In this document: piece by piece, positions 1 to 35,025 of the stretch | How the letters are laid out: each line of letters begins with the position of its first letter | Position numbering within the stretch: the stretch's first letter is position 1 | Assembly: GCA_038851755.1 (NCBI GenBank) | Contig: JAWCKR010000015.1 | Location: forward strand, 1 to 35,025 | Origin: Candidatus Hadarchaeales archaeon | GTDB lineage: Archaea; Hadarchaeota; Hadarchaeia; Hadarchaeales; WYZ-LMO6 | Length of the DNA stretch: 35,025 nt | Direction of reading: 5' to 3' | Made by a program: the position numbers and the translations under genes | Notes under the pieces: generated by a model | What the model was told of the DNA's origin: nothing | What the model saw: only the letters and a program-made list of their open reading frames with translations | The model's database searches: none

Positions 1-858
1 CGGAAGGGACGGGGATAACATCCTGACCCTCCACGGTTCCCTGGTCTGATGGGGTCTCGTCCTCGGTCTGGGGCTCTAGGTTTTCCTGAATTCCGGTACC
101 TTGGTTCTGGTCCTCTTGGGTCCCCTCGTTTTCGACAACTCCTCCGTTCTCGAGGCTTTCTCCTACAACTTCTTGATTCTCTGCCGGAATCGGACTTTCA
201 TTCTCTGGGGGGGCCTCCTGCACCCCTTCTTCGTTTTCAGCTGCACCCCCAGTCTCGAAACCATTTTCCTGTACCTCCTGGATCTGGCCCAGCCCCTCCG
301 AGTTTTCAGGGGTCTCCGTCCACCCCTCGGCCGCCCCTTCGCTCGGGGAGGGAGGGTTCTCGCCGGTACTCCCGGCAGGGCTCACCTCGAGCTGGCCCTC
401 CGCCGAACCCTCAGCACCCTGGGCCTCCGCCCCAGGCAGGAGGGAGGGCTCGTTCTCCTCCCAGGTCAGGAGGCTCCACCTCACCACCCTCCCCGCGTCG
501 AAGATCTCTGAGACGAAGAACCCCTGCGTGCACCCTGGGAGGAGCCTCACCACGCCCCCCGCGTTCTCCGTGTTCTCGAAGAGGGGATAGGGGAGGGGAG
601 GGAGGGGGGAGGGGGGAGAAGCGGCCACGGGGAAAACGGGAACGGAGGAGGTGAGGAGGAAGAGGGTGAGGAGGAGGGAGAGACTTCTCCTCAGCGCCTC
701 CCAGGCGCAGAGGGGGGGTGCGGAGGCGACCCGCCCCTCAAAAAAGAGGTCGCCTCCGCACGAGGGTTGGGGATAAAGGGGCTTCGGACGGGAGGGGGGC
801 TGCGGAGCGGAGTAGCTGGGCTCGACCTCGACAGCGGAGCCTTCAACAATCTCGCCAC
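1..858 (-). CDS. N-terminus of a paralog of the giant surface protein (partial, runs off the left edge)
   Basis: Manual translation is open from GTG 858 (after an in-frame TGA and GAGGGTGA) to position 1: ...ALRRSLSLLLTLFLLTSSVPVFPVAA (signal-like)...PYPLFENTENAGGVVRLLPGCTQGFFVSEIF...WEENEPSL. This matches the giant protein's PYPLFENTENAGGVIRLLPGYTRGSFVSEII...WEREEPSL and is followed by an acidic EN-rich linker. The true start is uncertain. Confidence 0.85.
718..761. repeat. Perfect 14-bp inverted repeat (hairpin) with 16-nt loop
   Basis: GTGCGGAGGCGACC (718-731) / GGTCGCCTCCGCAC (748-761). The loop contains T6 on the minus strand. Confidence 0.9.
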
Positions 859-879
859 TCACCCTCGGCCCCCCTCCCG

Positions 880-1055
880 ATTAAAATCTGCTTTAACTTG
901 CTTTAAAAATTTTTCTATTAAAGTAAAAATAAAATTATACTGCTTCTGGAACGGCGGAAAAAGAGGAAAACTCCGGATCCTCCCACCCCATAATGTATAA
1001 ATAGAATTTAACTAAAATAGAAATCTTTTTATACCCAAATACAATTTGAATTAAA
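880..1055. promoter_or_regulatory. AT-rich divergent promoter region
   Basis: Sharp AT-rich island in GC-rich DNA. TTTTTATA at ~1026-1033 lies ~30 nt before ATG 1059. TTTAAA-like boxes on the minus strand lie upstream of 858. Confidence 0.65.
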
Positions 1056-1058
1056 GTG

Positions 1059-1208
1059 ATGAGGGAAATACCCGTACACCCGGCACCCACCCTGTGCGGG
1101 AAATGCGGCCTCTTCTACCTCTATCCCAAGCGGTTGGACTACGAACACAACCCCTGCCCCAGGTGCGATCACCCGAACAACGGACACCGCAAGGGAGGTG
1201 AGAGGTGA
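1059..1208 (+). CDS. 49-aa zinc-finger microprotein (CxxC...CPxC)
   Basis: MREIPVHPAPTLCGKCGLFYLYPKRLDYEHNPCPRCDHPNNGHRKGGER*. TATA-like box ~30 nt upstream; TGATG overlap with the next ORF. Confidence 0.7.
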   Translation: MREIPVHPAPTLCGKCGLFYLYPKRLDYEHNPCPRCDHPNNGHRKGGER

Positions 1209-1342
1209 TGGAAACCCTGTCGGCGGCGCTGAGGAAGGTGGGTCCCTGCGGCATGTACCTGAGGGATCCCTTCTGCCCCAGCACCCCTTCGGCCAAGGCC
1301 GCCGGGCTGTGCCACCGCTGCCCCTTCGCCAAGAGGTCGTGA
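1208..1342 (+). CDS. 44-aa Cys-rich microprotein
   Basis: METLSAALRKVGPCGMYLRDPFCPSTPSAKAAGLCHRCPFAKRS*. Preceded by a GGAGGTGAGAGGTG SD-like sequence and coupled to the upstream ORF by TGATG. Confidence 0.6.
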   Translation: METLSAALRKVGPCGMYLRDPFCPSTPSAKAAGLCHRCPFAKRS

Positions 1343-1485
1343 GCCCTGTTCTCCCGGGTAACGACCCACACTTCCTGGGTCCAGGCAGGGGGGCATGGCT
1401 CCACACCCTAACCTCCTTCGCATATCACGAGCACAGATACAACTAAATTTTTATATAAGAAAAATTTAATTACAACGGTGAAAGG

Positions 1486-1881
1486 TTGGAGGTCCTGAAA
1501 GACCAACCCATCAAGCTCGAGATAGAGGGGGAGGAATGGGAAACCCTCGATGAGAAAAAGGCCTCAGAGGTCAGCGAGGCCCTCGCGGACCCCATCAGGA
1601 GGTGGATCTACCAGGAACTCGGAAAGGGGTCCCTCAGGCAGGCGGAGCTGGCCAAGAAGGCCAGCCAGGCCCTGGGCAAGAAGATCACGAACGTGCTCAT
1701 CCGCTACCACCTGAACAAGCTCGCCTCCGCCGGGCTCGTGAGGTTCGAGAAGGACGAGGCCCGTCCGAGGGTGAAGGTGGTCCACAGGAGCTGCGAGGTG
1801 AGGATCCAGGTGAGGCCCTTCTCCCCGCCCTCCGCGGGGCTGGAGGAGGTGCTCTCCGGGGCCCTCAGGAGGAGAGGCTGA
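1486..1881 (+). CDS. ArsR-like winged helix-turn-helix regulator
   Basis: ALADPIRRWIYQEL...LRQAELAK...RYHLNKLASAGLV. TTTATATAA ~1450-1458 upstream. Confidence 0.8.
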   Translation: MEVLKDQPIKLEIEGEEWETLDEKKASEVSEALADPIRRWIYQELGKGSLRQAELAKKASQALGKKITNVLIRYHLNKLASAGLVRFEKDEARPRVKVVHRSCEVRIQVRPFSPPSAGLEEVLSGALRRRG

Positions 1882-2687
1882 TGCCCATCCTCTCGGTGAT
1901 GGGGACCAAGGGAGGGGTGGGGAAGAGCACCGTGGCCATGGGGATCTCGGCCTGGATCAGCAGGCTCCAGAAGGACATGGTCCTGCTGGTGGACGGGGAC
2001 ACCCACGTGAGGACGGTGGAGCTGAAGATGTGTCCTGGGGCGGACGTGACCCTCTCCCAGGTGCTGGAGGGGAAGCACTCCCTGGCAGACGCCATCTACT
2101 CCTGCGCCCTCAAGGCAGGGGGAAGGCCCCTCTTCCCCAGGCTGGCCATCCTCCCGGCCGGAGGAAGGTTTCTCCCCCCGGGGAGCAGGGACATCGTGGG
2201 GTTCGTGGAGCACACGGTGGGGAGGTTCGAGCGCATGCTCTCCACCCTCAGGAAGAGGTTCTCCTACATCATCGTGGACACGCCGGCCTCCGTGGGGTTC
2301 GAGCACCTCATCCTGACCGCCATAGCCGACGCCCTCCTCTTCGTGGTGAACCCCGACCTGGACTCCATCCTCTCCTCGAAGATGACGGCGGAGGGTCTGA
2401 AGGGGCTGCTGGGAATTCAGGCGGTGGGGGTGGTGGTGAACCGGGCGCCCAGGGGGAGCTCGGTGGAGGAGTGGGTCCTGCGGGCCGGGGACATAGCGCC
2501 CGTCCTGGGGGTGATAGAGGACGACGAGCTGGTGGACGACGCCTTCAGGAGGGACCTGCCGGTGGTGGCCCTCTACCCCGAAGCCCCTTCCAGCCAGGGG
2601 CTGAAGAGGGTGGCGGAGGAGATCCTGAAGCTGAAGATCGAGCCCACCAGGCTCCTCCCCAAGCTGGAGCTGGCGAGGGGCTCGTAG
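1881..2687 (+). CDS. MinD/ParA-family ATPase
   Basis: Real start is ATG 1881 (TGATG overlap). MPILSVMGTKGGVGKST deviant Walker A, LLVDGD, IIVDTPA, VVVNR. The 1602-1880 extension in the ORF track is a shadow of the upstream gene. Confidence 0.9.
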   Translation: MPILSVMGTKGGVGKSTVAMGISAWISRLQKDMVLLVDGDTHVRTVELKMCPGADVTLSQVLEGKHSLADAIYSCALKAGGRPLFPRLAILPAGGRFLPPGSRDIVGFVEHTVGRFERMLSTLRKRFSYIIVDTPASVGFEHLILTAIADALLFVVNPDLDSILSSKMTAEGLKGLLGIQAVGVVVNRAPRGSSVEEWVLRAGDIAPVLGVIEDDELVDDAFRRDLPVVALYPEAPSSQGLKRVAEEILKLKIEPTRLLPKLELARGS

Positions 2688-2716
2688 GAAGGCTCATATT
2701 TCTGGGGCAGAAGTAG

Positions 2717-2854
2717 CTCTTCGACGAGAGGCCCGGGTGTACCCTCTCCACCAGCGTCCTCCACAACGTGCTGGAGAACCTGGAGAAGATGAGCATCCTG
2801 AGGGACTACACTTTCCTGGATCCCGTCTACCGGGAGGCCGCCAAACTGCTCTAA
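2717..2854 (+). pseudogene. C-terminal remnant of an archaeal ATPase (COG1672-like winged-helix tail)
   Basis: LFDERPGCTLSTSVLHNVLENLEKMSILRDYTFLDPVYREAAKLL* follows an in-frame TAG. From memory, it resembles the ..LEKMSI..Y.FLDP.Y.EA ending of archaeal ATP-binding proteins. Confidence 0.5.
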
Positions 2855-2905
2855 TCAACACTCCCCACTACGCGAGCAGGTTGCCCCCAAGCTGGAGGCC
2901 CCCCC

Positions 2906-2957
2906 AAACCGGTCTAATATGGACCAGTTTTTTATAAAAACCGGTCTAATATAGACT
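2906..2957 (+). promoter_or_regulatory. Two operator-like sites flanking a TATA box
   Basis: AAACCGGTCTAATAT at 2906 and 2938 (32 bp apart), each part of an imperfect GTC(T)A-N-(T)RGAC palindrome. TTTATAAAAA lies between them. Confidence 0.75.
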
Positions 2958-2962
2958 GAAAG

Positions 2963-4219
2963 ATGAAGAGAAGGGAAGACTTCAAGCACGTCATCGCCGA
3001 GTGGCTCCAGCAGGGAATCCCGGAGGTCAAGGGAAGGGAAACCCTCCTGCCCCTGGATTCCAGCCTCGTCGTGGCCGTAACGGGCGCCAGGAGGAGTGGC
3101 AAAACCTGTCTCCTCTTCCTGACCATGAGGAGGATCGTGGAAGAAGGCAGGGCCAGTCCCGATGAAATCCTCTACCTCGACTTCGAGCACGCCAGGTTGA
3201 AGGGGATAACGGCGGCCGACCTGGACGAAATGCTGGTGGGCTTCTACGAACTCACGGGCAAAAGACCCAAGTACCTCTTCCTCGACGAAATCCAGGGAGT
3301 GAAGGACTACGGGGGCTGGCTCAGGAAGAGGCTCGACGCCAGGGTCTACCTCTCGGGTTCTTCCTCCGCCCTGACCCCCAAGAGGATTGCCGGGGAGCTG
3401 AGGGGAAGGTGCGTGAACTACGAAGTCCATCCGCTGTCCTTCAGGGAATACCTCTCCTTCCTGGGCCACAGCCCTCCAAAGCCCGAGGTCCTCCTCCGCA
3501 GGGAGGAAAGGGGCAAACTCCTCTCCCTGCTGAGGGACTACCTCCAGTATGGTGCCTATCCCGCGGTTGCGCTGGAAGGGGACAAGAAGCGCGTGCTGAA
3601 GGCCTATTTCGACTCCGTGGTAGTCAGGGACCTGGGCGGGACACCCCTGGCCGAAACCCTCGCCCTCTACCTCACGGCGAACTATGCCCAACTGACGACC
3701 CTGAACAAGATCTACAACTACCTCCGGTCGCTGGGTTTTCAAGTGGGCAAGGAGAAGGCCATGGAGCTCCTGGAGAGGGCGAGGGAGACCTACTTCGCGT
3801 TCACGGTCGAACAGTTCAGGAAGAGCGAGAGGGAAAGGAAGATGAACCCCAAAAAGCTCTACATCGTGGATACCGGCTATCCCACCGCGCTGGGGTACGA
3901 GTTCTCGGTTTCGAGGGCCATGGAAAACGCCGTTTACCTGGAACTCCTGAGGAGAGGGAAGGGGGAGGTGTACTACTGGAAAGAGTACGGGAAGAGCACC
4001 GGAGCGGAGGTCGACTTCGTGGTGAGCAGGGACTTCAGGGCGGAGGAGCTGATTCAGGTAACCTATGGGGAGGAGGAAATCCGGGAAAGGGAGGTGAGGG
4101 CTCTGGAAAAGGCGAAGGAGGAACTTGAACCCGAGAAGCTCAGGATCCTGACATGGGACTACAGAGGGGAAATAGAAGGGATGGAGGCCGTGCCACTATG
4201 GTATTGGTTGCTGACATGA
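2963..4219 (+). CDS. AAA+ ATPase, COG1373 family (AAA_14 + DUF4143)
   Basis: GARRSGKT, FLDEIQ, SGSSS, GGYP-like GAYPAV, KKLYIVDTG, MENAVYLEL, EVDFV, LIQV. Confidence 0.93.
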   Translation: MKRREDFKHVIAEWLQQGIPEVKGRETLLPLDSSLVVAVTGARRSGKTCLLFLTMRRIVEEGRASPDEILYLDFEHARLKGITAADLDEMLVGFYELTGKRPKYLFLDEIQGVKDYGGWLRKRLDARVYLSGSSSALTPKRIAGELRGRCVNYEVHPLSFREYLSFLGHSPPKPEVLLRREERGKLLSLLRDYLQYGAYPAVALEGDKKRVLKAYFDSVVVRDLGGTPLAETLALYLTANYAQLTTLNKIYNYLRSLGFQVGKEKAMELLERARETYFAFTVEQFRKSERERKMNPKKLYIVDTGYPTALGYEFSVSRAMENAVYLELLRRGKGEVYYWKEYGKSTGAEVDFVVSRDFRAEELIQVTYGEEEIREREVRALEKAKEELEPEKLRILTWDYRGEIEGMEAVPLWYWLLT

Positions 4220-4343
4220 GCGGTTCGCGAGTCTGTGGTGGGAAAACCGAACCATCGGTCCACTTCCGATCTCTCGATTCCAGTTCTCGGGCGAAAGATC
4301 TCACGATAGCTGGAACTCCCTACCTGCTCTAAGGTGCGGAGCT

Positions 4344-7300
4344 TCATTCAGAGCCCTCATCCTTCCTCCCCATCAGCTTCTTCAGCTTCTCTAGGGTCTC
4401 CCTGGCCTCGGGGGCCCTCGCCGTCTCCGTTCCCTCCCTCCTCTCGGGCAGGGGTCTGGCCTTCATTTTGGCTGCCAGCTCCTCGGGACGGACGTGTGGC
4501 TCCACGGGCTTGGCCACCCTGGCCAGCCTGGCGAGGACCTCGGCGGGCGGGGGTGCTCCCGGCGGGGCCCTGCCCGCCCTGAGGAGGGACTGGAGGGCCT
4601 CCTCGGGCGCCGGAATGGGTGAGGGCCTGATGGGTTTCACGGTGAGGGGCTCGGCCTTGGGGAGCTCCTCGAAGGCCGGGCGGGCGGGCTCCAGCTTCCT
4701 CAGGGGAACGGCCGGGACCACCTTCTCCGGCAGCTTCACCTTCGGGCGCACCAGGCTGGCCAGCGGGACCTTCGGGAGGATGGGGCGGAAGCGCCAGAGG
4801 TAGACGAAGTACCCGGCCGCCCCCACCGCCATCAGGCTCCCCGCCAGCAGGAGGAGCAGGAGGGGCGGCCAGGAGAAGGGCGGGGGCAAGCCCGGGGCCT
4901 TCCTTCCGTACAGGGCCAGGGCCCTCGGGTAGAAGGTGAGCTCGGTCGAGAACACCAGGGCACCTTCCTCCCTCCCTTCCAGCTTCAGGGGCGCCTCCCT
5001 CCAGCCCTCGCCGTCGAAGGCGAGGAGCCTGAGCCCTCCCTCCTTCACTCCTTTCTCCCTCATCCAGTCCTCCGAGACCTGGAGCTCCACCCTCGCTCCC
5101 TCCACCGTCCGGGAGGAGGTGCTGAGGCCCAGCAGGGCCCCTCCGTACACCCGCTCCAGGGAAGGCCAGAGGGCTCCCCTCACCTCCTCCCCCTTCACCT
5201 CCAGCAGGCCCAGCGAGACCACCCTCTGCTGCTCGCGGAAGACGATACCGACCTTCCTCACGAACCAGGAGGGCGGGTGGAAGACGAACTCCGCCTCTCC
5301 TCCCGAAGGCACGTTCTCCACCACCTCCCTCAGGGAGGGAGTGAGGGTGAGGAAGCTCCCCACCGCGAAGGAGGAGGGGAGGCCCGCCCCGTTCACCGCC
5401 CTCACCCTCCAGAAGTACCTCCCCTCCTCCAGTCCCTCGAGCTGGAGGGAGGAGGCACCGAGCTCCCTCGCCGTCGCCGGTGAGCCGAAGTCGGGATCGT
5501 TGTCCACCATCACCTCGTAGGTTATCCCGGAGAGGTCGGAAACGGGGGACCAGTACAGGCGGGGCTGGGTGGTCCCCACCATCTCACCCTCCCCGGGCGA
5601 GAGCAGGACGGGCACCGGTGGCGGTGTGAGGTCCACCCCGCAGGAGGCCTTGGCCCTGAGGGGTGCGGGCTCCGTGAGGTTGTCGTTGTCCCTGGCGACC
5701 GTGCAGAACTCGTAGAACCCTTCTCCCTCGGGGGCGGTGAAGCTCCAGGACCAGGACTCCCTCTCCGCCGCCGCGAACTCCCTCCACTCTCCCCATCTCG
5801 AGTTGTCGGCGGAGTGCCTGTACCAGAGGGTCAGGGACACCACGTATCCGTCGTTGTCCCAGGCGGTGGCGCTCACGACGAAGGGTAACGAGATCCTCCA
5901 GTACGGACGGAGCTCCTGCACGGAGGAGGAGGGCGGGAAGAGCAACAGGGCCTTCACCCTCAGGAGGAAGGAAGCGGCGTGCCTCCTTCCCTCCGCGTCC
6001 TCTCCCACCACCGCGAAGGAGTAGGAGCCCTCGGGCGTTCCCCTCCCCACGCTGAGGTTGAGGGAGGAAGTGAAGGGAGGCACGCCCTCCCTGACGGAGA
6101 ACTCCGCCAGCACAGTGGCGGGCAGGTTCTCCGCCTCCAGCGTCACGGGGAGGGCGTAACCTCCGGAGGGCTCCACCCTCACCTGCACGGTAAGGCTCCC
6201 TCCCTCCGTCACCTCTCCCAGGCTCGGGCTGACCGAGAGGCTGAAGTCCCTCGGTGGGGGCGGTGGTGGGGGTGGGGGCGGGGGAGGTGGCGGAGGCTGG
6301 GGAGTTTCCACCCTGCCCTGGCGGCCCTCCAGCGTGAACCAACCCGCACCGGCCCTGACCCAGATCTGGAACTCCTCCAGCCCCCTCCAGCCCGCTGGGA
6401 ACCCGGCCTGCACCGTCCACCCCTCTGCCTTCCTCCATCCAGCCTGCGTGAAGAGGGACGAACTCCATCCCTCCACCAGCCGCCAACGCGCCGCCTCGCT
6501 TCCCGCCGAACCTAACCATCCTTCTACCGCTGACCATGAGGCCTCCGCCCAAATCCAGTTCTGCCAGGCCTCCGCCGCGGTCCAGAGGCCTCTGGCCGAA
6601 ACCGTCTCCTGCCAGCTCTCCAGCACCCTCCAGCCCGGAGGTGTGACCGTTCCTTCCGTCCACCCCTCCAAGCTTTCCCACCCGGCAACTCCAGCCAGCG
6701 CGCCCGACCACTCCTCCAGCGCGGACCAAGCGAAGGGAACCGGGAGCGAGGACCACCAGGAGTCCGAAACCACCCAGCCAGCCACAGTCCATGTTCCTCC
6801 CAGCCAGCCCTCCAGGCCTTCCCACCCCGCCACCGTTGCCGTTCCTCCCGTCCAGGAATCGAGCCTGTACCACAGCATGGGGGCCTCCACCGCCGTCTGC
6901 CAGCTCTCGAGGGAGAACCAAGCCTCCCTGAGCGTCACGGTGAAGACCCCAGAAACGTTCTCGTTCCCGGCCCCGTCCACCACCTTCACCCTCCAGTAGT
7001 AGGTTCCGGCGGGGAGGAGGTTCTCGCAGGTGTGGTAATTCTCCCCTATTCCGGCCTTGTGGTAGGAGAAGGGTGGGGAGAAGGTGTTTTCGTTGTCCAC
7101 CGTCAGCTCGTAGGTCACCCCTGAGAGGTCCCCAACGCTCGTCCAGCGGAAGGTCAGGCCTACTCTTGAAACCGTGCTCCCGTTCTCCGGCTCCAGCAGA
7201 GAGGGGGCAGGCGGGGGAACGGGGTCGTAGCCGCAGGAGGTGTCCGGGACGGAGGGTGGAGACTCGTGGTTGCCCGAGTTGTCCCAGGCCCTGGAGTAGA

Positions 7301-10300
7301 ACTGGTAGTGGCCGGGACCGCTGGGGGGCTCGAAGTAGAAGGTGTAGGGCGGGGAGGTGAGGTAGTCGTAGAGGATCCAGGAGCCCCAGCTGGAGTTGTC
7401 GGGGGACCAGCGGAACCAGAGCTCCACGTTCTCCACGTGCCCGTCGGCGTCGGAGGCGGTGGCGGAGAGGGTGATGGGGGAGGTGCGGTACCAGTACTGG
7501 GGCAGGGACTGGAGCTGGGAGACCGGCGGGACCAGCAGCCTGAGGAGGAAGGCCCTTGACACGTTTTCATTGCCAGCCCAGTCCCTCGCCACCACCCTCC
7601 ACCAGTAGTTGTCCTGCGGCAGGACGTTCTCAGTCTCGTGCCAGTTCTCCTCTATTCCCCCCTTCACGTACACGGGGGAGGAGAAGGACGGGTCGCGGTG
7701 GACCTCCAGCCTGTAGGTGACCCTGTCGCTCTCCTCGTCCTGGGAGGTGAGCCAGCGGAAGGTGGGCCTTCCATCGGGCTCCTCCAGCAGGACCTCGTTC
7801 TCCGGGGAAACGGGGATGGGCTCGGTGGGGGGCGTCACATCGTACCCGACCGTGAACTGCCAGACCTCCGACCAGGGTGAGCTCTCCCCTCCCGCCTCCG
7901 CCCTGACCTTCCAGTAGTAGATGCCGTTCTCCAGCTCGGTCCCGAAGGTGTATTGGCTCATCGGCAGCAGGAATTCCAGCGGAGAGCCGAAGTTCTCATC
8001 CCCATCCACCCATAGGCGGTAGACCTCCGTACCTTCCACATCCGACCAGTCAAGGGTGGGAGTGTTGTCATTCAGCCAAGCATCGTTCTCGGGGGAGAGG
8101 AGGACGGGCGCACCCAGCGTAATCACCCTGCCCTGCCTGGAGTCCAGGAGGAACCAGCAGGCGGGTGCGGTGGCCCAGCCCGTCCATTCCTCCACTTCCC
8201 TCCATCCTTCCACCATCCCCAGGGAGACCTGCCACCCCTCCAGCTCCCTCCAGCTCGCTCCAGCTCCCACTAGGCAGGTCCAGGACTCGGCCCCGCTCCA
8301 CCCGGCAGCGGCCCGCAGCACCTCCACCCAGCCCTCGACCTCCCTCCAGAGCGCCGGAGCCAAACAGGTCACAGTCCAGGAATCAGTGGTGGACCAAGAA
8401 GCGGGGGTCAGAATCCCCCCTTCCCATCCCTCTACCTCCTCCCAACCCGCTCTTGTCTGCAGGCTACCCGTCCAGCCCTCCATCTCCCACCAGCTGACCC
8501 CAGCCTGTACCTTCCCTGCCCAGGAGTCGAGCCATGACCACTGGACGGGAGTGCTCACCGCTCCCGTCCAGCTCTCGACCTGCTGCCAGCTGGAGGGCGC
8601 CTGAACCGAGCAGGACCAGTCCTCTACCGGCCGCCAGGAGGCCGGACCCAGGAACACTCCCGTCCAGGAATCCAGCTGCTGCCAGCTGACCGGGGAGGAA
8701 ACCGTAACGCTGCTGGAGTCGAGGGACTGCCAAGAAACTAGGGGCAAGGCCGTTCCCATCAAGGAATCGAGGAGCCTCCAGGCAGAGGGCACCTGGACCT
8801 GACACTGCCAGACCTCCACGGGTTGCCACCCGGCCATCGTCCGGACCGTTCCCTCCCAGGCCTCGACCGCTCTCCATCCAACGAGGGTTGAGAGGGTCCC
8901 TGTCCAGCTTTCTAGCCCGTACCAGGAGATGGGCGTTGAGACCACGCCTGCCCATCCCTCCACCGGCTGCCAAGCGATGAGGGTCTGGGCCGCGGCCGTG
9001 CAGGAATCCAGCTCCCGCCAGCTGGTGATCACGCCGAGCGAACCCGTCCAAGCTTCGACGGAGCACCAGGCCACGGCCGTTCCGAAAGCCCCCGTCCATC
9101 CTTCCAGTGGGGACCATCCTGCTGGGGTCAACATGGCCTCCGCCCAGGCTTCCACCGGCCGCCATTCGGCTGATGCAGAGACCGTGCTCATCCGGGACTC
9201 CAGTTCCTGCCACCCTGCCTGGGCTCTGGCACCGCCGGTCATGAAATCCAGCGACAGCCAGAAAGCCACCGTTCCCGCCGTCACGCTCCAGCTTTCTGTC
9301 CCGAACCAGCACACCGTCGTCGAGGCCGTGCAGCTCCAGAACTCCTGCTGTTGCCAGGAGACCCATGTCTCGAGGCTCGAGGTCCAGCCCTCTAGGGACT
9401 GCCAGGAGACGGGCGTGAAGAGCTCACCCGTCCAACCCTCTATCGGTTGCCAGGTGGCCACGGCCCCTATCGCTCCCGTCCAGGAGTCAGCCGTCCGCCA
9501 AACCACCTGCATCCCCAGCCCTGCTGCCCAAGCCTCGGCCTCAAACCAGTGAGCCTCAGTCCCAACCGTCTCCATCCAGGTCTCGATCGTCCGCCACTCT
9601 ACGGTGGTCACCATCGTTCCGGTCCACCCTTCGACCTCCCTCCAGGAAACGGAAGCTCCGGCGGCTCCCGCCCAGCCCTCGACCGCGGACCACTGGGCGG
9701 AGGTTGCGATCTCCAGCGTCCAGAACTCGGCGGCCGACCACCCTGCGGGTGCCCCTGCCGTGCACATCCAGGCTTCGACCACCGACCACACCGCCGCCGC
9801 ACCGGCAGCCCCGCTCCAGCCCTCCAGAGGAGACCATCCCACCCGCGCCCATGCCTCGTCCGCCCAGCCCTCGAGGACCGACCAGCCCACGGCCGCCGCA
9901 GCCGTTGCCACCCAGCCCTCAACCCCCACCCAGGCCTGGACCGTGCCGGCCGAGGAGGACCAGGAGTCGAGGGATTCCCATCCCGCCACGTTGAAGTAGT
10001 TCTCCGACCAGGGACCGGTATTCCCCACCCCGTCAAGGGCCCACACCCTCCAGCGATAGGTTCCGGGCTCGAGCACGACCGTGACCTGGTTCTCCGTCAC
10101 CGAGTTCTCGTAAACGGGTGAGTCGCCGGCGTACACCTTTACCTGGTACCCCGCCACCCCTGAGCCTCCATCCGTCGCGGAAGACCACTTGAGGGTGACC
10201 AACCCCGCCTGGACATAGGAGTCATTCTCCGGGAAGAGGAGCTGCACCGCGCTTGGTGAGACGTTATCCACCCTGAAGTTCTGGGTGGAGCAGTTCTCAC

Positions 10301-13300
10301 CCAGGTTCCCCGCGTTGTCCCTCGCGCAGACCCTCCAGTAGAAGTTCTTGCCTTCGAGGTTCAGGGCCTCCAGCAGCTCTGGGGTGGTCCACCAGTTCTC
10401 CTGGACCCAGCCCGAGTCGTACACGTTGTAGAGTTCAGGATCGAAGGTGGAGCTCTCGCACACCCAGACCCGGTACAGAACGGGTTTGGAGTTCTCCTCC
10501 ACGGCCTGCCAGGTGAGGGTTGGGGTGATAGAGGTCCAGGCTCCTCCTACGGGGGAGAGCGGCACGGGTGCGGATGGCCTCACCGTATCCACCCTGAAGC
10601 TCCAGATCTGGCTCCAGGTGAGGCTGAGGTTGCCTGCGTTGTCCCTGGCCTTCACCCTCCAGTAGTAGACGCCGTCCTGCAGCGCGTTCTCGAGAGGAAG
10701 TTCAAACACGTTGTCGAGAACCCAGCCGAAGCTGAAGAGGTAGGGCTCGCTCAGCGTGGGCTCGTCGTCGATCTGGATCCAGTAACCCACGGGAAGGGAG
10801 TTCTCTGGGACGGAGTACCACCTGAAGGTGGGAGTGTTATCGTTCAGGTTCTCACCGTTCGCCGGCGATAGGAGGGTGGGAGCGGACGGCCTGACCGTGT
10901 CCACCCTGAAGGTCCAGACCTCGGACCAGGGAGAGTTCTCTCCTCCCCTGAACAACCTCACCCTCCAGTAGTACAGGTTGTCCTGGAGTTGGTTCTCCAG
11001 CTCGTGGGAGGTGACCGTGAGGCCGGTCTTCCAGTAGATCACGGGCTCGGAGAAGGTGGGCTCGTTGTCCACCTGGAGCTCGAAGTTGTCGGCGGGGGCC
11101 TGGTTCTCCCAGCTCAGGGTGGGGGTGGTGTCGTTGGTGTTGGTCCCGGAGGGCGGGGAGAGGAGGGTGGGCGCTAGCAGCGGGGCGGAGAGGACGGAGG
11201 CCCAGGCCTCAAGCTGGGTCCAGAGAACCACGGCGGACCCGGTACCCATCCAGCCCTCCAGGAGCTCCCATCGCGCCGGGGAGGAGAGTGAGAGGGACCA
11301 GGTTTCGAGGGGCCTCCACAGTGCGGAGGCCGTGAGCATCACCGTCCAGGTTTCGGCCGCCCTCCAGAGGGCCCGGGCACTCGCCGTCCCCACCCACGTC
11401 TCCACACACCACCAGGAAGCGTACGTCTGGAGGGTTACCACCCAGGCTTCAACTGTCCACCAGCTTGCGGCGGCCAGGACACCTCCCGTGCAGGAGTCCA
11501 GCTCCCTCCAGCCCGCGGAGGCCCAGGCACCTCCAGTCCAGCCTTCCATCCAGCACCAGGAGGCCCGGGCCTCGGCGACCAACGTCCATTTCTCCACCTC
11601 CTCCCAGAGGGAGGGCGCGACAGTGGTAACGGTCCAGCTCTCCTGCACTGACCACAAGGCCGGGGCCTGACTTCTGGCCATCCAGCCCTCCACCTGGGAC
11701 CAAGAGGCCAAGGTCACCACGTATCCCTCCCAGGTCTCTATTCCTCCCCATCCGGCCGGTGCCTGAGAAACAACGCTCCACCCTTCCAGGAGGGACCAAG
11801 TTGCGGAGGACTGAACCTCCCCAGCCCAGCCCTCCACCTCCCTCCATCCGGCCCTCGCTCCGGCCAGGAGGGACCAGGACTCCATCATGGACCAGAACGC
11901 CACGGTCTCCAGCGCTCCCGCGAGGGTATCCAGGGGCTGCCAGGATCCCAAGGCCTGAAGCGCCACGGTAAGGGTATCCAGGACCCACCAGCCGGCCGGC
12001 GAGTGCGCACTGCCCTCCCAGGTCTCGAGCGCCACCCAGGAGGCTGGAGCCGGGAAGACACACATCCAGGTCTCGAGCGCCACCCAGGAGGCGGGTGACT
12101 GGTCCGTCCACCACCATCCCTCCAGGGCTGACCAGCCAGCGAGCGTGCTCACCCCTTCCTCCCATCCCTCCAGAGCTGACCAGAGGACGGAGGTCCGCAG
12201 TTCCGTAACCCAGGCCTCCATCGGCTCCCATCCCGCCACCGCCTCCAGAGTGGTGCTCCAGCCTTCGGTCGCCCTCCAGAGGGCCTGTGCCTCCACCGTG
12301 CCCGACCAGGAATCCGCAGCGCTCCAACCCGCCGGGGACTGGAGGGTGCAGACCCAGACTTCGGCGGGTGACCAGGAAGCCGGACCACCGACGACCGCCG
12401 CGAAGGATTCCAGGGACTCCCACCGCGCCGTGGCCCGCACCCCCTCCGCCCAGCCATCCAGGGCCTGCCATCCCGCGGAGGTCCTTGCCTCTCCTGACCA
12501 CTCCTCCAGAGACCACCAACCTACCGGAACCAAAACTGACACCGATGCCGAATCCAAGATCCGCCACTCGACCTGGGAGGCCAGAGAGCAAGCCCACCCC
12601 TCCACTCCCCGCCACTCGGCCACGGAGCTCAAGCCCACGCTCCACCCCTCCAGGGCTGACCAGACCGCGGGAGAACCCGCCAGGCTTGCCCACGCCTCCA
12701 CCACCCTCCACTCCGCCGCTGCTCCGGCCGAGGAGGCCCAGAGGTCCACCTCCTGCCAGACGGGGGTGGAAGTCCCACCCGCCATCCGGGAGTCGAGCCA
12801 CCGCCACTCCACGAGCGTACCCATCTCACCCGAGAACTCCTCCAGCGCGAACCATCCCGCCACCATCCCCACGCCTTCCGTCCACTGCTCCAGCTCTCTC
12901 CACCAGGCCGAAGCCTGGACCCCGGACATCCAGGAATCAAGCGTTATCCAGCCCGAGGGGAGGGTGAAGGCTCCCGCCCCCCAGCCCTCCAGCTCCCTCC
13001 ACACCGCCACCACGTTGACCGTCCTGGTCTCCGAGACGTTCTCACCCGCGGCGTTCACGGCCCAGACCCTCCAGTAGTAGGTCCCGTAGTCCTGGAAGAC
13101 CGTGGAGTACCAGTTGTCGTCCGGGGGAGACCTCCAGACGTTCTCCACCGGGGAGGAGAAGTCGGGGTCGTTGTCTATCTCTATGCGGTGGTTATCAGCG
13201 GTGGAGCCCCTGATCCAGGTGAAGGTGACCTCCAGGGGGACGTTCTCGCCATCCGCCGGGGAGAGGAGGGAGGGGGCCCCAGGCGGTCCCGTCACGACCG

Positions 13301-16300
13301 TGAAGGTCCTGACCACGGAACAGTTCTCCCCGAAGGCGTTGAGGGCCCAGACCCTCCAGTAGTAGGTGGCAGGAGCGTAACCGGGCGAGGGCTTGGTCCA
13401 GCTCCTGGTGGCGGCGGGGAAGAGCAGGTTGTCCAGGGGGGAGGAGAAGTCGGAATCGTTGTCCACCTCGAGCCTGAAGTTCTCCAGCGGGCTGGTGTTG
13501 TCCCACTGGAAGGTGGGGGTGGGAGTGGTGAAGGCGTTGTTCTCCGGGAGGAGGGGGGCGGGCGAGGAGGGCATGCACCCCAGGTTCTCCTCCCATCCCT
13601 CCACCACCCTCCACTCGGCGGTGGAGCTGAGGGAGGCCCACCGATCTTCCAGCGGGTGCCAGCTGGAGGGGGCTGGGAGGATCGCCCACCAGACTTCCTG
13701 GACCCGCCAGAGAACCTGGGCCTGTGCGGTTTCAGTCCAGGCTTCAACCTCCCTCCAGAGGACCAGAACCTGTACAGTCGCCCAGTAGCTGTCGATTTCC
13801 CGCCAGCTTGCCGAGGTCCCGAGAAGGGTGGTGAAGGTCTCGACCACCCACCACCAGGCCGTGGCCACGATTTGCTCGGTCCAAGAGTCGAGCGGACACC
13901 ATTCGGCCTGGACCCGAACCGTCCAGGTCCAGGAGTCCACCCGCGACCACTGAATGGAAACCGTGACCTCAACCGTGAAAACATCGAGGGCAAGCCACTG
14001 GGCTGGCCCTCCTATCTCCCCTGCAAGGGAATCAAGGAACAGCCAGAGGGCCTGAGTCTCGAGCATTCCCATCCAAGTATCGAGGTACTGCCAGCCCGCC
14101 TGTGCCTGCACACTTCCGGCCCAAGTCTCAATCAACCGCCAAGAAGCGGGGGTCTGAAGGGTATCCGCCCAATCCTCGAGGATCCACCATGAGGCGCGTG
14201 CGAGGACCACACAGGTCCAAGATTCTAGTGCCATCCATTCAGCCTGTGTTTGAACCGCTCCCATCCAGGAATCCAGCCTGGTCCAAGCCACGGGCGGAGA
14301 AACCTCTACCGTCCAGGCCTCAAGCTTCTGCCAGGAGGCCTGTGTAGAGACCGCACACATCCAGGAATCCGTAGGCTGCCAGGAGGCCTGCGCCCGAGCA
14401 CTCACCGTCCAACTTTCGACGGTCCTCCAGAGTGCTACAGTCCCCGCGCCCCCAGTGCAAGTGTCCAACTCCTCCCAAGCCCCCGCGGTCCAAGCACTTC
14501 CATCCCAGCTCTCGACCGCCCTCCACCCGGCCGTGGTAAGGGCCTCTCCCGTCCAAGTATCCACCGCCGACCAAACGGCCGTGGTCTGGAGTTCCCCCAT
14601 CCAGCTTTCCAGCACTCGCCAGACACAAACCACGGTGAAGTACCAGACGTTTTCCGAGACGTTCTCCCCGGCGGCGTTCACGGCCCAGACCCTCCAGCGG
14701 TAGGTCCCGGGCGCGTATCCTCCCGACTTCACCCAGCTGTTCTCCCCCACCACCCAGACGTTGTCCACGCAGCCGTTGGTCCAGTCCTCGTCGTTGTCCA
14801 CCTCGATCCTGTGGTTCTCGGCGTTCGCCCCGTTCTCCCACTCGAAGGTCACATCTTCGTAGGCGGGAAAGATCGAGTTGTTCTCGGGCCTGTAGAGCTT
14901 GGGACTCCCCGGAAGAAGCTGGGTCTGGATGCTCTCCGTCCAACTCTCCAGGAACAGCCAAACCGCCACAGTCTGGACGGCCTCACCCCAGCCTTCCACG
15001 ATCTGCCAAGAACCGGCGGCGCGAACCACGATGGTCCAGCTCTCAACCATTACCCACAGAGTGGTCGGCTGGATGTTCTCCACCCAGCCCTCGAGGATTT
15101 GCCAGGAAGCTGTGGTTCCTACCCCTCCAGCACAGGAGTCCAACTCTCTCCAGCTCACGAAGGTCAGGATCTCGCCTGTAAACGTTTCAAGGGACCTCCA
15201 GGCACCCAGGGACTGCACCGTGCTTGTCCAAGCTTCCAGGTGCTGCCAGCTCACCGGGGAACCAACGCTGTCAACCCAGCCCTCGACCATGTACCACGCA
15301 ACTGCGATTTGGAGGCTTCCTGCCCAAGTGTCAAGAACCTGCCAGAAAGCTCCTGTCAGGATTCCCTGCATCCAGGCATCGAGAGGCTGCCAAGCGACCC
15401 TCCCTTCCACCGTCCAAGTCCAAACTTCAAGTGGCTGCCAGCTCACCCCACCCTCCGCGACCACGCTCCACGCGTCGACTGGCTGCCAAGAGGCCTGGGT
15501 CTGGAGCTCCGTCGTCCAGGCATCGAGAGTTTGCCAGGAGATTGCGGTCCAAACCACTCCGGACCAGCTTTCCAGGGCCCGCCAGCCTGCCTGAGCCAGC
15601 AGCTCCACCGACCAGTTTTCCAGGGCCCGCCAGTGGGCTGGAGCCGAAACTTTCCCCGTCCACTCCTCCACAGGAAGCCAAGAAGAAGGCGCTCCAACGG
15701 TGGAGGCCCAGCTCTCCTGCATCTGCCATGCCGCCGTGGTTCCCAGAACCTCGGTCCACTGCTCGAGACTCGCCCAGCTCCCTCTACCCTCCACCCTCAC
15801 AGCCCATTCCTCGATCGACCGCCATGAGGCCTGGAAGTGGAGCGCGCTTTCCCAGACCTCGAGGGTCCACCAGCTTACTGACACGGACATGGCGCCCATC
15901 CACTCGTCCACCGTCCACCAGTTCCCAGGCGCACGCAGGGTCTCGGACCAAACCTCCATCGTCTGCCAACCGACCTGTACCACACCTGCGCCTGTCCACG
16001 TCTCGAGCGACCTCCAGCTGGCCCCTCCCTCCAAGACCTCCGTCCAAGTCTCAAGCTCCGCCCAGGAAATTTTGGTTGGAAGGACGCAGGACCATGAGTC
16101 AAGGAAGGACCAACCCGCTACCGGGGAAGAAACCCCCCCGAGCCAGGATTCCAGCCAGAACCAGTCAGAGGGGGGGATGGAGAGGTTCTCCGTCCAGGAG
16201 TCCAGAACTCTCCAGGTACAGATCCTGAGGACCCTCGAAGGGGAGGAATTCTCGTTCCCCGCGTAGTCGACGGCGCCCACCCTCCAGGTGTGCTCCCCGA

Positions 16301-19300
16301 GCGAGAAGGTGTGGGAGTAGGAGGTGACGGTGTTGTCCACCTCCACTAGCCCTTCGTCCACGTAGATTCGATAGTTGTCCACGCCCGTCAGAGCATCCGT
16401 CGAAGGGTTCCATTTGAGCTCCACCTGAGCTTCGGAGAGGTCCAGGTAAGTGTTGTTCTCCGGGGACACGAGAGGGGGGGCGGTGGGTGGATGGGTATCC
16501 ACCGTGAACTTCCAGACGTTGTCCGACCAGTTCTCATAGCCCGCACCCGTGGCCGCAACCTTCCAGTAGTAGACGTTGTCAGGGAGCTGGTTCTCTATCT
16601 CCAGAGAGGTCAGGGCCGGTGGGATGTTCGAATTATCGTAGACGTTCTCCGAAAAATTGGAATAGGGGCTGATCACCAGCCTGTAACCGGTGTGGTTGTC
16701 GGATGCCGTCCAGGCAAAGGCTGGGGTGTTGTCGTTGAGGTTTTCGTTGTTTTTTGGAGAAGCCAGCTGGGGGCGCCCTGGACCGTAGACCACCACCCTG
16801 CAGAAGTCCACCATGAGGCTCGTCTGGATGGAGTCGTTGTCCCTCTGGATGTATCTCGCATAGACGTTCCCGCCGGAGAGGTAGCTGGTTCCCGTAAGGT
16901 TGTAGCTGAAGAAAAGGGGGCTCCCGGCACTCCCCCCTACCTGCAGGTTCCCCAAGTTGTCCCACTGGCCCGTCGAGAAGTTGTAGAGGTAAAGCGAGAT
17001 GGGTTCAGAGTCCCCCGCCGTGTAGTACTTTATTTCTAGGATGTGGCCCGTGCCGCTGGGTATGTCCGTTATGTCGTGCCGGACATCCACACGATAGGCC
17101 TTGGGGATTTCCCTCCACTCCGCGAAGAGCCTGTGGACGTGGGCCGTGCTTCCGGCTCCCTCCTGATAGAGAACTATTCCCTCCCCTGGCAGGAGGAGGA
17201 GCGGTCCCGTGATCTCGAACGTGAGCAGCCGAACGCCCGTTATCTGTGGGGTCAGAGCAGCGCCTGCGGCTCCCGGGGAGGTGACCGAAACCAGCCTGCT
17301 CGTCGCTTCGCCCACAGGAATGACCGTGGCATTACCATACCTGGCCACCAGAGCGGGAGCGGGTGCATCCGTGTGTTTCCTTGGAACGTTGTCGGGGGGA
17401 ATAGAGGTCGCACCCGTGGCTGACGATATCCTCCGCACCGTTATCGGAACATAAGTGGCTGTGGTAGTGGCAACCACCATCACCATCATCTTCTTGATTA
17501 CCGCAACGTTGTTGGAATCCGCTGGATTGAAGAAGGAGGCGAAGTTGTCACCTGCGGTGGCGGTACCAGTCACCGGGCCTATGGAGAGCACGTAGTCCCT
17601 CTCGGCGGAGGGAGCGGTGGTCGTTTCTGCCCATTCTACTAGGAGTATCACCCTATGACCTGTGTTCCCCGTCCCGGACTCCTGGTAGAGGGCTATTCCT
17701 TCCCCGGGTTTCAGGACGAGGGGCTCATTGGGCACGAACACGAGGCTCTGCCACCCGTGCTGCTGTCCCACCGCCCCCTCCGAGGTTATTCCCAGAATCC
17801 GGCTTTCCGTGGCACCCGCAAAAGTGACCGTGGGGCCTGTGTGTCTGATGTCCATCGCGGTGTCCGTGGACCCTGTGTGCTTCTTGGGGACGTTCGCGGC
17901 GGCTATCTGGGTCCCACCGCTGGCTGCCGTGATTCTCCTAACGCTCATCGGGATGTAGGTCGCTGCCGCTGCCGCCGAGACCCTCGCCTCAATCCTCTTG
18001 ACAATCGCGTACTTCCCAGACCCAGCGGGATTGAGGATTGAAGCGTAGGTATAGGGCATGGTGGTTGAGCCATTTATGGGCCCTATCGAAAGGAGGTATT
18101 CTCCTTTCGGGGAGGGTGCGGTGGACACCTCGGCCCACTCTATGTAGGCCGAGAAGTGGTGGTCGATATCTCCCGCCGCTTCGGAGTAGAACGCTATCCC
18201 CTCTCCTGGCTGAAGAATCAGCTTTTCATCGTCCCCACCAAATACTATCTCCCTGTTGACGTACTGTCCTGCCGCACCAGGGGTAACCACGCTCAACAGC
18301 CTGGAGTCGGCCGTGCCGCTCCAGGTGAAACCGGGGGTGACCCCCAGGTTGTACCTGAGGTCCATCGCGGTGTCCGGGGATCCCGTGTGCTTCTTGGGGA
18401 CGTTCGCGGCGGCTATGGCGGTCCCCGCGCTGGGGGCGCCCGTGAACCTGCGCACCGTGAAGGGGATGTACAGTGCTGCGGCGTCGGCGATAATCCTCAC
18501 CCCAATCCTCTTCACAACTGCGGTTCTGCCAGAGCCGGATGGATTGTAGAACGAGTAATAGACATAGTTGGCTCCCGGCGCGGTGCCCAGCTCAACCCTG
18601 GGAAAGGCCAACAGGTACTCTCCCTGGGAAGAGGGAGTGAAAGTTTTCTCGTCCCACTCCACGGTCATGAAGATGAGATGATTGGAATCGCTCGCGGCCT
18701 CGTTGTACAACGCAACGCCCTCGCCGGGTTGCAGGATTATGGGTTCGTTCGGCTCAAAGATGAGTTCCTTCTTGGCATACTGTTGGTCTGCGGCTCCTGG
18801 CGAAATCACGAGCATCAGCCTAGAGTCGGCCGTGCCGCTCCAGGTGAAACCGGGGGCGGTTCCGAGGGCATGCCTGAGGTCCATCGCGGTGTCCGCGGAT
18901 CCCGTGTGCTTCTTGGGGACGTTCGCGGCGGCTATCTGGGTCCCCGCGGTGGGGGCGCCCGTGAACCTCCTGAGGGCAAAGTTTGAGGTGTATACTGCGC
19001 CACCATCGCAGTCTATGCTTATCCTGACCCTCCTGATGATGGCGGTCCTGCCCGAAGTCGAAGGATTGTAGAAGGAGTAGTGAACGTAGCCGGCGGCCCA
19101 GTTTGTCCCACTCCTCCTCGGGAAGGTCAGGATGTAGCCACCCATAGGTGTCGGCGCGGTGGGAACCTCCTTCCATTCGACCAGGAGGTAGATCCTGTGG
19201 TTGGTATTACCCGCCGTCTCCTGGTACAGGGCTATTCCCTCGCCTTCCCGCAGAACCAGGTTTTCCTGTTGGAACACCACTTCCTGGTGACCCTGATGGG

Positions 19301-21083
19301 TTCCGGCGGTAGCAGGCGAGACCACCGACATCAGCCTCGAGTCGGCCGTTCCGGCCCAAGTCACGCTGATGCCCGGACCGTACCGTATACTCATCGCCGT
19401 GTCGGGTGCTCTGGAATCCTTCTTGGGAACGCTCGAGGCCTGGATGACCGTGCCCCCGCCGGTAACGTTTGTGATTCTCCTCAGGGTAAAATTCACCCTG
19501 CTGGCGGCTCCCCCGGCATTGACCATTATCACGATCCTCCCGATCACCGCGGTTCTGCCGGAGCCAACGGGGTTGAAGAAGGAGGCGAACACATCATTCG
19601 CCGTGGCGGTTCCTGACACCGGACCGATAGTGAGCAGGTAGGAGTTCTCTACCCCAGGTGTTCCGCTATCGCTCTCGTAGAGGTTTTCATAGACGCCATC
19701 ATCGCTCTGGGCCCCTGAAAGCCCGCTCGTCCCACCCTCGTAAACTGTCTCTCCCTTCACGTAGACGATAGCGTAGACGGAGAAGCCCGAACTCCTGGCC
19801 CTGAAATGTAATGAGGCTCCATCCTCACCTTCCTTCCAGGTGGGAAGCTCCTCCCATTCCCTCTCGCCGTAGTGCCAGAGCGCCAGCCTGCCAGACCCTC
19901 TTCCCTCCAGCCAGCTCTTCGGGACGGAGAACCCTATCCCAGCCTCTTCAAGGAGTTCTCTCTGCAGGGAAGTGGAGAGATCGAGGTACGAGTAGACTTG
20001 AACCTCCCCCACGTAGACCGCCTCTTCTCCCGAGCCCACACGGTTGGCGGGAGGCACACCCTGCGGGGGGGAATCGAGGGCTTCCGCCGTTACCTCGAAA
20101 TCCCTCGCCTGTCCCCTCATCAAGAGCTCGATATACCTGACGGGGAGGTTTTCGAACCTCGCCAGCGCTCTTCTGTTCGCCCGGCCGAAGTTGGCCCTGG
20201 CCTTCCCGGAGACCCAACGGGCCCACCTCTCCCAGTTCTCCGTCCCAGCCTCCCATTCCTCCAGGGTAACCCAGCCCGAAGAGAGGTTCTCCCGTTGGAA
20301 ATCCTCCCCCACGTTCCAAGAGTCTAGAGGGTAGAAGGACCCGCCTGCCTGGTGGAGATCCTCCCCCACACTCCAAGAGTCAAGAAGAGAGAAAGACTCG
20401 CCCACCCCTCCACCGTCCTCTCCTAACTCCTCCCATCCCTGGGGAGGCTTGGCCCTGAGCCCGATTCCCCAAGCCTTCGGACCGGTCTCCCCGCTCAGCC
20501 CTGGGTCCTCGCTCCCCAACAGGACCCTGACCTGGAGGTACCGGAAGGGAGGGAGAAAGGAGAGGTCGGCGGGAGGTGAGGTGAAGAGGGTGCCGGGGGT
20601 ACCGTCGGGACCCATCCACTCGCTCCAGCTCTCCCCGTCGGTGCTCACCCTCACCTGCAGGTCCACCCAGGAGCGAAGGACCTGTGGCTCCAAGCCCGCA
20701 GCACCCTCCCCTGACGGTTGGTGACCTCCCGTATCCTCCCCAAGCAGGTTTTCTGGAGTTCCCTCCAGCTCCGGCTCCACCCACCCTTCACCCGTCTGAA
20801 CTACCAGGGAAGGCTCTTCCCTCTCCCACCACAGCTCCCATTCACCCTCCCCGAGTTCGATGATCTCGGAGACGAAGGAACCCCGCGTGTAACCCGGAAG
20901 GAGCCTGATGACCCCTCCCGCGTTCTCCGTGTTCTCGAACAGCGGGTAGGGGGAGGTCTCCTCCTGAGCCCTCACGGGAACGAAAGGCACCTGCGAGGAG
21001 AGGAGGAGGAGAGAAAGGAGGAGGGAAAAGGCCCTCCGGAGCCCGAGGGAGAGGCGGGTGAGGCGAGAGGGACCTTTCTCCAT
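4344..21083 (-). CDS. Giant 5579-aa membrane-anchored surface protein with Trp-rich 16-aa repeats, Ig/FN3-like domains and two PGF-pre-PGF-like domains
   Basis: Uninterrupted ORF with SD GGAGGAGTGAGAGG-ATG and an N-terminal signal peptide. PGF-pre-PGF-like domain at ~19765-20200 (FSVPKSW...GFSVYAI); five ~170-aa repeats; many P.L.SP.N...YYWRV.A modules; poly-Pro at ~6253-6297; second PGF-pre-PGF-like domain at ~4910-5320; TM helix at ~4795-4865; basic Pro-rich cytoplasmic tail. Confidence 0.95.
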   Translation of the reverse strand: MEKGPSRLTRLSLGLRRAFSLLLSLLLLSSQVPFVPVRAQEETSPYPLFENTENAGGVIRLLPGYTRGSFVSEIIELGEGEWELWWEREEPSLVVQTGEGWVEPELEGTPENLLGEDTGGHQPSGEGAAGLEPQVLRSWVDLQVRVSTDGESWSEWMGPDGTPGTLFTSPPADLSFLPPFRYLQVRVLLGSEDPGLSGETGPKAWGIGLRAKPPQGWEELGEDGGGVGESFSLLDSWSVGEDLHQAGGSFYPLDSWNVGEDFQRENLSSGWVTLEEWEAGTENWERWARWVSGKARANFGRANRRALARFENLPVRYIELLMRGQARDFEVTAEALDSPPQGVPPANRVGSGEEAVYVGEVQVYSYLDLSTSLQRELLEEAGIGFSVPKSWLEGRGSGRLALWHYGEREWEELPTWKEGEDGASLHFRARSSGFSVYAIVYVKGETVYEGGTSGLSGAQSDDGVYENLYESDSGTPGVENSYLLTIGPVSGTATANDVFASFFNPVGSGRTAVIGRIVIMVNAGGAASRVNFTLRRITNVTGGGTVIQASSVPKKDSRAPDTAMSIRYGPGISVTWAGTADSRLMSVVSPATAGTHQGHQEVVFQQENLVLREGEGIALYQETAGNTNHRIYLLVEWKEVPTAPTPMGGYILTFPRRSGTNWAAGYVHYSFYNPSTSGRTAIIRRVRISIDCDGGAVYTSNFALRRFTGAPTAGTQIAAANVPKKHTGSADTAMDLRHALGTAPGFTWSGTADSRLMLVISPGAADQQYAKKELIFEPNEPIILQPGEGVALYNEAASDSNHLIFMTVEWDEKTFTPSSQGEYLLAFPRVELGTAPGANYVYYSFYNPSGSGRTAVVKRIGVRIIADAAALYIPFTVRRFTGAPSAGTAIAAANVPKKHTGSPDTAMDLRYNLGVTPGFTWSGTADSRLLSVVTPGAAGQYVNREIVFGGDDEKLILQPGEGIAFYSEAAGDIDHHFSAYIEWAEVSTAPSPKGEYLLSIGPINGSTTMPYTYASILNPAGSGKYAIVKRIEARVSAAAAATYIPMSVRRITAASGGTQIAAANVPKKHTGSTDTAMDIRHTGPTVTFAGATESRILGITSEGAVGQQHGWQSLVFVPNEPLVLKPGEGIALYQESGTGNTGHRVILLVEWAETTTAPSAERDYVLSIGPVTGTATAGDNFASFFNPADSNNVAVIKKMMVMVVATTTATYVPITVRRISSATGATSIPPDNVPRKHTDAPAPALVARYGNATVIPVGEATSRLVSVTSPGAAGAALTPQITGVRLLTFEITGPLLLLPGEGIVLYQEGAGSTAHVHRLFAEWREIPKAYRVDVRHDITDIPSGTGHILEIKYYTAGDSEPISLYLYNFSTGQWDNLGNLQVGGSAGSPLFFSYNLTGTSYLSGGNVYARYIQRDNDSIQTSLMVDFCRVVVYGPGRPQLASPKNNENLNDNTPAFAWTASDNHTGYRLVISPYSNFSENVYDNSNIPPALTSLEIENQLPDNVYYWKVAATGAGYENWSDNVWKFTVDTHPPTAPPLVSPENNTYLDLSEAQVELKWNPSTDALTGVDNYRIYVDEGLVEVDNTVTSYSHTFSLGEHTWRVGAVDYAGNENSSPSRVLRICTWRVLDSWTENLSIPPSDWFWLESWLGGVSSPVAGWSFLDSWSCVLPTKISWAELETWTEVLEGGASWRSLETWTGAGVVQVGWQTMEVWSETLRAPGNWWTVDEWMGAMSVSVSWWTLEVWESALHFQASWRSIEEWAVRVEGRGSWASLEQWTEVLGTTAAWQMQESWASTVGAPSSWLPVEEWTGKVSAPAHWRALENWSVELLAQAGWRALESWSGVVWTAISWQTLDAWTTELQTQASWQPVDAWSVVAEGGVSWQPLEVWTWTVEGRVAWQPLDAWMQGILTGAFWQVLDTWAGSLQIAVAWYMVEGWVDSVGSPVSWQHLEAWTSTVQSLGAWRSLETFTGEILTFVSWRELDSCAGGVGTTASWQILEGWVENIQPTTLWVMVESWTIVVRAAGSWQIVEGWGEAVQTVAVWLFLESWTESIQTQLLPGSPKLYRPENNSIFPAYEDVTFEWENGANAENHRIEVDNDEDWTNGCVDNVWVVGENSWVKSGGYAPGTYRWRVWAVNAAGENVSENVWYFTVVCVWRVLESWMGELQTTAVWSAVDTWTGEALTTAGWRAVESWDGSAWTAGAWEELDTCTGGAGTVALWRTVESWTVSARAQASWQPTDSWMCAVSTQASWQKLEAWTVEVSPPVAWTRLDSWMGAVQTQAEWMALESWTCVVLARASWWILEDWADTLQTPASWRLIETWAGSVQAQAGWQYLDTWMGMLETQALWLFLDSLAGEIGGPAQWLALDVFTVEVTVSIQWSRVDSWTWTVRVQAEWCPLDSWTEQIVATAWWWVVETFTTLLGTSASWREIDSYWATVQVLVLWREVEAWTETAQAQVLWRVQEVWWAILPAPSSWHPLEDRWASLSSTAEWRVVEGWEENLGCMPSSPAPLLPENNAFTTPTPTFQWDNTSPLENFRLEVDNDSDFSSPLDNLLFPAATRSWTKPSPGYAPATYYWRVWALNAFGENCSVVRTFTVVTGPPGAPSLLSPADGENVPLEVTFTWIRGSTADNHRIEIDNDPDFSSPVENVWRSPPDDNWYSTVFQDYGTYYWRVWAVNAAGENVSETRTVNVVAVWRELEGWGAGAFTLPSGWITLDSWMSGVQASAWWRELEQWTEGVGMVAGWFALEEFSGEMGTLVEWRWLDSRMAGGTSTPVWQEVDLWASSAGAAAEWRVVEAWASLAGSPAVWSALEGWSVGLSSVAEWRGVEGWACSLASQVEWRILDSASVSVLVPVGWWSLEEWSGEARTSAGWQALDGWAEGVRATARWESLESFAAVVGGPASWSPAEVWVCTLQSPAGWSAADSWSGTVEAQALWRATEGWSTTLEAVAGWEPMEAWVTELRTSVLWSALEGWEEGVSTLAGWSALEGWWWTDQSPASWVALETWMCVFPAPASWVALETWEGSAHSPAGWWVLDTLTVALQALGSWQPLDTLAGALETVAFWSMMESWSLLAGARAGWREVEGWAGEVQSSATWSLLEGWSVVSQAPAGWGGIETWEGYVVTLASWSQVEGWMARSQAPALWSVQESWTVTTVAPSLWEEVEKWTLVAEARASWCWMEGWTGGAWASAGWRELDSCTGGVLAAASWWTVEAWVVTLQTYASWWCVETWVGTASARALWRAAETWTVMLTASALWRPLETWSLSLSSPARWELLEGWMGTGSAVVLWTQLEAWASVLSAPLLAPTLLSPPSGTNTNDTTPTLSWENQAPADNFELQVDNEPTFSEPVIYWKTGLTVTSHELENQLQDNLYYWRVRLFRGGENSPWSEVWTFRVDTVRPSAPTLLSPANGENLNDNTPTFRWYSVPENSLPVGYWIQIDDEPTLSEPYLFSFGWVLDNVFELPLENALQDGVYYWRVKARDNAGNLSLTWSQIWSFRVDTVRPSAPVPLSPVGGAWTSITPTLTWQAVEENSKPVLYRVWVCESSTFDPELYNVYDSGWVQENWWTTPELLEALNLEGKNFYWRVCARDNAGNLGENCSTQNFRVDNVSPSAVQLLFPENDSYVQAGLVTLKWSSATDGGSGVAGYQVKVYAGDSPVYENSVTENQVTVVLEPGTYRWRVWALDGVGNTGPWSENYFNVAGWESLDSWSSSAGTVQAWVGVEGWVATAAAAVGWSVLEGWADEAWARVGWSPLEGWSGAAGAAAVWSVVEAWMCTAGAPAGWSAAEFWTLEIATSAQWSAVEGWAGAAGASVSWREVEGWTGTMVTTVEWRTIETWMETVGTEAHWFEAEAWAAGLGMQVVWRTADSWTGAIGAVATWQPIEGWTGELFTPVSWQSLEGWTSSLETWVSWQQQEFWSCTASTTVCWFGTESWSVTAGTVAFWLSLDFMTGGARAQAGWQELESRMSTVSASAEWRPVEAWAEAMLTPAGWSPLEGWTGAFGTAVAWCSVEAWTGSLGVITSWRELDSCTAAAQTLIAWQPVEGWAGVVSTPISWYGLESWTGTLSTLVGWRAVEAWEGTVRTMAGWQPVEVWQCQVQVPSAWRLLDSLMGTALPLVSWQSLDSSSVTVSSPVSWQQLDSWTGVFLGPASWRPVEDWSCSVQAPSSWQQVESWTGAVSTPVQWSWLDSWAGKVQAGVSWWEMEGWTGSLQTRAGWEEVEGWEGGILTPASWSTTDSWTVTCLAPALWREVEGWVEVLRAAAGWSGAESWTCLVGAGASWRELEGWQVSLGMVEGWREVEEWTGWATAPACWFLLDSRQGRVITLGAPVLLSPENDAWLNDNTPTLDWSDVEGTEVYRLWVDGDENFGSPLEFLLPMSQYTFGTELENGIYYWKVRAEAGGESSPWSEVWQFTVGYDVTPPTEPIPVSPENEVLLEEPDGRPTFRWLTSQDEESDRVTYRLEVHRDPSFSSPVYVKGGIEENWHETENVLPQDNYWWRVVARDWAGNENVSRAFLLRLLVPPVSQLQSLPQYWYRTSPITLSATASDADGHVENVELWFRWSPDNSSWGSWILYDYLTSPPYTFYFEPPSGPGHYQFYSRAWDNSGNHESPPSVPDTSCGYDPVPPPAPSLLEPENGSTVSRVGLTFRWTSVGDLSGVTYELTVDNENTFSPPFSYHKAGIGENYHTCENLLPAGTYYWRVKVVDGAGNENVSGVFTVTLREAWFSLESWQTAVEAPMLWYRLDSWTGGTATVAGWEGLEGWLGGTWTVAGWVVSDSWWSSLPVPFAWSALEEWSGALAGVAGWESLEGWTEGTVTPPGWRVLESWQETVSARGLWTAAEAWQNWIWAEASWSAVEGWLGSAGSEAARWRLVEGWSSSLFTQAGWRKAEGWTVQAGFPAGWRGLEEFQIWVRAGAGWFTLEGRQGRVETPQPPPPPPPPPPPPPPPRDFSLSVSPSLGEVTEGGSLTVQVRVEPSGGYALPVTLEAENLPATVLAEFSVREGVPPFTSSLNLSVGRGTPEGSYSFAVVGEDAEGRRHAASFLLRVKALLLFPPSSSVQELRPYWRISLPFVVSATAWDNDGYVVSLTLWYRHSADNSRWGEWREFAAAERESWSWSFTAPEGEGFYEFCTVARDNDNLTEPAPLRAKASCGVDLTPPPVPVLLSPGEGEMVGTTQPRLYWSPVSDLSGITYEVMVDNDPDFGSPATARELGASSLQLEGLEEGRYFWRVRAVNGAGLPSSFAVGSFLTLTPSLREVVENVPSGGEAEFVFHPPSWFVRKVGIVFREQQRVVSLGLLEVKGEEVRGALWPSLERVYGGALLGLSTSSRTVEGARVELQVSEDWMREKGVKEGGLRLLAFDGEGWREAPLKLEGREEGALVFSTELTFYPRALALYGRKAPGLPPPFSWPPLLLLLLAGSLMAVGAAGYFVYLWRFRPILPKVPLASLVRPKVKLPEKVVPAVPLRKLEPARPAFEELPKAEPLTVKPIRPSPIPAPEEALQSLLRAGRAPPGAPPPAEVLARLARVAKPVEPHVRPEELAAKMKARPLPERREGTETARAPEARETLEKLKKLMGRKDEGSE
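6305..16217 (-). repeat. Five tracts of 48-nt/16-aa coding repeats W-x2-[LV]-[ED]-[SGTA]-W-x9
   Basis: Counted by eye: ~14920-16217 (27 units), ~13570-14621 (22), ~11180-13001 (38). Estimated from length: ~8120-9981 (~39), ~6305-6920 (~13). Tracts are separated by Ig-like modules. Confidence 0.92.
17110..19641 (-). repeat. Five tandem ~170-aa domains in the giant protein
   Basis: Each reads Y[LIV]L..P...S[FI].NP..S...A[VI]...RR...[NS]VP[KR]K...SRL...L..GEG..[LF]Y.E...W.E. Near-identical DNA blocks at ~17851, ~18361 and ~18880. Confidence 0.9.
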
Positions 21084-21087
21084 CCTC

Positions 21088-21402
21088 TCACTCCTCCCGG
21101 CGGTCCCTCAGGTGGGGGAAGGCCAGCAGGAAGAGAAGCAGGGCCAGTCCTCCTTCCCATCCGCTCACGAGGGAGAACTCGGGGGGGGAAGAGCCGGAGA
21201 AACGGCAGCTCTTGGCCGGTCTTCCCCTTTTTCCCTCCCTCTTCTCCTTCACCTCCACCCATCCGAGGGCCAGGAGACGCTTCACCAACCTGGAGACCTT
21301 CCAGGAGGGAAGTCCCAGCTCCGAAGAGAGCTCAGAGAGGGATACCCAGCCCTCTTCCTGCTCCTTCTCCCCAACCCCGCCTCTTTCTCCCAAGGTGCGC
21401 AC
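21088..21402 (-). CDS. Small winged-HTH protein with a C-terminal hydrophobic segment
   Basis: VSLSELSSELGLPSWKVSRLVKRLLALGWVEVKE...GRPAK wHTH, then GGLALLLFLLAF. Stop lies 4 nt before the giant gene's ATG. Start uncertain. Confidence 0.7.
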   Translation of the reverse strand: MRTLGERGGVGEKEQEEGWVSLSELSSELGLPSWKVSRLVKRLLALGWVEVKEKREGKRGRPAKSCRFSGSSPPEFSLVSGWEGGLALLLFLLAFPHLRDRREE

Positions 21403-21468
21403 CTTTCGGGATTTTTCTGCACCCCTTTCCCCGAGAAGTCGCTAAAAGTGGGAAGAAGGGGGCTACCT

Positions 21469-21645
21469 TTTCGCCCTTTTGCGAAAGATTGAAGAAGATG
21501 AACCTTTTAACCCCGGACTTAAGCCTTTTCGCTTTTCTGCGAAACCTTTTTTACGAAGGGGTCCCAGCGGGGCGGGAAACTCCCTAATTTTTCCCACCTT
21601 ACGCCCTTTTGCGAAACCCTCCCCCCTTTTCGCCTTTCACCGAAA
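21469..21645. promoter_or_regulatory. Four 18-bp palindromic operators TTTCGC-N6-GCGAAA
   Basis: 21469-21486 and 21527-21544 are perfect; 21599-21616 (TTACGC) and 21628-21645 (CCGAAA) each have one mismatch. They sit between divergent wHTH genes. Confidence 0.88.
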
Positions 21646-21677
21646 CCCTTTTCCCCTTCCCCCCCCTTCCCCTGAGG

Positions 21678-22325
21678 ATGAAGAAGGTGGAGTGGGTCCT
21701 CAGGGAAATCCTCTACAGGGTCTACGAGGAGAGCGAGTTCTTCATGAGCCAGAAGAGCCTGGCCGAGACCTGTGGGGTCTCGCTGGACACGGTGAACAAG
21801 GTGGTGAGGAGGCTGGAGGCCTTCAGGAGCCTGGAGAAGAAACCGTTCGGGTTCAGAGTGATAGAACCCAAGAAGATCCTCCTCTACTGGGCCTCGACCA
21901 GGGACCTGAGAGGGGAAATCCTTTACTCCACCTACTCCCCCCACTCCCCCGCAGAAATAGAGGAGGCCCTGCCAGAAAACGCCCTCCTCACGGCCTTCTC
22001 GGGGTGCAGGAGGAGGTTCGGATGCACCGAGGACTACGAGGAGGTCTACGTGTACTGCCCGCCCGAGCCCGTCAGAAAGAAGTTCGGGGAGAGGACCCAT
22101 CTTCCCCCCAACCTCTTCGTGCTCCAGGGAGACCCGCACCTCTACAAGAGGAGCAGGGAAGGTGTCCCCTCCTCGGCCCAGATCTACGTGGACCTCTGGC
22201 AAATCGGGGGGAACCCCGCCAACCGGCATCTGATGAAGCTGGAGAGGAAGATGGAACTCAGACCGGTGGAGGTCCTGAAGGAGCTGGCGAGGACGGCCAA
22301 GGGAGAGGATTGGAAAGAACAGTGA
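21678..22325 (+). CDS. wHTH regulator with AbiEi-antitoxin-like C-terminal domain
   Basis: MKKVEWVLREIL...SQKSLAETCGVSLDTVNKVVRRL (HTH)...KILLYWAS...LTAFSG...AQIYVDLW. ATG 21678 preferred over the track's upstream start. Family call is from memory. Confidence 0.75.
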   Translation: MKKVEWVLREILYRVYEESEFFMSQKSLAETCGVSLDTVNKVVRRLEAFRSLEKKPFGFRVIEPKKILLYWASTRDLRGEILYSTYSPHSPAEIEEALPENALLTAFSGCRRRFGCTEDYEEVYVYCPPEPVRKKFGERTHLPPNLFVLQGDPHLYKRSREGVPSSAQIYVDLWQIGGNPANRHLMKLERKMELRPVEVLKELARTAKGEDWKEQ

Positions 22326-22373
22326 GCCAAGGGAGTCTCTTCTCCGAAGCGGGCCCGAGAAAATGGGCGAAAA

Positions 22374-22457
22374 TCCAACGGTGGCGCGGGTGATCGGAGA
22401 AGCAGGAAGGGGTGCTGGGCTCTCGCAACCCTCCCTGCTCCCGATCAGCGCCTTGGA
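22374..22457. other. Long imperfect GC-rich hairpin between convergent genes
   Basis: Nested pairings TCCAA/TTGGA, GGCGC/GCGCC, TGATCGG/CCGATCA, AGCAGG/CCTGCT, AGGGGTGC/GCAACCCT. Confidence 0.65.
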
Positions 22458-22502
22458 AAGGTGGGGGCAAAAGGGAAAGCCGAGGGAAGGGACCCTCACA
22501 GC

Positions 22503-23336
22503 TCAGGAGGAGATGACCACCCGGTAGCTGAAGGTGGAGGGCTTGTGCCTTATCCTTATGAAGTCTCCCACCCCCAAGCTGCCGGCTCGCACCTGGGCGC
22601 TGACATCCAGCGTCAGGGAGCGACCCGGAACCAGGGGCTCGGTCCCAGGAACATATGAGGTTACCGGACCGTTCCCGTTCTCGGCCCTCCACTCCCAATC
22701 CTCCGTCTGGATGTTCTCCCCCGACTGAACGGTGAGGAGCACCTTCTGGTCAGAGGTGAGGCGGGCGGTGAAGGACATCTCTGGGAAGTAGACCCCCCTG
22801 ACAGTAGCGGTCATGCTCATTCCCCCTCCCGGCCTGGGGGTGGTGAAAGATTTTATCTCTCCCGTGAGTTCCTTCCCGTCGTACCTGAGGAGGGCTTGGA
22901 ACTCATACGTCCTGCCGGGGGAAAGGGTGGTGAGGCGGTAAAAGCAGCTTGGTCCGGTGAAACCCTGGTACCAGGGAACGTAGTTCCAGATCCCTCCCGC
23001 TTCCCTCCACCTGAAGCACACGTCCACCCGCTGGTAATCCCCATAGGTGAGGGTGGCTGTCAGGAGGGCCGAAGTTCCAGTCACCTCGGCCGCTGTCCCC
23101 GTCTGGATGGAGGGCGGGGAGAGGTTCTCTCCCTCCCTCTCCCCTCCGCGAGAGTAAGCCCAGTAGGCACCCCCCAAGAGAGCCAAAACAAGGAGAATCA
23201 GTACCGCCCATTTGGCATCCTTCGCAGGGGGAGTCTGGGCGGTTGGCGGAACTGAAGCCACTACCTCTTTTCCTTTCCCTCTCTTAAAAATCTTCTCAAG
23301 GCTGGGGGCCTGAACCTCCAGCACTGCCAAGTTCAT
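22503..23336 (-). CDS. Single-pass membrane protein with a fibronectin type III-like domain
   Basis: TM WAVLILLVLALLGGAYWAY, then T..A.EVTGTSALLTA...LTTLSPGRTYEFQA...GEIKSFTT (FN3-like) and a further beta domain. Start is ATG 23336 or ~23384, not 23513. Confidence 0.8.
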   Translation of the reverse strand: MNLAVLEVQAPSLEKIFKRGKGKEVVASVPPTAQTPPAKDAKWAVLILLVLALLGGAYWAYSRGGEREGENLSPPSIQTGTAAEVTGTSALLTATLTYGDYQRVDVCFRWREAGGIWNYVPWYQGFTGPSCFYRLTTLSPGRTYEFQALLRYDGKELTGEIKSFTTPRPGGGMSMTATVRGVYFPEMSFTARLTSDQKVLLTVQSGENIQTEDWEWRAENGNGPVTSYVPGTEPLVPGRSLTLDVSAQVRAGSLGVGDFIRIRHKPSTFSYRVVISS

Positions 23337-23442
23337 GATTCCTGGCCATAATTCCTTGTCTAATTTTTGAAATTTCTTCATCATAATAATAGTAGTAGAG
23401 AAAGGGATACGCTTATAAGGGGTGGCGGAGGAGTTTGAAGTG

Positions 23443-24231
23443 ATGAGGTGCCCCCGCTGTGGGTATGAGTGGAAACCCAAGGTCCCCAACCCCAAGGAGT
23501 GCCCGAGGTGCAAGGTGAGGCTGGATTACCAGCCCTCCACTCTTCCGCAGGGGGCGCCCCAAAAAATAAAGGAGGTGAGGGAAGGAATGACGAGGAAATT
23601 ACCCTGGGTGGCGGCTGCGGTGGTCATAGTAGTAGCAGTAGGACTGGGAAGCTGGCTCTGGCTTCAGCCTGCGGCGGTGACAACTGGATGGAACGCCACG
23701 GTGAGCGTTAGCGGGCCCCTCAGCGGGCCGATAGCGGTGGGTCTCTTGCAGGGATCTTATGGCGACTTTGGCATAGAAAACATCTTCATCATGGTTCACG
23801 CCAACAAAAGCCAATGGAACGGCAAAGCCCCTGAGGAGTGGGGCACGACATATGGTTCAGACAGCGATAACTACTACGCGGTAATCAGTGAGAACGGTGC
23901 CACCGTGAACATACCCTACGAAAGGAGATTCGATATCCTGGTGGTTTACAAAATCAGGGGAGATAACGTAGCTTATATGAGGTTCGAGAACACCTACGAG
24001 TACATCAACATTACGGGAAACTTCTCTAAGACGGAAAACAGGCTAGCAGGCAGTGACTGGGAATCCTCTTGTCCCTGGCACACCGAAAACGTTACATACG
24101 GAGCAGTAGGAAAAGATTATCCAAGTTCGTGGATGAGGATTTACAACTTCATCGACAATGGTGGCAACGGCTTCTTCTTGCCAGCTGGCGGTTCCATCAA
24201 CATCAACCTGACCATCTACACCTGGAAGTAA
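23443..24231 (+). CDS. Exported/membrane protein, subunit A, with N-terminal Zn ribbon and possible internal start at 23588
   Basis: CPRC..W.P...PKECPRC, then MTRKLPWVAAAVVIVVAVGLG signal/TM and a beta-rich ectodomain with several NxS/T sequons. TTATAAG at 23413 lies 30 nt before ATG 23443. Confidence 0.85.
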   Translation: MRCPRCGYEWKPKVPNPKECPRCKVRLDYQPSTLPQGAPQKIKEVREGMTRKLPWVAAAVVIVVAVGLGSWLWLQPAAVTTGWNATVSVSGPLSGPIAVGLLQGSYGDFGIENIFIMVHANKSQWNGKAPEEWGTTYGSDSDNYYAVISENGATVNIPYERRFDILVVYKIRGDNVAYMRFENTYEYINITGNFSKTENRLAGSDWESSCPWHTENVTYGAVGKDYPSSWMRIYNFIDNGGNGFFLPAGGSININLTIYTWK

Positions 24232-24248
24232 GCCCGACCACCGCAACC

Positions 24249-24277
24249 TTTTTCTTTTTTCCTTCTTTTTTTCCTTC
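24249..24277 (+). terminator. Oligo-T archaeal terminator
   Basis: TTTTTCTTTTTTCCTTCTTTTTTTCC ~17 nt after TAA 24231. Confidence 0.65.
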
Positions 24278-24278
24278 T

Positions 24279-24689
24279 GTGAGTTACCCCAAGCTGGCAG
24301 CCCTCTCCATCCTTTTGCTCCTCTCCCTTCTCCTCTTTTTCGCCCTTCCTTCCCCTTACCCAAGGGATACAAGGGACTGGAGTGGAGCCTTCCTAGGTCA
24401 TCAGGTCCTGCTGGACCGGAGGATCTGGCCCCTCACCCTGATGGGCAGCAGCATGTATCCCTCCCTGACCGAGAACGACCTCCTCCTGTGCGTGGGGGAG
24501 GATCCTGCGAGCCTCAGGGTGGGGGACATCGTCGTGTACCGGTATGAAGGGACCCTGGTGGCCCACCGGATTGTAAGGTTTTGGGAAAACGGGGTGGTCA
24601 CGAAGGGGGATGCGCCGGAGGCGTGGCAGGAGCACAGGGTGGGGTGGGAGGACATCCTGGGGAGGGTGATGGGCGTCCTCCCAAGGTAA
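24279..24689 (+). CDS. Signal peptidase I, S26 (ER-type/SipW-like Ser-His)
   Basis: GTG 24279 start MSYPKLAALSILLLL (TM); GSSMYPSL (Ser), VGDIVVY, AHRIV (His), TKGD. Confidence 0.88.
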   Translation: MSYPKLAALSILLLLSLLLFFALPSPYPRDTRDWSGAFLGHQVLLDRRIWPLTLMGSSMYPSLTENDLLLCVGEDPASLRVGDIVVYRYEGTLVAHRIVRFWENGVVTKGDAPEAWQEHRVGWEDILGRVMGVLPR

Positions 24690-24711
24690 TAATACCCCCC
24701 TCCGAGAGGGG

Positions 24712-25371
24712 ATGATGGCTGGGGAGCTGAAGTGGGGGATAGACAGGTACTGGCGCCTGAAGAGGAGGCTCAAGCAGCTCTCCCCCCTCCTCCTCGTGGT
24801 CCTCGTCCTCGTACCCCTGCTGCTGCTCCTTCCCCGCTCCTCCTCCCCCCCTCCTCCCACCGACAACTGGCCCAAAGCGGTGGTGAGGGGACCCACCTTC
24901 ACCATAGCGGGGAAGAGATCCACCCAACCCCTCGCCCTCCCCAAGGGGGGGCTCACGGGGATAGAGAACATCTACCTCATGAAGCACGAAGGTTACTCGC
25001 CCCACGAAAACCTGGCCGATAACTCCCTCAGGTGGGTGGGCGTGCTCTCCTACAGCGGGCAAGTATTGACCGTGAGGGCCAACGAGGTTTTCGATCTAGT
25101 GGTGGCCGTGAGGGCTAAGGCCGACAAAGAAAACCTGGCCTACGCCAGCAAGGAGTACGTGAGGGTCTGGCTCGGGACCAGCGGGGCCTTCACCATCCCC
25201 TTCGGCTACGCCCCGGACTGGAGGGAATACGTGTTCTACAGCGAGGGGTACGGGACTGCCGACGGCTACCTGAGGATGAACGTGGTCTGGGACAACGACG
25301 GGGAGGGCTATGTCCTCCTCCCAGGGCAGGAGCTCTGGATAGACAACCTCATCCTAGAGCTCTGGGGGTGA
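24712..25371 (+). CDS. Exported/membrane protein, subunit B, paralog of the 23443-24231 ectodomain
   Basis: TM followed by motifs shared with subunit A: GIENIYLMKH vs GIENIFIMVH, FDLVV vs FDILV, ENLAY vs DNVAY, DNDGEGYVL vs DNGGNGFFL, terminal WG vs WK. Confidence 0.85.
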   Translation: MMAGELKWGIDRYWRLKRRLKQLSPLLLVVLVLVPLLLLLPRSSSPPPPTDNWPKAVVRGPTFTIAGKRSTQPLALPKGGLTGIENIYLMKHEGYSPHENLADNSLRWVGVLSYSGQVLTVRANEVFDLVVAVRAKADKENLAYASKEYVRVWLGTSGAFTIPFGYAPDWREYVFYSEGYGTADGYLRMNVVWDNDGEGYVLLPGQELWIDNLILELWG

Positions 25372-25375
25372 GGGG

Positions 25376-25795
25376 ATGAGGAAAGAGACCGTCCTGAACC
25401 TGTTGCTCCTCCTCCTGCTGGGGGTGGTCACCTTCCTCTCCATCCTCCACCTCTCCAGGCGCTCCCCGGAGCTGGAGAACCGCACGGAGTGGTTCGGAGG
25501 GTACACGGCCTTCCTGGACCGGGAGCTCCACCTGCTCCGGGCGGAGGACTGGGGTATGGGGAGGACGGTGGGGGAGAACGACACGGTGATCTGGGTAAAA
25601 GTGGACCTCTCCGTCCCCAAGGTAGGGGACCTCATCCTCTACCGGGAGCCGGGAACGGGAAGGCTGTTAGTTCACAGGGTGGTGGAGAGAGTGGAAAACT
25701 CCTTCAGGACCAAGGGGGACGCCCTCTCCTCCCCCGACAACTACCTGGTGGAGGAGCTGGAGGGCCTAGTACTAGGGATCATCTACTCTCGATGA
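25376..25795 (+). CDS. S26 signal-peptidase-like protein lacking the catalytic Ser
   Basis: TM, VGDLILY, VHRVV and TKGD are retained, but the GSSMYP box reads DWGMGR. Confidence 0.82.
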   Translation: MRKETVLNLLLLLLLGVVTFLSILHLSRRSPELENRTEWFGGYTAFLDRELHLLRAEDWGMGRTVGENDTVIWVKVDLSVPKVGDLILYREPGTGRLLVHRVVERVENSFRTKGDALSSPDNYLVEELEGLVLGIIYSR

Positions 25796-26019
25796 GGCAT
25801 GTCCCAGGGACTAGAGGTGGAACTGATAGGCGAAAGTGGCCGAGCGAAACAGGATTTTTCTCCTTCTTTCGCGGATAAAAGAACTTAATCCCTGAGCGAC
25901 GAGCCTTCCTGAATCCGCTAGGTTCTGTGAAGGAGCTTGAGGAGTGCTCCCTCTCGAAATTGCGCGAGAAGGACGAGTTTCTTGCGAAACAGCAATTGAC
26001 CCGAAGTTGGGGAGAGATC

Positions 26020-26859
26020 TCAAGCTTTGAACGGAGTTGGGCTTGAGAACCTCTCCAAATCCGCTAAATCGAACAGAGCGCACCCCTCTTCCCTCATTTT
26101 TTCCTTCCCATGAATTTTTCTGGCAATCAGCCCACAGAACTCCTCTCTTTTGTCGTTGAACCACTGAACATGACCAGCTTTTTGCTTGAGTTCCTCGATG
26201 AGGTCTTTCGCTTCTCTTGAGTTCAAATCGCTCCATTTTGCCTCGATGAACAGAACTTTCTTTTCACCCTCGTTCAACGCCACCACGTCAATATCATACA
26301 CATTCTTTCCTCTCTCTACTCCCGAGATTTTGCCCCACTGCCGACCGAATTTCGTGACCTGGAACGGCAGTTCGGGCATCATCTTTGGGAAGCACTCCCT
26401 GCACAGTTCTTCGAAGCGGGTGCCGATGAAGGAGTTCAGCTGAACCTTAACGTTTTTCTCAAGGCTCGGATTCCTCCTTTCGTAAAGGGAATAATTCTTG
26501 TAAAAAAATCTAAACCAGAAGTGCAAGAGCGGGTGGTTTATAAAAAAGAGTCCCTTTTTTCCTCCCTCTTATCAGTGGCCTCTCGAGCCTCAGTATCTCA
26601 AAGTAGTTTAAAAGTTCGTTTATCTGTCTGCTTATGGAGTTTTCTCGACCCTCAGGTAACTGGCTATCTCGGAAATCGAGTTACTGCCGCTCGCGACCGC
26701 CTCCAAGATGGAGTAGTACAGCCCGAATCTCCTACCGAACTCCTGGGAGAGGATTACCTGGACCTCATCCTCCAGTACGGCATCTTTCTGGAAGAAGAAA
26801 ACTTGCGGAGACCGACTCTGCACGTGGGGCCTCGAAAAGATGAGTGGAGAGGATGCCAT
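26020..26859 (-). pseudogene. Fragmented archaeal ATPase (COG1672) with DUF234 PD-(D/E)xK domain
   Basis: Two pieces: YYSILEAVASGSNSISEIA* and FWFRF...FEELCRE...QWG...DIDVVA...FIEAKW. The N-terminal ATPase domain is absent and stops lie between the pieces. Confidence 0.8.
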
Positions 26860-26862
26860 TCT

Positions 26863-28179
26863 CTATTGGATTGGAAGATGGTCAGGGGGGTTTTCTCCGG
26901 GGATTTTTGCAAAATTTTGACTTCCCTTCAACAACCATTTCCAGAGGGGTAAGAAATTTATTTTTTTGCCATCGACCCCCCATTCGTCCTCGTAATCCCA
27001 AGTTATCACCAACAAATCCTTGCATTTCAGTTCATCGCTGGCTTTTACCAAGGCTTCTGTTTCCCTTTTCTCTATCTCGTCCCTGCCAGAAGCATAGGTT
27101 GTCTGGACCAGTTGTTTCACGCTCATCCCATCTTTAATAACAAAGTCCACCTCCCTCTGTTGGTGGTCCTTCCAATAAAAAATTTCCCAAGGGTTCTCTG
27201 TAAAGGATTTCCGCCTCGACAACTCCACAAAAACCAAGTTTTCCATCAACTTTCCCTTGTCTTCGGAAAAACGAGAAGCCATCACGTCTAGGATTCCTGT
27301 GTCAACGCAGTAAACCTTCTTCGGTGCTATCATCTGCTGCTTCAATTTAAACGAGAATCGCTCCACAGTGAAGATCAAGTATGCAGTGGTCAGATAATCC
27401 ACATAGTTTTTTACGGTGTGGAGGTTCTTTATACCAAACAGATTTTTAAGCTTTGAGAAAGTCACCTCCCTTGAAAAGTTTGAAATCAGGTACCTCGCCA
27501 TATCTTTGAAGTCTCTCTCTTTTCTCACACCATGCCTCAGGAGTATGTCCTTAGTGATTATATCCTCGTAAATTCTGCTGATGGCGATTCTCCCAAATTT
27601 GCAAACCTCTGGAAACCCCCCGGCGCGCATGTATTCGTGAAGGGCGCTCTTTATCTCGGCCATTTTTTTGGTGGAATAGGAGTCCTCCCGACCGACCTCG
27701 ATTCCCTTCACGCGCAAAAACTCTTCGAAGGAGAACGGGTGGAGGGTGAAGTCCACGTACCTCCCCGTCAGGTGGGTCGCTAGCTCCCCAGAAAGGAGCT
27801 TGGCATTGCTCCCCGTTATAACCACCTTCTTCGTCCTTCTTAACCTGCTGGCGAAGAGTTCCCACTTCGACACGTTTTGGATCTCATCCAAGATAAGGTA
27901 GTCCAGCTCCTTTTCAAGCTCGTAGAATGCCTGCAGGACGCGATCCAAGTCATCCGTGCTCAGGTTGGCCAGCCTCTCATCGTCGAAGTTTATGTAGCCG
28001 TATCGTTTTCCTTTCAGGAGAAGGTGAGAAAAGATGGACTTGCCACATCTCCTGACCCCCAGGATGGCCAAGATGTTGGGATGAGACAGGACTTTCAGCA
28101 GTTTTTCAGTTGGTGCGATTCTCTCAACTATCCTCTCCCTCTGGAAAATCTCCTCCAGCTCTTCCCTCTGATCCGCCAC
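26863..28179 (-). CDS. AAA+ ATPase, COG1373 family (AAA_14 + DUF4143)
   Basis: GVRRCGKS, ILDEIQ, TGSNA, GGFPE, KKVYCVDTG, MENLV, EVDFV. Lower GC than flanks. Confidence 0.92.
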   Translation of the reverse strand: MADQREELEEIFQRERIVERIAPTEKLLKVLSHPNILAILGVRRCGKSIFSHLLLKGKRYGYINFDDERLANLSTDDLDRVLQAFYELEKELDYLILDEIQNVSKWELFASRLRRTKKVVITGSNAKLLSGELATHLTGRYVDFTLHPFSFEEFLRVKGIEVGREDSYSTKKMAEIKSALHEYMRAGGFPEVCKFGRIAISRIYEDIITKDILLRHGVRKERDFKDMARYLISNFSREVTFSKLKNLFGIKNLHTVKNYVDYLTTAYLIFTVERFSFKLKQQMIAPKKVYCVDTGILDVMASRFSEDKGKLMENLVFVELSRRKSFTENPWEIFYWKDHQQREVDFVIKDGMSVKQLVQTTYASGRDEIEKRETEALVKASDELKCKDLLVITWDYEDEWGVDGKKINFLPLWKWLLKGSQNFAKIPGENPPDHLPIQ

Positions 28180-28216
28180 GACCCTTTTTATCTCCTCAAC
28201 GTTCGTAACTCTCAGT

Positions 28217-28262
28217 TTATTTTTGACAAGTTTTTATTTAAAGTTTGTCATTATTGTTGACA
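28217..28262 (-). promoter_or_regulatory. Operator-like sites flanking a TATA box
   Basis: TGTCA-N7-TGACA at 28246-28262; TTATT[TG]TTGACA repeated at 28217 and 28251; TTTAAATA (minus strand) at 28235-28242. Confidence 0.65.
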
Positions 28263-28289
28263 TACTATAAAAGGCGAGAGATGTGGGGC

Positions 28290-28478
28290 ACCTCTCCCTC
28301 CCGAAGGTGGGCGACCTCATCTTCTACCGGGAACCAACCTCCGGGAGGCTGGCTCACAGGGTGGTGGAGGTGCTGGGAGTTTCCTTCAGGACCAAGGGAG
28401 ACTCCCCTCCCCTCTCCCGATAACTACCTGGTGGAGGAGCTGGAGGGCCTGGTGCTAGGGATCATCTACTCTCGATAA
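28290..28478 (+). pseudogene. Frameshifted 3' duplicate of the S26-like gene
   Basis: LSLPKVGDLIFYREPTSGRLAHRVV...TKGD, then a frameshift, then SPDNYLVEELEGLVLGIIYSR*. Homologous to 25605-25795. Confidence 0.85.
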
Positions 28479-28507
28479 GGACTTTTTCCCCAAAAAGCCG
28501 AAAGAGA

Positions 28508-28888
28508 ATGATGGTAGAAGTGGAACTCTGGAAGATTTTCAGGCGGTGGGTGGAGAGGCCCGAAGCCTCCCTGCTCCTCTCCTCCTTCCTAATCCTCCTC
28601 CTCGGGGGTTACCTGCTGGACGCCACCCTCATCGTTATGGCCTTCCTCATGTGGCTCAGCCTGGCCGTGGCCCTCGACCTGATCTCCTCCGACCTCCCCC
28701 CCAGGCTCCTCCCTCCCCTGCCCGTTTCCTTCCTCTTCGGCCTCCTCTTCGTGGTGGGGGCCCTGCGCTCCCTCTCACGGGGCATCTTCGCCTGGCAGGT
28801 CTGGGTGCTCCTGGCGGCTGGCCTCCTCTCCCTCCGCTCCTCCCAGAGGTGGATGGGGAGGAGGAAGCGGAGGAAGGAGAAGGCCTAG
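28508..28888 (+). CDS. Small multi-pass membrane protein, unknown function
   Basis: About four hydrophobic helices, a basic C-terminus and host-like codon use. Confidence 0.75.
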   Translation: MMVEVELWKIFRRWVERPEASLLLSSFLILLLGGYLLDATLIVMAFLMWLSLAVALDLISSDLPPRLLPPLPVSFLFGLLFVVGALRSLSRGIFAWQVWVLLAAGLLSLRSSQRWMGRRKRRKEKA

Positions 28889-29583
28889 CGGAAACGAACG
28901 CGGTACGGATGGGGCCGGCGGGTGGGCCTCCCCACCAGCACGGCCGAGAAGATCACGGCCCCGTAGAGGAAGCCCAGCACATGGGCCAGAACGTTGGCCG
29001 AGGGGGAAACACTGAAGAAGGAGGAGGGGTGGAGGAGGAGCTCCCAGGAGAAGACCAGCAGAACGGCGGCGGAAGGGGAAGCGGCGAGCAGGAGGGGGAA
29101 CCTGAAGGAAGAATGCCGGAGGGAGAGGCTGGAGAAGAGGAAGAGGTTGTAGATGGAGGATACCATTACCATCCCCATCACGGCGTACACCATGCCCGAA
29201 GAGCCACAGGAGGAGGAGGGGGAGCCCGAGAACCTGCGGGAGAGGAAGTCCACCACGTTCACCCCCGCCCCCGCCAGAAAGAGGGAGAGGGCGAAGGCCA
29301 GGCTCAGGTCCTCCCTGGCCTCCACTCTGCGCGGGAGGTGGAGGAGGACGAAAAGGAGGGAGAAGAGCGAGAGGGAGAAAAGGTTGGAGAGGAGGTGGTC
29401 CGCGTCGGCGTGGGTGAAGAGGGCGGTGAGGATGCCCCAGGGATGGGAGCGGGAGAGGGAGAAGAAAGGAAGGAGGGAGGAAAAGAGGGAGGTCCAGGCG
29501 AAGGAGAGGAAACTGAGGACGATCACCACTAGGACAGCCTTCCCTACCCCTCCGAAGCCCACCAGCAGGCCCCTGAATCTCAT
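28885..29583 (-). CDS. Rhomboid-family intramembrane serine protease
   Basis: WGILTALFTHADADHLLSN, GSSG catalytic motif, AHVLG. CTTATAAG at 29607-29614 upstream. Confidence 0.9.
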   Translation of the reverse strand: MRFRGLLVGFGGVGKAVLVVIVLSFLSFAWTSLFSSLLPFFSLSRSHPWGILTALFTHADADHLLSNLFSLSLFSLLFVLLHLPRRVEAREDLSLAFALSLFLAGAGVNVVDFLSRRFSGSPSSSCGSSGMVYAVMGMVMVSSIYNLFLFSSLSLRHSSFRFPLLLAASPSAAVLLVFSWELLLHPSSFFSVSPSANVLAHVLGFLYGAVIFSAVLVGRPTRRPHPYRVRFR

Positions 29584-29980
29584 TCCTCCCCCTTTCTCCC
29601 GAAGGGCTTATAAGTGGGGTGCGAGCATGCCCCGGGGAAACAGGGAGACCCTCGCGGAAGAAGGAACCCTTTTTATCGGGAAAATGGGTGAAAACATTCC
29701 GCCCCTGAATCTCCGAACCGGGAAAACTTCCCTCCTGACGCCTCTCAGGCTGGAGCACCCTTTGTTTGGATTTCCGAATCCTGAAGTCTCGATCCTGAAG
29801 GAGTCCGTGGAAACCTTCATGAATAACAAGCGATGGGAAGACGGCGGGGGATGGGGGTGAAGTTTGAAAATTGCCCCCGATTAGGCTGAACGGGCTTTTT
29901 CACTGCTCTCCAATCAGCTTAACCCGACTCGGTCGAAAAGCTAAATACGCACCTTTTCTAACAAAATCCGGCTGACTTCT

Positions 29981-31078
29981 TCACACAACCTTGGTCAGCT
30001 TTATCCATTCTCTGAAAATAAAGTCTTCTATGCGATTCTGACAAATCAGTCCCTTTTCCTGCAGGGCGTCCATCGCTTTTCTCAGATGCGCCGCTGTCTT
30101 GAGCTCGTATTTTTCTATCAACTCCATGTTTGGGGCAAAGCTCCTGTCTTCCACAGCCATCGCAACCAGAACCTTCCTCTGGTATTCGCTCTTTATGCTC
30201 CTCCATATCAGGTCGTATCCCGAACTGAAGGAGGAGATTATCTTTCCCATTGCTTTTCTTGCAGTTTCGATGTCAACGTTCCCACCGATGTTCCACGCTT
30301 CATGACACAGTGCCTGCACGTAAAACGGTATTCCTTCGCTGAAATCGATGATGAAGTTCACCGCTTTCTCTTCTATCTTTTTGCCGGTCTCTCTGAATTT
30401 CTCTACCACAAACTTCTCAAGTTCTTTTCTTTCTATCGGCCCCAATTTCACCATCTTTCCAAACCTGTAGAAGGGTCTTTCCTTGTTTTCGAAGATCAGC
30501 GAAATCAGATGCCTTTCGCTCCCTGAAAACAGATAAGTTACATTTCTGTGTTTCTCCATCGTTGCCCTCATCACCCTTTCCATTTCAATTCCATCCAGTC
30601 TTTCTATTTCCTGGAACTCGTCAAATGCAACTATGAGCTTCCTTTTCTTTCCTATCCTCTCTGGAAACTCTAAAGCATCTTCTAAAAGTTCTTTCCTCTC
30701 TCTGAAAATTGGCTCCACCCCTATTCTTCCCTCTGCATCTACAAAAGCTCTCACGCTTATGCGGGAGAAGAATTCCTTCGTCTCCCTAGCAAGTTTTTCT
30801 AGGGAGGTATAGGATTTTCTTACAATCTCATTTATCATCGATCTTGCCAGTCCTTCCTTTGTGGTCGCATTCTGAACGTTTATCCTCACGCACACCGCAT
30901 TGTTCCCTATTCTTCTGAAGGTCTCTTCTATGAGCGATGACTTCCCCATTTTTCTTGGAGAGTAGAGGACCACATGCTGTCCGGAGAGCAAATCCGATTT
31001 TAGCTCCCTTATTTCACCTTCCCTATCTACAAAGTGTTTCCCCGTCACGATTGTCCCATATATAAAGGGATTTTCCAT
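29981..31078 (-). CDS. Archaeal ATPase, COG1672 (ATPase_2-like) with C-terminal wHTH
   Basis: MENPFIYG...FVDREGEI, SPRKMGKSS, FDEFQ, FSGS, GIPFYVQ. Markedly low GC. Confidence 0.9.
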   Translation of the reverse strand: MENPFIYGTIVTGKHFVDREGEIRELKSDLLSGQHVVLYSPRKMGKSSLIEETFRRIGNNAVCVRINVQNATTKEGLARSMINEIVRKSYTSLEKLARETKEFFSRISVRAFVDAEGRIGVEPIFRERKELLEDALEFPERIGKKRKLIVAFDEFQEIERLDGIEMERVMRATMEKHRNVTYLFSGSERHLISLIFENKERPFYRFGKMVKLGPIERKELEKFVVEKFRETGKKIEEKAVNFIIDFSEGIPFYVQALCHEAWNIGGNVDIETARKAMGKIISSFSSGYDLIWRSIKSEYQRKVLVAMAVEDRSFAPNMELIEKYELKTAAHLRKAMDALQEKGLICQNRIEDFIFREWIKLTKVV

Positions 31079-31110
31079 AACTCCCACAAAAACAGGACAC
31101 GATTTCCCTT

Positions 31111-31156
31111 TTATAACCTTTTGGTTATAACCAAATGGTTATAACTTTTTGGTTTC
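31111..31156. promoter_or_regulatory. Three overlapping ATAACC-N4-GGTTAT palindromes (14-bp period)
   Basis: 31113-31128, 31127-31142 and a degenerate copy at 31141-31156, over the TATA region of the 29981-31078 gene. Confidence 0.8.
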
Positions 31157-31310
31157 AACAAGAAAGCGGATAAGGGTGGAATCGTTTCGGTGAAGGTATC
31201 AACGGTATCGCATCCTTGAAGTATGCTCGACCGGCGACCCTTCGGTGCGCTTATCAGAGTATCCCCCGACCGCTTCCGACCTCCAAACCTGCTGGACGGT
31301 GGGCTACTCC

Positions 31311-32543
31311 TCAAGTGGAAGGAGAAGTACTTCCTCCCCGGTTCCGCGCCCGCCCAAGCCCCGGGGAGCCCCTGAGCACCTCCCCCAGCCTCAGCTCCAC
31401 CTCCTTCTCCAGCTCGGCGGCGGGGGCCACCTCCAGCCCTATCCGCTGGGTCTGTCCCCTGGGATAGAGGGTGGCGGGCTGGACTTCCAGGATCCCCAGG
31501 GCTTCCAACCTGCGCAGGTGCCCGAGCATGGTGGAGTGGTGCCTGGGCCTCTCCCCGTGCTCCTCGCACACCACCTCGTACGCCCTTCTGAGCTCCCCCG
31601 TGGTCAGCTCCTTGGCCTTCTTGAGCCTCCTCACCGCCGCCAGGAGGAGGAGGAGCTCGTGGAGGGAGAGTTCGAGGAGGACCTCCCTCCTCAGCTCGGG
31701 GTAGAGGGAGGCTCTGGCTGCCCTCACGTGCTCGGGCAGGACCGTCCTGTTCCCCTGACCGTCCGCCAGCACCCCGGCCCTCAGGAGGAGCTCTATCCCC
31801 ATCCTGGCGTCCCCCGTCCTGGAGGCCATCTCCGCCGCCAGCTCCAGGCTCTCCTCCGGGAGGGCCCCCCTGCGGAAGGCCTCCTCCCTCCTGGCCCTCA
31901 GGATCTCCACCAGCTGCTCCTTCGTGTAGGGGGGGAGCTCCAGGTGGTGGCCCAGGAAGGTGGCCCTGGTAGGCTCGTCCAGCTCCCCCAGGAACCTCTG
32001 GTCCCTGGAGATGGAGAGGAGGCTTATCCCGGAGGTGGTCTCCCCCACCCTGCTGAGGGAGTAGAGGAGGTCGGGACCGTGCCTCTCGATCAGGTAATCC
32101 ACCTCATCCAGGATGAGGAGCAGGGAGAGGGAGTGATGCTTCAGGTACTCCACGAGCATGGAGAGGAGTTCCCCCTTTCCCACCCCCCTCTCAGGCCATC
32201 CCGGGGAGAACCTCCTCACCGCCTCCAGCAGCAGGGAGTAGGGCGTCCTCCCCCTGCAGTTCAGGTAGAGGTGGGAGAGCCTCACTCCCCTCCTCCCGCC
32301 CTCCCTCTCCGCCTCCATCCCGAACCTGCGGGAGAGGGCGGTCTTCCCCACCCCCACCCTCCCCGTGACCAGCACCCTGCAGGGGATTCCCCCCTCCAGC
32401 AGGGGACGGAAGAGCGAGACCAGCCTCCTGGACTCCTCCTCCCTCCCCACCAGCTTCTCTGGCAGGTACTCGGGTGAGAGCTTTGCAGGGTCCTTGAAGA
32501 CCGAGTCCCTTCCCAGCTCCTTTCTGAAAATCTCCTCAAACAT
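31311..32543 (-). CDS. cdc6: Orc1/Cdc6 replication initiator family protein
   Basis: SVFKDPAKLSPEYLPEKLVGRE, GRVGVGKT, YLNC, LDEVD, PPYTKEQL, GDAR, C-terminal winged helix. Confidence 0.93.
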   Translation of the reverse strand: MFEEIFRKELGRDSVFKDPAKLSPEYLPEKLVGREEESRRLVSLFRPLLEGGIPCRVLVTGRVGVGKTALSRRFGMEAEREGGRRGVRLSHLYLNCRGRTPYSLLLEAVRRFSPGWPERGVGKGELLSMLVEYLKHHSLSLLLILDEVDYLIERHGPDLLYSLSRVGETTSGISLLSISRDQRFLGELDEPTRATFLGHHLELPPYTKEQLVEILRARREEAFRRGALPEESLELAAEMASRTGDARMGIELLLRAGVLADGQGNRTVLPEHVRAARASLYPELRREVLLELSLHELLLLLAAVRRLKKAKELTTGELRRAYEVVCEEHGERPRHHSTMLGHLRRLEALGILEVQPATLYPRGQTQRIGLEVAPAAELEKEVELRLGEVLRGSPGLGRARNRGGSTSPST

Positions 32544-32577
32544 CTCCTCCCTTTCTCCGTTGAAAGAAAAGGATAAC

Positions 32578-32601
32578 CGATATGTTTAATTAAGCATATC
32601 G
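32578..32601. promoter_or_regulatory. Putative ModE-type operator
   Basis: 24-bp palindrome CGATATG-N10-CATATCG abutting the tupA ATG. A ModE-like gene ends the operon. Confidence 0.72.
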
Positions 32602-33501
32602 ATGAGTGAAAGGATGCGTGGGTGGCTCCTCGCGGTTCCTGCCCTCCTCCTCATCCTCTTCCTGGGTCTCTCCCCCCGGGGAAGACCGGGACTGAGGGTG
32701 GCCACCACCACCAGCCTCTACGACACCGGGCTGCTCGACCACCTGGCGGAGAGGTACGGGGGGGAGCGGCCCGCTTTCCTCCCCCTGGGAACCGGGCAGG
32801 CCCTTCTCTCGGCGAGAAGGGGGGAGGCCGACCTCCTGCTCGTCCACGCCCCCTCCCTGGAAAAGGTGTTCATGGAGGAGGGGTACGGGGAGAGGAGGGT
32901 GGCGGTGGCCTGCAACTCCTTCGTCCTCGTCGGTCCCCCCGGGGACCCCGCCGTGATCGAGAACCTCCCTCCCCTGGAGGCCCTCGGCAGAATAGCCCTG
33001 GCCGGGAGGGGGGGAAGGGCGAGATGGGTCTCTAGGGGTGACCTCTCCGGCACCCACGTGAGGGAGAACCTCCTCTGGAGGGAAGCGGGTTTCGATCCGG
33101 AGGAGCTGAGGAAGGAGGGCTGGTACCTGGAGGCAGGGGCGGGGATGGGGCAGACCCTCCTGCTGGCCAGCGAGAAGGGGGCCTACACCCTCTCCGACCT
33201 GGGGACCTTCCTGAAATACCGAAAAGAAGGGCTCGTGCAGCTGAAACCGATGGTGGAAAGGGGGAAAGAGCTTCTCAACGTGTACTCCGCCATCGTGGTG
33301 AACCCAGAGAGGGTGAAGGGGGTGAACTTCGAGGGGGCGGTGGAGTTCCTGAGCTTTCTCCTTTCGGAGGAAGGGCAGGGACTCATAGGGAGGTTCGGAG
33401 TGGAGGAGTACGGCTCCCCCCTCTTCTTCCCTGTGCTGGGACTGGAGAACTCGGACCCAGAGCTGGCGGTGTGGCTCCGGGAGGTTTGGGGGGGAGGATG
33501 A
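32602..33501 (+). CDS. tupA: Tungstate ABC transporter substrate-binding protein
   Basis: ATTTSLYDTGLLD (TTTS motif), GTGQAL, DLLLVHAP, SRGDLSGTH, YTLSD. Confidence 0.93.
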   Translation: MSERMRGWLLAVPALLLILFLGLSPRGRPGLRVATTTSLYDTGLLDHLAERYGGERPAFLPLGTGQALLSARRGEADLLLVHAPSLEKVFMEEGYGERRVAVACNSFVLVGPPGDPAVIENLPPLEALGRIALAGRGGRARWVSRGDLSGTHVRENLLWREAGFDPEELRKEGWYLEAGAGMGQTLLLASEKGAYTLSDLGTFLKYRKEGLVQLKPMVERGKELLNVYSAIVVNPERVKGVNFEGAVEFLSFLLSEEGQGLIGRFGVEEYGSPLFFPVLGLENSDPELAVWLREVWGGG

Positions 33502-34124
33502 TGCTGGACATCGTCCTGCGCTCCCTCTGGGTCTCGGGAACGGCGACCGCCCTAGCCACCGCCTGGGGCCTCCCCCTCGCCCTCCTGCTGGGGCTGAGGG
33601 AGTTCAGGGGCAGGAGGGTGGTGCTCAACCTCTTCCACACCCTGCTGGGACTCCCCACCGTAACCCTCGGTCTCCTCCTGTACCTCCTCCTCTCCAGCCG
33701 TGGCCCGCTGGGGCCTCTCCACCTCCTCTACACCCCAACGGCCATGATGCTGGGACAGGCCCTGCTGGTCACGCCCATCGTGGTGAGCTTCCTGGCCGAT
33801 GCCCTGCAGGCGGTGGATCCCTCCGTGAGGGACCTGGCGAGGACCCTGGGGGCCTCCGAAAGGCAGGCTTCCCTGGCGGTGCTGGGGGAGGCCAGGAGGG
33901 GGGCGACGCTGGCCGTGGTAGCCTCCTTCAACAGGGCGGTCTCGGAGCTGGGAGTGGCCATGATGCTGGGGGGGAACATCCACGGGTACACCAGGGTGAT
34001 GACCACCGCCATAGCCCTGGAGACCGCGAGGGGGGAGATCCTCCTCTCCCTCCAGCTTGCCGCGGTCCTCCTGACCATCGTCTTCACCCTGAGCCTGCTG
34101 GCCAACGTGCTGGGGAGGAGGTAG
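33498..34124 (+). CDS. tupB: Tungstate ABC transporter permease
   Basis: RSLWVSG.AT...LPTVTLGL...SELG..MMLGGNI.GYTRVMTTAIALET. Start ATG 33498 or 33501. Confidence 0.92.
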   Translation: MMLDIVLRSLWVSGTATALATAWGLPLALLLGLREFRGRRVVLNLFHTLLGLPTVTLGLLLYLLLSSRGPLGPLHLLYTPTAMMLGQALLVTPIVVSFLADALQAVDPSVRDLARTLGASERQASLAVLGEARRGATLAVVASFNRAVSELGVAMMLGGNIHGYTRVMTTAIALETARGEILLSLQLAAVLLTIVFTLSLLANVLGRR

Positions 34125-34125
34125 A

Positions 34126-34800
34126 GTGCTGGAGCTCAGGAGGGTGGTAAGGAGGTACAACGGAAGGGAGGCCCTCCGGGGGGTGAGCCTGAGGGTGAGG
34201 AGGGGGGAGAGCCTCTCCGTCATAGGGCCCAACGGCTCGGGCAAGACCACCCTGCTGAGGGTGATGGCCCTCCTGGACCCTCCAGACGGGGGCGAGGTGA
34301 TCTGCGAGGAAGAGAGGGGGAAGGTGACCATGGTCTTCCAGCAGCCCGTGTTCTTCGACACCACCGTGTACCACAACCTGGCCTACGGCCTGAGGCTCAG
34401 GGGACGACCGGAGGGGGAGGTGAGGAGGGAGGTGAGGAGGGCCCTCTCCCTGGTGGGGATGAGGGGACACGAGGAGAGGAAGGTCAGGGGACTCTCGGGA
34501 GGGGAGAGGCAGAGGGTGGCCCTGGCCCGCGCCCTGGTCCTCCGGCCCGAGCTCCTGCTGCTGGACGAGCCCACCTCCAACCTGGACCCCCACAGCACCA
34601 GGTTGATGGAGGAGGTGATAGGAGAGGTGAGGAGGAGGTGTACGCTGGTGTTGGCCACCAACCATCCCTTCCAGGCCGCCCGGCTCTCCGAGAGGGTGGT
34701 GTGCCTCTTCGACGGCAGGATCCTGGCCCAGGGGAGCCCGGAGGAAATCGTGGAACGGCCGAGGGGAAAAATCAGAAAGTTCGTGAGGGGGGAATGGTGA
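34126..34800 (+). CDS. tupC: Tungstate ABC transporter ATP-binding protein
   Basis: GPNGSGKT, LSGGERQR, LLLDEPT; in the tupAB operon. Confidence 0.88.
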   Translation: MLELRRVVRRYNGREALRGVSLRVRRGESLSVIGPNGSGKTTLLRVMALLDPPDGGEVICEEERGKVTMVFQQPVFFDTTVYHNLAYGLRLRGRPEGEVRREVRRALSLVGMRGHEERKVRGLSGGERQRVALARALVLRPELLLLDEPTSNLDPHSTRLMEEVIGEVRRRCTLVLATNHPFQAARLSERVVCLFDGRILAQGSPEEIVERPRGKIRKFVRGEW

Positions 34801-34802
34801 GG

Positions 34803-35025
34803 ATGAAGGAGCTGAGCCCGGAGGTGAGGCTCTGGCTCAGGAAGGGTGGAAAGGCCGTGGGGGGGAAGGGAAAGGTGGAACTGCTGCTGGCCATAGAGAA
34901 AGAGGGCTCCCTGAGCAAGGCGGCGAGGAAGCTGGGCCTGTCCTACCGCCACGCTTGGGGGATGGTGAGGGAGCTGGAAAGGGAGCTGGGCACGGAGCTC
35001 CTCCAGAGGAGGAGGGGGGGAAGGG
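34803..35025 (+). CDS. modE: ModE-type wHTH regulator (partial)
   Basis: Manual translation: MKELSPEVRLWLRKGGKAVGGKGKVELLLAIEKEGSLSKAARKLGLSYRHAWGMVRELE...RRRGG. Runs off the window. Confidence 0.85.
   Translation, partial: MKELSPEVRLWLRKGGKAVGGKGKVELLLAIEKEGSLSKAARKLGLSYRHAWGMVRELERELGTELLQRRRGGR

Follow-up and report, generated by a model that had tools for sequence, protein, structure and literature searches.

Canonical N-glycosylation by AglB/STT3 enzymes takes place at N-X-S/T sequons, and the WWDYG motif of these enzymes is described, in the available portions of two accounts, as universal in oligosaccharyltransferases (PMC2952790; PMC11407970); mutations of this motif abolish N-glycosylation by canonical enzymes, according to the available portion of the former (PMC2952790). 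The exclusion of Pro at +1 has been ascribed to the way in which the sequon pairs with the TIXE/SVSE strand, independently of the Ser/Thr pocket, and Pro at +3 is reported as disfavoured in canonical sequons (PMC8342417, in excerpt). Campylobacter PglB recognises an extended sequon, D/E-X-N-X-S/T, with an acid upstream of the Asn (excerpts of PMC8342417; PMC4894442). This single-subunit enzyme of the STT3 family has its acid at −2, needs Ser/Thr at +2 and keeps WWDYG. In archaea, Asn-2 of the Halobacterium salinarum S-layer is reportedly glycosylated without the need of a Ser at +2. C-mannosyltransferases of the DPY19 type have an STT3-like GT-C fold and modify Trp in W-x-x-W.

The archaeal order Hadarchaeales resembles the canonical AglB/STT3 system in its single STT3-family GT-C enzyme, the conserved catalytic acids, the exported targets, the exclusion of Pro at +1 and the presence of GT2 dolichol-phosphate-type transferases. 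It differs from that system in that its AglB carries xWS[YFH]GH in place of WWDYG and no recognisable DK/MI motif, and in that it selects for an acid at −1 without a composition-corrected excess of Ser/Thr at +2. The upstream acid and the single-subunit enzyme are shared with PglB, but in Hadarchaeales the acid directly precedes the Asn and +2 is unconstrained. The reported tolerance of H. salinarum to the loss of the +2 hydroxyl is a further archaeal likeness; unlike the Hadarchaeales rule, which is proteome- and order-wide, it concerns a single site in an N-X-S/T user, with no known rule for an acid at −1. Like DPY19, the Hadarchaeales enzyme would read a different peptide motif with an STT3-like fold, but the signal is on Asn rather than on Trp.

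We propose that [D/E]-N-{P} is probably a re-coded N-glycosylation sequon of Hadarchaeales, which replaces N-X-S/T and is read by a remodelled AglB; the literature search found no published account of a [DE]N signal in this order. The window studied is the whole stretch of 35,025 nt (contig JAWCKR010000015.1) from a 1.25 Mb, 93% complete MAG of a hot-spring archaeon, termed G000. From these letters alone, the original prediction held that Asn in exported proteins sits overwhelmingly in [E/D]-N dipeptides. Gene calls were made for this analysis, and exported and cytoplasmic proteins were sorted by a crude hydrophobicity rule; the expected [DE]N count was computed separately for each protein from its composition, with within-protein shuffles as a further null.

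Genome-wide, 654 of the 1585 Asn in exported proteins of G000 are preceded by D or E, as against 188 expected (observed/expected ratio, O/E, 3.47), whereas in cytoplasmic proteins 596 out of 4597 are (O/E 0.94; Fisher p 7e-117 for exported vs. cytoplasmic share). The predicted preference is, therefore, real and strong, and composition, repeats and DNA motifs fail to explain it; “overwhelmingly” is overstated as an average, with [DE]N making up 41% of exported Asn (57% in the giant protein of the window and 78% in a giant on contig C12). Among proteins with at least five Asn, [DE]N is above expectation in 72 of 77 exported vs. 191 of 421 cytoplasmic ones, and with the giants (proteins >1500 aa) left out, the exported count is still 357/1035 (O/E 2.97). 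The enrichment in exported proteins is 3.5- to 6-fold, with as many as 105 sites in a single protein, and cytoplasmic proteins show none. Overall Asn content is low (2.0%): it amounts to 3.4% in exported vs. 1.8% in cytoplasmic proteins, the extra Asn being almost wholly [DE]N.

The enrichment acts at the protein level, not at the DNA level: in exported genes, GANAAY occurs 654 times in frame 0 (183.6 expected), vs. 12 (14.4 expected) and 67 (61 expected) times in the other frames and 125 times (121.8 expected) on the reverse strand. In a scan by position around exported Asn, only −1 stands out (D 2.80, E 3.83); at −2, acids do not exceed expectation (D 0.85, E 0.71), there is no acid signal at +2, and N[DE] is not enriched (O/E 0.80). 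The effect of a preceding acid is absent in exported proteins for Q, S, T, G, D, K and H ([DE]Q, O/E 0.84). In multi-pass proteins of G000, sorted by loop topology, [DE]N occurs at 22/131 Asn outside and 8/109 inside, a pattern that fails in a second Hadarchaeales genome, G013. Between the exported orthologues of G000 and a further relative, G002, the Asn of [DE]N is kept in 196 of 231 cases vs. 205 of 291 for other Asn (p 1e-4); cytoplasmic orthologues show no comparable effect (91/115 vs. 746/879).

Within the window, the giant exported protein of 5579 aa (4344..21083(-)) has an N-terminal signal, a C-terminal hydrophobic segment and matches to Big_13, fn3 and Big_7; 96 of its 168 Asn are in [DE]N, where 19.6 are expected and the highest of 2000 within-protein shuffles gives 35. 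The strings SENVYDNSN, IENQLPDNVY and YENWSDNVW, which the original prediction had cited from its modules, are all located here. As also predicted, its five repeats of ~170 aa (residues ~401-1400; 16883..19883(-), where GC drops locally to about 0.60) show less of the pattern, with 6 of the 37 Asn over residues 401-1400. Its Trp-rich repeats have spacings of 6 and 10, and W-x-x-W pairs are few (14 among 397 Trp). A paralogue of the giant, of which the N-terminal part is present (2..862(-)) before it runs off the window, begins with a signal/anchor segment, which leads into a linker that is acidic and probably disordered; 12 of the 13 Asn in this part are in [DE]N. The nine EN motifs foreseen in this linker are present: over its 137 aa, nine of 10 Asn are EN (2.5 expected, binomial p 3e-5), and such a linker has no fold for them to stabilise.

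The smaller exported proteins of the window follow suit. In subunit A (23422..24231(+)), a single hydrophobic segment separates a Cys4 zinc-ribbon-like N-terminus in the cytoplasm from an extracellular domain. Eight of the 18 Asn of this domain are in [DE]N, and it also has six N-X-S/T sites; the sole cytoplasmic Asn of subunit A lies outside [DE]N. IENI, SDNY, SENG, GDNV, FENT and TENR were found in this subunit, as stated beforehand. The exported subunit B (24712..25371(+)) likewise contains HENL, ADNS, KENL and IDNL, with seven of nine Asn in [DE]N vs. 0.9 expected. The two proteins labelled S26 and the FN3 protein indeed share the pattern: both Asn of an S24/S26-like peptidase (24069..24689(+); Pfam Peptidase_S24, 23.9 bits) that probably starts within this ORF, all four Asn beyond the signal segment of a small exported protein (25376..25795(+)) and three of five beyond the hydrophobic segment of the membrane-anchored FN3-like protein (22503..23513(-)) are in [DE]N. 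Pfam searches gave no match for the latter two. Two cytoplasmic ATPases (1602..4219(+)) serve as internal negative controls, one ParA/MinD-like (0/2) and one AAA_14/DUF4143 (1/6); the other cytoplasmic proteins of the window have [DE]N at 3/14, 2/13 and 0/3 of their Asn.

Six Hadarchaeales genomes were sampled, and [DE]N enrichment and the replacement of WWDYG occur together in all six, with exported/cytoplasmic O/E ratios of 3.71 (G000), 4.4 (G002), 2.16 (G005), 4.83 (G012), 1.92 (G013) and 1.77 (G019). G000, G002 and G012, which have high GC and are probably the most thermophilic of the sample, give the strongest signal; it is weaker in relatives at 40-52% GC, and enrichment persists across relatives at 40-58% GC. 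The comparison with canonical AglB covers one outgroup genome of the same phylum outside the order (G041) and a small haloarchaeal sample. In G041, with a WWDYG AglB, the ratio is 1.15 ([DE]N at 178/1210 exported vs. 533/3957 cytoplasmic Asn, p 0.27). In Haloferax volcanii, represented by pHV4 only (150 kb) and run with the identical script, exported [DE]N is not enriched (6/67, O/E 0.69), and N-X-S/T is (20/67, O/E 1.95, vs. 1.01 in cytoplasmic proteins).

At the exported [DE]N sites of G000, Pro is depleted at +1 (7/654, O/E 0.18) as compared to the other exported Asn (68/931, p 8e-10), and cytoplasmic [DE]N has Pro there in 62 of 596 cases. The corresponding figures in G002 are 5/629 at exported [DE]N vs. 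50/667, and G012 has 1/101 at exported [DE]N; in the genomes with a weaker signal, the depletion is absent at small counts (G005, 3/44; G013, 6/101; G019, 6/180). Such an exclusion would be expected of peptides bound in the active site of an oligosaccharyltransferase (PMC8342417, in excerpt). Pro at +3 is not depleted at exported [DE]N in G000 (52/654, O/E 1.36). Most sites lack the +2 Ser/Thr of a canonical sequon, as predicted: 102 of 654 have it (O/E 1.10), and the N-X-S/T excess of exported proteins is absent after correction for composition in G000 (1.07 vs. cytoplasmic 1.05) and in G002 (1.07 vs. 1.01), while G041 gives 1.11 vs. 0.87. With −2 and +2 as they are, the extended sequon of the PglB type does not apply in G000.

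G000 has one STT3 locus (C13:33079-35463, 795 aa; Pfam STT3 PF02516, 52.6 bits vs. a cut-off of 24.5), and the PMT_2 profile matches the same single gene. In this sole STT3 homologue, EWSYG occupies the alignment position of WWDYG in human STT3A/B. The change is order-wide: in a whole-protein search, xWS[YFH]GH, in the form [EQRPH]WS[YFH]GH, is present in 29 of 29 readable Hadarchaeales AglB loci, and 48 AglB loci of named Hadarchaeota records have it too. In a search of 1.84 billion proteins, [EQRPH]WS[YFH]GH occurs in 37 of the best 57 representatives and WWD[FYW]GH in 87 of the next 93. A profile from 20 AglBs of the order matches human STT3A at E 1e-23 and A. fulgidus AglB at 1e-4. FDRE of G000 AglB aligns with YDNE/FDNE of STT3A/B, and D37 (“TSDSG”), D151 and E345 are invariant among 20 Hadarchaeales AglBs, D37 being the likely acid of the first DXD-type motif. 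E345 (in “YASEM”) sits in external loop 5, the least confident part of the AlphaFold2 model, and the HMM alignment puts SVSE of STT3A a few residues downstream of it. Neither a DxxK nor an MxxI motif could be recognised; INGRRxDVQ, conserved in 50 of 52 distinct AglB sequences ~65 residues after WSYG, might, at a guess, be the equivalent of the DK motif.

As modelled (pLDDT 84.7, pTM 0.82), G000 AglB is a GT-C enzyme of the STT3 family, with a multi-pass membrane domain and a C-terminal globular domain. The top 19 Foldseek matches in the PDB are all STT3, PglB or AglB (E 8e-18 to 4e-14, TM 0.45-0.66), and the best match outside the oligosaccharyltransferases is DPY19 (E 3e-9 vs. 8e-18). Together, the enrichment and the altered AglB support the predicted lineage-specific modification signal in the form of a non-canonical N-glycosylation sequon, from which we infer the modification itself. 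GT2 dolichol-phosphate-type transferases were detected in G000; a GT4-type initiating transferase was looked for there and not found.

In the mechanism that we envisage, exported proteins would reach the outer face of the membrane, where the single AglB would transfer a dolichol-phosphate-linked glycan to Asn. The Ser/Thr pocket would have been remodelled (WWDYG to xWS[YFH]GH, with an invariant GRR at about the place of the DK motif), so that the +2 hydroxyl would no longer be read; an acid directly before the Asn would be needed instead, most likely via a basic enzyme residue or the catalytic metal. With the catalytic core kept, the peptide would still pair with the EL5 strand, and Pro at +1 would, therefore, be rejected. 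Selection would then have loaded surface proteins with [DE]N. By geometry, a basic remodelled pocket would predict an acid at +2 rather than at −1, and the lack of a +2 signal counts against this reading; moreover, since WWDYG mutations abolish canonical N-glycosylation, the Hadarchaeales AglB could be inactive or serve another activity.

Alternatively, AglB may read no sequon, accepting any accessible Asn, or be uninvolved, with the acid at −1 selected for a physical surface reason such as charge balance around the glycan, cation binding or the solubility or hydration of surface loops in the heat. The loss of the Ser/Thr pocket motif suits this account, as does the bias of the signal towards the probably most thermophilic genomes, and no residue was identified in AglB as a candidate reader of the −1 carboxylate. 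We, nevertheless, regard it as unlikely: a physical preference should not be limited to −1, it fails to predict the exclusion of Pro(+1) at [DE]N sites only, and the exported surplus of Asn lies almost wholly in [DE]N, so the pair appears to be the selected unit. Another Asn-directed surface process without AglB (cross-linking or isopeptide formation, Asn hydroxylation, cleavage by an Asn-specific peptidase) is a somewhat poorer candidate. Transglutaminases use Gln, yet [DE]Q shows no enrichment; the [DE]N signal goes with the AglB variant, the density of sites suits decoration over cross-links or cleavage, and the Pro(+1) exclusion is a known signature of oligosaccharyltransferase binding (PMC8342417, in excerpt). 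The fall-back ideas of the original prediction, cross-linking and a metal-binding code, found no support.

Asn-Gly is the most labile context for deamidation, and the residue preceding Asn has little influence on the rate. It is very improbable that the −1 acid shields Asn from deamidation or backbone cleavage in hot springs under a selection that is stronger outside the cell, where there is no repair or turnover. Asn is indeed scarce overall, as in thermophiles, and the strongest signals do come from high-GC hot-spring genomes, but exported proteins hold about twice the cytoplasmic Asn, not less, exported [DE]N sites show no avoidance of Asn-Gly (51/654, O/E 0.87; G002, 0.98), the enrichment persists in relatives at 40-48% GC, and the co-occurring change in AglB is left unexplained. 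That composition, repeats, gene calling or classification produced the signal artefactually is scarcely credible: simple scripts made the gene calls and assigned the “exported” label, the giants are repetitive and exported composition differs, but expectations were set per protein, within-protein shuffles never come near the observed counts, nearly all exported proteins exceed expectation individually, the effect survives the removal of the giants, and the same pipeline is null in G041 and Haloferax pHV4.

If [DE]N is, as we think probable, the signal read by AglB, the canonical sequon may still be in use alongside it: the raw N-X-S/T frequency in G000 is higher in exported (14.0%) than in cytoplasmic proteins (9.2%), and subunit A has six such sites. 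The glycosylation-site code of Hadarchaeales probably differs from that of the rest of life.

The original prediction held that the asparagines of exported proteins lie mostly in [E/D]-N dipeptides and proposed a non-canonical sequon, a cross-linking or a metal-binding code; every sequence string it quoted is present in the window. In the exported giant protein of 5579 aa (4344..21083, reverse strand), 96 of the 168 Asn are preceded by Asp or Glu ([DE]N), against 19.6 expected and a maximum of 35 in 2000 within-protein shuffles. At position -1, D occurs 37 times (5.7 expected) and E 59 times (13.9 expected); at +1, the counts are 14 for D (5.7) and 10 for E (13.9). The giant's acid excess is limited to -1. 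The N-terminal part of a paralogue of the giant (2..862, reverse strand) has 12 of 13 Asn in [DE]N, and in the cluster at 22503..25795, which encodes small proteins that are exported or anchored, the dipeptide is found in the extracellular parts; for five small window proteins, the extracellular counts are 8/18, 7/9, 2/2, 4/4 and 3/5. The cytoplasmic proteins within the window have 0/2, 1/6, 3/14, 2/13 and 0/3, and two cytoplasmic ATPases are encoded between the [DE]N-rich genes. As had also been predicted, [DE]N is sparser in the giant's five domains of about 170 aa (6 of 37 Asn in residues 401–1400).

This section of the giant (window ~16883–19883, reverse strand) consists of five repeats with a conserved 'AANVPKKHTGS', and its GC content is about 0.60, against 0.65–0.67 across the remaining gene; the block may be a later acquisition that is not yet on the local code, or have a fold that buries its Asn. 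Residues ~1600–5000 (window 4344–16300, reverse strand) are made up of tandem repeats rich in Trp ('W..LE.W'), which recur about every 16 residues and have Trp spacings of 6 and 10. The giant contains 397 Trp in all, making up as much as 13% of 200-aa blocks, and several Trp-rich blocks contain no Asn. The giant encoded on contig C12 begins with the same repeat, which matches no Pfam family; most of the exported window proteins are likewise without a family in Pfam. Encoded in the 22503–25795 cluster are an FN3-like protein anchored in the membrane, two S24/S26-like peptidases and a related pair of "subunit" proteins, one of them with a Cys4 zinc-ribbon-like N-terminus in the cytoplasm; we take this layout to resemble signal-peptidase-linked fibre or pilus operons. 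Subunit A (23422–24231, forward strand) has six N-X-S/T and eight [DE]N among its 18 extracellular Asn; canonical-looking sequons are locally frequent in at least this one exported protein. GC content drops to 0.475 (26001–28000) and 0.53 (30001–32000), against about 0.61 for the contig, in two stretches that carry AAA-type ATPase genes (26863–28179 and 29981–31087) and are possibly foreign DNA.

The window's genome (G000), in which the window forms contig C15, comprises 1.25 Mb in 26 contigs, with 62% GC and a rated completeness of 93%. Genes were called with a purpose-written codon-usage caller (1117 genes, 80–92% of each contig covered), and proteins were sorted by a Kyte-Doolittle rule: cytoplasmic proteins lack a hydrophobic 19-mer, while a protein counts as exported or anchored if its first hydrophobic segment lies within residues 1–90 and it has few such segments in total. 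The 125 exported proteins have 654 of 1585 Asn in [DE]N (188.3 expected; observed/expected (O/E) 3.47), against 596 of 4597 in the 835 cytoplasmic proteins (636.8 expected; O/E 0.94; Fisher p = 7e-117): the difference between secreted and cytoplasmic proteins holds genome-wide. The enrichment is independent of the repetitive giants, since exported proteins below 1500 aa keep an O/E of 2.97 (357/1035). Among proteins with at least five Asn, the count is above the protein's own expectation in 72 of 77 exported cases (median O/E 3.04), compared with 191 of 421 cytoplasmic cases (median O/E 0.90). The top binomial-p ranks among all proteins are held almost exclusively by proteins that have a signal peptide, a class-III pilin-type leader or an N-terminal anchor. 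Asn content is 3.4% in exported and 1.8% in cytoplasmic proteins; nearly the whole surplus is [DE]N.

The effect is specific to Asn: in exported proteins, the O/E of [DE] followed by Q, S, T, G, D, K or H is in every case close to or under 1. The position is equally specific (-1), as N[DE] in the same proteins has an O/E of just 0.80. GANAAY occurs 654 times in frame 0 of the exported genes, against 183.6 expected from codon shuffles, and is at expectation off-frame (frame 1, 12 vs. 14.4; frame 2, 67 vs. 61; reverse strand, 125 vs. 121.8). Within the dipeptide, codons are chosen in the ordinary way; the signal acts at the protein level. In an acidic, probably disordered linker, where there is no fold to demand it, 9 of 10 Asn stand in the dipeptide. 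The [DE]N signal is tied to one compartment and one position and is under positive selection. Proteins with a single internal hydrophobic segment gave an O/E of 0.85 on the N-side and 1.37 on the C-side, which is uninformative because most of these 68 proteins are evidently cytoplasmic and were picked up wrongly by the hydrophobicity rule. Loop topology in multi-pass proteins, assigned by the positive-inside rule, agrees in G000 and in G019 (Hadarchaeales family f4), is reversed in G013 (family f2), shows a small trend of similar kind in the outgroup and is too crude to count.

Measured against per-protein expectations, the sole flanking signals are the acid at -1 (E 3.83, D 2.80) and a scarcity of Pro at +1. 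Pro follows 7 of 654 exported [DE]N (O/E 0.18), against 68 of the 931 other exported Asn (O/E 1.37; Fisher p = 8e-10), and 62 of 596 cytoplasmic [DE]N (O/E 2.02). It is depleted likewise in G002, from the same genus (5/629 vs. 50/667), and in G012, from family f5 (1/101); the depletion is absent in G005, from the same family as G000 (3/44), in G013 (6/101) and in G019 (6/180), each with few sites. Exported [DE]N have S/T at +2 about as often as expected (102/654; O/E 1.10), with no shortage of Pro at +3 (52/654; O/E 1.36) and no avoidance of Gly at +1 (51/654; O/E 0.87). The raw frequency of N-{P}-S/T is 14.0% in exported and 9.2% in cytoplasmic proteins, but corrected for composition the two are equal (1.07 vs. 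1.05). An apparent enrichment of Trp/Tyr at +2 and +3, the source of which was the Trp-rich giants, was gone under per-protein expectations.

In 32 exported orthologue pairs of G000 and G002, 196 of 231 [DE]N Asn are conserved, against 205 of 291 other Asn (p = 1e-4); the 182 cytoplasmic pairs show no higher conservation of [DE]N Asn (91/115 vs. 746/879). Conserved Asn that lack the acid in G000 are preceded by one in G002 in 11 of 205 exported cases, against 8 of 746 cytoplasmic ones (p = 5e-4). Co-conservation of Asn and the preceding acid as a sequon unit has an odds ratio of about 15 and is uninformative, because it is equally strong in cytoplasmic proteins and reflects local rate variation. 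Of these conservation tests, the higher conservation of exported [DE]N Asn is the informative one.

The genome has one STT3-family gene, that of the oligosaccharyltransferase AglB (contig C13:33079–35463; 795 aa; bit score 52.6, cut-off 24.5). AglB is the only detectable GT-C protein glycosyltransferase, since in a search of the genome PMT_2 matched only this gene and YfhO matched nothing; three GT2 transferases are present, and no GT4-type initiating enzyme was found in the genome. Pairwise HMMER alignments with human STT3A and STT3B place 'VAVEWSYGHLL' opposite 'VMSWWDYGYQI' and 'FDRE' opposite 'YDNE'/'FDNE', and a profile of 20 AglB sequences gave the same outcome, so that the WWDYG motif, to which the original prediction had drawn attention, is replaced by EWSYG. 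The catalytic-type acidic residues D37, D151 and E345 are retained, being invariant among 20 members of the order. The 19 PDB entries that best match an AlphaFold2 model of AglB (pLDDT 84.7, pTM 0.82) are all STT3, PglB or AglB.

Published studies describe WWDYG/WWDXG in all oligosaccharyltransferases (PMC2952790, PMC11407970) and the inactivation of canonical enzymes by WWDYG mutations (PMC2952790). A further study assigns the Ser/Thr-binding pocket to WWDYG and the DK/MI motif, and Pro(+1) exclusion to the TIXE/SVSE strand of loop EL5, a separate element with which the sequon forms a beta pairing (PMC8342417). With the +2 reader gone and +2 unconstrained, and with the catalytic core and the loop kept and Pro(+1) rejected, our data fit this division of labour. 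At AglB residues 549–555, 'G.WEN' is conserved in 42 of 52 distinct Hadarchaeales sequences, roughly where STT3 and TACK/Asgard AglB have a double sequon, DNXTZNX[T/S], glycosylated according to the same study (PMC8342417); if the alignment holds, AglB's own conserved glycosite would have been converted to the new code. Residues 588–596 read 'INGRRxDVQ' in 50 of the 52 sequences, about at the expected place of the DK motif. A complex prediction of AglB (20-row alignment) with Mn and residues 205–250 of the EN-rich linker, run without controls, scored 0.02 against a mark of 0.32 and weighs neither for nor against.

A whole-protein search found AglB in 39 of 40 relatives, and [EQRP]WS[YFH]GH is present in all 29 loci covering the motif region, from five families of the order. 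The species-level genome collection gave 54 matching loci, nearly all from Hadarchaeota/Hadesarchaea/Hadarchaeales, 48 of them with the motif, a scan that is partly circular because one of its two search patterns included the motif. Among the best 150 representatives from 1.84 billion database proteins, the closest 57 include 37 with xWS[YFH]GH and one with WWDYGH, the 19 with neither being mostly fragments and some full-length with forms like EWAIGH, HWELGY and DWEIGY; of the other 93, 87 have WWD[FYW]GH. In the metagenomic AglB-like proteins P0010, P0040, P0042, P0048, P0052 and P0057, which are close to the Hadarchaeales clade, WWDYG is replaced by forms such as EWAIGH, HWELGY, DWEIGY, DWYLGY, PWPVGY and HWEMGY; such variants may represent additional breaks with the canonical sequon.

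Of the 66 genomes in the phylum set, 65 fall within the order, and the exception, G041, encodes a canonical AglB ('AWWDYGY'). Six further genomes (200–673 kb each) were passed through the same pipeline. The ratio of exported to cytoplasmic O/E is 3.71 in G000, about 4.4 in G002 (56% GC; exported 629/1296, O/E 4.04; cytoplasmic 193/1489, O/E 0.92), 2.16 in G005 (52% GC; 44/152 and 146/1053), 4.83 in G012 (58% GC; 101/179 and 104/810), 1.92 in G013 (48% GC; 101/492 and 343/2945), 1.77 in G019 (40% GC; 180/643 and 618/3612) and 1.15 in G041 (44% GC; 178/1210 and 533/3957; p = 0.27). Exported proteins of G012, G013 and G019 reach p values of 5e-18 to 5e-6; in G041, not one protein has a p below 8e-3, and there is a mild N-X-S/T excess (O/E 1.11 exported vs. 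0.87 cytoplasmic). Beyond the phylum, a low-power control of 150 kb of Haloferax volcanii pHV4, with only 16 exported proteins, gave an N-X-S/T O/E of 1.95 in exported (20/67) vs. 1.01 in cytoplasmic proteins, the positive control of the method, and no enrichment of exported [DE]N (6/67; O/E 0.69). The co-occurrence of AglB motif and enrichment is a consistent pattern rather than statistical proof; the relatives are non-independent and the phylum provides a single outgroup.

An artefact is excluded as the source of the [DE]N enrichment by the shuffle, size, frame and outgroup controls. Protection of Asn from deamidation by the acid at -1 is contradicted by two observations: Asn content is doubled in exported proteins, and Asn-Gly is tolerated. 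A general physical role of this acid would explain neither the restriction to -1 nor the Pro rule. A different Asn-directed enzyme could act on [DE]N, but there is no candidate for it; a transglutaminase would act on Gln, and [DE]Q is not enriched. On the most economical reading, still a proposal, a remodelled AglB glycosylates the Asn of [D/E]-N-{P} in Hadarchaeales, because the signal has the compartment and position specificity and the positive selection described, the acid rule holds even in the disordered linker, the Pro(+1) signature is that of oligosaccharyltransferase binding, and the signal goes together with the loss of the Ser/Thr-pocket motif from what is the only candidate enzyme. 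Against glycosylation by a remodelled AglB, a pocket that had become basic ('GRR') would be expected to draw an acid at +2, where none is seen; Pro(+3) is not depleted, and canonical enzymes lose their activity on WWDYG mutation. N-X-S/T may be used alongside [DE]N.

We consider it an even call whether the code was rewritten to [Asp/Glu]-Asn-{Pro} by pocket remodelling. The Ser/Thr-binding pocket of the single oligosaccharyltransferase would have been remodelled from WWDYG to xWSYGH, the surface proteome, AglB 'WEN' included, would then have been re-populated with the new sequon, and the metagenomic HWELGY/DWEIGY enzymes may read further codes.

The literature search, which extended to journals other than subscription ones, yielded no [D/E]-N sequon, no AglB lacking WWD and no Hadarchaeota glycosylation; papers naming both "Hadesarchaea" and "glycosylation" appear to be environmental surveys. 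To our knowledge, N-X-S/T and WWDYG are regarded as universal in N-glycosylation. The STT3-type system itself is known; what would be new, we infer, is STT3-type N-glycosylation with a different acceptor code. If this is true, the long-standing question of how an oligosaccharyltransferase selects its Asn would be directly testable, and glyco-engineers would gain a thermostable enzyme of one subunit together with a very short acceptor tag that is orthogonal. Should the sites be unglycosylated, a proteome-wide, compartment-specific dipeptide rule this strong would still want explaining. Hadarchaeota are a widespread phylum of the subsurface and hot springs, and if their code is indeed different, sequon-based glycosite prediction would fail for them; the sequon would be evolvable, with the enzyme pocket and the proteome-wide sequon forming a natural paired experiment.

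Follow-up and report, generated by a model that had tools for sequence, protein, structure and literature searches.

The window analysed here, 35,025 nucleotides of a contig from a Hadarchaeales archaeon, carries on its minus strand a single uninterrupted open reading frame (4344..21083) for a protein of 5,579 residues, P0001 (Table 1). The protein begins with a signal-peptide-like segment in which, judged by eye, a basic start leads to a Leu-rich core and then to VRA/QEE. It is followed by a PGF-pre-PGF domain, scored at 51.7 bits by TIGR04213 in the genome search, and by five tandem domains with the anchor VP[KR]K[HD] at residues 552, 722, 895, 1065 and 1233 (a spacing of ~170), for which Pfam gave no match. 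Five tracts of a 16-residue repeat then alternate with FN3/Ig-like spacers. In the C-terminal third of the protein Pfam recognizes Big_13 (64.5 bits) and fn3 (31.9 bits), and in spacer 4 DUF4962 (30.0 bits) and Big_7 (23.3 bits). N-x-S/T sequons are spread unevenly, with 2 in the 2,228 tract residues and 30 in the remaining 3,351.

Table 1. Features of P0001 and of the gene next to it, with positions in the window and in the protein.
Feature	Residues	Window position	Strand	Basis
Winged-helix regulator-like gene, divergently transcribed		21609..22325	(+)	Pfam HTH_24 / HTH_36 / RepL
Signal-peptide-like N-terminus	about 1-40	20964..21083	(-)	By eye from translation
PGF-pre-PGF domain	about 361-440	19764..20006	(-)	TIGR04213, 48.1 bits (cut-off 28)
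Five tandem ~170-aa domains	about 470-1400	16884..19676	(-)	Recurring anchor motifs
Tract T1, 27 units	1624-2057	14913..16214	(-)	16-residue register
Spacer 1, one FN3/Ig-like module	2058-2154	14622..14912	(-)	Y-x-W-R-V motif, anchor 2128
Tract T2, 22 units	2155-2506	13566..14621	(-)	16-residue register
Spacer 2, two FN3/Ig-like modules	2507-2694	13002..13565	(-)	YYWRV anchors 2574, 2669
Tract T3, 38 units	2695-3303	11175..13001	(-)	16-residue register
Spacer 3, FN3/Big_13-like modules	3304-3701	9981..11174	(-)	Motif anchors 3371, 3473, 3676
Tract T4, 39 units	3702-4325	8109..9980	(-)	16-residue register
Spacer 4, FN3/DUF4962-like/Big_7-like modules	4326-4721	6921..8108	(-)	Anchors 4389, 4493, 4695
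Tract T5, 13 units	4722-4930	6294..6920	(-)	16-residue register
Run of 15 prolines directly past T5	4930-4944	6252..6296	(-)	Translation
Second, weaker PGF-pre-PGF-like domain		4935..5117	(-)	TIGR04213, 19-24 bits, sub-cut-off
Transmembrane-like hydrophobic segment	5405-5430	4794..4871	(-)	By eye from translation
148-aa tail rich in P/A/E/L/R/K		4347..4790	(-)	Composition

From its layout, we read P0001 as a putative archaeal cell-surface fibre that would be anchored in the membrane by its C-terminal helix, with the charged 148-aa tail presumably in the cytoplasm. With its PGF-pre-PGF domain, signal peptide and C-terminal membrane segment it resembles the archaeal PGF-pre-PGF surface glycoproteins (TIGR04213), and one of its relatives is in fact named after PGF-pre-PGF. 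Unlike these glycoproteins, P0001 has no PGF-CTERM-type ending and continues as a tail past the transmembrane segment; a search of the 93%-complete genome turned up no archaeosortase (PF09721), and the definition of the TIGR04213 family does not include the repeat. A paralog of the regulator-like gene, 46% identical, lies at C12:2844-3455 (-) of this genome (G000). It adjoins an ORF for a second repeat protein of 3,169 residues (C12:3499-13005), whose layout is like that of P0001. Regulator and repeat protein are paired at both repeat-protein loci of the genome, and likewise in the congeneric genome G002.

A preliminary description of the locus had reported about 140 copies of a two-tryptophan repeat at 6305-16217, held in near-strict 16-residue register, and the repeat is real: we count 139 in-register units in the five tracts, the only exceptions being four 17-residue steps (1624>1641, 1641>1658, 2695>2712 and 4850>4867). 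A Trp at position 1 and an acidic residue at position 5 (E 100, D 39) are present in 139/139 units, and a second Trp occupies position 7 in 116. Position 4 is L/V in 110/139, position 11 V/L/A/I in 121/139 and position 15 A/V in 107/139; small or aliphatic residues occupy positions 4, 11, 13 and 15, and charged or polar ones are taken at positions 2, 3, 9, 10, 12 and 14. Trp, with 288 TGG codons in the units, makes up 12.9% of their residues as against 3.2% in the rest of the protein. The near-absence of Asn and Lys claimed earlier also holds (0.3% each in the units vs 4.8% and 2.1% in the rest). The protein contains 89 matches to the strict motif W..[LV][ED].W, compared with a mean of 0.54 (max 4) over 1000 protein shuffles and of 0.75 (max 5) in tract-only shuffles, and 234 W-W pairs are spaced at lag 16, vs a median of 17 across lags 1-99. 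As had been stated, the units are highly divergent, with pairwise identities averaging 30% at the protein level and 47% at the DNA level (DNA maximum 75%).

An assembly artefact is ruled out by G002, where a 460-kb contig carries a collinear ortholog, 84% identical across 4,600 aligned residues, and by contigs from four public runs (three studies), which gave depth in all 30 bins. One such contig (X1 record 4) covers 12558-16824 with 4 differences and another (X5 record 31) 14915-17879 with 12; the run that holds the locus best may be the source sample, in which case it is not independent. The proposed purifying selection is borne out by the ortholog, against which tract dN/dS is 0.27-0.46, in a comparison that spans residues 826-5579 because the locus is cut at residue 825. 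W1 is kept in 137/137 aligned units. T1 is 98% identical between the two proteins and T4 48%, T4 being hypervariable between congeners at every position except W1/E5/W7. One exact 16-residue indel between the congeners lies at residue 3851; together with tract lengths of 27, 22, 38, 39 and 13 units, it supports an open-ended array.

The repeat, which the preliminary description did not recognise, is absent from catalogued families: searches of Pfam (E<=10), NCBIfam and PDB profiles gave no family match. It represents a new family within a generally known kind of repeat. Among 1.84 billion proteins, a profile search retrieved 187 relatives; the strong relatives with names belong to Hadarchaeales or Hadesarchaea, and the repeat is present in 35/66 genomes of the phylum. 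Family-wide, 65 units have 15 residues, 1380 have 16, 285 have 17 and 61 have 18; in this comparison, which uses W1 and [ED]5 as fixed anchors by design, the consensus at positions 1-13 is constant and length varies only past position 13. Shorter relatives have simpler layouts: in P0008 the repeats are accompanied by an Ig domain, a TM segment and a tail; P0080 combines a signal peptide with about 6 units and a TM segment; and in P0094 the repeats abut the TM segment directly.

How might such units fold? Two AlphaFold2 runs predicted strands only and no helix, at mean pLDDT of 48.5 and 50.7, with zero residues >=70 in both. Pro at position 3 (18/139 units) and Gly at position 6 (35/139) would likewise argue against a helix. 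The more regular model, obtained with a natural tract close to the consensus, shows at residues 96-188 six repeats of a 13-residue strand and a 3-residue break, phased with the unit, the strand being unbroken at positions 8-9. Foldseek gave this low-confidence model no match at E<=0.001 (best E=0.26), and the fold is therefore not established; its non-significant neighbours were mostly parallel beta-helices, namely SRRP, FwdC, LbH acyltransferases, bactofilin, TPS domains, ice-binding proteins and FapC. A residue covariation test yielded no usable contact signal. The best PDB profile match was the clostridial toxin CROP repeat region (non-significant, E=0.063), and P0094, a distant 16-mer relative, scored 49.2 bits on PF21785 Bflower_2 (cut-off 38); these are the only sequence-level hints, and they point toward hairpin repeats, not solenoids.

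To account for these observations, we propose that the 139 repeats probably form long beta-sheet rods between the antibody-like domains. More specifically, with a probability of about 0.5, the tracts are rod-forming stalk modules of a giant membrane-anchored extracellular protein of this hot-spring archaeon. Each unit would consist of a constant core of 13 residues and a short loop: W1-W7 would form one strand, T/S8-G9 a tight turn, T10-A/T13 a second strand and P14-A15-x16 the variable loop. Stacked units would build an all-beta rod with open ends, preferably a beta-solenoid of two sheets in which every unit makes one coil, with a hairpin superhelix as the alternative. Small hydrophobics at positions 4, 6, 11, 13 and 15 would supply a thin core, and on the opposite face W1, E5 and W7 would line up in continuous Trp-Glu-Trp stripes. 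The earlier interpretation is partly supported: its Trp ladders with an acidic stripe fit the composition by position, by way of this proposed face, and its beta-solenoid or ribbon stalk is weakly favoured by the all-beta models at pLDDT about 50. 

Similar coils are known from the ice-nucleation proteins of Gram-negative bacteria, whose central repeats are surface-located 16-residue beta-solenoid coils in dozens of tandem copies, with a predicted two-sheet solenoid that bears ladders of identical residues. The W repeat shares their period and copy number and, as proposed, their surface location and two-sheet solenoid with residue ladders, but the consensus is unrelated (Thr/Ser/Tyr ladders vs W-E-W), and Pfam Ice_nucleation matches neither the window protein nor the tracts.

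It is possible, though we hold this only tentatively, that the units are beta-hairpin petals with the tip at positions 8-9, packed in a hairpin superhelix or antiparallel meander like cell-wall-binding, MORN or beta-flower repeats, and not a parallel beta-solenoid. N-G is a classical two-residue type I' hairpin turn, and G9 is preceded by Asn in distant relatives, by T/S in the window units. The P0094 match leads in the same direction: as described by Durairaj et al. 2023 (PMC10584680), the petals of beta-flowers (PF21784-PF21786) are hairpins tipped by [DNEQ]xxG, and the annotations of related proteins include cell-wall-binding and MORN variants. Hairpin units with a Gly tip and strand-edge aromatics would be common to the flowers and the W repeat. 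The flowers described there are closed barrels of 4-6 petals and about 96 residues, in contrast to the 13-39-unit arrays here with their single-unit indels; tract lengths and these indels exclude closed 4-6-fold flowers for the tracts. Against petals, the window tracts have no Pfam match at E<=10, PF21784-PF21786 models included, and the more regular model is unbroken at the proposed tip and has parallel beta-helix neighbours, both weak points.

Within the same beta-repeat class, the Trp-Glu-Trp stripe could instead be a surface for multivalent binding or docking, each unit or unit pair offering one site, which we consider unlikely. It would work like the choline- or glycan-binding hairpin repeats of Gram-positive surface proteins, on a glycan, a partner envelope polymer, a cationic group caged by aromatics plus a carboxylate, a mineral or hydrophobic surface, or its own second copy or tract. 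Conserved exposed aromatic and acidic residues are typical of sugar- or cation-binding sites, and W1 and E/D5 are invariant, W7 nearly so, on a face inferred to lie opposite the small hydrophobics. T4, variable except at W1/E5/W7, fits a diversifying surface on a fixed scaffold, and the W-N-G tip motif of distant relatives, one of which matches PF21785, fits as well. The CROP hint is of the same cell-wall-binding type (CW_binding_1; choline-binding, clostridial toxin): CROP repeats are likewise short tandem units of surface-exposed proteins, in long open-ended arrays with two conserved aromatics and a Gly turn per unit. Yet they are bacterial, have units of about 20 residues instead of 16, and lack an acidic residue that is invariant at +4 relative to the first Trp. 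Moreover, no binding-domain family matches the tracts in Pfam searches, neighbouring genes give no pointer to a ligand, and Trp and Glu could just as well have a structural keystone role, through inter-unit aromatic packing and Glu accepting the indole NH.

An improbable proposal is that the tracts fold only as obligate trimers, as a triple beta-spiral (adenovirus and reovirus fibre shafts) or a triple beta-helix. It would explain the low-confidence monomer models, and the ~15-16-residue unit of the fibrous shafts resembles the strand, Gly turn, strand, variable loop pattern of our 15-18-residue units. However, the hydrophobic and Gly positions of the shaft, a trimeric viral protein, do not map one-to-one onto the W repeat; interleaved Ig/FN3 modules and a single C-terminal TM helix need no trimers; and no relatives were found in the viral contigs searched. 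A molecular ruler like phage tape-measure proteins, the analogy drawn earlier, or a Trp-ladder charge-transfer conduit is scarcely credible: its sole point is the strict aromatic periodicity, whereas tape measures are helical and this protein, without helix in its models, without phage context in its gene surroundings and without those viral relatives, looks secreted and membrane-anchored and not like a component of a tail module. Neither redox cofactor sites nor partner genes are seen, and 31 of the genomes that carry the repeat have no MCR-type genes. Two papers (PMC11297162, PMC10811742) state that multihaem cytochromes are lacking in their cultured Hadarchaeota, so that an alternative conduit would be interesting.

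For the stalk reading, then, five rods would alternate with the Ig/FN3-like modules, and 139 units at 0.48 nm per coil would add up to about 67 nm, or about twice that for hairpins. We infer that they serve chiefly as rigid stalk or spacer segments, holding the N-terminal domains well away from the cell. Two points speak against this reading: a ladder of 139 invariant acidic residues in register would carry a high electrostatic cost if not neutralised, and the exposure of about 255 Trp, unusual for a mere spacer, suggests that the stripe is an interface.

The largest feature of the window, which is the whole of contig C15 (35 kb) in a 1.25-Mb genome (26 contigs, 93% complete), is a single minus-strand ORF at 4344-21083 encoding a giant protein of 5,579 aa (P0001). 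When its residues 1624-4930 are laid out in a 16-residue register, they resolve into five repeat tracts (T1 to T5) of 27, 22, 38, 39 and 13 units, 139 in all. A preliminary description had placed about 140 copies of a two-tryptophan repeat at 6305-16217 in a near-strict 16-residue register, and both the coordinates and the count prove correct, as does the register: 135 of the 139 units are exactly 16 residues long, and there are four one-residue slips. Every unit carries Trp at position 1 (W1) and an acidic residue at position 5 (E5; Glu in 100, Asp in 39), while Trp fills position 7 (W7) in 116/139 and Leu or Val position 4 in 110/139. Gly is the commonest residue at position 9 (G9, 51 units) and Pro at position 14 (39 units), and small or aliphatic residues occupy positions 11, 13 and 15. 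Where shuffling predicts 0.5 copies of the strict motif (maximum 4 in 1000 shuffles), P0001 has 89; it also has 234 Trp-Trp pairs at lag 16, the median for lags 1-99 being 17. The marked divergence and near-lack of Asn and Lys, also claimed at first sight, hold as well: mean identity between units is 30% in protein and 47% in DNA, and Trp accounts for 12.9% of unit composition, with Asn, Lys, Tyr and His at only 0.3% each. The tracts are net acidic (250 Asp+Glu vs 82 Lys+Arg) and nearly devoid of N-glycosylation sequons: their 2,228 residues contain 2, whereas the other 3,351 residues of P0001 contain 30.

In a congeneric genome, G002, a contig of 460 kb carries a collinear ortholog, flanked by the same genes as here (ParA-like, AAA_14/DUF4143, winged-helix, membrane-protein, peptidase-like and Cdc6 genes) and 84% identical to P0001 over residues 826-5579, the first 825 residues lying outside the compared locus. 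The stretch was also found in public runs (15 rows, 6 studies, all labelled hot-springs metagenomes), 3 of which match 50% or more of the sampled words; the best-matching may be the source sample itself. Two runs labelled metatranscriptomic are flagged as "probably DNA", and no RNA run is among the holders. Contigs from four public runs (three studies) gave depth in 30/30 bins, and multi-kilobase pieces cross the tracts with few differences. Together with the collinear ortholog, these pieces exclude an assembly artefact, which had been thought unlikely from the start. The purifying selection proposed from the intact Trp codons is likewise borne out, with dN/dS of 0.27-0.46 in the tracts and W1 kept in 137/137 units aligned to the ortholog; most of the spacers between tracts are similar, at 0.19-0.27, spacer 3 being exceptional at 0.74.

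Divergence between the two congeners is a mosaic. Tract identity runs from 98% in T1 through 95% in T2, 88% in T3 and 84% in T5 down to 48% in T4, barely above the 30% of random unit pairs; W1, E5 and W7 are nonetheless retained in T4. Spacer 3, its neighbour, is 61% identical. Judged from the two sequences, T4 and spacer 3 look like a cassette that was replaced or evolves fast. An indel between the orthologs at residue 3851 measures 16 residues, precisely one unit.

Features of the giant protein P0001 and of the genes beside it (window coordinates unless residues are stated)
Feature	Position	Strand	Remarks
Signal-peptide-like segment	N-terminus of P0001	-	identified by eye
PGF-pre-PGF domain	residues 361-440	-	TIGR04213, 48.1 bits (51.7 bits in genome search; cut-off 28)
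Five tandem ~170-aa domains	16884-19676; residues ~470-1400	-	recurring F[FY]NP, VP[KR]K[HD], PGEG[IV]
Five tracts alternating with Ig/FN3-like modules	residues 1624-4930	-	Pfam Big_13, fn3, DUF4962, Big_7
T1	14913-16214	-	
T2	13566-14621	-	
T3	11175-13001	-	
Spacer 3	9981-11174	-	between T3 and T4
T4	8109-9980	-	
T5	6294-6920	-	
15-proline run, then more Ig-like modules	after T5	-	
Second, weak PGF-pre-PGF domain	C-terminal of later Ig-like modules	-	before hydrophobic segment
Hydrophobic segment	residues 5405-5430	-	
148-aa tail	C-terminal end, after hydrophobic segment	-	rich in Pro, Ala, Glu, Leu, Arg, Lys
Winged-helix gene (HTH_24/RepL-like)	21609-22325	+	divergent from giant gene
Membrane protein, one TM segment	23422-24231	+	N-terminal zinc-ribbon-like CxxC pair
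Small peptidase S24/S26-like gene	24069-24689	+	Pfam Peptidase_S24, 23.9 bits; after 23422-24231
Membrane protein, one TM segment	24712-25371	+	paralog of 23422-24231
Small peptidase S24/S26-like gene	25376-25795	+	resembles 24069-24689, no Pfam match; after 24712-25371

P0001 belongs with the PGF-pre-PGF proteins (TIGR04213), its first such domain scoring above the curated cut-off. The five ~170-aa domains that follow matched nothing in Pfam or NCBIfam and, on sequence criteria, are a second uncatalogued module within the protein. The archaeosortase family PF09721 gave no match in this genome (93% complete), the control genome of M. jannaschii being positive, and the anchor is therefore taken to be the TM helix itself. 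Assignment to the PGF-CTERM/archaeosortase-sorted class, whose members end in a PGF motif, a TM segment and a short basic stretch, was rejected on the same result and on the 148-aa tail behind the TM segment. In the same genome, a 3,169-aa ORF (9.5 kb) on contig C12 follows the same plan as P0001, and a 786-aa ORF on contig C22 combines a strong PGF-pre-PGF domain with a weak repeat match. In minimal relatives, the repeats lie between signal peptide and TM segment, or immediately abut the TM segment. G002 in addition holds three giant open frames of 3,170, 7,944 and 5,638 aa within ~50 kb (G002:C1, ~84000-137000), all with repeat matches. The architecture of P0001 and the minimal relatives with repeats beside a TM segment argue for a putative giant surface fibre, in which the tracts would act as rigid spacers. 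Coils of 0.48 nm each would give them a length of ~67 nm, and hairpins about twice that.

What, then, is this repeat? It had not been recognised at first sight, and it is indeed uncatalogued: Pfam-A (in a copy to 2025, scanned with the whole protein at E<=0.01 and with T2, T3, T4 and part of T4 at E<=10) holds no family that matches the tracts, and NCBIfam likewise none. A profile of 31 four-unit blocks, run against 1.84 billion representative proteins, gave 187 matches at E<=0.001, of which 113 also pass E<=1e-10 and 56 pass E<=1e-30. The strong named relatives are hypothetical proteins of "Candidatus Hadarchaeales archaeon" and "Hadesarchaea archaeon", one of them labelled "PGF-pre-PGF domain-containing protein". 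Genomes placed in one order with the present genome (G000) bear these two names. In whole-genome searches, the repeat was found in 33/61 relatives at E<=0.001 and, phylum-wide, in 35/66 species genomes at E<=1e-5, including 18/26 of the high-quality ones. Scanning 185,579 species genomes with consensus patterns, which bounds consensus-type units only because the patterns are narrow, yielded 22 confirmed loci, all named Hadesarchaea, Hadarchaeota or Hadarchaeum, and no relatives were found in viral contigs. With those 187 matches among 1.84 billion representative proteins, the repeat is essentially absent outside the phylum Hadarchaeota. Literature searches found no description of it; the main texts of two papers on Hadarchaeota cultures (PMC11297162, PMC10811742) are silent on such proteins and contain no mention of an S-layer, adhesion or a surface protein, and their supplements may list such genes. 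An ESM Atlas search with T4 reached a best score of 0.84 to unnamed clusters and gave no lead. We rate the repeat as a new family of a known general kind, the aromatic beta-repeat rods of surface proteins.

Some genera carry near-identical units with the clean consensus W-Q-L-I-E-T-W-T-G-T-V-E-A-P-A-A. At one locus of such a genus (L015/P0005, G050:C166), at least 35 successive units are almost perfect copies of it, and thus point to recent homogenisation or expansion. The tracts of this protein, and not those of the window, matched DUF3499 (PF12005); the match is probably spurious, and the family was rejected as a chance match amplified by repeats. The weaker profile matches are other 16-mers with W1, W7 and G9, one of them in an arthropod protein. 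Five distant matches (P0083, P0088, P0094, P0047, P0075) have 16-17-residue W...W-x-G repeats with an N-glycosylation sequon per unit, for example W-x5-W-N-G-[ST]-L-Y and W-N-G-[ST]-L-Y-N-[ST]-S, and are labelled as Thermoplasmata or Actinobacteria MAGs. These distant 16-mers may be either homologous to the window repeat or convergent with it.

In a comparison of 1,791 units from the family, 15-18 residues long and with W1 and [ED]5 as anchors by construction, positions 1-13 share one consensus and length varies solely after position 13; the unit is therefore a core of constant length (13 residues) followed by a loop of 2-5 residues. In the core, positions open to charged or polar side chains (2, 3, 9, 10, 12, 14) alternate with positions of small or aliphatic character (4, 6, 11, 13, 15). 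Were residues 1-7 and 10-15 strands, positions 4, 6, 11, 13 and 15 would lie on one face and W1, 3, E5 and W7 on the other. Two AlphaFold2 jobs were run on in-register alignments of natural tracts, one of a T4 segment (25 rows) and one of a consensus-like tract from another Hadarchaeales genome (22 rows), and both models consist of strands only, at low confidence (pLDDT 48.5 and 50.7). The T4 model, with long irregular strands, is uninformative beyond "beta". In the consensus-like model, a strand element of 13 residues recurs six times over residues 96-188, and a break of 3 residues, at unit positions 13-15, follows it every time. A helical reading, with P14 as N-cap, G9 as C-cap and an amphipathic W1-T8 helix, was rejected, since 18/139 units have Pro at position 3 and 35/139 have Gly at position 6, and since both predictions are all-beta. 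Strand-turn-strand-loop units, we conclude, build up the tracts as all-beta, open-ended arrays.

How the units stack is a more tentative matter. A solenoid, with one coil per repeat and the coils stacked in register, is our main reading, at roughly 45%: the consensus-like model is periodic, and its Foldseek neighbours in the PDB are mostly what we take to be parallel beta-helix or solenoid proteins, none significant (best E=0.26 at a pLDDT of 50.7). A hairpin superhelix or meander is less likely; sequence-level hints, unlike the model-based neighbours, point to hairpin repeats. The best match of a PDB profile search was to the CROP repeats of a clostridial toxin (non-significant; E=0.063, 15.7 bits), and the distant relative P0094 matched PF21785 at 49.2 bits, above the cut-off of 38. 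PF21785, the 5-fold beta-flower family, is described as built of hairpin petals in PMC10584680, where beta-flowers are closed barrels that have 4-6-fold symmetry and count 8, 10 or 12 strands. Neither assignment extends to the window itself. CW_binding_1/CROP has a unit of ~20 aa against 16 aa here and no Pfam-A match to the whole protein at E<=0.01 or, at E<=10, to any of the tract queries named above; among PF21784-PF21786, the window tracts had no match at E<=10. Closed flowers are excluded by the tract lengths and the one-unit indel between orthologs. Mutual information between residue classes, calculated inside single units and for the pairs n/n+1 and n/n+2, stayed at or below 0.035 bits (840 units, 45 non-homogenised proteins), and no pattern in it told hairpin from solenoid. 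A trimeric spiral is very improbable; the triple beta-spiral of fibre shafts is an obligate trimer. Other folds take the remainder. The 16-residue tandem period, seen here in the 135 exact units and in the lag-16 Trp pairs, is common to the repeats of ice-nucleation proteins, but the sequence model of that family had no Pfam match in P0001 or its tracts.

The genes around P0001 include a Cdc6/Orc1 gene and archaeal-type ATPases. The pairing of the winged-helix gene with the giant gene recurs in G002. A winged-helix paralog (46% identical; G000:C12:2844-3455, minus strand), with a ParA-like gene, takes the same position beside the 3,169-aa ORF of C12. The plus-strand genes at 23422-25795 form a compact cluster conserved in G002, which may be a signal-peptidase and substrate pair. 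Two stretches of low GC (26001-28000 and 30001-31000, 44-48% vs ~60-68% elsewhere) carry AAA_14/DUF4143, DUF234 and ATPase_2 genes and may stem from horizontal transfer. Phage tape-measure proteins are helical and encoded in a tail-gene module. The analogy to them, offered early on for a ruler-like role, finds no support: the neighbours are ParA-like, AAA_14/DUF4143, winged-helix, peptidase-like and Cdc6 genes, the models are all-beta, and viral contigs yielded no relatives.

Beyond a rod-like stalk of stacked beta units, we keep alive the possibility that the W-E-W stripe serves as a surface for multivalent binding or for self-association, because its invariant and probably exposed residues, the hypervariability of T4 around it and the net acidity of the tracts are hard to explain by a spacer alone. 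A bolder and unlikely version is that ~255 Trp and 139 carboxylates stand in register on one exposed face of 70-130 nm rods, in a fibrous fold new to structure and family databases, and that this face itself would be the function, a multivalent adhesive for a polymer, a mineral, a hydrophobic substrate or a partner cell. Charge transfer along the Trp residues is pure speculation. A link to alkane metabolism was rejected: MCR_alpha (methyl/alkyl-coenzyme M reductase alpha) occurs in 5/66 genomes of the phylum and the repeat in 4 of those 5, the exception being G048 (79% complete); 31 repeat-positive genomes lack MCR, so that there is no specific association. The present genome has two MCR_alpha matches above cut-off, at C20:175-549 and C12:35868-36239.

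Hadarchaeota occur widely in hot environments and in the subsurface; their cell envelope and their contacts with surfaces or partners are, to our knowledge, almost wholly uncharacterised. Uncatalogued, with no confident AlphaFold2 model and obeying an unusually strict and simple rule (W-x3-E-x-W-x-G), the repeat amounts to clearly delimited structural "dark matter". It is well suited to structure determination and might serve to mark surface proteins of the Hadarchaeales lineage. The P0001 gene (16.7 kb) and the C12 repeat ORF together take up ~2% of the genome; if the adhesive face were real, these small-genome archaea would devote ~2% of their DNA to sticky fibres.
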